From Protoeuglena noctilucae (taxonomy: Eukaryota): DNA of 64,000 nt. The notes under the pieces are model-generated. The model had not been told where the DNA came from, searched no databases, and saw only the letters and a program-made list of their open reading frames with translations. Below, one piece after another: positions 1-64,000 of this stretch; positions within the stretch are counted from its first letter, which is position 1, and every line of letters starts with the position of its first letter. The position numbers were made by a program, and so were the translations under genes. The stretch covers positions 496,001-560,000 of the forward strand of contig OY253685.1 of assembly GCA_958009085.1 (NCBI GenBank), in the 5' to 3' direction.

Positions 1-738
1 CCGAAGCCAGGGCAGGAGGGGATGCTGGCTGTGCGCGTGATGCGCATGCTAGAGTCCCAGGTTAGCTGGCGCAATGTGACGTTGACCTATCGCTGTCATG
101 CCAGAAGCCCGCGGGGCTTCAGAGAAGCTGCAGCTGCATCATAGCGTCTGCGCCTCGCTCGCAGGGCTTCGGCAGTGGTCGAATGGTGGTGCTGTCGGAC
201 ATGAGGCTCCCTTCGGAGCAACCGCTAGTCGCCCGCTTCGGGAAGGTCGAGGATTGCACCCCGCAGGCCAGCCCGTCCACGACTGTGACGGACGCGATGG
301 CCGCAGGTGGGCGCTGCGCCTGCTGCGCGTCAAACTGGGTTCAAAAGATCAGCGTTCCTGCTAATGACTGTCTCGTTCCTACCACGCAGCGATGCTCCAC
401 GTCTTCTCGGCGCGGGGTCACCGGGGAGCGCTCGTGGGTCTGCCGGCGTACCGCCCTCCTCTGGACGTGAGCATCGGCAAGCTGGGACTGTCCGACGGCG
501 ACGCCATGAGCGCGTGGAAGGAGGCGGAGCGGGTTTTGAGGAGCAAGCTGCCCACCGTGGACAGGTGAGTGCGAGGCTGCAACATGCGGCATCATGAGTG
601 CGTGCCCGCGACTGCTGTGCAAGGCCTTCGATGCCGCCTGCCCGCAGGCAGCTCCTAACTACCATCCTGCCCTGCCACAAGTGGTTTGCGAGCGCGGGGG
701 ATCAGGCGGGTGTCCGGGACGTGCCTTTCTACCTGTGA
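1..738 (+). CDS. 3' part of a spliced gene, probably proteasome assembly chaperone 1 (PAC1/PSMG1)-like
   Basis: Exons ~1-60, ~165-306, ~390-564 and ~647-738 join in frame across GT-AG introns: ...PSTTVTDAMAAAMLHVFSARGHRGALVGLPAY...AGVRDVPFYL*. The C-terminal F-Y-L fits an HbYX proteasome-docking motif, and the AMAAAML segment recalls PAC1. Family call is from memory only. Confidence 0.4.
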
Positions 739-1077
739 TGCCCCCGCCGATCGACGTTGTGATGGACGTGTCGACAGATGTTGGTGCGTTTCGCTCCCTC
801 CCTTGTCATTGAAGGACTCTCCACGTGTCATGTGCTGCAGCACGACGGAACAGAGACCCTACCGTCGCCAGCCTCGCCGTCAAGCAATTCTTGAGGCTTC
901 CGATACGTGCAGATGTTTCACTTATGCATTATCTATGTCTGCTACCGTCTCTTGTGCCGCGTTATTCCCCCGTGTCCCTCGGGGTTTCGAAACGCCACGC
1001 GCGCTCGCCCTCGTTCCCGGAGCCGCACCGTGCCTCGCCGACCCGCGTGTGGCTTCTGTTCGCGTATTCCCGCCTTC

Positions 1078-4000
1078 ATGCCGCCTTCCAGGGCATCGCC
1101 GGCACCGGGGACGTCCGGCCGGCTCGTTCTCCTGCTGGCCCTCTGCCTGGGCCTCCTGTGCGCCCCCGCCCGGCCCGCCGTCGTGATCGCGAACAGCCAG
1201 CTGCAGACCTGCACGGCCGACGGCTCCGCGGGGGGCCAGGTCACGGGGTGCAAGGAGAAGCTGACGGCGACCGTGGCGGTGGAGAGCGGGGAGACGTTAG
1301 CCACCACGTCCCTGCAGGTGCAGGTGCAGTGCGTGAACCCCGACAAGGGGTCGTGTCCCTGCCAGTGCCAGTACGGCGTCAACGGATGCACATGCAGGTG
1401 AGCTTGACGCTTGTGCCGGGCATGCGTGCGTAGGAGCGGGGCCCACTTGCTTGCTCACCCTTGTAAGCTCAGCCGGCGGGGGCCACAATTGCGTGGGGTT
1501 GCCAGCAACTTGCCTTGACTGTTCCACAGGGACCTGAAGGACTGGCTCACGGTGGAGATATCCAAGGACCCCATAAAGGTTCAATACCCGCTGACGTACA
1601 ACAAGGTGTGTGAAGGGGTTCCCACATCAGGCTGCGTCTGTGCCACACGGGCAGTCAAAGAGAAACACAGCCGCGCCAAAGTGTGGCAGCGTGCCTAAGC
1701 GTCATGCTTAGCGGGCGTGACGTGGCATGTGGGAGAAAACGGCCTCCTTCATTTCATGCAGAGCTACCCCTCTCGCATGTTCGAGGTGTTCAAGCTGACG
1801 GGTACGGGGACGGGCGGCGGGCGCTTCTGCGACGACAGCCCCACCTCTAGTGAGTGCGCCATGACTCAGCCGTCGCCACACTGACAGTGATTCTGCCACT
1901 CTGCCATCAACAGCCCTCTCATGGTACACTAAACCACTTTTAGACGCCGTCAGGACATTTGAAACCCCCCTTGACACCCTCTCTTGTCCCTGCAGGCAGC
2001 CCCACGTGCGGTTGGGCCCACGACGCTCAGGGTCACAACATACCCGACAGTCAGGGATTCTGCTGCACGTGCTCTCTGTCCCAGGGCCTCTCCGAGAGCA
2101 TCGGCATCGGGCCTGGCACACAGAAGGCGAGCATATGTGGTGTGGGGAGTGCAGTCACAAGCAGGCAGCTGCAGGCGCGAAGAGCTGACCTTACGGTGAC
2201 TGTGCGCGCGTCATGGCGTGGCTTGTGCTAAGATACTAAAAGCTGGCACAAACAAAGGTGCATTATTGGCATAGAATGGTGTGTTCATTCGTACATTCGC
2301 TTGCCCTGCAAACGCACTGTGTACGAGTGACCACAACCGACCTGCGACCGTCGTGGTTGCAGAGGGGTGACGTGTCGTGTGGCCTTTTACAGAACGCCCT
2401 GTGGCTGGGGGGCGTGCCAGGCAGCGCCCACTGCCTCGTGTGGGATCAGAAGATGTACAACGGGTACTACATAGGCCAATCGACCCTGGACTTCACCGTT
2501 CATGTCAATGTCAAGACCGACGGCTCCGCACCCACACCAACACCCGGCCCCCAGGCATCGAGTTCGAGCTCGCCGGGACCGGCAGCCGGCAGCGCGACGC
2601 CGGCGTCGCCGAATGCGAGTCCCGGGGCCACTCTGCCGCCGCCGATGACCCCCGCATCGACGGCCGCAGTTAGACGCAGGATGCTCCTGGGCGGCACTAG
2701 TACTACCACTGCTAGCGCCACGCCTGCTGCGGGGTCCACGCCTGCGGCCGGCCCCTCCTCGACCCCCGGCAACCCCGCCAACGCCACCACGTTACTGTGG
2801 GACCTCAGGTGGGGATTGGGTGGAGGGTTGCGGAGTTTGGGGTTGTCAGCCCCAGCCCTTTCCACACCCCCCGCATCTTCCCTCTCTCACACAGCGTGAC
2901 CCCAGCCCTTTCAACACATCCCGCATCTCCCCTCCCTCCCCACGCAGCGTGAGCCCCAGTGCCTCCATCACACACACACACCCACACCCACACACACACT
3001 CCCCACACCTCCCCTGTCCCCACGCAGCGTGAGCCCCAGTGCCTCCATCACGGCCTCCCCCGACGGCACCTTCATCGTAAAGCTCCTGGGCGACCTGTCA
3101 GGCTACACGGACCTGCCCGTGCTGTCAGAGAAGCTGCTGTTGATACCCGCACCGCAGGCGGCGGGCAGCCAGGGCACGGGGGGCAACCCCGTGGTGCAGA
3201 TGATGACCACGGGGATGTGGGACTGGATTCTGGCGGACCAGAACATGGTGTCTGTCGAGTGAGTGAATAGGCGGAGGGGAGGTGGTTCTTGTTGCTTAGT
3301 AGTACTCACTAGTACTGTTTGGTATTCATCACGGTCGTTAAGCCAACTCAGTCGTGTCACGGTCACATCGTGCTGTGTGCTGTGCTGTGTTCTGAGTTGC
3401 GCGTCGAGCATGTCCTGTCAGTTTCAATTCGCTCTCGCACCCGCAGTGGCACCGAGTGCAACAAGATCGGCACCAGTTTCGCGGCATTCCGCGACCAGCC
3501 GGACAGATGCGGCGTTCCCCTGGGCACGTGCCTGTCCAACCAGGTCAGTGACGGTGGCAATCAGCACATGATAAGCCAACAAGGCAAAACGTGAGTGAGT
3601 ACTTAGGTGCAACACACACACACCCCACCACCCCCCACTCGCAGCCAGCCGACGTGTACCACGCCGACCAGGTCCGCCTGGCCAAGTCCCAAGTGCCCCT
3701 CTACCGCCTGCACAAGTACTAGGGATCCTATCCGCAAGACCAGTGGTTCGGCAACACGTGGAACGCCACCAGCCAGGGGTGGTCAATCGTGCTGCCCGTG
3801 CTGGGGAGCCACACCAGCATGGTCTACTTCGAGATGAATGCCGATAACTTGAGGTGAGTGGGATGGGGCATGTGGTGACATTGACTGGATTATCAACAGA
3901 TGAGCGCCGAAAGCTAGAGATGAGTGCGAGTGTATGCAATAAGTGGTGGCGAATGGAGGCCATGCCGTGGGTGGGTCTTTCTCATGCAGTAGCACGATGT

Positions 4001-6515
4001 CAGCGTGGCTCGCATTCACTGTCGTAGCGGAGTTTTTGAGTTGGTTCGTCACCACCTCTACTCCACAACTCAGCATCTCTCTCCCACATTCAACCCCCAC
4101 CCAGATTCGTGACCAACAAGTCCCCCGGCAAGATTGAGTCCGTCTCGGTGTGCCAGTACGGTGGTGTCACCTGCGGGGGATTCGAAGCCATGACGCAGCA
4201 GGGGTACCTGAAGGCCAAAGTGCAGAACACGGGGTCACTGGCGGCGCTCTATCACGTGTCAGTGGTGGACTGCACCCCGGGGATCATGGCCATGCCCGAC
4301 CAGGCGAGTGTGTGAGATGATAGGAAGTGTGGATGGCATGAGCATGATATGTGCAGGGTTTATCGACATGGCCATGCCCGACCAGGCGAGCGACATGGCA
4401 TACAACGATAACAGTGTCGATAGTCCGTAATATAGTACATAATTTACTGTCAACGATCCCAACCTGGTTGCACCCTTACCCCCCCCAGACGCATGCGATT
4501 GATGCCGGTGCTACGTTCGAGTTCTCCTTTGTGATTTACATGACCACGGATGTGGCCAACGCGGGCAACGCCTGCGATGTCATACTCAAGGACGACTTCG
4601 GGAACACCCTCGACATGAAGACGGTGAGATGGTATTGACAAGGGTGGATAATTAGATAGATGTTATGGGTTGGTGTGGATTGAGATGAATGGACAACACC
4701 CTCGACATGAAGACGGTGAGATGGTATTGATAAGGGTGGATAATTAGATAGATGTTATGGGTTGGTGTGGATTGAGATGAATGGACAACACCCTCGACAT
4801 GAAGACGGTGAGATGGTATTAATGGGTGTTGATGTGGGTTGATATGAATGGGCAACACCCTCGACATGAAGACGGCGAGATGAGATTAATAAGGGTGGAT
4901 GTGGAGTGGTAACAATAGTGGGGGCATGGTTGGTGGGCAGTATTGGTGGATATGGGCACTGCCGCCCATGCATCTATGAGTGAACTGTGAGTTCACTTGT
5001 ATGAGAGATGCTTAGCAGTCTCTGCCCCTTTCGTGCTCTGCAGACCAGCTTCTACACCACTGCCACCCAGTACACCAACAGCACCGATTTCAGCGCCAGG
5101 CCGGGCCAGTCGGTGCAGGTGGTGGGGGGGGGAGGCAAGACGTGCAAACAGAAGGCGAGTTTGTTGGGGAGGGGTGGGGGGGGCGAGAGGTGCGATAGAG
5201 AGCTGGGCTTTCTATGTTGCTACAAGATGACTTGCACACCCACGTTACATGCACCAACCCCACACGCTCACGCACCACACACGCACCCGCACCCACACCC
5301 ACACCCATACCCACCCCCACACACCACACACCCACACCCACACACCACCCAACACCCACCCCCACCCTCCCCCACCCGCAGTGCCCTGGCCTGTTCGACA
5401 TCTTCTGCGTCCTGCGCACCGGGTGCTGGCGCAACCTCTTCACCACGCTCATCACGATCGCATTCGTGGTGCTGTTCCTGGTCGCTGTGGTGTTTATGGT
5501 CAGAAAGGGGTGGTGCATCATGCTCATGCCGGTCAAGGGGCGCAAGGGGAAGGGGAAGAAGGTGAGAGGGGGACAGGGTTACTGTTAGCTCTTCCGTGTT
5601 CTCTTTTCGGAGTGACTGACAGCTTCATCTCAGCCGTTTCTGTTATTGCATGCCGCCGCTGCATGTCTCTCCCCTTGTCAGCTCCCACCAACTCCACCAC
5701 TAGTAAACATGGTTCATCTCATTAGTAACAACAACCACCATTGCCCACCCCCCTCCCCCCCGCAGTCCAAAGCAAGGGACCCCAGCCCCACCCCCACCCC
5801 CGACCCGCACCCCACCGCCCCGCCTGCGCCCGCCAAACCCGACCGAGACCAAAACTGGAATCTGACATCCACTCTGGCATGGATGATGGGCAGGAACGCA
5901 CCCGCGAGCAGTGGCCAGCCCAAGCCACACCTGCCGCCCCACCCACCCCATCACGCTCGCCCCACCAGCGCACCCCGCTCTCACGCCGCCAGCCACCGGG
6001 CCCGGCCGGGTGGCGGAAAAGGGCATGGCGCGGGCGGGAATCGACCCCGCGACCGCCGGGCGTCGAGGTATGACCAGGAGGACCCCTGGGGCAGCGACGG
6101 GGGTGGTTACGATAATAACGATGATAACTTTCGCGATAACTATGGTGACTGTGAGGGGGTGGATGAGGTGACGGTGGATATGGGGGATGGATACGGGAGC
6201 GAGGGTGGGAGGAATGGGAGGGATCGGCGGGGTGGGGGGAGGCGGGGGGAGGGCACTGGCACTGGCACCAACACTGGTGTTGCTCTGACACGGACCGCGT
6301 TTCTGGCACTGATGCGGTCGGTAGGGCAAAGCGGTGGTGGGGATGCGGGTAATACTCGGGGTGATAGGGCAGACAGGAGTGGTGGGGGTAGGCATGGGCC
6401 GGGTGGTGGACGTGCTGTGACGAGGGGCCGGCGTGGGGGCACAGCACGAACGGCATACCTGACGGGTCGGGAGGAGCTGCCGCACTCGCGGTGGTCTGCG
6501 GGGGACAGCGTGTGA
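1078..6515 (+). CDS. HAP2: HAP2/GCS1 gamete fusogen (class II fusion protein), about 14 exons
   Basis: Signal peptide (RLVLLLALCLGLLC), VIANSQLQTC...CKEKL, CPCQC...CTCRDL, FCDD...PTCGW...IPDSQGFCCTC, GSAHCL, ECNKIGTSFAAFRDQPDRCGVPLGTCLSNQ, domain III (SPGKIESV...FEAMTQQG), stem CPGLFDIFCVLRTGCW, one TM helix at ~5445-5510, then a basic/Gly-Arg-rich tail ending at 6515. Confidence 0.93.
4603..4885 (+). repeat. Tandem repeat (92, 92, 67 bp spacing) whose unit contains the HAP2 exon end and splice donor
   Basis: aacaccctcgacatgaagacgg(t/c)gagatg occurs at 4603, 4695, 4787 and 4854. Confidence 0.95.
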
Positions 6516-7028
6516 TGGGAAATACTGTGGTAGTTGAAAAGTATTTGGTATCATGAGGCCTGATGATGCGACAAGACCGGGTCTTCTGTTTATCTGTTTA
6601 CATATCTGCGATACCAGCGGTAGCCGTGGGCCAGCTTGCGCCTAAGTCCCGTTTAGCGTTCTGCCACAGTTGCTGGCTGATGCCGCGTTTCTTTTGTTCC
6701 GTTCCACCAGCCTCTTGTGGCCTTATGTGTAGCGTCACCTTTTACACCTTTTCGCTGGGGATAAGGTCCTTTGAAGTAATACGACTTGCATGTTTCAATA
6801 GCAACTGACACGCGCTCCGTGCTGCCGCCACAATATGCGCCAAACCATGACAACCATGCTAGCTCCCTCTTCTGTGCCAAGCAAACCACAGCATCTTACA
6901 GTGGCAATGACACCAGCCACTCTCTCTCTCTCTCACACACACACATAGACAGTCACACGCATCCACCCACACCCTTCCACCACCACCGCCCCACCCCACC
7001 CCACCCCACCACTCCCCCCAAACCCCCC

Positions 7029-10000
7029 TCAGTCATCCTCATCCCCCCCCACATCCATATCCACATCCTCGCTCTCCCCACCCCCCTCCTCCGACCCACT
7101 CCCACTCGAGTCCAACACCACATCCACCTCATCCTCCGTTTCCTCCCCCTCACCGTCCGACACCACATAGCTCTCCATGTACCGACGCGGGCGCTTCGCA
7201 GCACGTTTGCCGCGACCCTTCGCACCCGCACCACCGCCCGCACCCGCACTGCCACCCCCACCCTTGCGCCCCGCCCCACCCCCCGCCTTGCGTGCTCGCG
7301 TGCCCACCCCACCCCCCGCCCTCCTCTTGGTGTCGAACTCCCCATCGCTGTCATCGTCAAAGTCCGCGTCTGGATCGTCTTTATCGACATCGTTATCCGC
7401 CCCCCCCACGTCCACCTCGTCGTCCCACTCCCCCGCCACCACCAACTCTGACGGGTTCGTCTGAAACACCTTGTCGTCGTCCTCCTCCTTGCAAGAACTG
7501 CGAAGATGGGGGGGGGGGGGGGGAGAGGGATAAGGGGATCAATTTAATATTTCGAATTCAATAATATAGCCACGAAAATCATCAGTAAAAAATATGGTTA
7601 AGGACAGTGAATAACAAATTCATCGACAGTATATCCACAATCAATCTCCCCCCCCCCACATCTCGTCTCACCGGTAAATGTCGTCACACACGAACCCCTC
7701 CCTCTCACACCATACACATCAACACACTCTATATCAATTAACAATCACACTATCCAATCACCCCCACATCTCCTCACCGGTAGATATTGTCGCACACGAA
7801 CCTCTCCCTCTCCGCCCTCTCCGCGATCTCCTGCGACACCACGCGCCACTTGCGGCATCGGGTGCACTCGGCCCAGTGATGCCGCACCTCCGCGGCCTCC
7901 CTGCGACGCACGGCCGCCTGCGCGCGGGCCTGGCGCCTGGGGGGGGATGGGGGGGGGATACAGGGGGGTTGGTAAAGGGATTAAGTCAATTGATGGGTCT
8001 GGCGCTTGGGGGGGAGGGGTTGGGGTTAAGGGATCGAATCGGTGCTGTGCTGGGTAAGGGATTAAGTCAAACAGTGGGCCTGGTGCCTTGGGGGGGGGTG
8101 GGGAGGGTGGGGGTGCATGGAAAGGGATTGAGTCGGTGCGAGGTGAGGGATGGAGTAAAAATCCATCCATCCACCCATTGTATCTATGGGAGTAAAACAC
8201 GCTCAGTTGCGCTTCCCACAACCCCACCCACTCTGCTACCCCCACACCCACACCCACACTGCTACCCAAACCCACACCCCCACCCCCACCCCTCACTTGA
8301 GTTCCCCCAGCTGTTCGTCCGTCATCCCCGCGACCCTCTGCTCCTCCTCCTCGGCCTCCCTCCCCAATCGAACAATCTCATCATCTGCGTCAATCATCTC
8401 CCCCACACGAGCACGCACGCGCTCGGCCGCTCGGATGTAGAAGGGGTCACGCAGGGCGCCCCCGCGCTCGGGGTCGTGGTACTGGGAGAAGAGAGGGGGG
8501 CGAGATTGGATTTATTTTAGTTATTATCGTGTATCTATATTAATTGTAACATTCAACTGCAATATTTATATAAAATAAAATAGAATAGTAAGTATGATAT
8601 TTCCATCATTCTCACCTTCTTGGTGTTGCACACCATCTTGTCCCAGTCCTGCAGGAACGCGGCTATGCTGGTGTAGCTGTCGGCCTTCCTGACGCACCTC
8701 CGCCTCATGCTGTCGATCAGCACCCAGTCCTGCTTAGGGACCTTGGACTGCGGGAGCGGGTGAATATGATCATCAGTCGTCATTAGTATATATTATATAC
8801 TATCATATATAATATAATATAATATATTGCAAATTACAAGTACAACGATAGTACCAGTGGTTGGCAGTAACAGTCATATAACAGCCGTACTAATACCAGC
8901 ATCGCAGCGTTCCCAACCACCCTTACAATAACAAACAAGCAATTACAACCACCACCACCACCACCACCACCACCACCATTAACCATTAACCACAATCACA
9001 GTTACTAACCTGGTAATCCTCGATGCTCTTCAGCAGCCCTTCGGACAGGAACCCGGCCACCAGGCTCTCGTGGTACTCGGGAACGGGCGTGCTCAGTTCC
9101 GGATCCGACACCACCCTTTGCAGCAGCGACAGCAGAGCACGATTGAAGGCGTCCCTGGCCGGTCTTGGTACCCCCGCGTCCCTCGCTTTGCGTATTGGGG
9201 CCTGCCTGGCTGGTCGTGACTGGGCTTCCTGCCGCTCCTCGAACTTGCGCTTCCGGACGTCGTGAAATTGACCCTCGGCGTCGGCGTTTTCGTCCTCGGG
9301 GTCCGACTCGCCGGAGGGGGCGGAGGAGGGGGCGGACGAGTCGGAGAGGGAGCGGGCGGCGTCCTGTGTAGGGAGGAGGGGGAAAAGGGTGTGAATTGGA
9401 GTTTGAATGGGGTGGTGGTGGGGGTAGTAGTGGTGGTGCGGGTGGCAGTGGGGGCGGGGGAGTCGGAGAGGGAGCAGGCGGCGTCCTGAATGGTGAAGGG
9501 AGAGGGGTGTCAGTGAATGGGTGTGGGGGTGAGAGTTGTGACGTGAAGGGGGTGGCAGTGAGGGTGACAGTGGGAGTGGGGATGGTGGTGGGGGTGGCAG
9601 TGGGGGTGAGGCCGAGCGCACAGCAACGTTAGCACCAAACAGCCCCTCAACTCCCACCTCTCCGCCTCTACCAACCATCCAAACACACCACAACCACAAA
9701 CCATAGTCACTACCCACCACCACCACACCCCTCACCTCCTCATCGCTCCCCTGCGCCTTGGCCGCCCTCCTCCCCCCCTTCGCCGCCCTCGCCCCCCTCG
9801 CCCCACCCCCACCCTTCGCCGCCGCAGCAGCAGCTTTGACCTCCTTCATCCCCCTTCTCTGCCACTCCATTTCCATGGGATTCAATGGCCTGACGCCCGG
9901 CCTGTCTGGGCCCCACGGCAAAATGCGGATGGCCCCGGTGCGGGGGTCGGGCTTGCGGTTGTCGGGCCAGAAGGCCTGGGGGTGGGGTGGGAATTTGAAA

Positions 10001-13000
10001 TGTAAGTGTCAGGGACTTGAAATGTTAGGGTGAGGGTGTGGGTGTTGTTTAAGTGGGGGCGGGTGTGGCTTCGATCTCGATGGGGTTGGTGATCATTACC
10101 AATGCATACATCAACAATAGTCATTGATAATAACAGTAATAGTAATCACTCCTTCACCTTGATGGCTTCGATCTCGATGGGGTTGGTAATGATGATTACC
10201 AGTGCACATGTCAGTAACAGTAACAATAACAACGATTGCAATAACTACATCTTCACCTTGATGGCTTCGATCTCGATGGGGTTGGTAATGATGATTACCA
10301 GTGCACATGTCAGTAACAGTAACAATAACAACGATTGCAATAACTACATCTTCACCTTGATGGCTTCGATCTCGATGGGGTTGGTGATGATAATCTCCTC
10401 CTCCCTCACCCTCGACTGCCCATCCACCGTCTCACGAATACGCATCAGGCGACGCAGGCGATGGGTGACCTGGGGATGATTAGAGATGGTTGATTATAGT
10501 GTAACAGTTTTATAATAATTACATATGGCAGCATATGTAATTATAATAAAACCATATGCTGCCACATGTAATTACGAGTGATGTTGTGAGTGCGCATGAT
10601 GATAACGCGGCGGAGGCACTGCCTCCACCATCCAAGTCATATCCATGCCACCAATAACGATACTATTAGTAGTAATAATAATTCCTATATCACCACCCAC
10701 CACCCCTCACCTTGGCAGCCGACGCCTCTCCCCTCTTCACCTCCGCCTCCACCATCGCCACATTAATACACTCACCAATTATAGTATTTTTAACACTAAA
10801 CGTAACAAAACTAGTATTATCACTTTCAACTCTCACCTTGGCAGCGGATGCTTCTCTCCTCTTCACCTCCGCCTCCACCATCGCCACCCCCGTGTCTTTC
10901 AGCAGACCCTCCTTTCGCATCGATTCCAGCGCAGCCAATTCCGCCTCCTCCTCTCTCCGCAAACGATCCCCCGCACTCTCACCACCCGCACCCGCACCCG
11001 CACCGCCACCCTTGCCACCCTTGCCATCCCCCGCACTCTTATCGCCCGCACCCGCACCCTTGCCACCCCCGCCCCCACTCCCGCCCGTCTTGCCACCCTC
11101 CTGTCCCTTCCCAGCCCCACTCTCTGCCCCACCCTTGCTCTTCCCACCACCCTGCTTCGCACGCCCACCCCCATCCCCCGCCTTGCCACTCCTTTGATCC
11201 TTCCCACCCCCACTGCCACCTCCCTTACCACCCTTATCTTTGCCCCCTTTCGCAGCCCCCTTTGCTGCCTTATCCACTCCTCCCTTGGCTGTGCTGGTGG
11301 ATGGGGTGGCGCCGCTGGGGGCGGGCTGTGGGGGTGGGGAGGGTGGTGATATGAGATGGCGTGAGAGGTGGAGGGTGATGAGGTGTAATGCAAATGGGAT
11401 GTTGCAATTGTTGGGAACAGCGCACCTGCCCCACCCGCCCCATCACCCATCTCACCATCTTCCCGATCTTCCCCCCACCCACACCAACACCACACCCCCC
11501 ACCTCCCTCTTCCCGCTTATCCCCTCATCAGCACCCACACCCCACCCCATCACCCCCACTCATCCACTCACCCTCTTCCCGCTCACCCCCGATTTCCTCC
11601 CCGTCCGCACCGACGTCCCCCCACTCTGCCCCGCCTCCCCCTCCCCCTCTCCCCCCCCCCTCCTCCCCACCTCCACCTGCCGGCGCCACCCTCAGCGCCG
11701 CCCTCTGCTTTTCAAACACCGCCCGCGCCGCCACCGCGTTGCCCTCCACCCGCTGCCGCGCCGATTTCAAATTCAAACGGAAGTGGGCGGCCTTGGAGGT
11801 GTCCCCCTCCTCGAACCGCAGGTTGTTGATCTCCTTGAGAAAGGCGACCATCTGCCACCGACCGTACTGCAGCACGATGTCCAATGGGACATCGCGGGTG
11901 AAGAGCGACGCTTCCTTGCGCAACAGCTCCCGCAGCTGAGCCATGGATTTGCTGCGGTAGTCGGCCTCAGTACCAGCCACTGCGATATGGGTGAAGTGAG
12001 GAGAGGGGGGGTGAGTGAGTGAGTGACGAGTGAGTGGGTGACCAAACGAGTGTGTGAGAGTGAGTGGGTGGGTGAGTGATGAGTGCGAGTGAGTGAGTGA
12101 GTGAGTGAGAGTGTGACTCAGACCCATCACTCCCACACCCCCACCTCCTCGCCCGACCATCTATCGATCGCACATCATAGACAATCACACCGCACCCCAC
12201 TTCCACACCCCAGCCCACCCCCTCACCCGGCCCCGCCTTGAACCGGGCCGCCGCCCCCCTCAGCGCCTGCTCGTGCGGCACGAACGCGTACCCCAGTCCT
12301 TTTCCGGTGGGGTCGCCGGCGGGATTCGATAGGTCGACCGTGCCCGCGCCCATCCGGGCGTTGACGAAGGCCGAGGTGGTGGACCAGGGCGTCAGCCAGC
12401 AGTAGAGTTTCAAGGCGTCGAGTGCACGCATGGCGCGGTCGTCCTGTGAGGGGGGTGAGGGAGAGAGAGGTGAGAGGTGAGATAGATGGGATGTGAGATG
12501 AGAGGGGTGTGATGTGAGCCAGCAGTAGAGTTTCAAAGCGTCCAACGCACGCATGGCACGATCGTCCTGGGTGTGTGAGAGGGAGGGGTGGTGAGGGTGG
12601 ATGATGTGAGATGGATGGGAGGTGAGGGAGGTGAGAGGTGAGGGAGGGTGATGTGCAGCATTACGACGTGAGAGGGGTTGTTTAGGATGAGGGCCTACCA
12701 GCACCGCTGAAGTACCAAATTATAACATTATCATTATAACATCACACCTATCACCCCCTCACCCCCGGGTACAGCACCGCGATGGTAGTACTACCTATCG
12801 CATGGCATCGTACTACTCGCAACACCACGCCATTGTCATCCACCCCTCACCCCGGGATAGAGCACCGCGATGGTGACAATCACAAGCAATTGGTATTACC
12901 AATCACCTCAATAACCCCACCAATCACTCCTCACCCCGGGATAGAGCACCGCGATGGTCCTCCTCATGGCCTCCAGGTAGCTGGGCTGGTAGTGCTGCAG

Positions 13001-16000
13001 GTGGGTGTCGCCATGCACGCCCAGGCTGCGCAGCCACATATCACCCGCACGGGCGGATTTGAACAGGGAGAAGAGCTCGGGGGGGAATTGCCTGCGTGGG
13101 GGGAGAGCGATTGGAGATGAGAGGTGAGAGAGTGAGGATAGCAGTGAGGGTGGGAGTGAGTGTGTGTGATGGGAACAGCGAAAAAAGCTCGGGGGGGAAT
13201 TGCCTGCGTGGGTGGGGAATGAGGGTGGGGGTGGTAGTGGGGGTGGCAATGAGTATGGGAGTGAGGGTAAGGCATTTCCTGCAAAGGTCAGCGTGCCTCG
13301 CTACTCTCTCCCATCCCCCCCTTAACCCCTCGCCTGTTCAGCTCCGCTTCCTCCGGCACTCGCTTCCTCAACACCAACACACAATGCTATGTACCATTAC
13401 TATTCATAACATCCACACCCCGCTTGCCTGTTCAGCTCCGCCTCCTCCGGCACCCTCTTCTCTTTACTCAACACCAGCACGTCCCGTTGCACCCCCAGCC
13501 CCGACGCCGCCGCCGCCCTTTCCACGATCTTTTTCGGCGGGTCCCGCGCCGCCGCCAGGATTCGATCCCCCAACCCCGCGAGCACCTGGGATACGGGCAG
13601 CTCGACCGGGGGTATCTCTCCCGATGACCGCAGCCGCCTCTCCTCGTCTGGCCCTTTCAGCTCCGCCCATATGTGGCGCCGCACCAGTCGCACCAACAGC
13701 TCGTCGAAGTCGGGGGAGCTGGGTGGGGTGGGAGTGATGTGAGGCAATGATAGTGCTAATTGGGAAGTCGATTAATACTCTGACGACAGCCCACCGCTCC
13801 CCACCCACAATCATCACCCATCCTCACCCCGACACTCCCACTCATCAACCCCATCCCTCATCACCCATCATCAAACCCAACACTCGCACTCATTACTAGT
13901 CACCCCTCTCCACTCACCCCGGCGCCGGCACCGCCTCCCTCGGGTGCTCCTGCCCCACAAACACCGTCCCCGTCAGCTCCCTCAGCAGCAGCTGCCCCTC
14001 CGCCTGCCTTACGAGCAGAAAGTCTCTATCAGCCTCATGTGCACAAGCGGGGCATTCAAACAGATTCGTCTCAAACGCCAGAAGGGAATCTCCCGGGTCC
14101 AGTCTGGCGCCCTGAAAGGGGACGTCGCTGTCCTGTTTGTCTTTGGGGGGATCGACGGGCACCACCTCGCCGACCCTCCAGCGCGGGTGGGGCGGCGGCT
14201 TGCCGGTGCGGGGGTCGCCCTGGGTCAGGAACTTGTGAGACGTGTCCTGTGGTTAGGGGAGAGGGAATTTGAAATTTTGAATGTTACTGGAAGGTGGGAT
14301 GAGTCAGGGACTTGTGGGACGTGTCCTGGGGGATGAGGGGGGATGGGGAATTCGGATGTTGGGTTTTGAATGGAGAGAGAGGGTGGGGTGAGAGTTGGGG
14401 AGTTGTGGGGGGTGTCCTGGGGGGGTGGGGAAGAGGGGTGGAAGTGGAGAGGTGTGGCAGGGTGGAGGGTTGCGTGTGATTGCAGCCAAGAGGAGCTTTG
14501 CATATCGAGCACAACACCACCCCAGCCACCCCAGCCTCATCACATCACCCCTTACCCCACTCCTACCAACACCCCACCCCCACCCCAACGAGGTCCCCCC
14601 ATTGATCCCCACCTGCGCATCCCTTTTCTGGTAGAACGTCACCAGCCTGGCCCCCATGCCGTCGTCCTGCAGCAGTGGCGGCCTCTCCTCTAGATACTCG
14701 ACCGCTATGAAGTGACCCGGCTTGCGCGCAAGCAAGTCCCTTCGCCTCTTAAACGCCCCCGGTGGCTTGACCGGCTCATTGCTGGTAGCGTCAGGCAGCT
14801 TCGCCAGTTCGTGGGAATTGAGGGGGAGCACGAGCGTGTTGACGATGAACAGCACGCGGGAAGGACAGTGGGAGAGGAGCGTGGTGGGCTGGAGCGTGAG
14901 CAGGCGAGAGGGGGTGGCGCGGGTGGTGGTAGCAGTGGCGTTGGTGGTGGTGGTGGTGGTGCGGGTAGCAGTGGTGGTGGTAACAGTGGGCTTGCTGCCG
15001 GCTTTGGGCTGCGTTGCGCTGGGTTTGGAGGAGGGAGCGGGAGGTGGGGCGAGGGCGGAGCGGTCCCGGGGGTCCCAGACCTGGGGGAAAGGTGGGGTTT
15101 GGGGTGGGGTGGCGAGGGGTGGTGACGTAAGGTGGGGTGTGAGATGGGTAGGGTTATGGTGGTAAGGGACTTGCCAGCATCCAACCTCTTCACCCATCCC
15201 TTCCCATTCAGAACCCACTCATCCACCCATCTCTCCCCCTCATCTCCTCTCATCTCACCTAACACAGGTCACACAGCATACAGCATATCACCATATCTCA
15301 TCTGATTCTATCCTATAGCATATCATCTGAAACAGCGTCTTGGGCCCCGCCTCAAAGAACGGCGGCACCCCCCATCACCTTATCTTATCTCATCTCATCC
15401 TTATCTTCTATTCCCCTATCCTATCCAATCACCTGGAACAGCGTCTTGGGCCCCGCCTCGAAGAACGGCGGCACCCCCGGGATCGCCCTCCCCTGCACGA
15501 ACCTCTGCCTCCCGTGCTGCACCTTTCGCTTGAACAGATAGTCGAGAGATGCGGTGACATCGATGTCGTCCAGTCGGAGGGCCGTGGAGGGGCCGTAGGG
15601 GGACAGGACGATGAGGGAGGAGGTGACTGGGGGGGATGGGGGGGGTGGGGGTGGGTGAGTGAGAGAGGTGGGTTGGGGTGAGATGGGGTGAATGAGTGAG
15701 TGAATGACGGTGATGGTAAGGGAGGAGGTAAGTTCGGGTGGTGAGTGCAGCACCCTCCTTCACCCTTTCACCACCCAACCCTCACCCCCGCACACGCCAC
15801 CCTCCCCACAACAACGCACCCTCACCCTTAGACAACCCCCACACTTACATATGATACGCAGTAACTATACTAACATAGTACTACTCCACATAATACTACC
15901 AGCACCGACCCCTATCCCTCTCACCCTTCCCTGGCTTGTCACCCTTGCCCGCCTTCCCCGCCCGGGGCTCCGGCTCCCTCAGCCCCGCGTACGCACACAG

Positions 16001-19000
16001 GTGCCGCGTGGGGTGGTGGAACCTCCCGGGCTGGTACTCTGCGTCGGGCACCGTCGCAAGCGCAGCCACGGTAGTCGCGAATGCCACGGCCGAGTGCGCG
16101 GGGCGCGGGCGGCCCAGCACGGGCGCCAGGTCCGCGTATGCGTCGTTGGAAAGTGCCAGAAACGGTGCCAGATCCCTTTCGATCGGGTCATCCGGGACCG
16201 GCCGGTGCGCGAACGCGGTGTAGGGTACCGGTTTCGGCTGCTCCACCACCGCTGCGGGTGCCATTCCCAGTGCCTCGCGCCAAGCGGCGTCTGTCAGCAG
16301 CGCAGACGGCGCTGTGGCGGGTGCAGTGGCGGTGGCTGGGGGTGGGGCGTCGAGCGGTGAGAGCCAGGCGGTGGATGGGTCTGAGAGGGCGGCGGCTATC
16401 GAGGTGTCCAGGGTGTGAAGTGCGGTGGGGGAGAGGGGGGCGTGGCGCTCCCATGGGTCCGGGGAGGGGGGGCGGAAGGGCGGGGCGGGGGCGGTGAGGG
16501 GGAGGTCGGTTGGGAGCGCGAAGGGGCGCGTGGTAGCGAGGGGCTGCGGGGGCGGGGGAGGGGTGGTGAGTTGCGTTAGGGTAGAGCGCGTCGGGTAGTT
16601 GAGGGGTAGATGACGGGAATGGTGAGGATGCATGCTAAATAATTTCTGGTGTCGAACAACCAACCTAGCGCACGCTATGGCAGTCACTGCCACTCGCCTG
16701 TAAGGGTTCGACTCTGAGCATGACAACTTACAACCAGCACACACACTTACCACATATATGTCGCATGTCACCTGTAAGGGTTCGAGCCTGAGCATGGCAG
16801 GCACCGTCGCCGCCCGCTCCGCCGCTGCCTTGGCCATTGCCTCTGCCGCTCCCTCATCCGCATCCCCAAGCGTCCCAGGCACGACAGGCACGCTCAGCCA
16901 TCGCTTAGCAACAGCCCCATTCTCCACAACACCAACCCCATTCTCCTCTCCCGCACCCACTGTGCCCACCGCACCCATCCCAGCCCCATTCGCATCCCCG
17001 CCCACACTCCCAGTCGCCCCGCCCATCGCTGGCGCCCCGCCCACTGTCAAAGCTCCATCCGAAAACGTGACGTGGGGCTTCGCTTGCGACAAAGCACGAT
17101 CGCTGAGTTTGAGTGCCCCCGCCTCGGCCTTCGACACGGCCCCCACTGGCGCCCTGACTCCGCCAGCCACCTCCGTGTCAGAATCGTCCCTATCCTCCTC
17201 CTCGGCGATCCGCGTGGTTGCGTGTACCCCGTTCAACACCTGCAGCTCACCGACAGCAGGTGGCATGTCATGTGTGTCGCAACACTTTACGACTTGCGCT
17301 GGCGAAACGGCCCATGCAACGCCAGCTACCCGACAGTGACATGGTAATACTGCTCGACAGCATGGGCATGCAAACACCACGAAACGTCAAAGCACGTTTC
17401 GCGAATCACGTCAAGCACCCTCACAGCCACTCTCGTGCCCCGCATGACCTTCCCTCACCTCCCTCCTCGCCCCCCTCTCCAGCTGCACGACCCCCTCCCA
17501 CGCCTCCATCGCCACAGGCGCAAACGCCTCGCGCCCCCACTCCTCATCTCCCAACCCCGCACCCGCACCCTGTTCGCCCCCCACCCCGCCCTCGGCCCCC
17601 AGCCGCCCGCTCTCCACCGCCTCCCGCCACCGCGCCTCTTCCGCCCTCTTCCTCCTCTGCACAAACCACGCGTCCCCGCGCAGCTCCGCCCCCAGCCGCT
17701 CCACCCCCCGCCCAATCTCCCGCACATCCGCCTCATCCAGCCCCTGCCCCGATAACAGAAAGGCACTCTCGTCATCCCCATCCATGTCCTCCGCACCCCC
17801 GCGCCGCGCCTCCCGCTCCGCAAGCGCCTCCCGCGCCGCCCGCGACGCCGCTGCCGTCTTCGCGACCGCCTGCCTCGTCCGTTCTTCCCAGTCCAGCGAC
17901 GCCTGGACTGGCACCGGCGCGCCAGAATCGGGGCGGGGGCCCTTGGCGGTAAAAGTGAAATCGACGTAGAATTCGGACTGGCCAAAGTCGGGGTATTTGA
18001 TGGCGTCGAACTCCACGAAAGAGATCAGGGCGCGGGGGCCCGGGGTGAGCACGCTGCGGGAGTGGGGTGATGGGTGGGGGTTGGGGTGAGGGGTGGTGGG
18101 AGAGGGGGAGGTGTGAGGGGTGAGTGAGTGGAAAGGATGGTGTGGGTGGTGGCGAGGGGGTAGCTGAGGGGGTGTGGTGGTGAGGGTGGGCTGCCAACTT
18201 GGGTGGTGTGGCGTGACGTGCAGTTGCGTGCTATGGGGTGTGATGCTATGCCATGGCTTTCACATCCCCACCACTGCGATTTCACGCACCGGATGGGCCT
18301 GGCGGGGACCCGGGTCTCCGGCTTCGGTTTGGGCCTTGGCGCCAGCGATGGCGTGGGCTGCCCCTCCAACTCCGCTGCCAGCTCCCGGTCCAGGTCGATG
18401 TCCCCTGAGTCAGGTTCCGCGCGGCTCGGCTCCGTCTGCACGCGCGGGCGAGGCGCCGGGCGCGCGCCGGGCGCGGGGTTGGCCTGCGGCGGGATGCCAG
18501 GGTAGGCGGGCACAGAGGGGCCTTGGGGAGGGATGCCGCCCGACGGTCGGTCCACCGCGGCCGGAGCGGGCGCCGATGGTCCCGCATCATCTCCGTCGCT
18601 TTCGTCGTAGTCGTCGGCCTCCACTTTGCGCCCGTGATCTCGTGCGACGGCGGGGATCGCAGCGGGCGCGGAAAACGGGTCGGCCGGTGCCTGGGTCGAC
18701 GGCGCAGCGGGGGGCGCGCGAGGCCTTTTCATGACGTTGTCAAGCAGCTCCTCGTCCGAGCTACTGAAATCCTGCGGGACGTGGGGGTCGTGAAAGCGGT
18801 AAAGGCACAGCAAGGGAAGCTGCAGCGTCCCCGCACGTCACGCGCAGCCCCGTCACGGCGATTGCTGCCACATGCTCCATGATGTACGATTGTCTCGCAA
18901 TCACGGTCCCCAGTTGGCGTTCTCCACGGCGCGGCGCGGCTCCAGCCGGGCAGTCCCAGCAAAAGGGTCAGCGTGCGCGCAGGCCGCGGGTTCCACGGAT

Positions 19001-19421
19001 CCTCCGTAGAACCCTACACCTCGTTTGGACTATGAAGCAGCGTTGCGCAACGTGCAGGCCCTCTCACCTGCTCCTTCGGCGGCAGTTTCCGCATCGCCTC
19101 CCTGATGGCCTCGGCCAAGTCTTGCCGCAGCGCCTCCGGGAGCTCGTCCTTCTCAAGCGGCACATCGCCTTTGTCCTCTTCGTTTTCATCGTCGCTCGCG
19201 GTACGCTTTGGCGGCTCAAAAATGACGTTGTGGACGTCATCTTGGACGTCATCGTCGTCCTGCGCGGGGGCGGACGACGGGGGCCGTCGCGCGGGGGCGA
19301 TGGCGCGCCTTCACGCGAGGTGGTGCAATGACCAGTTTCCTCTCGCATTCAGCAAGGGTCATGTGGGCTCCCGCGTCCAAGATAGCTCGCGCACCTTGGA
19401 CGGCACCATGGACGGCACCAT
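7029..19421 (-). CDS. TAF1: TFIID subunit 1 (TAF1/HAF) with DUF3591 core, one divergent bromodomain and a C-terminal CW-type zinc finger
   Basis: DUF3591 motifs: VEYLEERPPLLQDDGMGARLVTFYQKR (~14620-14710), AFETNLFECP...DFLLVR...LRELTGTVFVGQEHP (~13920-14090), LTPWSTTSAFV...GDPTGKGLGYAFV (~12280-12400), AGTEADYRSKSMAQLRELL...GRWQMV (~11840-11980). Bromodomain exons at ~9010-9160, 8616-8748 and 8300-8482. Acidic tail ends at 7029. Start at 19421 inferred from splice logic. Confidence 0.88.
10068..10395 (-). repeat. 99-bp tandem repeat containing a TAF1 exon end and donor site
   Basis: cttcaccttgatggcttcgatctcgatggggttggt occurs at 10152, 10251 and 10350, with a partial copy at ~10068. Confidence 0.95.
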
Positions 19422-19877
19422 GGATGCTCCCAGCGTCGCGACAGCCGGCCGGGCCCCGCTCGAGACGACCGCCTCAGATCATCTGCTTTGTCATGCACAA
19501 GATGCGCGATCCACACCCCGCCCCTGCGTCGCGAGGGCCACCGGGGCACGCCGGGTGGACGGAACCGTCAAGAACGGCGCCTCTGGGGTCGCGATGCGCG
19601 GCGTGGACCGGGCACCCTTGTCTTCAGCGCCACGCAATGGAACAGCAGCGCTCAGCGGGAAGCGAGAAGGCCCAGAGGGTCGAGTCAGCTGGCTGGCAAG
19701 GTCTGGCACGTGGGAATTCACCCAGATCGGCGTCGCATGGCAGGCCATTGCTATATCTCTGCCTCTCACTGGGCATAAGGACTCCCGCGCGTGGGTCGCG
19801 CACCTCCCCTCGTCGCCCAGGGGCTTCTTGATTCCAGACAGGAGGCAGGGACAGAGCCGTGCGAGCTCGAGGTGGAG
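19422..19877. promoter_or_regulatory. Putative bidirectional promoter between TAF1 and SEC12
   Basis: The two inferred start codons are head-to-head and about 456 bp apart. No specific motif identified. Confidence 0.4.
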
Positions 19878-22807
19878 ATGCCGGCTATCCGCGAGGGTCC
19901 TCGGTAAGTACCGCATGCTCTCCTGCCAGCGCTGTCCTTCTGCGCCCTTGCCTGGCGCTCTTTCTCCTCGCATCAGATGCACGCCTGGCTTGGTGCCGCT
20001 GGTGATCGTCCCCTAGGCTTTTCGCGAATGGCAACCTTGACATGGTCATCGCAACAAGCTGTACGACATGCTTTCGCGTTGCTTCGTGGACTGCATCGCT
20101 GCGGCTCGCGACCGCAGGACCAAACGCGTGGCGTGCCCGATTCTCGCGGCGGGATGGGTCTCCGACTCCCTCATCGCTGTGGGTGGTGGCGGTGGTAAGG
20201 CGAAATCCGGCATCCCCAACCGCGTGATGCTCTGCGGGTTCTCGAGGTGACGGCAGGGCCGACAGCGTGCGCGTCGCTCGCTTTTGCCCTCGCCCGCCCC
20301 GGCTGGCCGTCCACGCCCGCGATGCTCCTTCCCGCAGAGACCAACTCTCCGCTCCGGTGGCCCACGCCGACCTGGATGACGCCGCCGTGGCCCTGTGCGC
20401 GCTGCGGGACGGCCCTTTGCCCCACCTGCTGGTCGCCCTGGAGGGCGGTGGTATCGTCAAGCTGGAAATCAAACATGACATGAGCGGACCTCCTGCAGTG
20501 AGGGTGGTACCCGGGTGAGCCCGCGGTGCTGGGGCTGTGGCTCTCAGCGCCCTGACAGGCCCTCGCTCGATTACCGCTGCCGCGTGCATTGCACCCAGGC
20601 CAGCCTGTGCCATATATACAACCGTCTCGTTTCTGACAATGAACGATAATGACTTAGATCCCCATCGCAGAGTGGGCGAGGCGTCGAGTGACTCCACGGC
20701 CCCCCTGCACTCAGCGCAACTGGGCCGCGCCAACGTGCTTCGTGCTTCGGACTCGGGGGACCACGTGGCCGTCGGGCACCTGAACCCGGAGCTGGACGAG
20801 GAGAAGAGCTACCTCACAGGTGGGCTGTATATGCACTGTGCTTGAGGTGTGCCACACAAGCTATGGTCGACCTCACAGGTGTGCTGTAGATGCATATGCA
20901 TGTGCTTGATGTGACTGGATGCTCCACGCTTTCTGGTCGACCTCACAGGTGCATGATACTACACACTCTCATGTTTGCCACACACCCTCTCGATCAGATC
21001 GACTGACCATACCCAAGCTATGCTGAACCTGTGTCCATTTCTCCCACCTCTCTTCCCCATCACCCGCAGTGTTGAACCGCAACCTGTCCCGCGTGGGCCG
21101 CATGAGTGGCCTGGTCGCCGGCGAGGTCAAAGACGTCGACTTCTGCCCCTGCCCCGCCTTGGGCCCCGATCACGAGTCGCTGATGGCAGTGGTGGATGAG
21201 GAGAACGCGTGTCATGTTGTCGACTGGCGCACGGGGGGGGACATCAGGGCACGCGTGTCGTTGCAAAACACACCGGTGAGGCCAGGGGGGTATGCAGGAG
21301 ATGCACTGCTAGTTCGGACACTCACACCTTCTCTTCTGAACCCCCAAGCTCCTCAACTTCACGTCTATGGGCAGCATCCACGTCTCTTCCTCTCTCACCC
21401 ATCTCCCCTCTCCTCATCTCCCCAGCTCTCATCGGGCAGCATCCGTCGCGTCAAATTCTCCCGCGCATCGCCATCCCCGCTCCTCTTGGCCCTGGTGGTG
21501 GCCCAGCGCCGCACTTACCTGGCCCGTTTCGCATTGGAGAGGTACCCGGGGTCCAAAGACGTCAAAGTGGCGTTCGTGGGGTCGAGTAGGGTGGTGGATG
21601 ATATCGCGACGTCGTTTGACGTCGGGAGGGGGGACGACAGCGCCGCGTTTGGGACGGCCGAGGGGGAGGTGTTCGTGTTCAGGTGCGTGGGTGTTCCTTG
21701 GTGCGATGTGTTGCAATGAGTCGTGCGTAAATGTGATGCCACGTGGCGGGTGGGACCCAGGTCACTTCAACCAACGCAGCACGTGGCACGCGCTGTTGGG
21801 GCGAGGGCACAGCACAGAAGTGCACAGCACGTTGGCAGCCTGCTACATGCTACCCACATCACAGGCTCTGCACCTCTAACACTCCCTCTTTTCACGACCC
21901 CCGCAGGCACGTTTCCGTCAATCGCATGAGTCAGGCGTACCGCCGGCGCCACCACATGGGCATCGTGACGTGCACGACCCTGTCCCCCGACAGCCGCACT
22001 GCCATGACGGCATCCGTCGACGCATTCCTCTCCTGCACACGCATGCCGGGGCACGCCACGGGGCTCGTCTCCAGGGCTACTCTGCTGGTGAGCAGCTTAA
22101 GCTGCCGCACACGTTCGTCAGTCCAAGGCAACGCTGTTAATCAGCAATTACAGCTGCCGTGCGCTCCTGTCAACTGTGCAAGACTTGTAGCAACATAGGT
22201 AGATAAAATGACCTCCCGTTCCTTCCCTCCTTTTTCTCAGATCACGCTCCTCGTCCTGCTTTCCACGGTCGCCCTCCTCGCCCACCTCGAGCACCGGAGC
22301 CTCATCACCCTGGGCCCCATCGCGGTCGCCAAGCTACTCCCCATCGCCGCCATCGCTCAGCACCTCCCGCCATCCCTCGCCGTCGCCATCCGCGACCTCT
22401 TCCCATCCCTGCTGCCACCCACCGCCTCACCGCCCGCACCCGCACCCGCACCCGTGCCCGCACCTGTGCCAGCCCCTGCTCCAGCCCCTGCTCCAGCCCC
22501 CGTGCCATCTCCCGCTCCCGCACCGGCCCCGATCCCCTCTCCCCCCCCGGCGCCCGCCCCACCCGTCGAATCTCCCTCACACATGCCCATGCCTGGTGTC
22601 CCTGCACCAGGGCCCGCCCCTCCCATGCCTCCCATGGACGCTACGCTCCAGCCGCAGGCGGCGTCAGTAGACCCGGCAGCGGCGCAAGGCTCGCCGGCAG
22701 CTGCTGGGGGGTCACCTGCACCGGCGGCGGCTGCGGGTGCTGCGGGGGGTGCGGGCGGAGGTGGGGACGCGGGGGTTGCTGGTGGCGTGGCGCGTGATGA
22801 GCTATGA
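19878..22807 (+). CDS. SEC12: SEC12/PREB-like Sar1 guanine-nucleotide exchange factor (WD40 propeller, TM helix, Pro/Ala-rich luminal tail)
   Basis: K-loop-type motif IAVGGGGGKAKSGIPN (~20173-20220), GEVKDVDF, HMGIVTCTTLSPDSRTAMTASVD, then TM ITLLVLLSTVALLA (~22241) and a PAPAP-rich tail. First exon MPAIREGPR at 19878 splices in frame. Confidence 0.85.
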
Positions 22808-23076
22808 TATGATCGGGGGCGTTTAGTAAGAGCTGGGGCTTGTTAGTAACGGGGTTTGCACGTTGCCTGTCGCCGGCTCTAGTGCACTCTCCATTGAAAG
22901 CTTGTCGTGACTTTTGAACAACTGGCTTCGGTACAATGGGAGTGGGATTGCGAAACGACAGGTTCTGGTGAATCGTCACCAACTGTGCTGCTGGAGCTGC
23001 TGGGGCGGGGTGTCTGTCCTACAAACTGCACAAGTGGCATACATGCATTGGCATGCATTTGTACGGAGCAGTATCG

Positions 23077-24342
23077 TCATCCCGACGTGTATGACAAGGG
23101 TACTTGGACCAAAAGGAACACATTGAGGGCCAGGATGATGGCGATGACGACCCAAGAGATGATTGACAGCGTGCGACTGTTGCGGAACGCGCCCATGTGC
23201 TTTGCGCTCCCCGTGAAGTGGCATATGGGTATGACGACCACCGGGAGCGTCAGGGACAGGAAAACCTGGCTCAGCACTGCGGGGGCGGGCGTGTGGGTAG
23301 CTGACTGGCTGTCCCACTTAGTGACTCACCCAGTAGTGTGTTGCACCCAGTGTAATAGCGTATGGACCTCTGCAACTGATTCATAGCGCATTGCAACCCT
23401 TGCAACTAATGACTCACCCAGTAGCGTGTTGACGGCCTTGTCCCCCGCCAGCCCCGCCACGAGCGCGGCCGGCACGATCGACAGCAGGCGCGTGGCCAGC
23501 CGCCGCACCCAGGGCTTCAGCCGGAACTCCGTGAACCCCTCCATCACGATTTGACCCGCGAGGGGTGCCCGTGATGGTGCTGCTCTGGCCCGATGCCAGC
23601 AGCCCGATTGCGAAGACCGTCGACGCGGCGCGATCACCGATGGACGGGGAGAGAAGGTGGTAGGCGTCCGCAATCCCTGCAAAAGTGCAGATCAACACAG
23701 GGGTGCGATGGGGGGGGGTGGGTGGAATGAGATCAGGGCGTGTGGGGCAGTGTTGATGATGTGAGTGGGGCGAGCTCGAGGGCGCCAAGTCGACAGCATA
23801 CGTCAATGAGTCCTGTAGACGGTGCGAATCCAGGTAGTGCGTTAATGCTTTAAGTAGCTGCTTTACCACCACATCATGGCTGCCATGGTACCGTTTGGTT
23901 GCGGCAGCGTGTGCGCATCTCACCGGCCACGCTTGTGTTGTCGGTGCGATAGTGGAAGGCGGTGGCGGCGACGGCGAGGATCATCGAGTTGATGAAGAAC
24001 GCCAGTCCCAGGGACAGGTTCGAATCCCAGGTGCCGAAGCGAATGGCGTGACGCTTGCCCTCGGTGGTGCGGGGGTAGGCGTGTGACGTGGTATCGAAAC
24101 GTGCTGTGGTGTACCATCACTATATATACAATGAACGCGGTGCGCTCGGCACACGGGGCGCACCTTCCGTCCATAGCGATGGGCGCCTTCTCCACAGCCT
24201 GGTCCAGGGTGTTCCCGCCGGGAGTGTCCACATTGTGCCACGTGGACGGCAGCGACGACAGCCAGTCCTCTGGGTCGACCTCTGCCACGGTTGCATCCGA
24301 GCTCTCGTCCTCGGCTCGATGAGACTTCAACCAGCTCGCCAT
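23077..24342 (-). pseudogene. NRAMP: NRAMP/MntH-family metal transporter, truncated and frameshifted
   Basis: C-terminal half is clear ([64 protein letters not shown]). An extra C at ~23562 (GGCACCCCTCGCG) shifts the frame inside the transport motif. TM1-6, including DPGN and MPHN, were not found between the presumed first exon (24342-~24163) and ~24080. Confidence 0.8.
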
Positions 24343-25243
24343 CGCGTGCCAGGCGCGCGCCCAGCGGCACCCTGCAGCGATGCAAGGGTGGGGGCTGATG
24401 CGAGCGGCGCCGGACAGCTTAGCCATGACCAGGCCGCGTTAACAACATGCTAATATTGCAGCGGGGTGGGGAAGGAATTAGCCAGGGTTGCGTGCCCCCA
24501 TCTGCACGCTGCCGAGGCTGAGATTGCGCGCGCCGCCTGGCAGCCACTTGACGGCGCAGCTGGGCACCCGCTCCGAGACGTCTTCGAATTGCACTGCGCC
24601 AAAGTCAATCGCAGTTACCTTGCTGCGCTTGACCGCGTGAATTCGAGAATTATCTTGATTACCTTGCTCCGAGGCCAATCGGGAGTGTGCCCTGCAGCCT
24701 CTTGGAGCTCTAACGACGCGGCATGCTGCGCTGTTGTGTAAGCAGAGCCAACTCTCCTTCAACTTGTCACCCACGGGGGGCTCGAGCGTGTCGCGCGCCT
24801 AAGGCGCGCTCAGAGCACACGCTGCGCGTGTGCCGAGCGGATGGCTCGAGTCGCTGCACGATTCGCGGGGAAAATGACACTTTCACGACAAATATCATCA
24901 TTTGAACATGATATTGTCTCGGGAACGTCATGCATACTCCCCATCGCGCGTCTTGGGGATCACAGTGTGCGCGTGAGGAGCAGGCCGCGTCGCTCGTCGC
25001 ACCCCGCGGCCATCTCGACATCAACCCACCACCTTGACTCTCTGCTACATGTAGCGCGACTCTCCGTGCAGCAAGCGGCGCAATCCAAGGATCGGCGGGC
25101 CCGTGTTCTGGCAATTTATGTTCACTGGCGCCTTTTGAACTCGCCACCTGTCAAAATCTGCCCATATATTTCACAGTAGTCTGCGTGATGGGCTTGCATG
25201 CGAGTAGGCAGCTAAACCTCTGAAAGCAGGGCCTGCGTTTGCC

Positions 25244-26197
25244 ATGCGCCTCGAGGTCCGCGGCCTGGCAAAGGACCACGCCGGGCAGGCTATCTTCCGC
25301 GATCTCTCGTTCAGCGTGGAGGAGGGGCAGGCAAGGATTCCCTCCTTTCGCCCAGCGATCCTGCGGCGTGAACATAGTGTGGGATTTGCACGGGCCGCTC
25401 CCGGCGCAGCGGCGACGAATGTTGACAACCACGTGTCCCCGATCTCCTTCAATGCAGATCCTTTTCATCACCGGGCCCAGCGGGACGGGGAAGACTACGC
25501 TGTTGAAGTGTTTGGCGTGCTTGGAGGCCCACCAAAAAGGGGACGTGTTTCTGCGAGGGAAGAGCGCGTCCTCGTTACCAGTACCTCAGTGGAGAGCGGA
25601 GGTCACGTACGTGCTGCAGGTGGGTGTCGTCCGCGCTTCCCCGCGGCCCCGACGGCGCACGAGGCACCTGTGCGCGGCACACGCCCGCGGGGACGCGGGG
25701 CGCGTTTCTGCCGGCAGGGCACGCCCGCCGGCTTCGTTTTCCACCAACGCATTGCGATAATGTCCGATCGCATGCCCGTCCCGCAGGCGCGCGTCGACCA
25801 TCCCGGGAATCCGCAGTCGAGCCTCGCCAAGGCGCTGGCGTTTAAGGCCCAGGCCGCGAGGCAGGTCCCGCGCGGCGACCTGCTTTCTCTGGCGGAGTCT
25901 CTTGGACTCTCCAAGCAGCTGCTGGAGCGCGACTGGGTGCAGCTCTCCGGCGGGGAGGCGCAGCGCGCGGCCCTCGCCATCGCGCTGGCGCTCAACCCTC
26001 AGGTTCTCCTGCTGGACGAGCCGACGAGCAGCTGCGACGAGGCGAGCGCCAAGAAGATCGAGGCGGCCGTTGCTGGCTTCGCGCGATCGTCCCGCTGCGC
26101 GGTTGTGTGGGTGACGCACAACCCGGAGCAGCCGGGGCGCGTCGGGGGCGAAATCCTCCGCCTCACGCCGCTCCACGGGGCGTCGTCCGCCGTGTGA
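25244..26197 (+). CDS. Stand-alone ABC ATPase, FetA(YbbL)/STAR1-like (ABCI), 3 exons
   Basis: Exons 25244-25330, 25458-25619 and ~25787-26197. Walker A GPSGTGKT, PQWRAEVTYVLQ, signature LSGGEAQR, Walker B LLLDEPTSSCD, H-loop WVTH. No TM domain. Confidence 0.88.
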   Translation: MRLEVRGLAKDHAGQAIFRDLSFSVEEGQARIPSFRPAILRREHSVGFARAAPGAAATNVDNHVSPISFNADPFHHRAQRDGEDYAVEVFGVLGGPPKRGRVSAREERVLVTSTSVESGGHVRAAGGCRPRFPAAPTAHEAPVRGTRPRGRGARFCRQGTPAGFVFHQRIAIMSDRMPVPQARVDHPGNPQSSLAKALAFKAQAARQVPRGDLLSLAESLGLSKQLLERDWVQLSGGEAQRAALAIALALNPQVLLLDEPTSSCDEASAKKIEAAVAGFARSSRCAVVWVTHNPEQPGRVGGEILRLTPLHGASSAV

Positions 26198-26203
26198 GCA
26201 ATC

Positions 26204-27963
26204 ATGGCGGACTCCGGCGCGGTCGCGGCCGACGTGACCCTGGTCGCGGTCGGCATGTCGGCCGCGGCGCTGTGCTGCAACCTGGTCATCTCGAGTGCGC
26301 TGCGGCTGAGCCTCAACGCCAAGTACCTGGTCGCGGGCGTGCGGTGCATCGCGCAGCTGACGCTGCTGGGCGCGGTGCTGAAGCCCATCCTCGAGCAGCA
26401 GCAGCCGTGGATGGTGTTTGGCTGGATGGCCGTCATGTACATGGCGTCCACCATGGGTGAGCTGAGCGATGATCACGAGGATGTCGATGGCACCATGTCT
26501 CAGCACCAATTGCAACGGCTAGGTTGCCATCTCATATGTCACAGTAACAGTCTGCACGTGTGTTGTCCCTTTGTAGACCCTGACCCTGTCTGCACACGCG
26601 TGCCCCCACCCGTCCACCTCAACCACCCTCGCCCACCCTCACCCCCACCTCTCCCACCCCTCCTGCAGAGGTGATGGGCAAGGTCAAGCACACGTACCAG
26701 GGCATGACGCTGCACATGCTGTGCCTGCTCGTGACGGTCACCATCGTCATGCTGGTGTACGAGACGGGCGTCGTGCTTCGTGTGAAACCCTTCTGGGACC
26801 CCCAGTACGCTCTGCCGCTCCTGGGCATGCTGCTGGGCAACTCACTGTCCGCCGTCACGCTCTCGGTTGGGGGGCTGCTCGGGAGAGTGACGTCGAATAA
26901 GGCACGGTGAGGAGGAGGGTTGGCTTGGAGGGGTGACAGCGAACACAGCTTCGTGGGGCAGGATACTCTTATTGCATTCCCCATGCGGTATTTCTAGCGG
27001 CATTGCCCTGCGCTTTCATCTCCCTGACACACTGCGACAATGCGACACATCACCTGCCCTCCCGTGTCTCGCAGCATCGAGGCCGACCTGGCGATGGGCG
27101 CGTCGCGGTGGGAGGCCCTGGAGGAGCACATCCGCGACACGCTGACCCTGTCGCTCATGCCCGCCCTCAACTCCCTCTCCGTGTCGGGACTCGTGTCGAT
27201 CCCGGGCATGATGACCGGGCAGATCATCGCAGGCAAGTGCTTAGACCGGGCATGATGACCGGGCGGATCATCGCAGGCGAGTGTCACGGTTGGAGAGCAT
27301 GGATACCACGACTGACTATGCATTGTGGTGACACGTATGTCGAAGCTGTTGGCGGCGCCCGGCACGTCTGCCTGTGACCAGCCTCGTCACCCATCCCATC
27401 GCTCGCCCGCAGGCAACTCGCCCAACCAGGCGGCCCGGTACCAAATCATGGTGACGTTCCTCATCGCGGCGGCCGGGTCGACAGCGGCTGCCATCGGGTC
27501 CCTTCTCGCAGCCGTGCAAGCGGTGGACACGGACCATCGCCTGACCCTCCACAAGATCACGTGAGCGGCGCATCGCTGCGGTGGGCAACACGCTCCCTCC
27601 ATAGGCCCTGTCATCGCCTCGCCGTGTGCGCGGTGGACACCTTGTAAGCATTGCACCCTGGGTTGCGTTCGCATGGAGAGCAAGACCTGACTTGATTTGG
27701 GAGTCTCCGTGGCTATCGTTTCTATCCTTCGCAGGAAGAACCAGGGCAGTTGGACTCTGGAGAAACTGATCGACACGGCGCTTCTGACGGCGTGGCGCGG
27801 GGCAGTCGCCGCGGGGCAAGGGGCCGCGGCCCCGTTCCTGTGGCTGTTCCGGGCCGCGTGCGCGCCGCAGAGGGAGGCGCCGCGGGCCGGCGACGAGGCC
27901 CGGGAGGGTCTCTTGGCGGCCGACGGGGCGCAGGGCGGCAACGGGGCCCCTCGAGACGAGTGA
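26204..27963 (+). CDS. UPF0014 ABC permease, FetB(YbbM)/STAR2/ALS3-like, 5 exons
   Basis: RCIAQLTLLGAVLKPI, WDPQYALPLLGMLLGNSLSA, IEADLAMGASRWEA, SLMPALNSLSVSGLVSIPGMMTGQIIAGNSPNQAARYQIMVTF. Last exon ~27734-27963 joins in frame. Confidence 0.9.
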
Positions 27964-28206
27964 TGCAGGAACTTGTGCGTGTGATACCGACGCTGTCAGC
28001 GGGCTGAATCATGTTACTTGTGCGAATGGCGAGGCGACAGGTTTGAAACGCAAGGCTTGGTCCTGCAAGCGCTGGGCGGAGCACGGCTACTGTGCACAGC
28101 GCCTCCTGAAATGCCCAAACAGGATGCCAAAGCAGCGCCCTGTTCCCTAAGGACTCTCATAACACCAAGCGGGTCACGGCAAAGACGGAAAGCAGTCCCG
28201 CTGCGC

Positions 28207-28546
28207 TCAGTTGTAGTACATCTCAAGGCCCATGCCGTCGTGAATCTCGTAGTCCTGCGAGCGCGGGCCGGCGAAGACGTCTTTGAGCAGCAACCAAGTC
28301 AAACTATCGCCTTGAAGCCGCGACGCACGCCGCGGACCGCCCGGCGCGGGCGGCGCGGCCAGCGAAGCACACCTCGAGCGTAATGTGGTCCTTGTAGACC
28401 GTGTACCACTTCTGGATCCGAATCTTTTCCGGCCTCGTGCCCGTCTGAGCTGCCACGAGCTTCTTGAGGTCCCCAATCGTGTCGTCCTCGTTGCACTTGA
28501 CGCGAATCTTCTTTCCCAGACGGTCGTTCAGGACCACCTCAATCAT
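28207..28546 (-). CDS. UBL5: Ubiquitin-like protein 5 (Hub1), 2 coding exons
   Basis: [58 protein letters not shown] / [15 protein letters not shown], with the diagnostic C-terminal YY. Confidence 0.97.
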
Positions 28547-29196
28547 CGCGACCTGAGGCAGCGAGGGCACGGCGGCGGGTCAAAGAGGGTCGTCTTACCG
28601 ATGGGAGCGCCCTGCGACAGGCCCACGCCGCGGCGCTGAGTTGCGAGTGGCAGCGCCCTTCCAGACCCCATCGCGTGGCAGCCCTGGGCAGCCCTTTGTG
28701 AAGCTCATGCAATGCCAGCATGGCAGAATACCATGCCACGTGACACGGGCGCCCTCTCTCGTACCTTCCCGCAAACAGGATTGGGGGTCTCCCGGTGTTG
28801 CGTAGGCCCCGCGCCGGCTCGGGGACGTGTCTGCACGCGGACGCCGGACGAGCGACGCAGGCGCGCCATGTAGACCCCATGGTGGGCCAGAGAGGGGGAA
28901 ATGGGGCTCAGGTTGCCCTGCCAGTCGTCCCCTTCTGGCGCGATGTTGCCAGCGCGCGGCTGGGTGAAAGCTGAGGGCTGCGATGTCTGCTGCGTAGTAC
29001 TGGTACATACACACGTCGTCACCTGCCCCCACACCAGACGCGCTAGGTCGATTGCACCCCCACGAGCGTGCAGAGCAGCAGGGACTGCATCGCTTGGCTT
29101 CCGCAAGTGACCTACCGGTACAAGAGAGGACACTGGGAACGTCAGCGGCCGGTTGTGACACTGAGCTCGTCGCTTGGGCTCAGGGCGTAGGGCGCC

Positions 29197-31009
29197 ATGG
29201 CCAAGGCGGGCTTCTTGGCCCAGGACCTGCCGTCCGAGGATGAGTCCGATGAGGACTACAACCCTTTGAAGGACAAGGTGAGGGAGCGCGTCGAGCTAGG
29301 CGGGGCCACGCGACGAATCGCCCGGTTCAGTGGAGCTCGCGCGGCAACGGCAGTCTCCGCGTGCGCAGACGAACCCAGAGCTCGCGGAGCAGCGGAGGCT
29401 TCTCAAGCAGGGTCTCCTCGACGAAGGAGTGCCTGTGGTGGCAGGTGAGGGGCGGTCACGCTGCCCGCAGCCTGCCTAAAGCTTGCAAGGCCCTCTTCAA
29501 CGCTCCCGACCGCTTTCGCAGAGGGAGATGAAGAGGAGGAGCTGAATCCATTGTCAAGGGCTGCGAAGCGCCGGGCTCTCGCGGCGGAGGTGTTCGAGAA
29601 GCTGCAGCAAGCGGCAACAAAGCGGGGCGCGGGCGTGGGGACGGTGGGCAGGATGTACAGGTGCGATGCGTCAGAGCTGGCGCATTCCCTGTAATTCTGA
29701 TGACATGCACGCCAGCTGGCTAATGCAGGACGTGCCTATGTGGTGGAATGGGGCACAAGCCACTCCCGCTGCCGTTGCGTGCTTGCAGGGAGGTCCTGAT
29801 GGAGCGCGCGGCGGATAAGCCGGCGTTGGATTTCGGCGATGACGCTTGGAAGCTGCCGCTCGGGCTATCCCAACGCAAGCGGAGGCAGCCGTTGGTGGTA
29901 CGGGCCTGGTGCATTTGCAGTGCTGAAGCATGATGCCCTTTGCATTTATCTCTGACAACGTTTGCTCCCGCTACACCCGCAGGATCCGAAAGCGCTGTCC
30001 GTGTGTGCGCCGAAGGAGCAGCGAGCGAGTCTGGGTGAACACACCACTGACAGTGATGCGGCAACTGCCGGACCCTCTGCCGGGCCAAACGACGCTTTAC
30101 CCGCCCGCGCGGCGCTCCATCCGCGGCTGGCCGACGCCAAGCGCTGCGCCGTGACTCCGGAGCTGCTCGCTGCGGCCCGCGTGGCGCCGGGCCGCGTGCC
30201 CTTAGCTATGTCTGTGACGCGGCATCGGGAGGTGAACAAGGTCACCGTGCAAGAGGAGCGCAAGTTCGCGGGTGAGTGGCGTGGGGGATTGATTGAGTCG
30301 TGGTGCAAGACATGGTGACGAATGGGGGCTTTGTTGCACCAGTGTTTGCTGCACACACATCGCTCTGCATCCTGTGTGCTGATGGCACATGCATCGTTTG
30401 TGGCTGCAGGGGAGACGGTGATGATCGAGAAGCGCGTGGACAGGGAATCGAAGGAGGCCGTCAAGGCAGCCGGACCGGCGCCGGCCCCGCTCACGCCGCT
30501 GCAGGTGGGAGGCGGGGCATCGCTCGCCCGTTGCCGCATCGCTGTCCCGCTGGTCAGCCGGGCGCGCCATCATCCGCGCCGCTTTCGCAGAAACTGGTTC
30601 GTTCGCTCAAGAAGGGCAACAAGGTGTCGATCGTGGATAAGACGAAAGCGGATTGGGAGAAATGGAAGGCGCAGCAGGGGCAGCACATCCAGGAGGAGCT
30701 GGAGACGTACAAGAAGTCGGGGACCAAGGTGAGACGTTATAATTTGTTCATTTAAAAGAGCCGGTGGCGTTTTTGATGCGCAGACAGTGCGGGCGCAGGC
30801 AGTGCGGTGGCCACTCCTGCCATCTGTGCACTGCCTGCACGCTGCGCTTGGCTGCGCTTTGGCTCTTCCCTGCAGCATTTCGTCATCACTCTGTCTCTCC
30901 GCAGTATCTCGACCGGCAGGACTTCCTCAAGAGGGCCGAGCTGCGCGAGTACGAAATCCAGAGGGACGCGCGGCTGGCGTCGGACGTCCGCACGCGCGGC
31001 CGGCTCTGA
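29197..31009 (+). CDS. CFDP1: BCNT-domain protein (CFDP1/Swc5, SWR1 complex subunit)
   Basis: N-terminal PSEDESDEDYNP, KFAGETV, and BCNT-C domain KVSIVDKTKADWEKWK...IQEELETYKK...YLDRQDFLKRAELREYEIQRDARL. Confidence 0.88.
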
Positions 31010-31563
31010 TCCTCGATCGGACGTTGCAAACTGGAGCTGCTTTGCAAATGAGTATCCGCATTTGCCGTGGCGCGCGCATGAAGTCAGAACATGCCGTCGC
31101 TGGCGCAGGGCATTGCGCCTTTCTGCTCAGGGAGCAGGCTGCTCTCTGCACAGCCCGATAGTCACCCGTTCGCGGGCTTGCTTGCTTTGCGTTGTCACAC
31201 TACTGGGATTTGCGCGGAACTTCAACAAAAGCCGCACCGTCTCGCTGCATCCGAGCGCGAGTGGGCGCTCAGGGAGGCGCGCAAGGCGGGGCACAAGACA
31301 TCGCAGCAAAAGAGAAGCACCAAATGAAATGGCGCGACAAGTGAGGTGGCAAAGGGACACCGGCAATGCACAAAGGACGCCAGGGCGAGCGAGGCGGCTG
31401 CGGGCCGGCGCATTGGCGCATTGGCGCATGGCCGCGCTATCACCAGCACTGCGCTGGTGGCCAAGCGCTCGCTAAAAGCTCAAGGCAGGAAGACGAGGCA
31501 CGCTGCCTTGCCTCCGTCCGCACATCCCATCTGCCCCCGCGCACCACCCGCGCTCCCTGCAGC

Positions 31564-33477
31564 TCAGTGCAGCTCGATGTACCCAGCGCTGCTGAGGTCC
31601 TGGAAGCTGAAGTAAATGTGCCCTGAGGTCGTGAGCCGGCCCGCGGGCACCCGGCCGCCCGAAGAGGCGCCCTTCGCGTCGTGGTGCCCCTGTGTGTGCT
31701 CGTGCTCGGCTGCATGGGCACCGTTGTTGTTGACATCGACCGCGACTTGGCCCGTCGCGTCGTGCGTCACCTCCTGATGGCCCCAAGCAGCCACGGGGTC
31801 CACCTCCCCGGCTGCGTACGCCGGGGCCTCCCACATGGGAGACGACGCATCTTCAGTGACCGCTGACGCGTCCCAAGCCATCGCAGGCGCGGATGCCTCC
31901 GCACCCTCCGCCCCGCTCCCAGCCCACGCTGCAGCGCTAGTGTGCGCCGTCTCAGCACCGCTCTCCGCCCACTCCACAGCGCTCCCATGCGCCGCCTCAG
32001 CACCGCTCTCCGCCCACGCCCCAACGTTCCCATGCGCCCCCTCAGCACCGTTCCCGGCCCAAGCCACACCACTCCCATGCGCTGCCTCAGCATCGCTCTC
32101 TGCCCACGCCATAGCACTACCGTGCTCTGCCTCAGCACCATTCCCGGCCCACGCCTCAGCACCATTCCCGGCCCACGCCACAGCGCTGCCGTCCCATGCG
32201 CCGCTGTGGCTGAAGGTGGGCAGCGGCACAGCCTCGGTCTCCGCCCCCACCTCCGCACCCCACGCGCCGTTGTGGTGACTGTACTCGTACTCGCCACCGT
32301 CGCCACCAGCATGCCCGTAGCTGTGGGCATCGCCACCAGCATGCACGTAGCTGTGACCGTCGCCACTGGCGTGCACGTAGCTGTGGGCATCGCCGTGGTC
32401 AAAGCTATGCTCGTGGTTGCCGTACGCGTGGCTGTGGTCGTGCCCATAGGCGTGGCTGTGGCTGTGGTCGTGGCTATCACCGTGATCCACGCTGAGCCTC
32501 TGGCCGTACCCGTGACTGTGGTCGTAGCCGTGGCTGTCGCTGTCCTCGCCAGTCGTCAGCGCCTTCGCCGCGTCCGCAGCCATCTGCGACACCAGGGCCG
32601 CCAGCTCCTCAGCCTGCGCCTCCGTCAGAACTGCTTCCACCTCCTCGGCCTCGAGCGAACCCGCAACGAACGCCGCTGCCACCCCCAGCGACTCCTCCTC
32701 GTCATCGACAGCCCCCTCCGAAGCATTATGGGAGTCCTCCGAAGCCCACAGCACCCTTTCCCACTTCCCCGCGCCCGACGAGTGACCCTCTACCCCCCCT
32801 TCCCATGCCCCCGCACCGGCCGCCTCCCCACCCCACACCGCACCCTCCGCCCCACCGCCCCTCTCTTCTCCCTCCATCGCCATCGCGTCCAAATCGTCCA
32901 GCGCACGCTGCATGTGCCCCATCGTCTCCGCGTTTGCCGGCTCCTTCGACCCTCCCTCGCGCGCACCCCACGCGCCCACCCCGCCCGCCCCCGGCTCGTG
33001 CTCCGCCCCCCACGCCACGTCGCGCCAGGTGGCCTCTTCCAGAGACGGCCCCTCTCCCAGTAGCTCTTCCGCGGACATGCTCACGAGGAATCGCATTGGG
33101 CGCACCTCGTCTCGCTCCAATGCCTCCACGCCTGACACCGCACCCGGGCCCTCCGGGCTCTCTGTGGGCGGGGCCCCTGACGTCAGGCCTGCGTCAGGGG
33201 CGCTGGGTGCCGCGGGGCCACCCGACGCGGCGTCCTTGACGATGTGGGAGCCCGTGACTGGGGACCAGCCCAGCGCAGACTCGGCCGGAGCCGCGTGGGT
33301 CATCCCCGCCGCCATCGCACCGGCAGCACCCGCCACGCTGCCCATCGCGCCACCCTGCATCTCCGCCGTCGCTCCGTCCGACACGCCCCACTGCGGGTCC
33401 CGTGCCCCGGACGCATTGCTTGCAAACGCCCCCGTAGCATCCGGGCCCTGGGCGACGTTGGGCTGGGTTGACGACAC
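31564..33477 (-). CDS. 637-codon acidic Ala/Gly/Trp/His-rich terminal exon, probably a C-terminal extension of the upstream starch branching enzyme
   Basis: The long open frame starts exactly at a strong acceptor (ttgac...ttccctcccctgcag|GTG, phase 0) rather than at an ATG. It contains 15-aa and 10-aa repeats. Confidence 0.7.
   Translation of the reverse strand: MSSTQPNVAQGPDATGAFASNASGARDPQWGVSDGATAEMQGGAMGSVAGAAGAMAAGMTHAAPAESALGWSPVTGSHIVKDAASGGPAAPSAPDAGLTSGAPPTESPEGPGAVSGVEALERDEVRPMRFLVSMSAEELLGEGPSLEEATWRDVAWGAEHEPGAGGVGAWGAREGGSKEPANAETMGHMQRALDDLDAMAMEGEERGGGAEGAVWGGEAAGAGAWEGGVEGHSSGAGKWERVLWASEDSHNASEGAVDDEEESLGVAAAFVAGSLEAEEVEAVLTEAQAEELAALVSQMAADAAKALTTGEDSDSHGYDHSHGYGQRLSVDHGDSHDHSHSHAYGHDHSHAYGNHEHSFDHGDAHSYVHASGDGHSYVHAGGDAHSYGHAGGDGGEYEYSHHNGAWGAEVGAETEAVPLPTFSHSGAWDGSAVAWAGNGAEAWAGNGAEAEHGSAMAWAESDAEAAHGSGVAWAGNGAEGAHGNVGAWAESGAEAAHGSAVEWAESGAETAHTSAAAWAGSGAEGAEASAPAMAWDASAVTEDASSPMWEAPAYAAGEVDPVAAWGHQEVTHDATGQVAVDVNNNGAHAAEHEHTQGHHDAKGASSGGRVPAGRLTTSGHIYFSFQDLSSAGYIELH
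31900..32545 (-). repeat. Coding tandem repeats: 45-bp units (HGSAMAWAESDAEAA-like) and 30-bp units (GDAHSYVHAG-like), plus an HSHGY-rich tract
   Basis: Visible in both the translation and the DNA (repeated ctcagcacc...gcccacgcc and gtagctgtg). Confidence 0.85.
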
Positions 33478-34096
33478 CTGCAGGGGAGGGAAGCAGAGAA
33501 ACAGTCAAGTCACAGACGCGGCACGAGGATATGATAATAGAATCGTGACATTTATGGCTATGACTAGGAAGCTATCGCCGACAAGCTCGCGGTTTAGGCA
33601 GGCCTGCCCCATCATTGCGGCGGTTGTAGCGTAGGGGGACGCCGACCCAGGAAAGGGCGCGGGTGTCACGAGTCGGGCTATCGGATCCCGGAAAGGGCAC
33701 ATTCAAACGGCCCGGAGGAGCGCAGCGGGAGCTACCGGGCGGCGCCGTGGGAACCCAGGCATAGGAGAGTAGGCGACTAGGAGTAGGGATCGAGGTATCA
33801 AGTGCAGAGTGCTGGGTGTGGCCTGCCCAAAGCGAGCCAGGCCTGGATGGTCATCAGTAGATCAACGCAAGACATGAGATAGCAGGCGAGTGAGGCAGGG
33901 AGCCCTCGGGGTGCATAGCGCACACGCACCGCTGTCGCGACCCTCACACCACGACACCTGGGCATTAGTGCCGGTCACAAGCCCCCGGCAAGGCAAGTGC
34001 GCGCGAGAGCGCTCACAACAGACCACCCGGGTGTACCGCAGCAACACACAAGGGCCTCCGTAAGGGCCGTGAGCAGGACTCAGTTGTGAGCAGGGC

Positions 34097-37000
34097 TCAG
34101 TTGTGGTTGCCGTTCCAACCCACCTGTCCCCCCTTGTAACCCCAGAAATCGTCGCCCCAGACGTCGGCATTGGCATAGACGACCGCGGAGCGCGCGGGCG
34201 AGAAGACGGACATGCGGCAGGGCCGGCCGTTGAGCTCCTCTGGCTGAGTGAAGTGGTCGGCGTCGTGGGCGATGAGGCCCGCGCCCCCGAACCGCCACTC
34301 CGAGTTGTCCATCACCACGCGGTACTTGCCGGGGGTGCCCACGCCGATCTCCAGGCCCGTGAAGTCGGTCCTGTGGGGGGAGGGGCGAGGGAGCAGGGTT
34401 ACTTTTACTTGGCAGGTCAGGGTGGGGCACGGTGGGACATGCATATGGCATGGGGTGACGCGCTTGTTGGGGCAGCGAATGGCGATCAACGGAAACCAAA
34501 CATCGTCTTTGGAATGACAAGTACTCGTGTGTTACGGTGCGTCAAGTGACGTGCGCTGCAGCACCCCTTGCCACTCACTTGGTGTTGAAGTTGAACACGA
34601 AGATGAGGGGGCCGCGCTCGGCGACAATGACCTTGCGCTCCTCGTCAATGGTCGACACTGCGGGGATGGAAGTAAGAGATAGCGATGGGCAACCAGCGAT
34701 CGCAAGTGGCCGTTTGCGGCGGTGTCCTACATAGCGTTGATCCCGTCGTCCCTCATGGGCGATGCTCCAGTTGCCATAACATATGCAGTTGTATGATAAT
34801 GTCATCGTCAACTCTGCAATATGAAAATCGCTCACCGACTTGGTGGGGGTCGGAGGAGAAGCCCGTCTTCTCGTCCAGGGCCATCAGCGCCTTGTCCCAC
34901 TCACGCAGGTGCGTGTAGCGCAGGTGACCGCTGTCCACTGCGGAACACGATTGAGAGGAAGGGAATGAGGATAGCTTCGGTACTGAGGTGAGGAGCCGGC
35001 ATGTGTTGCGCAAGCAGGGTGGGCACCAACGCTTCAGTCACTGCCACCACCACAAGTCACAGGCATAACCCCACCAACCCCACCGCATCATTGACACTTG
35101 CACTCACCAAGGGACCACTGGCGCCGACAGAACTTGAACGACCACCCGTTGCCCTCACGTGGGAAGTCGAGCCACTCCGGGTGGCCGAACTCATTGCCCA
35201 TAAAGCACAGCCACGCCTCGCCGCCAATCGACATGGTGATGGCGCGGATCATCATGTGCAGCGCCAGGCCGCGCTGCGATGGTGGTGGGAACAGGAGCGG
35301 TAGGTGTGAATAACACCAAGACCAAGTCTTTGCAACTGGTGAATGCAATTGATCATATTTTCTATATGAATGCATATACATCAGTGCAACGGTACTGGTG
35401 CTCTGCTACCAGGGCGCCACACCCCATCACCAGCCCTCACCTGCACGACGGGCGAGGGCTCGACTAAGGCGCTCATGCCGTCGTAGATCTCCTTGTCGAA
35501 CAGCCACATGGCGATGGTCTTGTCCCCCACCAGCGCCTGGTCGTGGGACTCGGCGTAAGCGACCGTCTTTTCGGTGTAGCGGCGGTTGCACAGCGAAGAG
35601 ACCAGGTCGATCATGCGCCAGTCCTCGTCCCTGCATTGCACGGATCGAACACCACGTGTCAGCAGCGCTCGTCATACCCACGCGCAACATATACACTTTC
35701 TGAAACACCCTTTGTCGGCATTTGTCTAACATCCACCTAGATCGTGCAAGCAACCACGCAGATTGAGTGCAATATGTAAACAAGCATCGACACTCACTTG
35801 ACGTGCTTGAGGATCTTGATCCAGTGGTCGGGGATGGCCATGCCCAGGCGGTAGTCGAACCCGACCCCGCCCTCGCTCACGGGGCGGCACAGGCCGGGCA
35901 TACCCGACACGTCCTCCGCGATCGTCACGGCGTCGGGGACCAGGCGGTGCGCGAGCTCGTTCGCCAGCATCTGCGAGGGAGACGATGCAGAGTGCAATTA
36001 ATGAGAAGCGACCGTGGGGAGGGGTACGGAACGCAATGGTACGCAGCGCAATGCAGGTGTGGTGGAGAGACGTGGAGAGTGCCAAAGAACTGAGACGTGC
36101 TGCGGCTTGCCCGACGCTGCTGCATATCCCTCCGCATGCGTACAACAGCTGCAAGCATCGCAACAAGCTATGGACGTCGCAAAGGCGACTCGCCAGGTAG
36201 GTGACGGCCTCGACATTGGTGGACGGGGAGAAGTACTCCTTGTAGTTCCCGGAGAAGCCCACGTTGATGCCGTGGTGGTGGTAGAGCATGGACGTGACGC
36301 CGTCGAACCGGAACCCGTCAAACTGGAACTCCTCCAGCCAGAAGCGCACGTTGCTGAGCAGGTAGCGCAGGACCTCCCAGTTGCTGTAGTTGAAGAGCCG
36401 CGAGTCCCATAAGCTGTGGTAGCCACGAGCGCCATTCAAAAAGTAGTTGTCCTGCTCCGCCTGGCCCAGGTCCAGCCCCGCCAGGCCGTCCTCGGTGTTC
36501 TTCGAAATGTGGCTGTGAACCACGTCCAGCAAGACGCGGATGCCCATCCCGTGGGCCTGCGCATAAGAGGCTCTGTGCAGTGAGCTGCAGCACCATTTGT
36601 GCACCTCCCAAGCCCCGCTGCAGTCGCGTCGTAAGCGCACTCGCCTTGTCCACCAGGTATTTGAGGTCGTCGGGCGTGCCGCTCCGGGAGCTGACGGCGA
36701 AAGGCGAGGTGACGTGGTACCTGCGCGAGCCGGCCACGCCAGCAATGCAGGGGCACCCCGACTGCGCCCGCGGCAGCTTTGGCGCCGGATGTCACTGCAA
36801 TTAAAGCATGTATGCCGCCTCCGCTCACCCGAACGAGCCATAGTAGACGTGCTCCATGACGGCCATCAGCTGCACGGCATTGTAGCCGAGGTCCTTGACG
36901 CGCGGGAGGATGTCGTCTGCGAACTCGCGGTACGTGTGGACACGCTCCTCCTCTCCAGACATGCCGACGTGCGACTCGTAGATCCTGCGGCGCGGCGCGG

Positions 37001-38115
37001 GCGGGCGCGATCAGGCACATGCCGATCAATTGCCAAGCACTAGCCGCGCGCGGCGCGGGCGACGCTGCTCGCCTCAGGCTCTTGCTGCGCGGGGGGCGGG
37101 AGTTTTTGAAGCGATAGATCTCCGACTGCGGAGGGTCCCAGTAGACCGAGTCGTAGAGAACGTTGCCGGGGAGCTGCTTGGCCCTCTGGATCCACGCTGC
37201 GAGCGGCGAAGGAGCGAGATGGCTCGGAAACGGCACCAGACGAGCGTTAATAGCTAGAACAACCAATCGAGGGGCTCCGCACCGGGGAATCGGTCCACCG
37301 TCCACCCATCGTGGTGGCGAATCCGGATCTTGACCAGCGAGTCGTGGGGAATGGCGCCCGGCGGAAGCTCGCAGCTCCAGACGCCAAACTGGTCGCGAGT
37401 CATCGGCTCGCCCTTCCAGTCGTTGAACTCCCCCACGAGCCACGCTTCGGCCGCGGGGGGACACCACTCCCGGAACACGATGGTCCCGTCCGCCTTCTTG
37501 CTGAACCCGAACTTCTTGTAGCCCGCCGCGAACTCCTCCAGCGACTGTTCGTATGTCTCGATGTTGGAGAGGGTGTCGACGAAGTGCTTCCACTGCGCGA
37601 CCGGCGCGGGGGCCGCGATTGCGGTGGGCAACGAGGCGTGGGCATCGCGCGCCGCGCGGGGCGGGAGGCGCGCGATGGCCCCACCGCCGCACCTGGTACT
37701 TGAGATGCGCTTCAAATCCCTCCAGATGGGGGTCCACGGACAGCATGGCGAGGCCATCCTCCGTCCAACCCTTGGGAAGGACCCAGGTCTGCTGCGCCTG
37801 CAGCGGCAACCTCGTGTCCTCGTGACGGCACGTGAGAGCAAGTCCGCGCATCAAGAGTCAGGCGCGACCAACTCCCGGCCGCGAGGGTGCAGGCATGCGC
37901 CATATTCCTGCCCTGCCCCGCAGGAGCTACGGCACGCCCAAGCAGCTCGAGGGCGCCGCGGCAGCGCTCACCGTCGCGCCCACGCGAGTGGGGCGCTTGA
38001 CCCATCCAGCCGTGCTCCTGCCTGGCGCGAGAGTTGGCCTCGCGCGGACGGCCCCTTGCCTCTGAGGGCGAGCGCCCGCCCGGAGCACCCCGCTGGCCCC
38101 CAAGACGCACAGCAT
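34097..38115 (-). CDS. SBE: 1,4-alpha-glucan (starch) branching enzyme, GH13, class I-like, with putative plastid transit peptide
   Basis: FREWCP...[85 protein letters not shown]. First exon (38115-~37972) is Arg/Ala-rich like a transit peptide. Confidence 0.95.
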
Positions 38116-38764
38116 GGCTTCAACCCACGATTGAGCCGATATGCTCTACGCGGCGGTAGGGAGCTCCCCCAGACGCGAGGGCGAGTCTGGCCGCTTTTTA
38201 TCCTCCGACGGAAGCCCCGCGGCGCAATCCCGAGCGTCGCGGACGTCGGCGTGAATTCGCCGTGTCGAGAGGCGAGACGTTCTCGTGGCTCTGCGCCCTG
38301 GCGAGGCGGCACGCGCCTCGGAAAGGCGTTCCGAGACGGAGATGTTTCAGGCAAAACATGGGGTGGCGACTGCGGCAGGGACCCGACGCGCGAGGCCCGC
38401 TGGACTCGCATATGCACCATCAGTACGCCTCCGGCTGTCGCAGGTCTCGTCTCCTGTTTCCGGAACCTTGGACCCTTGCATGCGCGCGGCCCTTTGCGCT
38501 CGTAGCAGGCAATCGCTTGGGCAGCGCCGCCGCTTCCTGACGCGGAGAAGGTAGCTGCAAGTCGGCCGCGTTGCTTGCGAGCCCCTCTGGCCTCGGCGTC
38601 AGATCGCCAGCGCGAGCATTTCTTTCGCATCCCGACAGGTCGCCGCGGGAAGGCCTTTTCACCCCGTCGCCGCCCTGTCCCTTTGCCGCGCCGTGAGGCA
38701 GTCTGAGGATCGGCCGCGGTCGCGGCGTGGGGCGATGTCCCCGTAGCGGGGCGGTTGTTGCACG

Positions 38765-40984
<2,220 letters not shown>

Positions 40985-41682
40985 CGTGACGTGACCAAGT
41001 GGGTGCTAACAGTGTTACGATGTGAAGACCTCATGACCCTTAGTGGCTAACTGGTAACTATTAAGACCTTGTGGATACTAATAAGACACTTGATCTGGGT
41101 CATGGCATCTCTTTGTCGTGGCATGTCATTGCATCCGATCTGTTCATTTTGCTACTGGGCACGTGCCCCGCTGTCAGCGGCGCAAAGAGCGGCGAGCGAA
41201 CAGCGGCGCGGCTGCTGGAGTCGATTGTGCAGCTGCGTGTGCGTGCGGCGGACCGGGATATAGCTGCGCTGGAGTGCCATGCCGCCCACCAGGGTCATAC
41301 CCAAGGCAAGGCGGCGGAGCTGGGCTAAAGATAGCAAAGATCACTACGAAAGGAAACATTGAGGAGGCACCCCCCCCAATGGAGTTGATGCGAGCTCGCT
41401 CAACTACGCAAGGTCGATGCATGACAGCATATGCCGCAAATAGCTGGCGTTGCCTTATGCTTGTGGGGAGCCACGACACTCCGCATCACCAAGTTAGTTA
41501 GTTCGTTAGTTACCAGCATGTGGGTATCAAATATCGCGCGATCAGCGCATGTCGTTACCGTTCGTATCGTTGTGACCACAGTTGTCACCAGTCTTGCCCC
41601 AATGGTACAAGTTTGACGTAAAGGGCCGAGTCGGGCCGGCTTGACCTGACGCGTGCTCTCCGTGTTGCACGCGATGCCCTCC

Positions 41683-44160
41683 TCAGTTCTTCGCCTTCCC
41701 CGTAGGCTGCTCAAAGTGATCCAGGATGTACTGCTTGGCATGAAGGGACATGCGCGTCCCAGGCCAGGCACGCCCCGAGTGCTTCGCCAGCATTTCCAGC
41801 GTCAGGTTGGGGTAGTACCCTGCGACCAGCGACACTCGGCCGTGATCAGAATACACAGCGACAGTGTGATGGCACCAATAGCAGCTCTGCCTCGCCCCAC
41901 AGCTGCAGGGCAGCTCGCATCGCCCAGCCTTGCCCCGTGCAGCCACAGCCCCGGGCCCATCGAGCCATGGAGCGCCGTCCGCCAGCCTCACCTGTGGTGC
42001 CGTTGCGGCCTCTCATGAAGAACAGTTCCCTGAAGTTGTCGCACGCGAGTGGGTCCTCCCGCAGCTCACGCACCGCATCCAGCCTCAGCTTCTGCAGCGT
42101 GAGTGGCCCCAGGGGTTCCGCCATCCACAGCACCGTCGCCTGAGATCGCGACAAATCAGCGGCGTTGATGGGACGTGACAGCACGCTAATGAAGGCAGGG
42201 CGAGCAGCCCAGCGGGGTCGTTGGGCTGTTGCATGTGACGGTGGGCATGCGCGCATCGCCCACCGCAGCCGCCGCCGGGCAGCATCTCGCCTTGATGACA
42301 ATTGTGGTGGGGTAGCTGATCGTCAGTCCGCGGTCCTGTAGGTCCGGCATGATGAGGATGGAGTTGAGGGCGGGCACGTGGGCCGCGCGCACTCCGTTGG
42401 CCGTCAGCCCCGACCCGGCCAGCAGCAGGCTGAGGGTGGCGCGGATGTCGCGCAGCTGCACGCCGGGATGGCAGGTGCGCAGGAGGTGGCGGATGGACAG
42501 TGGGGGGGGAGGGCCCTCAATGGGCAGCACAGGGGCCGTCTCAGGTAGCGTTTCGGGAGGAGGGGCCGGGCCGACCGGGGGTGCCGCCAGGGCGGGCGCC
42601 GTCGGCATCACGAGCTGGGCCGCCATGCGCCTCACTTGCTCGTATTCTGATAGCGCCGACTCCACACGGCGGCGGACGGCAGTTGGGCCGTCGCCTGCGG
42701 GCAATTGTAAGTAAGCCATCGGGACCTCGTGGGTCGGCGTCAGTGATTGATGAGGGAGGTGCATATTCTTTCCCAAGATGCCCGGACGCCTTTCATCACG
42801 CCTCTCTGCCGGCCCATGGCCTGCATCCCTCAGACATGACATGCCCCCGCCCGATCACGCAACGCACCTTGCAACGACTGCACCGACGTGTGGGCGAGGC
42901 CCGGCAGCCCGGCCGCGCCCTGCTCCTCATTTGACTCCTCCAGGACTCGCTTGGGTGGTCGGGGGGCCCGAGGGACATGCTGCGACCTACGCTCCTCCAG
43001 CATCTTTGGCCCACTCCTGAAGACTCTTAGCTTTGGGACGACGAAAGCAGAGGGACGCCCGGCAGACCTCCCAGGTATGGAACCCGGCTCCGAATGTGCT
43101 GGCGCCGTGGCCTCTGTAGAAGCATCGCTCAGCTCCTCCAGCCACGCCGGCCGTACCGTGCTCCGGCTCTGGGGCTCGGCTCTGGCCTTGTCGTCGGCGT
43201 CGCTGCTCGTCGCTCGATGTCGAACGGCTTCCGAAGATCCAGACGATTGGGCGTGACCCGCACCAGCATCTCCCGTGCCATTGGCGACCCCCCGCGGGAC
43301 GGGCGGGGCCAGCGACGCAGCGTCCGCGGATCCAGCCGTGCCGTACACTGAGCTCGCCGGTTGAGCTATTGGTCGCACCGGAGGGACGTACTGCGCGCCG
43401 GACAGCGCGAGCCTGGGCCGTAGAGGGTCCAAGTTTACGAATGTCGTGGACGTTTCATGGCGTTGCGTGCGACGATCCGCTTGCTCCCAAAACGGAAATG
43501 TTACGCCAGGAAAGCGTTCTGCCAATGACGCCTGCGTGCGGGGAGGCAGGTCCGGTGAGGGATGTCGACTGCCATGGCAGGGGAACCGGCCCTGGGACCC
43601 ATGCCGCTGCGCTGGGCTCCAACAAGGGGCACCGCGCGGGCCTTTGAAGACATTGGAGCACGCAGGCGGCATTGCGCCCGGGTTGTCTGCCCCGGGCTCC
43701 CGCGAGGCGCCAAAGAAAGCGAGCGTGTGGTTTCGGTCACCTCCCGCAGGCCTGCGGACACCGCACCGATCACTGGGCGCCCCTACCTGGTTCTTCAGGT
43801 GCTTCGCCACGATGTCGGCCCGCAGCAGCGCAGAGGCCATCAGAGACACCCCCAACGGGTCCATGGGGTCGGACTGGGGGCCTTCGCGGACCACGCACGC
43901 TGCACTTCGCCACAAGCTTAAGCTCCTTTGCCGCGAGGGGCAGCCGTGGTCGTAGGCCCTGACGGCGAGCCGGAACTACGCGAACTCGGCTACACGCGGC
44001 GCCGTTCGACGACCGCGCCGCGGAGTTCGATAATCTCGGCTTTTTTTGCCAGTGAGGAGCCAAAGTCTGAGATCATGATACGGGGACCCTCAAGAACCCT
44101 GCCCGCAAGAAGGCCCTTTCTTCCACGACAAGAAAGGGCTTCCACGACAAGGCTTGCCAT
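41683..44160 (-). CDS. Hypothetical spliced protein of unknown family
   Basis: Series of open frames bounded by splice signals (~43900-43787, ~43530-42868, ~42725-42291, ~42180-41995, ~41888-41683) with globular-looking composition in the 3' exons. Start uncertain. Confidence 0.5.
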
Positions 44161-44326
44161 GGAGGTCAGCATATGTAGGCAAACGGTCAGTGGCAGCGAG
44201 CCAGGCCGTGGAGGTGGCGGCCAGGTTGGCAGCGGCTGTTGCAGCGCATGCCTCCTAGTGCCCAAACTGTGGCGCCTCGCAGCGATCGCGCGCCTTGTTC
44301 AACCCGCGCCAGTCAGACGGGCGCTA

Positions 44327-47300
44327 CTACTCCAGCCCCTCGCCCCCCTGGTCGGCTGCCATGCACTCCTCGTTGGCCTCCGATTCGCGGTGGCGCCCGA
44401 AGTCCAGTGCTGGGTTCCCCGGGGCTCGGCTGGGCTCGGCCGACCCCAGCTCACACCCTTCGTCGCCGTTGTCGCTCCGGCCTGCCCCTTTCGCATCGAA
44501 CATGTCCAGGATCTCCTCGCCGTTGCCGCCATCGGCCTGCTGGGGAAGGCCAAGATGCTTTGAGATGTCTCAGGGGCCTGGCGCAATGTGCGTCGTGGCG
44601 TCCCCTGCCGTGCGCCCTGACGGTCACCTGGGCGCCTGCATGGGGCGAGGCACCGCTCGAGGGCACGCCCTGGCCGTCCGCGACGGGCCCAGAGCTGATG
44701 AGCGAAGCCGGGTCCTCGCCACGACTCTGCCGGCGAGCGCCTGCGTCCGCACCCGCGCCCGCATCATGCTCCTTCGTGTTGCCGCCATGCTGCTTGTCGC
44801 CCACGGGCTTCGCGCCCCCCGGCAGCGCCGCCTGCTGGGCCGCGTCCTGCAATCATCACGCCTACGCACACGTCAAGGTCTCAAGAGCAAGCAAGTAGCC
44901 TCCAAACCGACATCTTCCCGGACCGCGCACCTCGTCCCCAGCACCCATCTCCGCATCGTCCCCCTGCGGGTCGTGTCCGCTCCCGTCCCTGTCCCCGCTG
45001 CCATGGTCGTTGTTTACCGCGTCGTCGTGCTCGCGCTCGCGATCGTCTCCCTCGCCAGGAGCGTCGTCGAGGCGATCGTCGTCACCCACCTCCGCAGCGG
45101 GCGCAGCCTCGCGGTCGGGGGAGTGGGTGGCCGGGGCAGCCGCGTGCAAAGCACCCGCCACGAGGGCAGCCTCGTCAGCCTCCACCTGCGTCGCTGCGAA
45201 GAACGACGGGGACCCGAAGGTCGGCGCCCACGCCGTCTGCTGGCCGGGGCCCTCCTGGGATGGCCCCTCCTCTCGCTCACGCTGCAGGCACGGGCACGTG
45301 ATGCGGGGCACGTGATGCGGTGTCGTGCGATGCGAAGACTACCAGCAAAGCGTAGCCAGCTCAAGCGTAACCAGCCCAGGCAACTGCAGCCAGCACCCAG
45401 GCACCCGCAGCACTCTTAGCACCGCTGCACCCGCATCGCCCACCTCGTCGTCACGGCCCCCATCCTCGTCCTTCTCCTCCCCCGCCTCCGCTTCCGGGAC
45501 ACTGAACCGGACGACCTCCTGCAGGGCGTCCGTCAGCAGCCCCCGCGCCCTGCGCTCTGCGTCCTCCGCCTGGCGCCGTGCCTCGGCCGCGCGCTCGTAC
45601 GACCCAAGTATCTCCTCCAGCCTCGCCCGCTGCAGGGCCAGTCGGTCCACGGCCGACTGCTGCCCCACGGACGCCACGCTCAGCTGCATCTGCAGCGCCC
45701 GGTAACGCAGCTCGGACTCCCGAAGCCTCTGCGGGACACGAGGACCCGGGACGATACGGGGGTTTGTTAGTAGTCGCTTGAACCGCCATTGCAACGCCAT
45801 TGCGACGCCATCGGTCAGAGACACTGCTGATGTGACCCCTCGGTCTTTCTAATCGAGCGTCACTGAGCACCACGTCTCCAGGCTCACCGGCACCCACCTG
45901 GCCCATCCAATGCCTTGCGACCCTCACCTGCTCCGAACCCTCCCGTTCCCTCCTCATCTCCTCGAGGTCCGCCGTCAAACGCCGCAGCTCCGCCTCGCGA
46001 GCCTCCGCGGCCTGCTTGAGCGCCGTGGCGTCCTGCCGCGCGGCCTTGGCCTCTTGCCGGCTCGCCTCGAGGGCGCGTGTCGTCTCAGCCACCTCCGCAC
46101 GCAGCCCGTCCACTTTGGCGGCTGCTGACACGCGGGCCTCCTGAAGCTCCTGCGTTTGTTACAAAACGAGAGATCGTGGGGTGACGGGGCCTGAGCAAGC
46201 TGACCAAGCGGGCAGTCGCCGCCCAGAGTGCACGACGCGCCCACTCTACGCTGCCCCCAACCCCATGCGCCACCACCACCACCACCCACCTGCTCCAGCT
46301 CGCGGACCCTCTTGGCCAGCGCCTGCCCCTCCTCTGCCCGCTGGTCTCGCTCTGTCTCCGCCTCTGCCGCCGCCCGCCTGGCGTCTGCCTCCGCGCCCCT
46401 GGCCACGTCCCTCTGAGCCTCCGCCTCGCGCACCCGCCCCGCCGCCTCCTCTCTGTCAGCCTTGCGCGCCGCCTCTGCCGCCGCCAGCCGCACCGTCAGC
46501 TCCTGCGCCCGCCCCTGCTCCTCGAGCAGCTGCGCCCGCAGCTGCTGGTTGGTGCGCTCCAGCTGTGCGGCCACCCCGATCTCCGCCGCGCCGCTCCGGG
46601 ACGCCCCCTCCTGCCTCTGCTTCTTCCTCCCGGGCGTCACGGCGCCGTTTGTGTCCACGTTGTCTAACACCTCGTGCGCCCGCTCGCGCTTGCCGCCCGA
46701 CCCCTGGCTCCCCGCCGCCGCCGCCTCCGGAGAGGTCGGGTTCGCGGGGGGGGCGTTGTTCTGCGAAAGGAGCAGAGAACACGGTGCAAGGCGCTCCAGC
46801 GGCCAGGGGAGGGCGCAGGGGGAAGGGAGGGGCCAAGAGAGAGTGAGGCAAGAGGGGCACCGTGCCGTCATGGCGAGGGGGGCGTGCCGGGAGCAGGGGC
46901 GCGGCGGGTGGCTCGTACTCACGCTGGCGGGCGCCGGTGCCGCTTCGACCATCTCAAAGACGTACTCCACCAAAGCATTGGGGCTGCTCTGGGTGGAGCG
47001 GGCCAGCATGATCCTGTCGCCATTGCTGAGCTTGACCGGGACGTTCTTCTTCACTCGCTGCGCATTCAGGTACGTCCCGTTTGTGCTTCCGTCGACGAGG
47101 AACCACTTCTTGTCCCCCTCGCGGTAGATCTTGCAGTGCTTGGTGCTGATCTGGACCTGCGCATCGACAAAGGAGAGAGATACTGATGGCGCGGATCTGG
47201 ATTTGTATCCTGTTAGCATACGAGGACGAAATGTGCATATAACAGCGGGAAGGCGGGCGCCGCGAGGCCCCCGGGTCGACGCGGAGGCATGCCGTTCGAG

Positions 47301-47509
47301 CGAAGCGCGCAGCTCGTGGCCCTGCGCGCGTTCCTCACCCAGTTCGGCGGTAGCCTGGCTCCGGAGACTCCACGGCCGATCCACGTCTCAGAGTCGGGGG
47401 AAAGGAAGATATCGGGGCCCGCTGCGGGTTGCTGGGGGTTTGTCCACGACTTGGCCGTGTCGGAGGCAGCCCGCAGGACGGCGGCCGGGGTCCTGTCGGC
47501 AGCCGACAT
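44327..47509 (-). CDS. FHA-domain protein with long coiled coil and acidic tail (SMAD/FHA type)
   Basis: FHA motifs WIGRG, ISTKHCKI, LVDGSTNGTYLN, KLSNGDRI. NLS-like TPGRKKQR followed by Glu/Ala/Arg heptad-rich exons. Confidence 0.85.
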
Positions 47510-47932
47510 GGTAACGACAAGCGATGCGCAAGCCGGCGAGGCCAGGCGCACAGTGCGCCGCAGGGATGCTGGAGAGAGAGCACTCGCGCTTCGCGCGCTG
47601 TGGGCCCGCAGACCTTCTCGCGCACCGTGCACGTGCACGCCCACGGCTGCCTTGCTGACTCCCGTTCGTGATGTGTTGATAGCGGGGCGAAGCGCTGCAG
47701 CTCGGGCGCTTGAGCGCTGCCTCAGGCGCGCCAGCCGCTGGCACGACTCAGGCACGCCATCTCGCGCCGGTCAGAGCATGGAGTGGTCTCTTACCGCCAG
47801 CGAAAGCGTACGCTGCTGCAAGTTGGTGACTTCGCGTAGGATCGGGGGAGCTGGCGTCGCGAAGGTGCAGGGCTGGTGCCCATGGCTGGGGCGCGGACTA
47901 AACGGGACTGAGCAAGGGAGTCGTTCGGTACA

Positions 47933-50900
47933 ATGCCACTCGGGGATAGGGACGATTACGGCGACGCCAAGTATGTGGGATTGGAACTGGGAGGCGTCGC
48001 AAGCTTGGCGGAATCTCTCAAGGTGGGTGCAGCCCCCGGCCCCCACAAGCTGGGGAATGGTTGCGAGTTAAGATCGGTATGCATCCGGACCGCCACCACT
48101 CGCATCGCGCAGACGCATGGGCAGCAGGGCTTCGACTTCGTCCTCGCTCCCCTCGCGGGGGAGCGCGCCACCCGGGCGCCGGACCTGCACCCCGGCGTGC
48201 CGCATCTGCCTCCATCGTACGAGTCGGACCTGTCGCTGAGGTGCGGAGTCCATTCGATGCCCCGCGACCTCGGACAGGTGGCGCCGCAGCGGACGCTCTC
48301 TCGCTCCGCATCTCCCGCAGCTCATCTTCCTGGACGACCCACGTCGTCGGCGTGATCAGTGACTGGATCGATCTGGACAGCGAGGACGCGGAGCTGCGGG
48401 CCCGGAGCGCCGAGGCTCTGACGACCGGTGCGTGCGCGGCCTGAGTTGCGCAACCGCCACCCTCCCCGATTGCATGGGCACCCTGGCGCGCACGTGACCG
48501 GCTGCTGGGTGGACGATTGCGACGTTGTGCTTTGCGCAGAGGTCAACTGGGCGCATCACCTGTCGCTCAATGCCGTGGTGGTGCCAGGACCCAGGGCTGG
48601 GCGCCACGCCAACCTGGCACAGCGCCTGAGTCAGCTGGTGCGATCGGTGCACAGCACGTCCGTGTGGGTGCGGTACAGGCTGACGCACGGCGACGCCAGC
48701 TGCAAGGTAAGGCGCACCACAGCTGACTTAAAGGAGCTGCACCGCTAGCACAGCCTCACCTGTGCGTACGCCAGTGTTCCTGCAGGAAGCCCTGTCTTCG
48801 TGGCTCTCCCTCAAAGCGCTCTGTGAGCACAACAAACGCCTCGGGGTGACCCTGGGTGAGGCGCGATGGAACGCAGCTTGTGTGAACACTCGAGGTCTCA
48901 CACGGGCAGTCGCCTCGTGTGCTACCCTGCCAGGGCACGCCGTTTGAGTGCACATCCGACCCAACGGCATCGCTGACCGTGCGCAGAGATCCAGAGAGAG
49001 ACGGTGAGCGAGGGCGTGCGTGCGGCGTGGGCGGGGGAGCCCGTGAAGGCGGTGATCGTGACGGACGACGCATTCCTCACCAACAACCAGGGATTCCCCG
49101 TCTTGCCCAAGGTGAACGGAGTGACGTGGTTGACAGTGTCAACCAGCGGTTTCTTTGGCTCTAAGAGGACAATGTCCTCTTAGATGGCCCCTACGTTTAC
49201 CGCCTTGTGTGCTCATCACCTTGTGTGGTGCCGCCCACCTCCCAATGCCCGAGTTCATCTCACCCACACAAAAGACTACCCTTTATATTATGTGAATCCA
49301 CCATGATGCGCAGGCGCACCAGGGTCTTTTGGAGAGCGCCTTCAGGCACGGGGTGCAAGTGGTGTTGCAGCCGTCGGCGAGCGGGGCGGTCGTGGTGGAG
49401 GGTGACGAGGTGCTGGACCACTCCTCAAAGCTCAAGCACAAGTTTGAGTACCTGTCCTTTCTGTTCAGGTGCATGTCACGAATATCACGACTAGCGTCAT
49501 TCGTCAGCGCTGGAAGCATTTGTGTTTGCAACTGCTGTAGTGCATCCCCATACATGCATCTATATGCATTCAACCCCACACATGCAATCCAACCCCATGC
49601 ATCCCACCCCATTCCTCCTCCCAGGCGCATGCCCACCCCGGACGGTTTGGAGCTCGCCAGTATGGGCTATCGGGACTATCTGCAGATCCCATTGCAGCCC
49701 CTCCAAGATAACCTCGAGTCATGCACCTACGAGACGTTTGAGAGAGACGCGATCAAGTACTCCAGTTATGAGAGCGCTATGGCTCTGGCATTTCAAGACA
49801 TGGCGGTGGCGCGGGGGGGTGTCAAGGGAGCTGCCGAGGCGAGCGGATACTTGCGGGAGTGTGGAGTGGTGGCTGTGATCGATAACTCTCAATAACAATC
49901 AATAGCTTTCTGTGACTGTTACCCAAGCCCCGGGTGGGGTGCGTATGCCGACCTTGCGTGAGCCCCGACGCATGGTACAGCGCAGCGCAGCACAGTGTCA
50001 GCTCAAAATTTCGTGACAACTTTTCCTCCCCATCTCACGCGCAGGTCACGCTGCAGGTGATGGTGGTGGGCGCGGGGCGGGGTCCGCTGGTGCGCGCGGC
50101 ATTGAGCGCGTCCAGCAGCACAGGCATCAACGTCGTCGTCTGGGCCGTCGAGAAGAACGCCAACGCTTTCGTAACACTACGGCACCTAACTAAGATTGGG
50201 GGGTGGGGCGAGCGGGTGAGGGCGGTTGCAACACTGCACTACCGTGCTTCTTCAGCATAACTCTGTTCACCATTGTACAGTGCACTGGTTGTCCATAGCT
50301 GTGCACTGGTTGTGTATCGCATTTTATATGTCAATATCCTCGTCCCCTTTCAGGTAAACCTGGTGTTTGGCGACATGCGCACGTGGGAGGCCCCTGTGAA
50401 GGCGGACGTGATGGTGTCAGAACTGCTGGGGTCCTTCGGGTGCAACGAGCTGTCGCCAGAGTGCCTGGACGGGGCGCAGGAGTACCTGGCGGAGGGCGGC
50501 ATATGCATCCCGCAGAAATACACCAACTACCTGCAGCCCGTGGCGACGTCCAAGGCGAGTGAGGGTAGGCCAATCACCTGCAGTCCGTCGCGACCTCCAA
50601 GGCGAGCAATACAGGGGCTCTTACTCTAGCTGGCTTCAAGTCATCTGCAGGGGTGGCTGGCTGGATGACTCATTTTGCCAATTGCAGTTGACAGTGGGTA
50701 ATGTGTTCAGTCGCATGTGGTATTTACAGGTGTTCCAGAACCTGAGTGACATGGCCAATCGCGAGTGACATATATGTTTACAATTGAAATACCCGCGACC
50801 CTCGCAGGTGTTTCAGGACTTGAGTGACATAGGCGACCGCAAGCACTTCGAGACCCCCGCCGTGGTCAAGCTGCACCGCTTCTACCCCCTGGGCCTTGCC

Positions 50901-51635
50901 GCTGAGGGCATGACCTTCTCGCACCCCAACCGCACGCCCTGTCCCGACAACATGAGGGAGCTGCACCTGTCGTTCGCGAGGGGGGCAGATGACCCGCCCT
51001 CCACCGTGCACGGGCTGGCGGGCTACTTCCGCACCTGGCTGTACCAGGTGAGGGTGGTTAGTTAAGGGTGTGGATGTATTGAGTGACGTGTGTGGCTTGT
51101 GGCTGTACTGGGTGAGGAAGGGTGTGGCTGCCTCCTGTTCGTTTCATAACACGCACTCCCTCGCTCTGCCACTCGTCCTCTCCATGACCCCATCCCTGCT
51201 CAATCCTCTCTGCAGGACGTGATGCTCAGCACGCATCCCGAGGACCACACCCCGGGCATGTACTCGTGGTTCCCCATCTTCTTCCCGCTGCAGCACCCAG
51301 TCCGCGTCGACCCAGGTGAGATGATCATGAGTAATGTACCATAGCCTGCATGGATGTTGGATGTCTTTCCACTGCAGCACCCGGTACGCGTCGACCCAGG
51401 TGAGGCCGCCATGGCTGTGGCAGAAGATACACAGCGCAGTCGATCTATACAAGCACAATCGCTTGTATGGAAGCAGTACAAGCGTCCCCTCCGCTGTCCT
51501 GCAGGGGCCTCGATCGAGGTCCACATGTGGAGGTGCGTGGACAAGCACAAGGTCTGGTACGAATGGGCGCTTACGGGACCGCAAACGACGCACCTGCACA
51601 ACGCCAAGGGGCGCAGCTTCGTCGTCGGTCTCTGA
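47933..51635 (+). CDS. PRMT5: Protein arginine N-methyltransferase 5 (SKB1)
   Basis: [31 protein letters not shown], motif [18 protein letters not shown], double-E loop [38 protein letters not shown]...HNAKGRS. Confidence 0.96.
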
Positions 51636-51950
51636 CCTCCATCGCATCCTTTGTACTTGCTTAGCTTAGTCCAGCGCTCCTTTTTGATGGCAGAGATGAC
51701 GATATCAAGCTCTTTCGCGCTCGGGTTCACGGTGGCGTGGCTTTTGAAGGTCTGAGACCAGGTATCACTGACAAGTGCAGCACGCAGGCGAATCCGTCCG
51801 GCGACGACAGTGCAGCAACGGCGCCTTGTTGTTCACATCGCAACTAAGAAGCCAGCCGGAATGCGCTGAGCGCGGGGCGCGGGGTGGATGGACGATGCAT
51901 GCCGTGCAGCTGTCAATGGGCTGAACTCAAATCGGAGTCCACAGGACCGG

Positions 51951-54900
51951 ATGCCGGGTCCCGCGGGTGACGACAACAATGTGGCGGAACTCGTTGTGCA
52001 GCTCGTCTCCTGCGACACGAGTCTGACGGAGGTGGGCGGGCAGGCTTGCAACGTCGAGCGTGGTGACTCTCGTTCGCTAGGCACTCCGCGGACGCACCGT
52101 TTAGTCCAAATGCAGGTCTTCTCTCTCCTGTCTGAATACGGGTACGCCGTCCAGGATGACGGCGCTCACGACGACGCCCGCGGGCGCGAACCATGCGCTC
52201 AGCGCCAGGGCCGCCCGCGCCGCGGGAGGTCCCCGCGCCGCGTCCCGTCGCCCCCCACGCCACCAGTGAGTACAGCGGAACGACATTGATGCCGCGTCAC
52301 GCAACGCCATCTCCTCTGGTTCACGTAAAACGCCCGCTTCGCTCCCCATGCAGACTACCCGCCGCGGGGAGCATCCCTGGGACGTCGAGTTCTTCCGCGA
52401 CGCCGACAAACGCGTCTCCTCGACAGTCACGCGCGCCCCTAAGTGGTCTTTCGCTCACTCGGCCAGGATATCCTGCTTCTCACAGGCGCGTCCCAGTGCA
52501 GTGCTGCCGACGTCGCTTCAGCGACGGCTTCCGATCGCTTATGAGATGACATACATCGTAATGGACATCGCAATCGTCCTCGCAGGCCACGGATGAGGTG
52601 GACCAGACAGCAACGCCGGGTACGGATGGCGCTCGCAAGCGCCGCCCTCGGCCCTCCGCAACCCCGCAGGATGGTCGTTGCTACGAGCCCAGATACGATC
52701 TCGTGGAACCACGCGCGCGGGCTGTGACCATGCGCCCTCTCACGAGCGTCAGGACCCCTGGCAGGACCGAGCGGGTTGCTCATGAGACGAACAACGGTGT
52801 TGTCGCTGTCAAGTCTCCCAAAGCAGAGTTTGGCTATCCAGCAGTCGACATTACGCGTACCCGCCACCCCGCCGCGGCGTTCCCTCGGGCCAAGAGGGCC
52901 GCAGCGGGCGTGGGGACTCCAACAGACGACAGAACAGAGGGGCGGGTGGCAAGCACAACAGAGCCAGGTGCTTCAGCCACTGGCAGGGAGGTCCGGCCCT
53001 TGAATCCCGGCGACGGCGTCAAAAAGCAAGGCGGGCGGTCGAAGACAGCCCGCATGGGGAACCGGGTGCGGCTGCGTGCGGAGTTGCGGAGGAGACGTCG
53101 TGTGGCTATGGGCGATGCTTTGGCCGAGACATCCCCAGGGCAGCAGATGGGACAGGAGCATCCGTGGAGCATCGTCAAGGTGAGTTAGACATAGTGGAGG
53201 GGCTGATGTGAGGCAGAGAGGGTCCGCAGGCACCCAGTTTGTGGCTGAAGCGAGGGGCATGTGTGTCGAGGGTGCAGCAGCACATTCGGACCAGTACACA
53301 GGGCTGCGAGCTCGGATGGCTGTAGTTCATTCTATATGCACTCCTCGCATCCGCAGCCCTCGGCGCCGTCGGTCGTCTTTGCTCCGCCAATGGGGATCGA
53401 TAAGCCCGCACCACCCCAAGCGGACAACAACCGAAGTGGCAGCGGACGGGCGGTGCGTGGCAACAGCACCCGACCCGGGAGCGCGTCGGCAGAGCGCAGT
53501 CGCCGATCGGAGTCTCGCAACGCGGGGCTTCATTCGCAGCCTCGACCGCACAGCGCGTCGCCAGCACCGTCCCGCCCCGCGCCCACACCCACGCTCCCCC
53601 ACACGCACACGGCCGCCCGCGCGCTCGCCCGTGCGGCGTCTGCGCCGCGTCCGACCGACTCTACACAAGATGGGCCCGAACAGAGCGCGGCGAAGGGTCC
53701 TGGGCCCGGCTCAGCTGCAGCTGCTTTGCGGGGGCCACGGTTGGGACCGCAGGGTGGCCCTTTGGAGGCAAGGGAGAGGGACTTGAGGCGGCAGGCCTGG
53801 CGAGAGCTCGCGCGGGAGCAGGTGCGGTGCGCTTGCGCCCTGTCCCGCGCTGCAGGGGCTGAGTAACAGGGTCCTGAAACCAGTGTCGGTGTTCCCGTGT
53901 GCCTATGTGGGTACCATACTCTACACCGTGCCGTATTCCCACCCTCCACAGTCTCCGGATCGCGAGCGCGGCCCGGGCCGCTACGCCGGCGCCACGGCTG
54001 CTTACGAGATGGCAAGTGCCGGCCCCCGGTCGCTGTCGACCGTTCGCACGCCTCGCGCCGCCACGCCCGGCCGCACGCCGCGCTTCCCGAGTCCGCGGGA
54101 GGAGCGCGGGGAGGGCAAAGGTCAGGAAGCGGAGCTGCGGCCGGAGCTGGCGAGGGATGCCGTGGCGCCCCGGGCCCCACAGTTTTCGTTTGGCAAGGCG
54201 GCAGGGCGGGAGGCGAGCAGGGGTGCGGGGGAGGGCACGGGGTCGGACGCGGAGACGCACGAAGGCGTAGAGGTTGGCGACGGGGCGTCAGAGGCAAGGA
54301 CGGCGCAGTACGGGCTGGTGGAGCGAAGGGGGGACGCGGGGGTGGTGGCGTGGCGGGGGGCGGATGCTCACGGGGAGCGAGCGCGGGCGCGTCGGGCGCG
54401 GCTGGAGGCGATCGCGGCGGCGCGGGGCGTGGCAGCGGAGGCTCTGCATTATGCCGATGTGGCGGTGATGGGTCGGCCGGGTCGCGACGACGGTGTCCGG
54501 CCCAGGGCCCCCGCCTGGTCCTTTGGCCTGCCACCCAACGCAGTGCCGCCGGTGCGGGTGCCAGATACAAACAGCGGCGACGACGGCGAGGGCGCGGGGG
54601 TGCCGGCGCTGGTGCCGGTGCCAAATTTGGACGTCGTTCGGCCGCGGTTGGGCGGAGTGGTGGACTTCGGTCTGGCCACGGGCCGAGTGCCGCGGGCGAG
54701 GAGGCGGGTCGGGGCGCGGGACCGGGCGGACCGACACGAGGTGAGCGGAGGGGTCGATGGAGAGTGCCCCCAAACGTGCTTCGTGCCCTGCCACGCCCCC
54801 TCTCTGTCTCTCTGGCATTGGTACCCACGAACGTGCTCTGTGCCTTGTGCTTCTTGCCACGCAGCTGGGTCTTCTCATGTTCAGCCTGGACGGGGCGTTT

Positions 54901-57900
54901 GGGTACCTGAGGAGGCGCACGGCGGGGCCCAGGATGCGGCCGGGGCAGGACCGGTTCGAGTCGGGGCTGTATCGGGCACTGAAGGTGAGAGAAAGGTTTG
55001 AAGCACATTTGAGCTGGGGCTTTGTAATGACAACACTCCCCACTCCATTTCACAAGCCCCTAACAGCCTTCTGCCCCGAACATCCAAGACCCCCCACCCA
55101 CCCCACCCACTCCCCTTCATTCCAGGGCAAATCCCGCGAGGGCATCCCCCTCAGATCGGAGCACCCCGAAGAGGCCATCGACCGTTTGCGCCCCCGCCCC
55201 ACACGCGCCCTCATCACACCCGCACCCTCCCATGCACCCCGCCCCTCCGTCTGGCGCGACCGACCCCTGGGGATTTCCCTGGATTGGGACGCTGCCAGAG
55301 ACGGAGTGTCGCTGCGACAGGGCCGGGGGGTGGTGGCGTTTGCGAGGGGGGCGGGGCACGGGCCCGGTGTCGAGGTGAGGGGTGACATGACATGCGGGGG
55401 TGATGTGACATGTATTGGCCTTCATTGATGCGTTAGATATGAGTGAGTGGCCTGTCTTGATCTTGCTGAATCGTTCAATCTGACTTCCACCACGCTTTGT
55501 GCAGCACGTCACCCTCTCCTGCCCACCCACTATCCACGCATATGTATCACTAACGTCACCCCGCCCAATCCACCCCTATGTAACAATCAACTACCGCTCC
55601 CCGCAGGACCCCTCCGCGCTGCGCCGCGCCCGGGAGTGGCCCGGCCCGGCCACCTACGCCGTCGACCACCGCCCCACCGAGCCAACCCCGCACGCGCACA
55701 CTATGCCCCGAGCATCCAGGAACCTCGATACCTCATCCGAACGAGTGATAAAAGACGGAGACTACCTGGAGATCGATGCCGCGACCGCGAGGGACGCTGT
55801 GGGGCCCAGGCACGCGGCGCATTACAACATGAGTCAGGCATTAGTCAGGCCTGAGCCAGGGAATGTCACCGGGTCGCCGGCGGTGTGGGTGCCGCCGAGT
55901 GCGGACGTGGGGGACGCCGTGAGGTGGCGGGGGCCGCGGGTGAGGGGCGTGGAGTGGTGGGAGAGGGGTGGAGAGATGGCGGTAGCGGTGGCGGTGGTGG
56001 GGTGCAGCAAGGGCAGTGACAGGCAGGGCTGCCCATGTGCCAACACATAGATAGTGACTAAGCACACATTGCTGCCCCATCTCAACACCCCGCCTCTGCT
56101 CAACCATCGCCCCACCCCACACCACTCTACCCCTCACCCCACCCCACCCCCTTTCCCCCCCAGCCCCCCGACCTCTCCCGCATGCCCGGCCGCCCCAGCT
56201 CCCCTCCCATCGACATCCACGAGGCCCGGAGGGGCCCAGGCGCATACGACACCGCAACTGCGACCACAGACACCGCCCCGGCTGCTGACTTCGCCTCCGC
56301 TCCCCCCCGCCCATCGCTGTTCGCTGCGAGCACAGAGGGGGATGTGTTGGCGCTGGAGGTGGCGGCGGCGGTGGATGGGGTGCGGCCGCGGGCGACGGCG
56401 GCGGTGATTGCGGGGGAGCATGGGACAGTGAGGGACGTGAGGTGAGGAGAGGAGTGGGTGGCAAGTGAGGTGGTAGGTGGGGAGTGGAGGGGATATGCAT
56501 GTGGCAGTGAGGGATGCCAGGTGAGGGGAGGAGAAGGGAGTGGGAGAGGGGGTGGTGATGGCGGGGGAGCACGCGACTGTGTGGGACGTGAGGTGAGGGG
56601 AGGAGAAGGGAGATGCATGCCGCAGTGAGGGAGGGGAGATGGAGGGGTAAAGTGCAGCAAAGACCTCCTGCCGCACCTGTGCTCTAGAATCCTCCTTGAT
56701 CCTCCCCCTGCCCCGACTCGAACCCGCGACGCAGGGAGAAGGAGGCTTGGGACCTGGACTACGCGCCCCGCTTCACCGCTGTCGACCCCTCCCCCACACC
56801 GCCGCCCGACATGGCTGCGATGCTGGGGCGGGCCCCGCTGTTCCCCTCCGCTATCACTCGGCCCTCAGAGCTGGCTCAGGACGCGTCGTTGCTCGCGCTG
56901 GCCGAGAGGTGAGGGACGGGCGAGGGGCGGTGGGGGTGGCGTGGGAGTGACATGAGAGACATGTCATAAGAGTGACATGGGGAAGTGATGGGTCACAATA
57001 ACATGGCATGCTTAGACATGACACTGCATGCTCAGGGATAGCACAGCTGATATTTAATACTGCAATCGTGTCAACTTACCATTTGATATCCCCATGCAGG
57101 ATCAAGGGCGGCGCTGTGGATTTCTCTGCAATGCTGGGCCGCCCCGATGCCGCGGCAGAGGCAGCCAAGCGGGGGGGCGATGTCCTGGACATCGACGTCG
57201 CGGCTGCCGACCGAGCCGTGCGCAAGGTGCGGGGGTGGCGGGGGTGGTGGGGGTGAGGTGGGGATAGCTGAGGGTTGGGGCTGTAGAGTTAGTGGGAGTG
57301 GAAGTATGGTGGGGTAGCTCAGGGGCGGGGCTGTGCATAAGTTGGGGGTGGAAGGGTGCACGTGGAATGTGGCTGGTGATAGCAGACAAGTGGCTTTCCA
57401 AGTCACCCCATCCTTTCGCTCTCTCCCCTCCGCAGCGAGCCCCCGAGGCCCCCCGCATGTCCTTAGGAGCAGACAGGTCGTTGCTATTGGGAGACGCGAC
57501 AACAGCAGCGGTGCGCGATGCCGATGCCGAGTGGCGCCCGATTGGGTACGCGAACGCAAGCGACGGGTTGCGAGTTACACGAATAGATGCGGGGGGCAGT
57601 CTTTTGGAATTTGACCGCCTCGGCCCGGGTCATGAAACGTCAGACTGGCGCGAGGACTGGCGGGGGTATGCGGCGCCAGAAACGGGGGCGGCGGTGGGGC
57701 GGCGGGGCCCGGAGGTGGACTTCGGGGCGGCGGCGGGGCGGGAGCGGCCGCGGGTGGGGGCGCCTGCTGTGAGGGACAGCTGGGAGGGGCAGCGGCTGGC
57801 GCTGCGTGTGCACCGGGATGCGTGGGGTGGGGACGGGGCGGGGCGGGGCAAGAAGGCGTGGGAGCAGCCGATGGGTGAGTGGGGAGGGGGGTTGAGTGAT

Positions 57901-58691
57901 GGGTGCATGGGAGCAATGGATGGGTGAGTGGAGGGGACTGAGTGATGGGTGCATCATGAGTGCGGCTGATGCGCAAAGTTAATGAGGTTATCGTGGGTGG
58001 GAGGTGCGGCAGCAGCACCTTCCCCCCTTCCCCACCTCACCTCACACCCCGCCCCACCCCAACCCTCACCCCCCACCTCTCACCACCCACCCCCCCTCAC
58101 CCCCCAACCCTTGACCCCTCTCCCCCGCTTGCAGCCCTGGCCCCTGGCCGTGACGCCCTTACAGCGACCGACGCCGACACTGACGGGGATCGATTGCTTT
58201 TGAACATCCCAGCAGAGATGCACGGCCTGTTATCGCAACACAAGGCAGCGCCACGCGCAGTGTTTGCCAGGTCTGCCGCCCACGCCGTGACGGTATGGGA
58301 AGAGACACAGAGAGCGAGACCAATGTTAGTTGATGAGAATGTTAGAGATGGGGCTGGGGCTGGGGGTGCGGGGGGTGGGGTGGGGGAGGGTGCGGTGGTG
58401 AATGCGGTGCATGCGGTGGGGGCGGGGGCGGTGAGGGGGTTGCAGGTCGGGCCGGCGAGTGCGGGGGCGGCGGCGCTTGCGGGAATGCCCGAGGCTGCCC
58501 GCGCTCCGCTGGTGTCGCGGCGGGTGCGGGCTGTGGTGGAGGCGGCGCGACGGCAGGCCGAGCGCCGCCGGCATGCGGTTCTGGCGCCGGCGCCGGCGCC
58601 AGTTCCGGTGTCAGAACTGTCAGAATGGGAGGGGGGAGAAAGCGTGAGGCAGCCAGGGGGGGTGTTCGCACGGCGCTTCATGGTTGATTGA
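51951..58691 (+). CDS. Large multi-exon protein with PGPG/GPGxY (SHIPPO/ODF3/STPG-like) repeats, possibly axonemal
   Basis: Recurrent motifs GPGRY, PGPATY, GPGAYD, RAPKWSF, RAPQFSFGK, RAPAWSFG, VDF(G/S)xxxGR and 'AVRPR'. Exon structure approximate and could be more than one gene. Confidence 0.5.
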
Positions 58692-58959
58692 GACGGCGTG
58701 AGTTAGATTAGTCATGCGATTACGTGTGTAAAGCACGCTTGGCTGCATGGCGTGTCGTGTGAATGACAGGCAGGGTTCGATGCATACTTTGAGCTTCAAC
58801 AGCCATGCATGCATACAAACAGAAACATTTGTCAGCCAGCCTCGCGCTCGCAGCAGCCATTGCCAACCCAGAACTCTCCTCCAATCCCACCCTAATCCAT
58901 CCCTTGTCATCTCTCCATCCCCACCACACCACACCTCCACCCCTCTCCTCATCTTTCCC

Positions 58960-61900
58960 TCACGCGCCTTCCGCCCCACCCCCGCCACCCCCACCACCAC
59001 CACCACCCCCATCGCCCCGCCCCTCACCGCCCCTTCCCCTGTACTTCTTGTGCCTATTCCCAAACCCACCCTGCCCCCCAACCCTCCCCCGGCCATCCAC
59101 ACGCTGCCATCTGTCATCGCCCCCACCCCCACCGCCACCCCCGCCCCTTTCGCCAGCCCTCCACTCCTGCCCCTGCCTCCCGCCTTGCCCCCGCCCCCGC
59201 CCTCGCCCCGGCCCATCCCTATCCCTGCTGTACCTACCACCACCCCTCCCACGCCCACCCATCTGCCCCTCATATCCCCCACCCATCCCTTGCCCCTGCT
59301 CCATTCCCTGCCCACCCCACGCCTGCCCCATCTCTTGCCCAGCACTGTACCCATACCCCTCATATCCCTCACCATGCCCCACCCCATGCCACTCGTACCC
59401 CCAACCAGGGTGGTAACCTGGGTACCCAGCACTGCCATAGTCATGCCCCGTGTATCCACGCCCGTCATACCCTTGCTGCGCCCACCCCTGCTCACCACCC
59501 CCTTGTCCGTAATCCATCACAGTACCAGTAGCATGCTGGTGTTGGTGATCGCCATGAGACATCCCCGCAGCTTGCGGGGCCGCCCCAGCCACATGCCCTT
59601 GGCTAGCCATGGTGACTGGGTTAGTCGTGCCTGCACTGGGAATGGACTCCGGCCCCGGGGGCCACCGCTGCCCGGGCTGACTGGGCTGGCTTTGACCGGG
59701 TTGGTGGTTTTGGGGGGTTGCCGTCACATGCGCACTCGTCACATGCGCACCCGCTCCCGCATGCCCTGCGGGGTGCTGGGATGAACCCCAGTGCTGAGGT
59801 GGGCCCAGCGGCGCTGTGCGGGGAGCGGGGGCGTCGGGAGCAGCGCCGGGCTGCCGGGCAGTGCGGGGTGACGTGCCCAAAGGCGCCGACTGCTGGGCTG
59901 GGTGGTAGCCGGCGGGGTGGCGGCCGCGGCTGGGGTGCCCCGAATCTCCCGGTAAGTCCCTCCGCGTCGCCTCTGCGCGCCCGGCATGGCCGGCGGCCTG
60001 CCCCGCACCCCCGCCACAACCACTACAGCCACGACCACCACCGCTGCGCCCGTCGACCTCCCGTGGTGCGCCCGGGACTGGGTAATGCCCGCGATCGGAT
60101 TGCGACGATAACTGCGACGGCCCCGGCGGCGTGGCCGGGCCTGCGTGCGGCAATTGCTCGCCCGCCGCCCCATGCCCCGCCCGGTCACGCTGTGGCATGT
60201 GCTGGTGACTGGCGGGTGCTGCCCCGGCCTCGGACCCGCCCGCGCGCATCCCCGGCGATACCGCCGCGCTCTCCGGACCCACCGGCGCGCCCCTGTGCCC
60301 CTCGGGCCCCGTCCTTCCCAGCCAGGATGGCAGCACAGGGCCCGGCACCGGCATCGCACCCCATCCCTGCCCCTGGCTGCCCCCGGCGCCGCCATGCAAG
60401 CCGGGAGCATACACCGGAGCGGGCCCGCCCTGCCGCCCATGCACCCCCGATTGCACCGCCAGCCCCTGCCCCTCCCCACCCATCGCACCACCCGTCGCCA
60501 CCCCACCACTGCCTTGCGACCCCTGCAGCGCTCCGCTGGCCCCGAGGGCCTGCGCGGAGCCAGGTAAAGCCCCGAAGTGGGGCAAACCCACACCCTGCGC
60601 CCCGCCCCACGCCCCCACCCCCGCATGCCCCATTGCCGCCACTGACGCCCCATCTTGCGACCCACCCCAAGCAACCGGGACAGCCCCGGGCGGCAGCGGA
60701 TCCCGCACAGCGCCCATCGGGACCTGTGGCATCCGCCCCTGCCCCTCCAGGCCCTCACTGCGGTGCCCGGGCACACCCACCGCCGCCGCTGTTGCGGTGT
60801 CAGGTGCGGGTGCGTGGATGTCGGTCGCAACTGCAGCTGCACCCTGACTCGATTGGCCCAACAGCTCCTCGACGCTCGGCTGTTTCAGCACAGCTGCCAG
60901 GTCTTCGCTTTCGTAAAGTAGCAGCACCGGTTGCAGCCGACCATTCACGCACTTTGCCACCACAGGCTCCCACCCGCCCAGCACCTGCGACAGATAGAGG
61001 GGGTGGGGAGCGGCAAGTGGTTTAGTGAATTATTCAGAAAGATGAGTACTGTGATTAATGCGAGTGCGCCATATATGCATGGGTGCCTTGTTATTAGTAA
61101 ACCGCAATATAATTTTGATAAAATGTTAATGTAAATGACATCATTCCCTCGCCTGCACGGAGGTGTCGTCGAACTTTGCCCACCCGTGCGTGGGATGGTG
61201 GCAGAAGGCGAGGTAATGCGAACCGTAGAAGAGAACCATCGAACGGAGGCGGTAGGTGGTCTCGAAGCGGGACTGCAAGAATAATAACATATCAATATGT
61301 ATTGTAATATATTATTAACAATTAACTTTCAACGCAATTTCATAATAAGTATGGTATACTTACTATAAAAGGCTGAAAATATCAGTATTACAACTAGTTC
61401 ATTATTGTCACACATGATACGCGTCGCGCGCCGCTCACCAGCACTTTGCGGAAGAGGGAGGTGGGCGTGAGGGTCTGGGGGATGCTGTCGAACACGGCCT
61501 CAATGTCGGACGCGGATGCCTGGGCCGTGTGCCACCCAATCAGCACGTTGAAGACGTGGGGGGCGCGGCACAGGGCCTGGGGGGGCGATGAGGGAGAGAT
61601 GGAGTTGTTGTTTGTGTTTTGTCGTTCGTATAGACCATAAATATGACTACTATGCATGGTGATTATAACGACTCCGCAAAGCAAATGCTGCGACGGTATT
61701 GTATTGGCTAGTCTTCTTGCATGGTGTGGTAGAACTAACAACCATGCCTCGCCACCTCCAATCATCGCACTCACCTACTGCATGGCTTGCACGTGACCGC
61801 ACAACCCCCACTGCACCCCCCCACCCCCTCACCTGCTGCATGGCTTGCACGTGACCGCACCCCCCCACGTCGCAGGATGCCATTGATTCCATGGAAAGGC

Positions 61901-64000
61901 GGGCCGCGGAGAGCAGAGGCGTGGGGTCGCCCATGTCGCGCAGCTCCTTAATACCGAATGCCTGCGGTGACGAACAAGTGAGCGATGATAGTAATAGTAG
62001 TGATGGTGATAGTGATAGTGATAGTCATAGTCATAGTCATAGTCATAGTAATAGTAATAGCAATAGTAATAGTAATAGTAACACTCACCTGCGCCATGGC
62101 GTAGAACTGGTTGAACGTGCTCTGCCGCTGCCCGGCCGCCCCGCACCGCTCGCAGTCGAGCTGTTGAGCGATCTGCTGCCCCACCAACACACGGATCAAT
62201 GCAGAATGGTCCTCGCGCCCCCAACCCCCGTCCGGCTGCGTGGCGCGGTCAAAGCAGTGGAACACCGCTTCAAACGCCTCCGTCGCGTCGGCCATCTCTC
62301 CCTCCGCGAACGACTTGCCGTCTGAAAGGGCAAAGGCCTCGGAAAGGGCCTGGCGAACTGCAGGGGTGAGGGGTGAGGGTGACGCAAAGTAATAAATAAG
62401 GGTATGTATCAGTAAATATGGAATGGTATCACGGTAGTCGGTAACTACATTTGAAAAATTATATATTATAAAAAATTTTCAATTATATAAACACAATATT
62501 CATGCCTACCATGTATTATAATGCTTATATCATAAGTATACTCGTCCACTCACCGACGGTGGGGGCGACGGGGACCTTGGCGCTCGGGTCGCTGTTGAGG
62601 GAGACGAAGACATCCTGGGGAGGAGCGAATGAAGGGTTAAATAGCAATATTATCAATAATCATAACAAATATAACATATGCGCACGTCAACTCGCCTTGA
62701 GTGCCTGCAGCACGTTCACTTCGGTCTCCGGGCAGTGGCTCTCGCGGAATAACTCAATGTCCGTGCTCAGAAGAGCCTCCCTGGATGGATGGCGAGAAGG
62801 GAAAGGTGATATTCATAGTGAGAGGGCACGGTTGCCAACACATGTACATTTCAATACATATCAAGAGCCATACCATACTAGCCACCATGCCCGCACGCAC
62901 ACTCCCAACCATCGCTCACCGGAACCCCTGGATGTGCCACAGGCACTGGATGACCACGTTGATGAAGCAGTTGTACTCCCCGCTCATGTTCTGAAGCCCG
63001 CGCGCCCCGGATGCCGCCAGTGTCGCTTGCTCCTGGTCACGCCGCTCCCGACGCGCCGCCCACACGTTGCCCGCACCCGCTGCCACCCCCGCCGCCCCCG
63101 CTGCTACCCCTACCCCCACCGCTACCCCCACCGCCACCCCCGCCCCCGCTGCCATTCCCGCTGCTTCTTTCGCCTCCAATGCTGCGATCTGCGCCAATGT
63201 CTCCTCATCCACATCGTCTGGCGCCTGCCCCGATGCACCCCCACCACCACCAATACCAATACCACCGCCCATCGCCTCTCTTTTCGCTGCAGCCTCTCTC
63301 GCCTCCATCGCAGCGATCTCCGCCAGCGTCTCCGCATCCAACTCATCGCCCACAGGCTCGTGCAAAGGCTGGCGGGATGGCTCAGGATCGTGATGACCCG
63401 ACACTCCCAGAGATGCGGGGGTGGGATGGGCGGTAGTGATGGGATGGGTGCTATCCACCCCAGCCCGCTCCCGCTCGGGTGCCCCGGGGCGGCCCGCGGC
63501 GCTTTCCGCGGCCGACAACACCCCGGGGATTCGAACCCGCGACCCCAGGGGCTCCATCGGCGAGGTGACGGGCGCTGCGCCACCCTCGGCCGCCTCTGCG
63601 CCACCCTGCGCACCGCCACCACCGCTGCTGCTGGCCTGGTTTGCGCTGCCGGACGCCACTTTCGCCCATGAGACGCCGGCGGGGCGCGGGGCGGGCGGCG
63701 CGGCGGGTGCAGGGGCCGACGCCGGCCCAGCGCTTGCGCCGACAGTGGCGGTAGTGGTAGCGGTGGCGGTGGTGGGTGTAGTGGCGGCGAGGTATGGGAA
63801 GGTGGTGGGGAGTTCTGAGACCTCCCGTGAGGTTTTAGGGGGGGTGGAGGGCGGCGTGGGCTGGGCGATGGGCGGGTGGGGGTATCTGCGAGGGTGGGTG
63901 GGGGCGCAGAGTGTGGGAGAGGTGGTTGTGAGTGGGTGGGTGCGAGTGCGTGTAGGTGGGGTGCAAGTGAGGTGGAACATGCAGCTTCCAAGCTTCCAAA
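58960..64000 (-). CDS. USP53/USP54-family ubiquitin-specific protease (5' end outside the window) with a long Gly-rich low-complexity tail
   Basis: Cys box GLQNMSGEYNCFINVVIQCLWH (~62930-63000), MADATEAFEAV, CxxC pairs, His box SMVLFYGSHYLAF...WAKFDD (~61155-61245), WEPVVAKCVNGRLQPVLLLYE. Confidence 0.88.
61988..62081. repeat. Compound hexanucleotide microsatellite (AGTGAT/AGTCAT/AGTAAT)n in a USP intron
   Basis: Directly visible, starting just after the donor site on the minus strand. Confidence 0.9.

What the first reader, a model, noticed from the sequence alone, without database searches (positions are those of the whole stretch)
2890..61865. Window-wide pattern: introns carry copies of their own exon-intron junctions
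Seen in about 20 introns of at least 7 unrelated genes: about 12-55 nt spanning the exon edge and splice site is repeated nearby inside the intron. Approximate positions: HAP2 2941/3021, 4286/4367, 4603x4; TAF1 7665/7770, 7927/7996/8076, 9338/9460, 10152x3, 10706/10833, 12395/12516, 12758/12846/12929, 13074/13186, 13330/13425, 15328/15430, 16695/16770; SEC12 20811/20870/20940; FetB 27205/27247; PRMT5 50727/50806, 51287/51367; 56414/56565; USP 61777/61832. Most copies have diverged, which argues against an assembly artefact. Inference: a local duplication process that lengthens introns and seeds decoy or alternative splice sites. Junction-spanning duplications may be tolerated because the outermost site keeps the mRNA intact.
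Basis: partly seen in the sequence, partly recalled or inferred. Interest (0 to 1): 0.7.

Follow-up and report, generated by a model that had tools for sequence, protein, structure and literature searches.

The report
Splice-junction copies inside algal introns
In this marine green alga many introns hold a short copy of their own exon edge and splice signal, and the copies differ from the exon mostly at silent codon positions, which suggests they were captured from another working version (allele) of the same gene rather than simply duplicated and left to decay.

Summary
Short-read contigs from a culture run and two wild metagenomes carry the diverged copies almost letter for letter, so this is not an assembly artefact. 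21 of 98 window introns and 92 of 1,949 introns in a 1 Mb genome sample hold a junction copy (about 3.5 expected by chance). Three outer sites are seen or implied in RNA contigs; no inner site is. The pattern is known: 'mirages' in lancelets, and this scan noted it before in urchin and worm DNA.

What is new is the codon signature. Copies differ from the exon at 3.4% of 0-fold sites and 16.7% of 4-fold sites (ratio 0.21, CI 0.14-0.30; neutral decay predicts 0.5 or more). The intron spacers beside them are related but roughly 35-45% diverged. Plain duplication followed by decay does not give this.

Best reading (0.5): exon-anchored, imprecise repair from a diverged allele placed that allele's exon edge and intron inside the intron. 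A minority are true tandem repeats. No donor allele was found, so the mechanism is inferred.

The parts
2937..2971 (+). HAP2 intron 5: copy of acceptor junction (real 3017-3051), exon part identical; an older, decayed unit lies at 2850-2938
4367..4390 (+). HAP2 intron 9: copy of GC donor junction (real 4285-4308), identical; spacer unrelated to the sequence after the copy
   Evidence: bridged by X1 and X5 contigs
4603..4900 (+). HAP2 intron 10: real donor plus three copies; 92-nt units 99% identical (true tandem array) and one older unit
   Evidence: contigs break here
7667..7706 (-). TAF1 intron 19: donor copy (real 7773-7812); 3 synonymous, 2 non-synonymous differences
7985..8095 (-). TAF1 intron 18: two short acceptor copies (real near 7927-7945), below my score threshold
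9450..9488 (-). TAF1 intron 15: acceptor copy (real 9328-9366); skipped in an RNA contig that joins 9362 to 9735
10152..10391 (-). TAF1 intron 14: real donor plus two copies, 99-nt units 99% identical; both copies share one synonymous difference from the exon
10706..10761 (-). TAF1 intron 13: donor copy (real 10832-10887), 51 exon bases; 3 synonymous, 1 non-synonymous
   Evidence: bridged by X1, X5, X6
12517..12569 (-). TAF1 intron 10: acceptor copy (real 12394-12446), 50 exon bases; 6 of 6 differences synonymous
   Evidence: bridged by X1, X6
12757..12874 (-). TAF1 intron 10: two donor copies (real 12925-12958); the near one is identical, the far one has 3 differences, all synonymous by eye
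13173..13212 (-). TAF1 intron 9: acceptor copy (real 13061-13100); 3 of 3 synonymous
13332..13366 (-). TAF1 intron 9: GC donor copy (real 13426-13460); 3 of 3 synonymous, continuing past an in-frame 6-nt indel; the RNA contig's match ends at the outer site
14303..14423 (-).
15322..15372 (-). TAF1 intron 6: donor copy (real 15428-15478), GT lost; 2 of 2 exon differences synonymous
16697..16722 (-). TAF1 intron 4: donor copy (real 16771-16796), GC in the copy and GT in the real site
20870..20951 (+). SEC12-like gene intron 3: two short donor copies (real 20811-20835)
   Evidence: gene name not confirmed by Pfam
23322..23343 (-).
   Evidence: gene name recalled
27246..27283 (+). FetB/UPF0014 intron 3: donor copy (real 27202-27239) after a 6-nt spacer
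50576..50752 (+). PRMT5 intron 9: nested look - donor copy 50576-50606, 128-nt inner intron, acceptor copy 50727-50752 (real 50529-50559 and 50805-50830)
51364..51404 (+). PRMT5 intron 11: donor copy (real 51280-51320); 4 of 4 synonymous
56497..56639 (+). SHIPPO/ODF3-like gene intron 5: two to three donor copies (real 56403-56454)
   Evidence: gene name recalled, no Pfam hit
61770..61802 (-). USP-like gene intron 5: donor copy (real 61828-61860), one nonsense difference
   Evidence: gene name not confirmed by Pfam

Best explanation
Most copies are leftovers of imprecise, homology-guided repair between two diverged alleles of the same gene. Between such alleles the exons still pair but the introns barely do.

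The proposed steps: a break falls in the intron of allele A. Repair anchors in an exon and copies across allele B's intron, running about 25 nt into the other exon. The new end is then joined to the untrimmed stub of A's intron instead of annealing to A's exon.

The product reads: exon A, splice site, stub of intron A (about 60 nt), exon edge B, splice site B, intron B. The outer site keeps the mRNA intact, so the product survives and the intron grows by about 90 nt. Once a repeat exists, ordinary unequal exchange can expand it into near-perfect arrays.

Shown: the anatomy, the synonymous bias, the related but far-diverged spacers, and use of the outer site at three junctions. Inferred: the allelic donor, the repair pathway and its timing.
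For: (1) Synonymous bias. Nearest copies at 100 junctions differ at 60 of 1,744 0-fold sites and 75 of 449 4-fold sites. The ratio is 0.21, where neutral decay plus free synonymous change in the exon predicts 0.5 or more (p = 2e-7). The window alone gives 0.18 and the genome sample alone 0.21. The bootstrap CI over 41 loci is 0.14-0.30; wrong frames give 2.1 and 2.9.
(2) It survives a control for AT-biased mutation. G<->C differences: 27 of 403 against 9 of 925 (p = 5e-4). Exon G/C to copy A/T: 29 of 403 against 27 of 925 (p = 6.5e-4).
(3) Copies also differ from each other more at 4-fold sites: 17 of 86 against 34 of 366, ratio 0.47 where two neutral copies should give 1 (small sample, includes messy arrays).
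(4) The spacers after the real site and after the copy are related. They beat same-gene neighbour introns in 56 of 76 cases (p = 2e-7). They score like 35-45% substitution plus indels, and only 4 of 86 are near-identical, where plain duplication predicts about 7% divergence.
(5) The exon part exceeds half of its possible range in only 3 of 99 pairs; random breakpoints predict half.
(6) Copies are direct, abut the junction and lie in their own intron. Wrong-side copies 5 of 3,323, inverted 5 of 3,898, and the signal fades within 45 nt into the exon.
(7) Donor and acceptor copies share an intron 6 times, against 0.8 expected, or 2.6 among introns of 200 nt or more (p = 0.036).
(8) In Chlamydomonas, templated break repair depends on polymerase theta and leaves scars that include local duplications (PMC8604939, passages read).
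Against: - No donor allele was seen. Culture and wild contigs are almost identical and show no second haplotype, and no close relative turned up in metagenome contigs (best 73% amino-acid identity).
- The model needs alleles about 10-15% apart at 4-fold sites and about 40% apart in introns, which is species-level divergence. Arrays with several unlike spacers need repeated contact with such alleles.
- At non-CpG G/C sites alone the ratio is 0.35 and not significantly below 0.5 (p = 0.14).
- Spacer similarity tracks 0-fold divergence weakly (rho -0.24, p = 0.04) and synonymous divergence not at all, the opposite of the simplest expectation.
- Pairs with similar spacers show the same bias (0.21) as pairs with unrelated ones (0.18).
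- Donor and acceptor copies in one intron do not share a divergence level (rho 0.10, n = 9), and the in-frame indel test was inconclusive (2 of 6).
- Farthest copies in arrays look neutral (0.63).
- Genome-sample frames come from my own gene finder, which recovered 91 of 95 hand-modelled introns.
Confidence: 0.5

Rival explanations
1. The duplications are old, same-chromatid tandem duplications, which is why the spacers have diverged. Later gene conversion with the exon end of other alleles either refreshed the copy or replaced the real exon end, with tracts stopping at the splice motif. Diverged alleles are still needed, but hyper-diverged allelic introns are not.
For: It explains the synonymous bias, the related but diverged spacers and the sharp border at the motif. 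It also explains arrays whose exon copies are all nearly identical while the spacers differ (for example L099). The same bias is seen with similar and with unrelated spacers.
Against: Conversion on about 25 nt of homology should be inefficient (established knowledge, recalled). Early conversion should also have homogenised the spacers. Conversion from the same allele gives a ratio of 0.5-1, not 0.21 (inference). Few copies show a decayed, longer exon part (6 of 100 continue past an indel).
Confidence: 0.22
2. Plain tandem duplication (slippage or unequal sister exchange), filtered by selection for an intact outer splice site, then neutral decay, with low-complexity spacers mutating much faster than the exon copy.
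For: Near-perfect units exist (4603-4820, 10152-10391; 4 of 86 spacers near-identical). Farthest copies look neutral. Spacer similarity falls with 0-fold divergence. Host introns are AT-richer and simple (GC 0.58 against 0.635).
Against: It predicts a 0-fold/4-fold ratio of at least 0.5; the observed ratio is 0.21, CI 0.14-0.30. It needs spacers to change about six times faster than the adjacent neutral copy. It predicts uniform exon parts, which is rejected. It is the right explanation for a minority of cases.
Confidence: 0.17
3. The copies are kept by selection because they are sometimes translated, as alternative ends, micro-exons or remnants of mutually exclusive duplicated exons.
For: The divergence looks like protein-level constraint, and 88 of 100 copies keep GT/GC or AG.
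Against: Using the inner site shifts the frame or meets a stop in 83 of 100 cases. The copies inspected lack a flanking second splice site (by eye). Remnants of whole-exon duplication should also occur on the other side of the exon, but only 5 of 3,323 do. RNA contigs show outer sites only, although contigs drop rare isoforms.
Confidence: 0.06
4. The spacer is a mobile or ectopic insert, and the exon edge plus motif is a long target-site duplication.
For: Some spacers look unrelated to the sequence after the copy although the exon copy is identical. One copy is flanked by a 9-nt direct repeat (near 4362-4399, seen in the sequence).
Against: Two spacers beside identical copies have no second match in the genome (this search skips simple repeats). 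Spacers resemble their own intron more than neighbouring introns. It gives no reason for the synonymous bias.
Confidence: 0.04
5. Assembly chimera of two haplotypes.
For: Synonymous-biased copies are what merged haplotypes would look like.
Against: Independent short-read contigs from a culture run and two wild metagenomes carry both copies in cis with 0-2 differences per piece.
Confidence: 0.01

Closest known systems
[quoted passage not shown]
   Same: Direct copies of a donor or acceptor junction inside the adjacent intron. Both ends can be affected, most copies keep AG/GT, normal splicing is not disturbed, and some form multi-unit arrays.
   Different: BflGb6 units are 81-100% identical along the unit and differ in number between haplotypes; the paper calls the mechanism unclear. 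Here most junctions have one copy (76 of 100), only the exon edge and motif stay alike, spacers are about 35-45% diverged, and the copies carry a synonymous bias. It is also a green alga and is measured genome-wide (about 5% of introns).
Polymerase-theta-dependent templated repair with 'scarred' outcomes in Chlamydomonas reinhardtii (PMC8604939, passages read); one-sided invasion (seen only as a reference title in PMC4888836; model recalled)
   Same: Template-guided repair finished by end joining, leaving local duplications next to the break.
   Different: That work uses synthetic single-stranded templates at nuclease cuts. A natural allelic template and a bias toward exon edges are my inference.
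Intron gain by tandem duplication of an AG/GT proto-splice site (Rogers model, as cited in PMC3087553)
   Same: A duplication involving splice signals adds intronic sequence.
   Different: No new intron position is made here. The copies sit inside an existing intron, and the outer sites are the ones seen in RNA.
Inter-allelic, conversion-like mutation of human germline minisatellites (recalled, no call)
   Same: Repeat units are transferred between alleles.
   Different: That acts on existing arrays of alike units. Here the first repeat itself would arise between alleles whose introns hardly align.

Membership tests
Mirage repeats | Direct repeat spanning an exon-intron boundary, with the copy inside the adjacent intron | tested here: met
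   21 of 98 window introns and 92 of 1,949 sampled introns; wrong-side copies 5 of 3,323, inverted 5 of 3,898
Mirage repeats | Many units keep AG/GT splice signals | tested here: met
   88 of 100 nearest copies and 34 of 43 farther copies
Mirage repeats | Normal splicing is undisturbed | tested here: inconclusive
   One RNA contig joins across a copy at the outer site and one ends at two outer sites; one run, contigs only, 3 junctions
Mirage repeats | Minisatellite-like units alike along their whole length (81-100% in BflGb6) | tested here: not met
   Only 4 of 86 spacer pairs are near-identical and typical spacers score like 35-45% divergence; met for the arrays at 4603 and 10152
Mirage repeats | Copy number differs between haplotypes or cells | tested here: inconclusive
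   Wild and culture contigs agree where they bridge, and break at the two near-perfect arrays
Introner or transposon insertion with target-site duplication | The insert belongs to a dispersed family | tested here: not met
   2 of 2 spacers tested have no second locus; spacers resemble their own intron; only two were searched
Intron gain by tandem duplication (Rogers) | A new intron uses one site from each copy | tested here: not met
   Copies lie within introns whose outer sites keep the frame open and are the sites seen in RNA
Inter-allelic repair product | The copy and inner intron match a second, copy-free allele | not testable with these tools
   No second haplotype or close relative was available
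Inter-allelic repair product | Copy and exon diverged under protein-level constraint | tested here: met
   0-fold/4-fold ratio 0.21, CI 0.14-0.30

The most novel reading that the evidence does not exclude
Junction copies are fossils of other alleles. In lineages whose alleles are so diverged that only exons still pair, recombinational repair repeatedly drops the partner's exon edge and intron into the intron. Introns then lengthen in steps of about 90 nt as a by-product of sex between distant haplotypes. They would also record past allelic diversity in a genome that now looks nearly clonal and whose HAP2 gene has an internal stop. The same route could explain mirages in highly polymorphic lancelets and urchins.
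Probability: 0.45. Interest if true: 0.82.

Novelty: new variant of a known kind. Interest (0 to 1): 0.6.

Why it matters
Mirage repeats have been described gene by gene in lancelets with the mechanism left open (PMC3087553). Here they affect about 1 in 20 introns genome-wide and about 1 in 6 of the longer ones, so they are a real route of intron growth in a compact alga. The synonymous bias is a simple test that can be run on any genome with such repeats, and it separates 'duplicated and decaying' from 'taken from a working allele'. If the allelic origin holds, one haploid assembly carries evidence of past recombination between distant haplotypes, and intron length becomes linked to population diversity. 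In practice the copies look like coding sequence with intact splice signals and will mislead gene predictors.

Tried and rejected
- Outgroup search. A PRMT5 exon query in metagenome contigs gave 26 loci, best 73% identity, too far to polarise synonymous changes. The prokaryote and viral collections were not searched.
- Taxonomy. The branching-enzyme exon's best single-match named hits are chlorophytes at 75-79%, with land plants close behind at 71-77%. So 'green alga' is as far as I go.
- Assembly artefact: rejected.
- Whole-exon duplication with decay: rejected by the wrong-side test.
- Templated insertion from any nearby exon sequence or from the opposite strand: rejected.
- Mobile spacer: no support in 2 searches.
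- In-frame indels as a second sign of function: 6 of 100 copies continue past an indel, 2 of them by a multiple of 3; inconclusive.
- Shared age of donor and acceptor copies in one intron: none seen, n = 9.
- Weak codon bias in host genes: none, GC3 0.88 against 0.86, p = 0.12.
- UAG recoding as the cause of the HAP2 stop: not supported. There were 2 in-frame TAG in internal exons of 60 stretches under a low penalty, and 56 of 239 predicted terminal stops are TAG.
- Literature. Searches listed no paper on such copies in algae or on a synonymous bias in them (listings and abstract starts only). One search gave the two mirage papers. The library lacks most subscription papers, and I did not see the original Adh3 mirage paper.
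- Rows dropped. 53 of 2,002 predicted introns were dropped (short flanks, over 1,500 nt, or N). 21 of 100 genome junctions and 3 of 24 window junctions were dropped by the score, length or complexity filter before the codon counts.


Full report
Setting. The window is G000:C18:496001-560000 in a 26.3 Mb, 27-contig assembly. A starch-branching-enzyme exon finds named chlorophyte proteins at 75-79% and no close named relative. Marine metagenomes hold 92% of the sampled words. I treat it as a marine green alga. I modelled the genes by hand; 11 gave usable frames, 10 fully open and HAP2 with one internal stop. Pfam confirms HAP2-GCS1, PRMT5 and UPF0014 (FetB), and DUF3591 in the TAF1 gene (the link of DUF3591 to TAF1 is recalled). 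SEC12, USP, SHIPPO, NRAMP, TTLL and BCNT are names from the look of the sequence only.

Is it there? Yes. All 21 listed pairs checked match at 14-20 of 20 bases. Anchoring each junction and scanning its own intron gave 24 of 196 junctions with an exon-side score of 9 or more, against 0.3 expected from other introns, in 21 of 98 introns. After filtering, TAF1 has 11 such junctions, HAP2 3 and PRMT5 3; SBE, TTLL and BCNT have none in 26 introns. Contigs of run X1 and of wild metagenomes X5 and X6 carry real site and copy in cis with 0-2 differences per piece, and show no second haplotype. That test covers 2700-21200 only, and the two near-perfect arrays are not bridged. RNA run X9 has one contig joining 9362 to 9735, which removes the copy at 9450-9488, and one whose match ends at the outer donor (13427) and the outer acceptor (14247).

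How general? I took 100 stretches of 10 kb from 22 contigs and wrote a gene finder. Retrained on its own predictions in the sample, it recovered 91 of 95 hand-modelled window introns (the first round was seeded on those introns, so this is not fully independent). Of 1,949 usable introns, 92 carry a copy: 64 donors (3.0 expected) and 36 acceptors (0.5 expected), in 39 of 100 stretches. Copies are in 75 of 424 introns of 200 nt or more and in 4 of 1,143 under 150 nt. Host introns are AT-richer, their copy-free neighbours are also long (median 186 against 127 nt), and codon bias is no different. Among local repeats, 105 pairs join a junction to its intron and 22 pairs in 20 introns are interior only. 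Geometry alone predicts 1.1-1.7 to 1, but my complexity filter and two-sided decay both hide interior repeats.

Anatomy. For the nearest copy at 100 junctions (79 genome, 21 window), the exon part has a median of 25 nt and the period a median of 88 nt. The ungapped match on the intron side usually stops within 10 nt, with modes at +5 for donors and -3 for acceptors. Copies are direct, touch the junction and lie in that junction's own intron. 88 of 100 keep GT/GC or AG, but using them would shift the frame or meet a stop in 83. 24 of 100 junctions have more than one copy. Nine introns have both a donor and an acceptor copy, which looks like a nested exon edge-intron-exon edge cassette. In the sample there are 6, against 0.8 expected overall or 2.6 among long introns.

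The new observation. If a copy were duplicated from its own chromatid and then decayed, it would change at all sites while the exon changed at most at synonymous sites. The ratio of 0-fold to 4-fold differences would then be 0.5 or more (inference). Observed: 60 of 1,744 against 75 of 449, ratio 0.21 (p = 2e-7), with 119 synonymous and 72 non-synonymous differences. Window and genome sample agree (0.18 and 0.21). The interval over 41 loci is 0.14-0.30, and wrong frames invert the result. G<->C changes alone give 27 of 403 against 9 of 925 (p = 5e-4), and exon G/C to copy A/T gives 29 of 403 against 27 of 925 (p = 6.5e-4), so AT-biased mutation does not explain it. Against this: non-CpG G/C sites alone give 0.35 (p = 0.14), and the farthest copies of arrays give 0.63. 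First against second copy gives 0.47 where 1 is expected.

The spacers. The sequence after the real site and the sequence after the copy are related (56 of 76 beat same-gene controls). Their alignment scores match simulations with 35-45% substitution, and only 4 of 86 are near-identical. A copy that has decayed by 3.4% should have spacers about 7% apart. The exon part exceeds half of its possible range in 3 of 99 pairs, which is unlike random breakpoints. Two spacers have no second locus in the genome.

Mechanism. One cause covers all three facts: exon and copy were working alleles for most of their separate history, and the two spacers are the two alleles' introns. I propose repair that anchors in an exon, because only exons still pair. 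It copies the other allele's intron, overshoots about 25 nt into the next exon and is end-joined to the untrimmed intron stub (0.5). Polymerase-theta-dependent templated repair with local duplications is documented in Chlamydomonas (PMC8604939, passages). The closest rival is old tandem duplication with later inter-allelic conversion (0.22); together, the two readings that need diverged alleles come to about 0.7. Plain duplication with fast spacer turnover (0.17) certainly made the near-perfect arrays but fails the codon test as the main cause. Function as alternative exons (0.06), mobile inserts (0.04) and artefact (0.01) have little support. Weak points: no donor allele was seen; present-day samples are nearly invariant; spacer similarity follows 0-fold rather than synonymous divergence; and the tests on indels and on shared age in double introns were inconclusive.

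Comparison with what is known. Earlier scan notes pointed to lancelet 'mirages', and I read the passages in PMC3087553 and PMC3902484 (supplements not opened). This works like a mirage: junction copies that are harmless because the outer site is used. It fails one defining feature, whole-unit similarity, in most cases, so I call it a variant rather than a plain member. PMC3087553 says the mechanism is unclear. My searches (listings only) and the scan's notes showed no report of the pattern in algae or of a synonymous bias, but the library lacks most subscription papers.

Verdict. The feature is real, genome-wide and of a known kind. It carries an unexpected codon signature that points to diverged alleles as the source and makes the origin of such repeats testable. 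Interest 0.6.

Noticed in passing
window 3720-3722 (+), HAP2: An in-frame TAG lies in the middle of an otherwise open 990-codon HAP2 model. The HAP2-GCS1 profile continues after it (positions 362-415 of 515), and wild contig X5 has the same letters. There is no sign of UAG recoding. It is probably a nonsense allele of the gamete fusogen, which would fit a clonal lineage; a missed micro-intron is not excluded.
   Followed up: partly
window and 1 Mb sample: GC-AG introns are unusually common: 14 of 98 hand-modelled and 393 of 2,002 predicted introns start with GC. Some copies have GC where the real donor has GT.
   Followed up: partly
window 2700-21200: Wild 2016 metagenome contigs differ from the assembly by 0-2 letters per 0.7-4 kb piece, introns included. 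Present-day diversity looks very low for a marine alga.
   Followed up: no
window, all modelled genes: All 11 genes modelled end in TGA; in the sample 161 of 239 predicted stops are TGA.
   Followed up: partly
window 25244-27962 (+): A FetA-like ABC ATPase gene (name recalled) and a FetB/UPF0014 gene lie head to tail only 7 nt apart, like the bacterial pair but with introns; possibly one transcript.
   Followed up: no
window 31560-33478 (-): The starch-branching-enzyme frame runs on into a C-terminal tail of about 640 codons with 15-, 10- and 8-residue repeats and a His-rich stretch.
   Followed up: no
window introns, e.g. 5155-5381, 11980-12226, 61962-62088: Introns are strongly strand-asymmetric: G/T-rich after the donor and C/A-rich before the acceptor, often with short microsatellites.
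   Followed up: no
window 57859-57954 (+): A further weak donor copy in the SHIPPO-like gene (46-49 nt period), below threshold.
   Followed up: no
L098:3401 onward; L058:6111 onward; L099:597 onward: Arrays of 3-5 junction copies. L058 alternates two unit types. L099 has three copies identical in the exon part but with unlike spacers.
   Followed up: partly

Follow-up and report, generated by a model that had tools for sequence, protein, structure and literature searches.

The window, i.e. the whole stretch of 64,000 nucleotides that was analysed, comes from a marine, GC-rich green alga of chlorophyte type. On its minus strand lies a gene which, from its DUF3591 exons, its colinear homology and a related contig, is identified as TAF1, the gene for the largest TFIID subunit. 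DUF3591 (PF12157, the TAF7-interaction core) was found in three exons, at profile positions 76-125, 144-220 and 344-389 and in that order, and TAF1 proteins map colinearly onto the window in tblastn. The central, DUF3591-containing part of the gene consists of exons 11588-11979, 12227-12443, 12935-13091, 13428-13718, 13918-14246 and 14613-15080 (minus strand; 11588 and 14613 are predicted borders), as defined by the DUF3591 matches, the colinear tblastn alignments and the RNA joints 11979/12227, 12443/12935, 13091/13428 (with GC-AG borders), 13718/13918 and 15080/15433. The 5' part was placed at 15433-19310 (minus strand) by tblastn, residues 252-684 of the P0004 protein falling on 17797-15409; RNA cover extends to about 19575, and a spliced gene on the plus strand starts near 19900. 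The TBP-binding TAND (PF09247) gave no Pfam match in the four 5' ORFs scanned. Nor did the zinc knuckle (zf-CCHC_6, PF15288) match in the ORFs and exons scanned; it is described as patchy across eukaryotes in section 5 of PMC6672047. DUF3591 is present in 31 out of 31 Pfam-scanned long matches (84 matches in all); the long matches omitted from that scan as multi-stretch or low-identity (P0005, P0026, P0040, P0045 and P0047) gave no match to a CW regular expression. A word-index search with the DUF3591 exon, a weak test limited to proteins of up to 2000 aa, returned no match at E ≤ 1e-3 among 355 candidates.

At the 3' end of the gene is a CW-type zinc finger, split between its third and fourth cysteines by a phase 2 intron at 7498-7777 (minus strand). 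In CW fingers, according to the available text of PMC9043364, four cysteines bind zinc, two tryptophans (W865 and W874) form the methyl-lysine pocket and a third one (W891) belongs to the core. The exon at 7778-7936 (minus strand) encodes a linker and most of the finger: taken alone (P0001, 7777-7935, minus strand), it matches Pfam zf-CW (PF07496) with an E-value of 5.7e-8 and 33.1 bits for a cut-off of 27.5, a score which is that of the first CW exon only, over profile positions 1-31 of 47, and which is far above chance even when the few thousand ORFs of a 64-kb six-frame translation are allowed for. The pocket tryptophans are encoded at 7875-7873 and 7845-7843 (P0001 residues 21 and 31) and the first three zinc cysteines at 7866-7864, 7857-7855 and 7791-7789; the fourth, at 7493-7491 in the next exon, aligns with the Cys4 of relatives. 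The core tryptophan is absent and has a phenylalanine in its place (codon 7797-7795, P0001 residue 47), a conservative replacement, which is common to the Pedinophyceae and to the metagenome contig L001 (see below). The loop between Cys3 and Cys4 is short as well (Cys3-x6-Cys4), by 4 residues relative to the Pfam-positive TAF1 fingers. The last coding exon (7029-7497, minus strand, stop codon at 7029-7031) encodes the fourth zinc cysteine followed by an acidic segment, a segment rich in Gly, Lys and Arg, and finally a tail that is again acidic, so that the finger stands about 60 residues after a divergent bromodomain-like region and before an acidic and basic tail.

In an alignment of the finger with ASHH2, its two tryptophans fall on the pocket tryptophans and its phenylalanine on the core one; 15 of the 17 weak matches obtained with phmmer against the PDB are CW fingers (ASHH2, MORC3, ZCWPW2, KDM1B; E 0.28-1.4), and the closest clusters in the ESM-Atlas likewise belong to zf-CW (17 of 30 matches, best 0.93). 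In tblastn, the zf-CW of another green-algal TAF1 (P0009, residues 1626-1662) falls on 7878-7771 with an E-value of 2.7e-4. A word-index search with P0001 (proteins of up to 2000 aa; again a weak test) gave no match at E ≤ 1 among 874 candidates. That the finger is a chance pattern of cysteines and tryptophans in GC-rich sequence was rejected as next to impossible, given a Pfam score above the curated cut-off, an exon that is spliced and expressed, and the retention of the finger at the same place in the TAF1 of other algae.

The RNA evidence consists of spliced contigs from the marine metatranscriptome runs X1, X3 and X4, all of one study; the contigs of run X2 are mainly low-complexity matches from other organisms. 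X1, X3 and X4 all contain the joint 7497/7778; X1 and X3 also contain the joint 7936/8297, which removes the intron upstream of the CW exon (7937-8296, minus strand). The contig pieces listed at the two joints show 0 other letters, and, read on the minus strand, the intron borders are GTGAGG..TCGCAG and GTGAGG..CCCCAG, respectively. Both introns hold decayed copies of their own borders: in 7498-7777, one copy (7642-7706) of the exon end and donor at 7748-7812 (direct repeat D3, 75% over 65 nt), and in 7937-8296, two copies (7995-8026 and 8076-8107) of the acceptor and exon start at 7926-7957 (repeats D2 and D4). In one X1 contig of 1471 nt (record 1), six exons lying further upstream are spliced to the CW exons, and the X1 depth is equal (15.7) at joints 7497/7778, 7936/8297, 8481/8616, 8747/9010, 9363/9736, 9975/10356 and 10469/10837, which are every one of the GT..AG type and several of which are also found in X3 and X4. 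The three exons next to the CW exon (8297-8481, 8616-8747 and 9010-9363, minus strand) encode the divergent bromodomain-like region and a helical linker to the finger; the following ones (9736-9975, 10356-10469 and 10837 to about 11288, minus strand) comprise a middle segment that is conserved and a low-complexity exon rich in Gly and Lys; the 5' border of the last of them is predicted (in-frame GT-AG solutions to 11288 exist). By a count of the listed pieces, the contig extends to about 10965, and the frame remains open along the RNA-supported exon chain until the stop at 7029-7031. The preliminary description had proposed a CW finger fused to the TAF1 C-terminus and split by an intron, and the RNA joints, the zf-CW score and the open frame bear this out: the spliced peptide it gave is found exactly in the translation of the exon chain. 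Its CW exon is real and was correctly paired with 7497-7029, but the bounds set by RNA are 7778-7936 rather than 7937 to about 7777; the zf-CW profile match it called for was obtained, for the part of the profile carried by the first CW exon.

As a check, the same description had asked for cDNA tying the bromodomain and CW exons to those of DUF3591. The bromodomain-like and CW exons are indeed in one RNA contig. The further link to DUF3591 rests on a predicted in-frame intron and on homology, since none of the listed RNA contigs bridges the low-complexity stretch from about 10965 to 11881 (in X1, RNA cover is absent at about 11170-11636). It could therefore be argued that the CW exons are transcribed separately, downstream of TAF1, or are confined to a minor isoform, and that most of the TAF1 protein is made without the finger: no listed contig spans the interval, isoform proportions are not obtainable from RNA contigs, and run X2 contains an unspliced piece (7515-7751) lying within the intron that splits the finger. 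However, a single contig ties the CW exons to six exons upstream and reaches the segment from 10837 to about 10965, which is homologous to part of an uninterrupted ORF, that of P0004, also carrying DUF3591; the frame is open throughout; no joint skipping the CW exon is found among those listed, which are all but 7; and DUF3591, bromodomain and zf-CW are present within single proteins in orthologues. We regard this alternative as very unlikely. Further support for a single gene comes from L001, one of 5 loci related to the single query protein P0004: there, a DUF3591 ORF and a bromodomain/CW ORF (P0128) lie on one strand of a single 6.3-kb contig, and the latter is 36% identical to the spliced C-terminus of the window over 422 residues (E 7e-62). 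The bromodomain (PF00439) gave no Pfam match on the single exons of the window; once spliced, the bromodomain-like region can be aligned with the bromodomain that Pfam calls in P0017 (E 3.8e-7 in a set of 84 proteins) and with P0128, whose own Bromodomain score of 17.4 bits is under the cut-off of 21.7. Within the 84 matches, homology to the C-terminus was obtained with sub-regions run in phmmer with --max; the whole 700-residue spliced C-terminus, run with default filters, gave none. Taken together, an expressed, intron-split CW finger at the TAF1 C-terminus is, in our judgement, highly probable.

The finger is not confined to the window. According to Pfam, zf-CW follows the bromodomain in 3 of 12 bromodomain-bearing TAF1 representatives: [Myrmecia] bisecta P0009 (KAK9820491.1 / UniRef100_A0AAW1QGU6), Chlorella sp. 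A99 P0078 (EukProt) and the ENA record P0083. All three have the domain order of the window (DUF3591, bromodomain, C-terminal zf-CW) and keep both pocket tryptophans, but they differ from it by a canonical third tryptophan and by a Cys3-Cys4 loop 4 residues longer, and they are not its nearest relatives in the TAF1 tree. There, the window groups (100/100) with Pedinophyceae sp. YPF-701 (CAG9467853.1, P0017) and the L001/P0004 type. These have in common with it the bromodomain-like region, the middle segment and, in the corresponding place, a Cys4 finger with a short loop. In these closer relatives the finger is decayed: the first pocket tryptophan is a methionine in L001 (zf-CW 21.8 bits, below cut-off), where moreover the finger has no internal intron, contrary to that of the window; in P0017 both are lost and the cysteines kept, and zf-CW is Pfam-negative. 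The Volvox, Haematococcus and Chlamydomonas entries are uninformative as to the finger because they are partial models without a C-terminus, and an Atlas search with the C-terminus of P0009 gave only weak bromodomain clusters, all at or below 0.83.

The initial proposal that the architecture is special to this lineage does not hold, given the three Pfam-positive cases and the two decayed versions; the refuting case which that description had named, an architecture already common in algal TAF1, applies in part, at three representatives out of twelve. Since the order bromodomain then CW recurs in the TAF1 of other green algae, the architecture was inherited as part of TAF1 rather than produced by a local accident. 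The TAF1 of land plants and streptophytes (HAF1/HAF2 in Arabidopsis; Spirodela P0052, Chlorokybus P0064) resembles that of the window by its DUF3591 core and C-terminal bromodomain. It differs by a ubiquitin-like insert and by having no CW finger, on the basis of the Pfam scan and of section 5 of PMC6672047. No description of the TAF1-CW architecture was found in the literature searched, and the accessible part of a 2019 survey of TFIID evolution does not list it. To judge from these sequences, the CW-ended TAF1 is an undescribed but recurrent variant, which was already present, unremarked, in public protein entries.

What could the finger do? The proposed mechanism is that it would dock the N-terminal tail of histone H3 and sense the methylation of Lys4, that the adjoining bromodomain-like module would sense acetyl-lysine, and that a single polypeptide would in this way anchor TFIID to marked promoter-proximal nucleosomes. 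Reading of H3K4 methylation is plausible because both pocket tryptophans are kept in the window; we consider it quite possible, if slightly on the doubtful side, and the preference for one methylation state cannot be told from sequence. The competing view accepts a real CW finger in TAF1 and denies that it reads methylated H3K4, giving it instead a structural role as a zinc module or another ligand, such as DNA, unmodified H3 or a TFIID or Pol II factor. Some CW fingers, such as those of KDM1B and MORC2, are not known to bind histone tails. The pocket is decayed in the very clade to which the window belongs (L001 and Pedinophyceae), the finger of the window has both a phenylalanine for the core tryptophan and a shortened Cys3-Cys4 loop, and the TAF1 fingers lack a conserved pocket-closing residue after Cys4. 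DNA binding is reported for the CW domain of MORC4 in the available part of PMC7596504. Set against this are the retention of both pocket tryptophans in the window and in all three Pfam-positive TAF1 fingers, and the vicinity of the bromodomain, which fits a combined chromatin-reading module. A finger that is not a methyl-H3K4 reader is a serious contender, which we hold to be somewhat less probable than not. The best explanation, to which we give moderate credence, is a spliced TAF1 ending with a CW finger that is a putative H3K4-methyl reader beside a bromodomain-like module.

A broader and more tentative proposal, which we put somewhat short of probable, is that chlorophyte TFIID itself may read H3K4 methylation, by way of a CW finger beside the TAF1 bromodomain, as a convergent, single-chain counterpart of the TAF3 PHD finger and TAF1 double bromodomain of animals. 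The arrangement would go back far enough to be common to Trebouxiophyceae, pedinophyte-like marine algae and one unplaced lineage or more, its pocket decaying in some lines, and the protein of the window would be a pocket-intact, short-loop member. How chromatin marks direct TFIID to active promoters is known chiefly from animals; within the bounds of what domain architecture can predict, the TAF1 CW finger is a testable candidate for a link between TFIID and H3K4 methylation in green algae. The natural variants, pocket-intact (the window) and pocket-decayed (L001, Pedinophyceae), are ready-made binding controls.

Among characterised CW fingers, that of ASHH2/SDG8 reads H3K4me1, and those of ZCWPW1, ZCWPW2 and MORC3 read H3K4me3. 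The finger of the window has in common with them the Cys4 zinc site, the two pocket tryptophans and the W-x2-C-x2-C-x-K-W-R core; it differs from them by its host protein, the phenylalanine in place of the core tryptophan and the shorter last loop, and it has no recognisable counterpart of their pocket-closing C-terminal element. This element (Trp303, Phe78, Glu453 or the alpha1 helix) sets the preference for me1 versus me3, according to the same partial source (PMC9043364). In animal TFIID, as reported in the available text of PMC6672047 (with Vermeulen 2007 and Jacobson 2000 as its sources), H3K4me3 is read by the TAF3 PHD finger and acetyl-lysine by the TAF1 double bromodomain. The preliminary description had named the TAF3 PHD as the animal-side reader, and the same text agrees; it gives TAF3 with its PHD finger as opisthokont-restricted and absent from Archaeplastida. 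The job proposed for the two systems, anchoring to H3K4-methylated and acetylated nucleosomes, is the same, that of the window being a predicted one; the likeness to TAF3 is limited to this proposed function, since here a CW finger is carried by TAF1, in contrast to a PHD finger by a histone-fold TAF. The window further differs from animal TFIID by having both modules on one chain, with a single divergent bromodomain instead of a double one. A CW finger on TAF1 would be a third kind of reader module for TFIID, besides its 'dynamic' repertoire of bromodomains and PHD fingers.

The CW exon lies on the minus strand at 7778-7936, between an upstream intron (7937-8296, minus) and a downstream intron (7498-7777, minus) that both have GT..AG borders; after it comes the final coding exon (7497-7029, minus; stop codon at 7029-7031). 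Read in the true frame, its translation (P0001, window:7777-7935:-) contains the core W-x2-C-x2-C-x-K-W-R and, further along, F-x-C; an extra cysteine, two codons past the splice (codon 7493-7491), comes from the last coding exon. The CW exon alone scored 33.1 bits (E 5.7e-8) over positions 1-31 of the 47 of the Pfam zf-CW profile, i.e. above the curated cut-off of 27.5 bits, and the remainder of the profile falls past the splice. The zf-CW assignment made in the preliminary description is thus upheld; its exon coordinates were right to within one base and its spliced peptide is identical to the product of the exon join. A phmmer search of the PDB with P0001 gave weak matches (E 0.28-1.4), 15 of the 17 being CW fingers (ASHH2, MORC3, ZCWPW2, KDM1B), and zf-CW clusters made up 17 of the 30 ESM-Atlas matches (best 0.93). 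Alignment to ASHH2 indicated that the zinc ligands and both pocket tryptophans are present, with Phe at the core position.

Splicing was assessed with RNA contigs from four marine metatranscriptome runs of one study (X1 to X4), placed on window 6500-20500; these are assembled contigs rather than reads, and the joints reported are those listed, seven more being unlisted. Joint 7497|7778 was seen in X1, X3 and X4 and joint 7936|8297 in X1 and X3, with 0 other letters in the listed pieces of the contigs carrying them. The chain of X1 record 1 (1471 nt), on the minus strand, is as follows: 7340-7497, 7778-7936, 8297-8481, 8616-8747, 9010-9363, 9736-9975, 10356-10469, then to ~10965, an end counted from piece lengths. 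Its pieces and joints have a common depth of 15.7, each of the seven joints has GT..AG borders in minus-strand orientation, and the frame of the exon chain is open from 11000 to the stop. Therefore, the CW exons are on the same transcript as the exons upstream of them, as far as ~10965, and the separate transcript envisaged in the preliminary description as an alternative can be dismissed for this part of the gene. An unspliced piece, 7515-7751, within intron 7498-7777, was found in X2. Elsewhere in the gene, intron 13092-13427 (minus) is of the GC-AG type (GCAAGC..ACGCAG), its RNA joint being present in X1 and X3; the 11 other joints checked were all GT-AG.

That the gene codes for TAF1 is indicated by DUF3591 matches in three minus-strand exons, in profile order (76-125, 144-220 and 344-389). 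An exhaustive HMMER search with exon 13918-14243 returned 84 proteins at E<=1e-3, 36 of them of at least 600 aa; DUF3591 was present in all 31 that were Pfam-scanned, the long proteins outside the scan (P0005, P0026, P0040, P0045 and P0047) being multi-stretch or low-identity. The TAF1 proteins are colinear with the window: in that of [Myrmecia] bisecta (P0009), residues 717-792, 794-890 and 1033-1098 correspond to 14852-12264, and zf-CW residues 1626-1662 to 7878-7771 (E 2.7e-4). None of the contigs listed spans the Gly/Lys-rich stretch at ~10965-11881. Three observations nevertheless join the DUF3591 half to the CW half. The gap can be crossed in frame by a GT-AG intron that uses a strong donor, at 11587 or 11572, and an acceptor after which an exon would start at 11288. 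Segments 10837-10980 and 10356-10469, which an RNA contig connects to the CW exon, are homologous to part of the uninterrupted DUF3591 ORF of the nearest full-length relative, the metagenome protein P0004. Finally, L001, a JGI metagenome contig of 6346 nt from that relative, carries on one strand first the DUF3591 ORF and then a further ORF, P0128. The latter aligns with the spliced C-terminus of the window gene (36% identity, 422 residues, E 7e-62), bromodomain-like region and finger included.

Two side observations concern these sequences. Exon 10837-11288 (minus) is a Gly/Lys-rich low-complexity TAF1 exon on which RNA contigs of other organisms accumulate, at depths up to thousands in X2, and where assemblies break. 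At L001 3088-3838, the ORF called P0004 overlaps the true downstream ORF, P0128, in another frame along ~250 codons. A short intron overlooked in the prediction, or a frame change, has therefore given the database protein a spurious C-terminus, which masks the real bromodomain-like region and CW-like finger.

No Pfam bromodomain was found in the window's single exons. The spliced region aligns with residues 1658-1728 of the TAF1 of Pedinophyceae sp. YPF-701 (P0017), inside its Pfam Bromodomain (1642-1711), and P0128 itself scores 17.4 bits, under the cut-off of 21.7. For these reasons we call the predicted region divergent bromodomain-like.

A Pfam bromodomain is present in 12 of the 31 TAF1 representatives scanned. 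In three of these 12, zf-CW is over the cut-off, each time after the bromodomain: P0009 (Trebouxiophyceae; residues 1627-1670, 33.3 bits), P0078 from Chlorella sp. A99 (Trebouxiophyceae; 2093-2142, 39.5 bits) and P0083, an ENA record (1454-1496, 40.0 bits). A regular expression for the core motif, run on all 84 and later on 117 proteins, retrieved these three, together with members of their clusters, and nothing else. Decayed fingers occupy the same position in P0017 (cysteines kept, both pocket Trp lost, Pfam-negative) and in L001/P0128 (first Trp changed to Met; zf-CW at 21.8 bits, E 2e-4, under the cut-off). No CW finger was found in the TAF1 of Prasinococcus capsulatus (Prasinodermophyta; two bromodomains), Chlorokybus, Spirodela or Cavostelium, in P0007, P0044 and P0046, or in Ostreobium, where the model stops 38 residues past the bromodomain; the entries for Volvox, Haematococcus and Chlamydomonas, being partial, are uninformative. 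The tree described below places the TAF1 P0044 / P0094 beside that of Chlorella sp. A99, yet it is without a CW finger; its last ~60 residues look Tudor/Agenet-like by eye, with no Pfam match at E<=0.01.

A maximum-likelihood tree built on the DUF3591 region (a single gene, 21 rows, midpoint-rooted for drawing only) pairs the window protein with P0004 (100/100) and joins this pair to the Pedinophyceae protein (100/100); the proteins of Myrmecia and Chlorella A99 and P0083 are placed elsewhere, each in a separate part. The distribution of the finger is therefore patchy, which is at odds with an invention of this lineage. Such a pattern is compatible with an old gain followed by losses and decay, or with incomplete gene models. 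In the window, L001 and Pedinophyceae fingers the loop is Cys3-x6-Cys4, which is 4 residues less than in the three Pfam-positive ones, and Phe stands in place of the third Trp; of these three short-loop proteins, only that of the window has both pocket Trp intact.

As to the introns, decayed direct copies of both CW-exon borders sit within the flanking introns: exon end plus donor (7642-7706 versus 7748-7812, 75% over 65 nt), and acceptor plus exon start (7926-7957, with two copies at 7995-8026 and 8076-8107, 75-81%, 81-nt spacing). Together with the L001 finger, which is without an internal intron, they hint at intron gain or growth through local tandem duplication. Two ORFs at 23080-23980 (minus) match Pfam Nramp, one at 38.0 bits (profile 237-274) and the other at 28.2 bits (322-357), which places a metal-transporter gene upstream of TAF1. 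A small ubiquitin-like ORF at 28307-28579 (minus; Pfam ubiquitin 22 bits, under the cut-off) resembles UBL5/Hub1 in appearance. Plus-strand joints 19902|20117 and 20244|20336, both GT..AG, indicate a spliced gene of divergent orientation that begins just past the TAF1 5' end.

A literature search found no publication combining 'zf-CW' and 'DUF3591' and no TAF1 CW finger; the papers naming TAF1 and zf-CW are, by title, reviews or general surveys. The TAF1 domains listed in the sections of PMC6672047 consulted are TAND, the TAF7-interaction core, a Zn knuckle, bromodomain(s) and a streptophyte ubiquitin-like insert, the CW finger being unlisted there, and 'zf-CW' occurs 0 times in the 6 supplementary files searched. 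The architecture exists in public protein entries, e.g. UniRef TFIID subunit 1 of [Myrmecia] bisecta. We therefore rate it as undescribed rather than unseen, the window providing a further, RNA-backed member of the short-loop subtype.

The best-supported reading is that of a two-part chromatin reader on TAF1, made of the bromodomain-like region and the CW finger. Its structural part is established; the module would bind histones with a preferred methylation state, and may have a role in recruiting TFIID. PMC9043364 assigns the residues of the CW finger as follows: four cysteines bind the zinc ion on which the fold depends; two Trp (ASHH2 W865 and W874) make up the pocket that holds methylated H3K4 by cation-pi contacts; the third, W891, belongs to the core; and the variable C-terminal element determines the me1 versus me3 preference. 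Given the decayed pocket of the two nearest relatives, a non-reader zinc module is kept as the main rival, and H3K4-methylation reading by the CW finger is a tentative proposal to which we give slightly less than even credence. If the finger does read H3K4 methylation, the comparison is with animal TFIID, where, according to PMC6672047, H3K4me3 is bound by the PHD finger of TAF3, an opisthokont invention missing from Archaeplastida, and acetyl-lysine by the TAF1 bromodomains.

Follow-up and report, generated by a model that had tools for sequence, protein, structure and literature searches.

How can both subunits of one transporter be expressed from a eukaryotic nuclear locus in which their reading frames lie only six nucleotides apart? 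In the window (the whole stretch of 64,000 nucleotides that was analysed), the ORF of an ABC ATPase (ORF1) stops at TGA 26195-26197 and that of a permease (ORF2) starts at ATG 26204-26206, on the same strand and in the same frame, the letters at the junction being ...GCC GTG TGA GCA ATC ATG GCG.... These positions, read from the window sequence and the ORF translations, as well as the overall extent from the ATPase ATG at 25244 to the last permease stop, which ends at 27963, agreed with an earlier note made from the sequence alone. A match of frame between two ORFs occurs by chance in 1 case out of 3. Because the spacer measures 6 nt, there is no space between the ORFs for a terminator plus a promoter, as the note had also claimed regarding a promoter or a polyadenylation site. 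A sequencing error of the assembly does not account for the TGA, since all 4 runs compared were without reported base differences to the window, and an intron removing the stop found no counterpart in the RNA, as 3 out of 3 RNA runs showed no joint at the junction. The TGA is embedded in GTGAGC, a hexamer that also forms the donors used at 26457 and 27561. That the genes for both subunits of one transporter adjoin at 6 nt, and in the order known from bacteria, is no chance arrangement. The reading that we favour, with a probability of roughly 0.7, is that one nuclear transcription unit gives rise to a bicistronic mRNA in which ORF2 is reached by leaky scanning.

The features of the locus were delimited by means of the ORFs, Pfam matches and the joints of RNA contigs from the metatranscriptome runs X1, X2 and X4, all from one study (X5 is a DNA run):

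23080..24720, minus strand: divergent upstream gene, with Nramp-domain pieces at 23080-23980 and an RNA contig reaching 24720
25127..25243, plus strand: 5' leader; RNA contigs begin at 25127 (X2), 25188 (X1) and 25200 (X4), and the true start may differ
25244..25330, plus strand: ATPase (FetA-like) exon 1, start context tttGccATGc (RNA joints)
25331..25457, plus strand: ATPase intron 1, GC-AG, 127 nt, 2 ATG (RNA joint 25326>25454)
25458..25619, plus strand: ATPase exon 2, with Walker A GPSGTGKT (Pfam, RNA joints)
25620..25786, plus strand: ATPase intron 2, GT-AG, 167 nt, 2 ATG (RNA joints)
25787..26197, plus strand: ATPase exon 3, with LSGGE signature, Walker B, H-loop and the terminal TGA (Pfam, RNA joints)
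26198-26203, plus strand: inter-ORF spacer GCAATC, 6 nt (sequence)
26204..26456, plus strand: permease (FetB/UPF0014-like) exon 1, start context caAtcATGg (Pfam, RNA joints)
26669..26906, plus strand: permease exon 2 (Pfam, RNA joints)
27075..27232, plus strand: permease exon 3 (Pfam, RNA joints)
27233-27412, plus strand: permease intron 3, GC-AG (RNA joint 27227>27408, both=9)
27413..27560, plus strand: permease exon 4 (Pfam, RNA joints)
27735..27963, plus strand: permease exon 5, spliced on in 3 of 3 RNA runs
27964..28060, plus strand: 3' UTR; RNA contigs end at 28028 (X1) and 28060 (X4)

The spliceosomal introns that the note had proposed for both ORFs, 2 in the ATPase and 4 in the permease, were all confirmed by contig joints of X1, X2 and X4, and none of the six joints appeared in the DNA run X5; for the joint 25326>25454 (both=4), GC..AG borders were obtained only with a +4 placement. 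The spliced ATPase ORF comprises 660 nt and encodes 219 aa, and others had already predicted an identical 219-aa protein (P0123) from a contig of 2378 nt. The predicted permease has 341 aa, of which exon 5 contributes a 76-aa tail rich in Ala, Gly and Arg and without a family match; if the last intron were retained, the ORF would end at TGA 27562-27564, after 266 aa. The 3' UTR directly borders, or overlaps, the 3' end of a convergent gene on the minus strand. On the other side, the Nramp pieces of the divergent gene cover profile positions 237-357, with a minus-strand intron at 24371-24617, and a search upstream for the N-terminal motifs of Nramp did not find them.

The Pfam profile ABC_tran matched ATPase exons 2 and 3 with 40.5 and 39.7 bits (cut-off 25). 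Walker A (GPSGTGKT), the Q-loop (Q83), the LSGGE signature, a Walker B with the catalytic Glu (LLLDE) and the H-loop (VTHN) are all present and fall in conserved alignment columns. The best NCBIfam match was FetA (NF007601), with 133 bits, below the equivalog cut-off of 292, and by these scores the protein is classed as FetA-like and not as a FetA equivalog. Permease exons 1-3 scored 45.7, 50.2 and 65.8 bits against Pfam UPF0014 (PF03649; cut-off 22.6) and span positions 3-204 of the 242 in the profile, while exon 4 (positions 207-237) stayed just under the cut-off with 20.2 bits. UPF0014 corresponds to the FetB family by NCBIfam match; the equivalog profile TIGR00245 (FetB), to which the exons were submitted singly, gave 21.6, 34 and 19.8 bits, its cut-off being 410. 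A PDB sequence search with a bacterial FetB-like protein returned 0 solved chains at E<=0.01, and one with the ATPase returned generic ABC domains only.

Is the locus transcribed as a unit? The junction was crossed in all three RNA runs by a contig covering 25783-26455 without a joint, and both ORFs, fully spliced, were found on one contig in X1 (25188-28028) and in X2 (25127-28550). Short-read contigs merge overlapping transcripts, so that one molecule is not provable from them, and the X2 contig even continues into the convergent neighbour gene. Two overlapping mRNAs merged in the contigs, one for the permease that starts within the last exon of the ATPase, the other for the ATPase and ending inside the permease gene, would produce the same picture. 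In X4 the assembly breaks within ATPase exon 3, with a 4-fold step in depth (6.4 over 25200-25643, 25.2 over 25943-28060), which is compatible with 3' bias and equally with a second start site inside ORF1. An internal start site, however, requires neither an AUG-free first 400 nt of ORF1 nor AUG-free relatives, and the corresponding locus of Auxenochlorella protothecoides was selected for carrying both ORFs exclusively on one Iso-Seq transcript (PMC11892635). The sole plus-strand TGTAA of the locus, at 27643, lies in the last intron, which also goes against a separate ATPase mRNA; the use of this chlorophyte poly(A) motif as an end marker was otherwise discarded as uninformative, the motif being unenriched in the window (41 found, 34 expected). 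We therefore regard two overlapping messages as unlikely. The bicistron advanced in the earlier note thus gained the bridging contigs of 3 out of 3 RNA runs, the AUG-free ORF1 and the Auxenochlorella precedent, and among the points against it is that the contigs, all from one study, are compatible with overlapping mRNAs as well; probably, only one transcript is made from the locus.

The composition of ORF1 points to how ORF2 would be reached on such a bicistron. Besides its start codon, spliced ORF1 contains no ATG in any frame over its 660 nt, and the spacer is likewise free of them. After mononucleotide shuffling, ORF1 contained a mean of 6.07 ATG and reached zero in just 4 out of 3000 shuffles. 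By comparison, its own introns harbour 4 ATG in 294 nt (Fisher p=0.009 vs ORF1), all six introns 17 in 1028 nt (p=0.00025 vs ORF1) and ORF2 17, with a window average of 1.5 per 100 nt. When codon order was shuffled instead, the probability of zero was 0.14, and in a synonymous shuffle 0.22, so the depletion signal consists mostly of the absence of Met, since an out-of-frame zero is ordinary for a Met-free protein. Internal Met is also absent from the four full-length relatives most similar to the window ATPase (P0242, P0243, P0244 of Helicosporidium, P0129) and from 19 of the 119 homologues examined, the mode being 4 internal Met among 107 length-filtered homologue rows; Met-free ATPase homologues occur sporadically in fungi too. 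As to the start contexts, G(-3)/C(+4) is found at ATG1 and A(-3)/G(+4) at ATG2, which, judged by general rules, would fit a weaker start followed by a stronger one; the host consensus may differ, and the purine at -3 means that AUG1 is not clearly weak. An AUG-free ORF1 and a weaker ORF1 start context are the published marks of green-algal bicistrons read by leaky scanning (PMC11892635).

Under leaky scanning, a mature mRNA running from about 25130-25200 to about 28030-28060, with the six introns removed, would carry ORF1 for a FetA/STAR1-type ABC ATPase (219 aa) and ORF2 for a FetB/UPF0014-type permease (341 aa). A fraction of the scanning 40S subunits would initiate at AUG1, in its middling G(-3)/C(+4) context, and the remaining ones would pass it, cross 666 nt without another AUG and initiate at AUG2, whose A(-3) and G(+4) would make an optimal context. 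The ratio of the subunits would then be set by a single promoter and by the strength of the AUG1 context. Both ORFs are thus presumably translated from the bicistronic RNA, and their products may form a single transporter, whose substrate would be a metal or something related. Some features sit less comfortably with leaky scanning. Leader ATGs at 25188 and 25198 open short uORFs, whose ends read as 25223 and 25215; for a transcript beginning at 25127 or further upstream, these two ATGs are a misfit with an AUG-free region ahead of ORF2. Both uORFs read as closing upstream of AUG1. A stop codon located upstream of exon junctions invites nonsense-mediated decay in many eukaryotes, and four exon junctions lie downstream of the ORF1 stop. 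Finally, ORF1, with its 660 nt, exceeds the median length published for ORF1 (291-357 nt).

A close counterpart has been catalogued in A. protothecoides, for which Duenas et al. 2025, PNAS, list an equivalent pair among their curated Iso-Seq bicistrons (PMC11892635, supplementary Datasets S1B, S2B and S5). Its ORF1, UTEX250_A04.07340.1, encodes an ABC ATPase over 729 nt and has no internal AUG, either in frame or out of frame, for 6.8 expected, and its ORF2, UTEX250_A04.07335.1, encodes a UPF0014 protein (PMC11892635, S1B); the 5' UTR measures 16 nt and the inter-ORF distance 147 nt (PMC11892635). The pair is colinear in Prototheca cutis, Chlorella sorokiniana (PacBio), C. vulgaris, Nannochloris desiccata and Coccomyxa, according to Dataset S2B, whose coordinates mix CDS and transcript ranges (PMC11892635). 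Both loci share the ATPase-then-UPF0014 order, the strand, the AUG-free ORF1 and an ORF1 shorter than ORF2, and they differ in the length of ORF1 (660 nt here vs 729 nt) and in the spacer, which here is 6 nt and in frame instead of 147 nt. This likeness rests on published table entries, and the transcript evidence consists here of short-read contigs and there of Iso-Seq. In literature searches, including word searches of PMC11892635 and PMC9812998, the gene pair was not found as a bicistron in main text beyond the supplement rows. With green-algal polycistronic loci at large (Gallaher et al. 2021, PMC7896298; Duenas et al. 2025), the present locus shares a short gap, AUG depletion and an apparently weaker ORF1 context, but its ORF1 has about twice the published median length and its ORFs encode obligate partners of one ABC transporter. 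REX1S-REX1B is a subunit pair named among green-algal bicistrons in the main text, and a word search of the PMC7896298 supplement found an ABCI11-type ATPase pair and no UPF0014.

In A. protothecoides, leaky scanning is the mechanism that was tested by mutation for such loci, and the same mutational tests went against reinitiation (PMC11892635). Termination-reinitiation on a bicistronic mRNA, by which ribosomes that have terminated at the UGA would restart 6 nt downstream, as in bacterial translational coupling, would nevertheless suit the very short stop-to-start gap. The discussion of PMC11892635 leaves some reinitiation possible, and it refers to functional Chlamydomonas transgenes in which the spacer measures six nt (its ref. 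54). Bacterial-type spacing was also evident in a metagenome scan based on an alignment of the closest ATPases and a generic Walker-B pattern, which gave 80 intron-less loci of 26-39% identity. A FetB-like frame lay beside the ATPase in 14 of these 80, which served as operon baseline, and in those 14 its start was located -8 to +7 nt from the stop by a nearest-start rule, with an ATGA/GTGA overlap in 7, a spacing that resembles coupled translation; one locus (L013) combined a +6 spacing with a common frame. No algal relative with gene context was found among the 80 loci. Reinitiation, however, selects against AUGs near the stop only, whereas here all 660 nt of ORF1 are AUG-free, and the spacer of the A. 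protothecoides pair measures 147 nt. We consider it improbable that ORF2 is translated mainly in this way.

The common frame also raises the question of whether the locus mainly yields a fused NBD-TMD half-transporter, either through UGA readthrough, as the earlier note had offered, or through splicing out of the stop. Natural fusions in this order exist, namely P0002 of Rhodosorus marinus (590 aa) and the MMETSP transcript P0125, and the hexamer around the TGA is one that serves as donor elsewhere in the gene. A splice from 26194 to 26669, where the next acceptor in use lies, would nonetheless remove 475 nt and shift the frame, and the three RNA runs contain no such joint. Regarding readthrough, the UGA is followed by G, which to our knowledge matches no readthrough context. 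A readthrough driven by structure was rejected, as the fold downstream of the stop is ordinary (z -1.37; 23 out of 200 shuffles fold as well). Moreover, the C-terminal end of the ATPase coincides with that of its homologues, ORF2 opens with a well-placed AUG, such that position 3 of the UPF0014 profile aligns at residue 15, and the linker of about 70 aa of the Rhodosorus fusion has no counterpart here. Readthrough thus obtained no positive support, and a fused main product appears highly improbable. As the third reading of the earlier note has it, the locus may also be a fusion/fission intermediate; genuine fused forms do occur in other eukaryotes.

Half-size NBDs working with a UPF0014 permease are also known from plants. 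Work on rice STAR1/STAR2 reportedly describes an NBD and a UPF0014 permease acting as one transporter. The review PMC11528361 likewise treats STAR1/STAR2 (ALS3) as one bipartite transporter, and holds that ALS3/STAR1 orthologues are absent from chlorophytes, streptophytes having probably obtained theirs by gene transfer from soil bacteria. In plants, STAR1 and STAR2 are two separate genes, whereas here both genes adjoin. Orthology of the window ATPase to STAR1 is doubtful because no land-plant protein figured among its best 120 matches, in which the nearest named homologue came from the trebouxiophyte Helicosporidium, with 47% identity. The statement on chlorophytes is affected by the present data to the extent that trebouxiophytes and the window alga do carry a UPF0014/ABC pair, albeit probably a non-orthologous one.

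With the bacterial fetA-fetB (ybbL-ybbM) operons the locus shares the NBD-then-permease order, a near-zero spacing and the best NCBIfam matches, FetA and FetB. It differs from them in being a nuclear locus with six spliceosomal introns, in which no ribosome-binding-site coupling is possible, in the extra 76-aa tail of the permease and in an ATPase that scores under the FetA equivalog cut-off. Fused FetAB-like half-transporters contain the same two domains, in NBD-TMD order in the two proteins named above and in the reversed TMD-NBD order in P0003, P0055 and P0089, but, unlike the window pair, those in NBD-TMD order are single ORFs with a linker of about 70 aa and no stop. An ATPase tree was built by a quick method from 62 hand-picked rows, comprising the window protein, its nearest hits and one row per named genus, together with the NBDs taken from 4 fused proteins and 11 of the 14 operon loci (all except L074, L008 and L020); no plant sequence was among the rows. 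The window ATPase appeared as sister to P0127 (SH-aLRT 83) within a 13-row group at 88, a weak placement, and this 62-row tree fixed neither lineage nor origin. It is conceivable, though on balance doubtful, that a bacterial fetAB-type operon survives in this locus, having entered an early algal nucleus as a unit and never having been separated in some red and green algae, keeping its order and here even a 6-nt spacing, gaining introns and exchanging coupled translation for leaky scanning by purging every AUG/Met from the first gene; in other eukaryotes the two genes would have become fused, in either order, or come apart.

If that were true, the family would represent a natural series of an operon becoming eukaryotic, and the sporadic Met-free fungal ATPases might point to an even broader distribution of the bicistron. 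The locus type itself is already catalogued in print, in a supplement only (PMC11892635), and what stands out here is the 6-nt in-frame spacer. With it, the locus type extends from trebouxiophyte supplementary tables to a marine alga, in the tightest possible layout. Read as a bicistron, the locus would be a natural case in which both obligate subunits of a transporter are expressed from one eukaryotic mRNA, their ratio probably being set by a single start codon, and, along with the fused forms, it would offer a testable system for the adaptation of bacterially acquired operons to eukaryotic translation.

The ATPase gene (ORF1) and the permease gene (ORF2) lie on the + strand in a shared frame, and their junction reads ...GCC GTG TGA GCA ATC ATG GCG..., leaving a spacer of 6 nt, so that the positions, strand and frame given in the earlier note were confirmed by reading the sequence. 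The gene models, which encode an ATPase of 219 aa and a permease of 341 aa, are the following:

25244-25330, 25458-25619, 25787-26197, + strand: ATPase exons (RNA joints)
25331-25457 (GC-AG), 25620-25786, + strand: ATPase introns (RNA joints)
26195-26197, + strand: TGA stop of ORF1 (sequence)
26204-26206, + strand: ATG start of ORF2 (sequence)
26204-26456, 26669-26906, 27075-27232, 27413-27560, 27735-27963, + strand: permease exons (RNA joints)
26457-26668, 26907-27074, 27233-27412 (GC-AG), 27561-27734, + strand: permease introns (RNA joints)

Pfam placed ABC_tran on the ORF1 exons and UPF0014 (PF03649) on four ORF2 exons. In NCBIfam, the ATPase matched 'iron efflux ABC transporter ATP-binding subunit FetA' best and the permease exons '...permease subunit FetB', with every score below the equivalog cut-offs.

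A search of sequencing runs found 54-56% of the sampled words in four metatranscriptome runs from one study, approximately the exon fraction of the stretch, and 100% in DNA runs. Three RNA runs (X1, X2 and X4) and one DNA run were compared with positions 24000-29000. The earlier note had spliceosomal introns in both ORFs; all six introns were seen as joints in RNA contigs, and none of the six in the DNA run. Moreover, the database protein P0123, independently called on a 2378-nt contig, matched the spliced ATPase exactly. A joint-free contig over 25783-26455, comprising stop, spacer and start, was present in all three RNA runs, and X1 and X2 each carried both ORFs, fully spliced, on a single contig. 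The contigs are assemblies, all from one study, and transcripts that overlap would have been assembled no differently. Overlapping monocistronic mRNAs are a less probable alternative: the X4 assembly breaks within ATPase exon 3, with a depth of 6.4 upstream versus 25.2 downstream, a step that could reflect 3' bias or else transcription starting inside ORF1. Such mRNAs would, however, leave the AUG-free ORF1 unexplained.

Several further features of the transcripts were observed. The RNA contigs began at 25127, 25188 and 25200 in the three runs; upstream ATGs at 25188 and 25198 open short uORFs, read as closing before the ORF1 start (25188-25223), which would be in the mRNA only if its start site lay far enough upstream. 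Both GC-AG introns (2/6 in the locus: 25331-25457 and 27233-27412) have GCAAG donors confirmed by RNA joints. A 38-nt stretch comprising the last part of permease exon 3 and its GC donor (27202-27239) recurs 44 nt downstream in intron 3 (27246-27283; 95% identity). Starting in this second copy, an X4 contig of low depth (27271-27435) extends through the remaining intron 3 to exon 4, a pattern compatible with unspliced RNA or with splicing at the duplicated donor. The last intron (27561-27734), which holds the only + strand TGTAA of the locus (27643), is spliced in all three RNA runs, adding a 76-aa Ala/Gly/Arg-rich tail without family match; its retention would end the permease at TGA 27562-27564, after 266 aa, close to the end of the FetB profile.

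The TGA itself is genuine, since the sequencing runs reported no base difference from the window. It lies inside GTGAGC (26194-26199), the same hexamer as the used donors at 26457 and 27561, which would favour a splice removing the stop; yet no RNA contig uses 26194-26199, the junction was joint-free in 3/3 RNA runs, and splicing from the 26194 region to the next used acceptor would delete 475 nt and break the frame. The UGA readthrough suggested by the earlier note likewise found no support: a G directly follows the stop, the fold downstream is ordinary, and the ATPase domain (NBD) ends where its homologues end.

Over the 660 nt of spliced ORF1, the start codon is the sole ATG in any frame, and 666 nt separate the two start codons on the mRNA. 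The window has a G+C content of 57-69% and a mean of 1.5 ATG per 100 nt per strand. Mononucleotide shuffling of ORF1 gave a mean of 6.07 ATG and none in 4/3000 shuffles; the two ORF1 introns hold 4 ATG in 294 nt (Fisher p=0.009 versus ORF1), all six introns 17 in 1028 nt (p=0.00025), and ORF2 17, every one in frame. The depletion comes mostly from missing internal methionine (0/218 residues): zero out-of-frame ATG is not unusual for a Met-free protein, because codon-order and synonymous shuffles gave P(0)=0.14 and P(0)=0.22, respectively. Internal Met is also absent from the four closest full-length homologues (P0242, P0243, P0244 (Helicosporidium) and P0129) and from 19 of the 119 examined, the mode being 4 in 107 length-filtered homologue rows. 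Fungal ATPases without it come from Termitomyces (3/3 listed), Entrophospora (2/2) and Polychytrium (P0265, P0278, P0306, P0263, P0264, P0298), and the bicistronic layout could therefore occur in fungi too.

The junction-bridging contigs and the AUG-free ORF1 make the bicistron proposed in the earlier note the best supported reading, to which we give a probability of roughly two in three; at the level of single molecules it is unproven. Both ORFs would form one transcription unit with one mature mRNA, on which ribosomes recognising the first AUG (G at -3, C at +4) would make the ATPase, and those passing it would scan the AUG-free ORF1 and start the permease at the second (A at -3, G at +4).

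Duenas et al. 2025 (PMC11892635) describe green-algal bicistrons as marked by short inter-ORF distance, weak ORF1 start context and AUG depletion before ORF2. In Auxenochlorella protothecoides mutants, a stronger ORF1 start context lowered ORF2 output, and a weakened or removed ORF1 start raised it, an inverse response indicating leaky scanning. If the mRNA is bicistronic, the chief competitor of leaky scanning is reinitiation once ORF1 has been translated. A gap of 6 nt looks like bacterial coupling, and among 80 intron-less metagenome loci this gene pair has its start -8 to +7 nt from the stop in 14 (under a nearest-start rule itself biased towards small gaps), 7 of the 14 with a 4-nt stop/start overlap; but the published tests argue against reinitiation (PMC11892635), which also leaves AUG loss over the entire ORF1 unexplained.

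The same supplement contains this very ATPase-UPF0014 pair in A. protothecoides: UTEX250_A04.07340.1 (ORF1, ABC ATPase, 729 nt; 0 in-frame and 0 out-of-frame AUG versus 6.8 expected) and UTEX250_A04.07335.1 (ORF2, UPF0014 family), with a 5' UTR of 16 nt and an inter-ORF distance of 147 nt. Its Dataset S2B has the pair colinear in Prototheca cutis, Chlorella sorokiniana (PacBio support), Chlorella vulgaris, Nannochloris desiccata and Coccomyxa, and the Chlamydomonas column blank. A word search of the main text for 'ABC transporter' and 'UPF0014' gave 0 matches, the pair being absent there; a word search of the Gallaher et al. 2021 supplement gave no UPF0014 but a different ABC pair, of ABCI11 type.

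Two other genes flank the pair:

23080-24720, - strand: divergent upstream neighbour (Nramp-domain pieces at 23080-23980; RNA up to 24720)
28035-28800, - strand: small convergent downstream gene (RNA contigs; introns 28254-28371, 28551-28762)

The upstream pieces cover Nramp profile positions 237-357, the C-terminal third of the metal-transporter domain; the N-terminal motifs DPGN and MPH were not found in 23000-24800. The FetAB-like pair has a metal-transport-type gene as its head-to-head neighbour, and the two may thus have a common promoter region of ~500 bp. RNA contigs of the convergent gene start at 28035-28041, where the bicistron contigs end, abutting or overlapping them within ~30 nt; X2 merges both in one contig.

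Searching with both ORFs read through the junction (TGA=X) retrieved real fusions with the permease domain (TMD) last (NBD-linker-TMD: P0002 of Rhodosorus marinus, 590 aa, with 30% identity across 96% of the query, and the MMETSP transcript P0125) or first (TMD-NBD: P0003, P0055 and P0089, ~597 aa); other eukaryotes have this transporter in fused form, with either domain leading. Among the 120 ATPase matches listed, the best named were from Helicosporidium, many fungi and Porphyridium, and none was from land plants. Chlorophytes are described as being without ALS3/STAR1 orthologues in a review (PMC11528361); therefore, 'STAR1/STAR2-like' denotes the same family, not orthologues. In a tree built by a quick method from 62 hand-picked rows, the window ATPase grouped loosely, with weak support, with Porphyridium and the Helicosporidium clade, and separately from the rows of the metagenome operons. 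The locus belongs to a known, published kind; what sets it apart is chiefly the 6-nt in-frame spacer, together with the pairing of the two subunits of one transporter. In a bolder reading, the pair may be an operon relic, kept across algae, with its genes fused or taken apart in other lineages.

Follow-up and report, generated by a model that had tools for sequence, protein, structure and literature searches.

A single nuclear gene, SBE1, which encodes the plastid type-1 starch branching enzyme (SBE) of the marine green alga Protoeuglena noctilucae, yields two mRNAs with different 3′ ends, one for a predicted 753-aa protein and the other for a predicted 1382-aa protein (calculated mature masses ~80 and ~143 kDa). 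The gene was studied in a window of 64,000 nucleotides (the whole stretch of DNA analysed; Table 1), together with RNA contigs from four runs, two samples, and one study. Eight further listed runs were left out: four contain all the sequence words and are probably the source of the DNA, and four with the same species label contain next to none. On sequence grounds, the tail of the long form could be a multivalent tether that positions the enzyme at the surface of starch or of the pyrenoid and leaves the short form free, a reading to which we give about an even chance.

The catalytic part of SBE1 comprises 13 exons (745 aa), and the motifs that carry the catalytic Asp, Glu, and Asp are intact at aa 388, 444, and 511. 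Like other type-1 enzymes, such as rice BEI (PDB 3amk, 3vu2, and 7ml5) and green-algal SBE1, it has CBM48, GH13 catalytic, and C-terminal all-beta domains (PF02922 at E 6e-14; PF00128 and PF02806 over cut-off), and it is 59–62% identical (~685 aa) to four SBE1 references, from named or clustered algal and plant sequences, with 49–52% for the C20 paralogue of the same genome; unlike them, it has two alternative C-termini. In a quick tree, built without SBE2 rows and hence placing the gene only among SBE1-like matches, SBE1 and its extended relatives form one clade (SH-aLRT 100). The genome carries one other close SBE paralogue, after whose C-domain no tail frame is seen, and the composition of exon 1 suggests plastid targeting of SBE1.

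Table 1. Features of SBE1 and its alternative 3′ ends in the window
Feature	Position	Strand	Remarks
Exon 1	37972..38115	(-)	48 aa, Arg/Ala/Gly-rich, without Asp/Glu, transit-peptide-like
First intron	37971-37798	(-)	Joint present in RNA
Catalytic exons downstream of first intron	34124..37797	(-)	All introns are RNA joints, 4/4 runs
Alternative donor CAG/GTGGGT	34118..34126	(-)	Sole donor of 13 with G at +4 (A in 10, C in 2)
Intron 13	33478..34123	(-)	646 nt; contains 3′ end of short isoform
Short-isoform end	34097..34123	(-)	8 read-through codons and stop
Short-isoform 3′ UTR	33690..34096	(-)	RNA contig ends 33690, 33690, 33725, 33689
Alternative last exon, coding part	31564..33477	(-)	637 aa, pI 4.48
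Tail aa 1-130	33088..33477	(-)	Ala/Gly/Ser/Pro spacer, predicted disordered
Tail aa 131-255	32713..33087	(-)	Acidic, 7 Trp; contains the tail's single W[RK]xx[LIVA] match
Stretch without RNA contig cover	32772..32994	(-)	Uncovered in each of the 4 runs; G content 57%, with 3 motifs of G-quadruplex type
Predicted helix, tail aa 183-206	32860-32931	(-)	Within aa 131-255
Tail aa 256-312	32542..32712	(-)	Acidic predicted helical segment, aa 286-309, pLDDT 71-86
Tail aa 313-405	32263..32541	(-)	His/Tyr/Gly/Ser/Asp block: 22 His and 9 Tyr per 93 aa; 10-aa repeats
Tail aa 406-570	31768..32262	(-)	12 Trp, mainly Ala-Trp-small residue
Last 25 aa of tail	31567..31641	(-)	Ordinary complexity, one predicted strand
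Long-isoform 3′ UTR	31209..31563	(-)	Contig ends 31209-31266

The last catalytic exon ends at a phase-0 donor (CAG/GTGGGT, first intron base 34123), past which read-through adds 8 codons before a stop at 34099–34097, whereas splicing to a pyrimidine tract and CAG, with 33477 as the next base, opens 637 codons to a stop that ends at 31564; the original prediction had all of these coordinates, the tail length, and the phase right. All 13 predicted introns, including this 646-nt one (the other twelve measure 86–223 nt), are joints in 4/4 RNA runs. The 34124/33477 junction, which the prediction had named as the first thing to look for, is thus among them in every run, and a separate unspliced contig running from 34150 to 33689–33725 is likewise present in 4/4 runs, so that two isoforms through a 3′ choice are borne out by RNA. 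As a rough figure, the junction contig holds 0.34–0.60 of the summed contig depth of both forms.

The short form was expected to come from an unspliced transcript, which is correct as to the stop after 8 codons and wrong as to intron retention, since depth arithmetic leaves zero RNA cover at 33478–33688, between the end of the short contig and the tail exon; retention is thereby ruled out and the short form fits intronic polyadenylation. An RNA end inside the intron, which the prediction had set against the long form as polyadenylation near 34000, does occur, yet alongside the splice. Its other counter-case, a tail exon joined to its own first exon, is ruled out, as 34124 is the sole joint into 33477 among the joints listed and ATG frames inside intron 13 hit a stop after 13–65 codons. 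A fixed intronic RNA end, an uncovered remainder, and splicing of the same exon together make up the pattern of a composite terminal exon. TTGAA lies 12 nt before the short-isoform RNA end, downstream of which the genome has no A-run, and its recurrence 12 nt ahead of both RNA ends is a weak sign chosen post hoc. We infer that the donor competes with an intronic 3′-end site and that polyadenylation takes place there. Such switches are familiar from the secreted and membrane forms of the IgM heavy chain; here too a weak donor set against an in-intron 3′ end would select a short free or a longer end, but in SBE1 the long end comes from an exon for 637 mostly disordered residues, attached to a plastid enzyme. 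If the tail does nothing, the gene simply illustrates, clearly but without novelty, how 3′ ends can alternate. The long-isoform 3′ UTR lies head to head with an adjoining BCNT-domain gene.

Several features of the DNA suggest that the tail is translated. Among 300 base shuffles, the longest open reading frame in any frame averaged 260 codons and peaked at 534, so that the observed 637 is more than chance, and two-fold codons end in G or C in 157/191 cases, compared with 369/618 for non-coding DNA nearby (p 2e-11) and 241/268 for the catalytic exons; it is this codon bias on which probable translation rests. Contigs do not span the whole tail as one molecule, owing to the ~220-nt hole at 32772–32994, although holes in cover and contig depths by themselves prove nothing. 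A hidden intron there is ruled out by ragged contig ends, the lack of a joint, and just one poor acceptor. It is also highly improbable, in our view, that 32771–31209 is mostly a separate transcript, or that breakage of the long message within the G-rich stretch makes full-length 1382-aa protein rare: the hole recurs in 4/4 runs and the 3′ contigs are ~2–3x deeper than the junction contig (59.6/30.1, 34.8/18.3, 17.9/5.83, and 7.8–9.6/4.8), but G makes up 57% of the hole, which has three quadruplex motifs, the contigs on either side stop raggedly, joints and loose ends are absent from the listing, there is no usable acceptor, and the frame stays open throughout. P0133 shows a single-residue difference within the G-rich stretch, which may be a sequencing error.

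The tail contains 21% Ala, 16% Gly, 15.5% Asp+Glu, 2.7% Lys+Arg, 6.8% His, and 3.3% Trp, with a net charge of about -82 at pH 8, and is predicted to be disordered except for two acidic helices and a terminal strand. Single-sequence AlphaFold2 gave aa 300–637 a mean pLDDT of 38.5 without sheet, a weak test because it is alignment-free, and the Atlas model of the tail scores 0.39. Tandem arrays occupy its DNA at 31905–32160 (45 nt x 5.7) and 32300–32394 (30 nt x 3.2); in the six core 15-aa units of aa 406–570, Trp is invariant and pN/pS is 0.46. The short form has three Trp in Gly/Asp/Asn context within its last 22 aa, and the tail has ~21.

As a tether, the tail would work through the contest between the weak donor at 34123 and a 3′-end site ~430 nt into intron 13. 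Cleavage in the intron would give the 753-aa enzyme, which would remain free in the stroma, and splicing would give the 1382-aa enzyme, the same catalytic body with a disordered acidic tail whose ~21 spaced Trp, His/Tyr block, two short helices, and terminal strand would hold it at a starch-shaping surface. The granule itself could serve as this surface, via Trp–glucan stacking, or the pyrenoid matrix–starch interface could, via co-partitioning with matrix proteins that are basic; how often the splice is chosen would determine how much branching activity is anchored and how much is free, with Trp valency rising from 3 to 23. The original prediction proposed granule anchoring, condensate formation, or metal binding by the long form, functions that remain putative. 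In favor of the tether are both 3′ ends in 4/4 runs, the codon bias, the purifying pattern of the repeats, the spacer-and-sticker architecture, extended SBE1 enzymes in same-clade relatives, the localised SBE of Chlamydomonas, the granule-associated long SBE forms of bean and wheat, LCIB-family genes at two loci of the genome, and the other SBE paralogue with no tail frame; against it are the strong acidity, the single W[RK]xx[LIVA], the lack of an ESV1/LESV-like fold, and RNA evidence that consists of contigs from one study with a hole in the tail.

The lack of a detectable relative also counts against the tether, since conservation cannot be read from the tail. Pfam offered none (only DUF6174 at E 0.25), nor did Atlas or PDB, and none of 4907 candidates among shorter proteins of the 90% collection was related. 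In its own genome, one of 13 candidates matched, the tail itself, and further 15-periodic Trp arrays were at chance level (12 off-locus matches vs 8 for the reversed control). P0132 was ruled out as a relative, being an unrelated repeat. Among 1.84 billion representatives, only the tail itself and one weak unrelated repeat match were found, as might be expected if the tail were a low-complexity extension, exonised not long ago and tolerated, that arose by local repeat duplication and, though translated, does little. Its GC3 of 0.78, under the 0.90 of the catalytic exons, and the freedom of SBE1 C-termini to vary in length and sequence among homologues point the same way. Even so, we regard this as unlikely, given 637 open codons behind a strong acceptor, substantial use in 4/4 runs, six repeats that keep their Trp at the pN/pS given above, and the cost of nearly doubling a plastid enzyme.

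Two other readings give the work to smaller parts of the tail. It is distinctly unlikely that the His/Tyr block and Trp stickers let the enzyme self-condense, for storage or switching off, with stromal pH or Zn/Ni/Cu and without a fixed anchor: the calculated charge of the His block moves from +4 at pH 5.5 to -14 at pH 8, and His-Tyr repeats of squid beak proteins are described as driving pH-triggered phase separation (PMC6884462), but the whole-tail charge of -43 to -82 over pH 5.5–8 opposes it and the block is absent from the extensions of relatives (2 His in the P0123 tail). We also doubt strongly that all that matters is partner binding (to a starch synthase, a dikinase, or the enzyme itself) by the terminal strand, with its F-x-F-[QE]-D-L-S motif, and by the two helices, the remainder being a long spacer. 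Within aa 300–637, prediction is best for the last 25 aa, and the motif recurs, weakly shared, near the C-end of the second segment of the relative L008 (35/5000 shuffles reach the score); however, equal scores arise in 3/504 control ORF ends, the motif was selected post hoc, the P0016 end has no significant match to it, and the pattern occurs just once in the genome.

Branching enzymes were said to end soon after the beta domain, which holds insofar as 637 aa is exceptional and fails insofar as short acidic C-terminal tails are common in SBE1. Of 120 homologues listed, 93 could be aligned to the C-domain, and in these the length past that domain has a median of 56 aa and a maximum of 473, set against ~654 aa in long SBE1; by these alignments, tails as such appear not unusual in SBE1, and it is the length and the switch that stand out here. 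The search for similar tails that the prediction suggested found two same-clade relatives, L008 and P0016/P0123, that likewise extend SBE1, which speaks for the tether; neither has a tail homologous to the 637 aa, which counts against it. A profile search for further clade members returned P0005 alone, and a metagenome scan gave two loci of one organism. L008 has a second coding segment past its stop (G/C ends 27/27 two-fold codons there) that could be reached either by a splice from 1778 to 1966, both phase 2, or by frameshifting to -1; the hairpin after its slippery site is no stabler than shuffles (z -1.02), so the frameshift remains a lead. P0016/P0123 has a fixed 473-aa tail, a module of which matches repeats at the DUF7067 locus L010 of this alga's genome in a two-target search (E 2e-8). 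Against L010, the SBE1 tail reached E 0.05–0.1 with negative best-domain scores, compared with 2e-8 and 2e-6 for P0016. That the clade as a whole makes an anchored starch-shaping and a free stromal SBE1, with a new acidic Trp-sticker module as anchor to the granule or pyrenoid surface and the switch rebuilt variously (splice or intronic 3′ end here, possibly programmed -1 ribosomal frameshifting in L008, a fixed tail in P0016), is improbable as matters stand.

Known starch and pyrenoid systems resemble the putative tether in part. ESV1/LESV domains are described as confidently predicted antiparallel beta-sheets with ~40 aromatic residues (PMC10219597). The tail is likewise aromatic and acidic and its Trp could stack on glucan, but it has half the aromatic density (8.5% in the repeat region), is Ala/Gly-rich, and lacks a predicted fold or relatives. 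We reject it as an ESV1/LESV domain, a likeness drawn in the original prediction, as sheet was not predicted (single-sequence, weak) and the 1.84 billion representatives held no ESV1/LESV match; a short motif of the family was unmatched in the genome, though a motif alone cannot show the family's absence.

A strong analogue, drawn from a 2026 Chlamydomonas preprint, is the pyrenoid, which the prediction had not raised. In Chlamydomonas, a localised type-1 SBE is described as giving the starch sheath its shape, with branching elsewhere left to stromal SBEs, its targeting being ascribed to four Rubisco-binding motifs, with no isoform switch in the part of the account available (10.64898/2026.07.31.742166). 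SBE1, a putative orthologue, would resemble it as a type-1-like enzyme whose placement shapes starch; unlike it, the tail is acidic, optional, and has one Rubisco-type motif. With W[RK]xx[LIVA] once in the tail and twice in the long protein, none terminal, the multiple [DN]W[RK]xx[LIVA] pattern is absent and the tail is rejected as a Rubisco-binding-motif protein of the Chlamydomonas type. Pyrenoid linkers (EPYC1, SAGA1/2, CsLinker, and PYCO1) combine repeated Trp or helical stickers with disordered spacers (PMC7673724, PMC13655443). The architecture of the tail fits, and it is a candidate linker in this wide sense, with putative Rubisco binding (the Rubisco small subunit of this alga is split over two exons); the Chlamydomonas motif needs W[RK], whereas tail Trp is followed by Ala, Gly, Asp, Glu, or Ser in 20/21 cases, and the tail is fused to an enzyme. 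Among pedinophytes, one has a starch-plated pyrenoid and another has no pyrenoid (PMC12574857), a comparison that rests on a guessed lineage for this alga and was counted against a pyrenoid tether. One locus also gives a longer, granule-associated SBE form in bean (LF-PvSBE2/PvSBE2, alternative first exons; PMC9266299) and in wheat (SBEIc, a double SBE domain with a proposed trans-splicing origin; PMC2834961); unlike the N-terminal change in bean and unlike SBEIc, SBE1 adds a C-terminal disordered repeat tail.

How algae keep the branching that bends starch plates around the pyrenoid apart from general stromal branching is still to be answered, both in pyrenoid biology and for the engineering of pyrenoids in crops. 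Because the catalytic body is identical with and without the tail, SBE1 makes the effect of placement directly testable. If the tail binds starch or matrix, it would constitute a portable targeting module of a new kind, with no relation to CBMs, to ESV1/LESV, or to the Rubisco motif already known, and one gene may supply both the free and the anchored enzyme for starch shaping.

The original prediction held that the starch branching enzyme (SBE) gene either splices at 34124-33477 into a long tail or ends unspliced, and both RNA products were observed. We mapped RNA over 30900-38400 in four of the 12 runs listed (two samples of one study, as contigs only), those containing the gene being marine metatranscriptomes. 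Joints for all 13 introns were present in 4/4 runs at the predicted lengths, including that of the 646-nt intron (33477/34124, CT..AC ends), whose shorter side spans 30 letters including six ambiguous ones, a pattern that a branch between two contigs would give. Every run also contained an unspliced contig, extending from 34150 down to 33690, 33690, 33725, and 33689. Bin depths were almost exactly reproduced with zero cover between the end of this contig and the tail exon; hence, the short form ends inside intron 13, and the predicted unspliced form stands as a distinct RNA end, while full intron retention is rejected as its source. No A-run in the genome accounts for this end, which is defined by contigs that cannot show a poly(A) tail. 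The switch donor alone among the gene's 13 donors carries G at +4, which fits a leaky donor, and the junction contig's share of the combined depth of both forms was 0.60, 0.34, 0.52, and 0.42, contig depth being a poor measure.

Several features accompany these ends. A 17-nt tandem duplication (2.2 copies, 95%) spans the short-isoform stop codon at 34069-34105. TTGAA lies 12 nt upstream of the furthest RNA end in both isoforms (33702-33706 and 31221-31225) and might, weakly, be a lineage 3'-end signal; TGTAA was not found in the gene region. GC donors occur in 3/12 constitutive introns (36193, 36644, 37072), every one spliced in RNA, and the relative locus L007 likewise has a GC donor, with intron positions apparently common to both genes.

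The long message is covered piecewise, by contigs on either side of 32772-32994 only. That stretch is bare in 4/4 runs and depth is 2-3 times higher in the contigs on its 3' side, as might follow from a broken or separate 3' transcript; we consider this very improbable, since G makes up 57% of the stretch, which also has three quadruplex-type motifs, and the flanking contig ends are ragged with no joints or loose ends listed there. Technical dropout is the likely cause.

Features of the SBE gene, its tail (N to C) and its neighbours
Feature	Position	Strand	Description
SBE catalytic part	38115-34124	-	13 exons, spliced product 745 aa
Tail spacer and acidic stretch			130-aa Ala/Gly/Ser/Pro spacer, then acidic stretch with 7 Trp
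Tail acidic helices	aa 183-206 and 286-309		Predicted; pLDDT up to 78 and 86
Tail His/Tyr block			93 aa, 22 His and 9 Tyr; after acidic helices
Tail Trp region			165 aa, 12 Trp; after His/Tyr block
Tail C-terminal end			25 aa, one strand predicted (model)
BCNT-domain gene	30297-31009	+	Its RNA runs up to the 3' end of the long isoform at ~31210-31230
Ubiquitin-like gene	28304-28579	-	Neighbour
Tubulin-tyrosine-ligase-family gene	39557-40141	+	Neighbour, upstream of SBE

The tail appears to be protein-coding, and we infer its translation. At 637 codons its frame is longer than any ORF of 300/300 shuffles (maximum 534), and its two-fold codons end in G/C at 157/191 positions, versus 369/618 in non-coding controls and 241/268 in the catalytic exons; one antisense frame is also high (82/97). 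Across six 15-aa repeat units, which are not independent, the Trp codon is invariant and pN/pS is 0.46. The tail has a pI of 4.48, and both single-sequence structure models were of low confidence outside the tabulated elements (means 48.5 and 38.5). Because the short form already ends with three Trp, amid Gly, Asp, and Asn in its last 22 aa, splicing raises the terminal Trp count from 3 to 23.

By sequence, the enzyme is a type-1 SBE. Its first 48 aa, free of acidic residues, look like a plastid transit peptide; its CBM48, GH13, and C-terminal beta domains exceed Pfam cut-offs; among solved structures, exon 7 is best matched by chains of rice branching enzyme; and it shares 59-62% identity with four SBE1-type references. 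A paralogue on contig C20, the sole other close one found in the genome (26.3 Mb, 27 contigs), shares 49-52% with the same references. A third, distant branching-enzyme-like GH13 gene with an Alpha-amylase_C domain (L030, G000:C2:1246869-1250138) barely aligns to the window SBE. A quick tree, built from 42 proteins, grouped the window SBE and three unnamed relatives in one clade (SH-aLRT 100) adjacent to core chlorophyte sequences, and from this position we guess the host lineage to be Pedinophyceae. Two unnamed proteins, P0073 (1713 aa) and P0114 (1757 aa), combine a branching enzyme with pullulanase-type domains (PF11852, PF17967) in one fusion and lie on a long separate branch.

A search of SBE orthologues for similar tails had been proposed; none homologous was found, and two clade relatives extend the enzyme otherwise. 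Searches of Pfam, PDB, Atlas, 1.84 billion representatives, 4907 shorter candidates, and the rest of the genome gave no convincing match. Among the best 120 of 7991 exon-7 homologues, the 93 aligning to the C-domain had a median tail of 56 aa, with a few offsets inexact. Clade member P0016 has the longest of these tails (473 aa); this tail is charged, with five GF[FAG] motifs, and one module matches repeats at a DUF7067 locus of the window's genome. At this locus (L010, G000:C3:1552977-1556123) the DUF7067 match precedes two or more divergent copies of a similar module and a charged coiled-coil-like run; DUF7067 occurs in glucan water dikinases, L010 being a candidate for such an enzyme. A third relative, P0006, is a fragment lacking the C-end.

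P0005, the closest relative at 76.6% over 539 aa (L007 and L008, loci of one organism), stops 49 aa past the beta domain. A second frame after the L008 stop is open to 2239, with G/C ends in 27/27 two-fold codons; the sequence allows entry to it by splicing in phase 2 from 1778 to 1966 or by a -1 slip. At 1871-1950, identical in L007, tandem slippery heptamers lie immediately ahead of the SBE1 stop; a GC hairpin and the open, coding-like -1 frame come next. In-frame slippery heptamers number only two in the 592 codons, both within the last four, and their Gly codon occurs at 0/58 other Gly positions; the hairpin is no better than shuffles. A programmed frameshift is possible for this nuclear algal gene, as is the splice. 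Both this segment and the window tail carry F-x-F-[QE]-D-L-S close to the stop, a score reached by 35/5000 shuffles and 3/504 control ORF ends; a common end would be a lead only.

The original prediction likened the tail to ESV1/LESV-type proteins. It does not belong to them, since their domains are conserved beta-sheets with ~40 aromatics (PMC10219597; 10.1101/2023.06.09.544376; PMC8343138), nor to Chlamydomonas-motif proteins (PMC7673724), with a single W[RK]xx[LIVA], though it may work like either. One SBE locus yields a longer, granule-associated form in bean (LF-PvSBE2; review PMC9266299) and wheat (SBEIc; PMC2834961), and Chlamydomonas GBSS carries a C-terminal tail (PMC4919380). Our literature search, with most subscription papers outside its reach, found no case of an algal SBE that has a long alternative last exon.

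We propose that a weak donor competes with the intronic 3' end, that the long form would be translated and imported into the plastid, and that its acidic, aromatic-studded disordered arm would place one of two otherwise identical SBE forms. Placement would be the most economical role. There is about an even chance that the tail tethers SBE1, split about equally between Trp-mediated glucan binding and partitioning with basic matrix proteins. A neutral extension seems unlikely, self-association driven by pH or metal, by analogy with PMC6884462, more doubtful still, and short partner motifs on a spacer slightly less probable again. SBE1 and SBE4 are placed in the pyrenoid interactome by a review (PMC13655443), and pedinophytes include one with a starch-plated pyrenoid and another without any (PMC12574857). 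LCIB-family genes at two loci of the window's genome suggest a CO2-concentrating mechanism, not a pyrenoid. The two-ended SBE1 with its orphan, predicted disordered tail is real and RNA-supported; its two-end RNA mechanism is ordinary, while the payload is unusual and its function putative.
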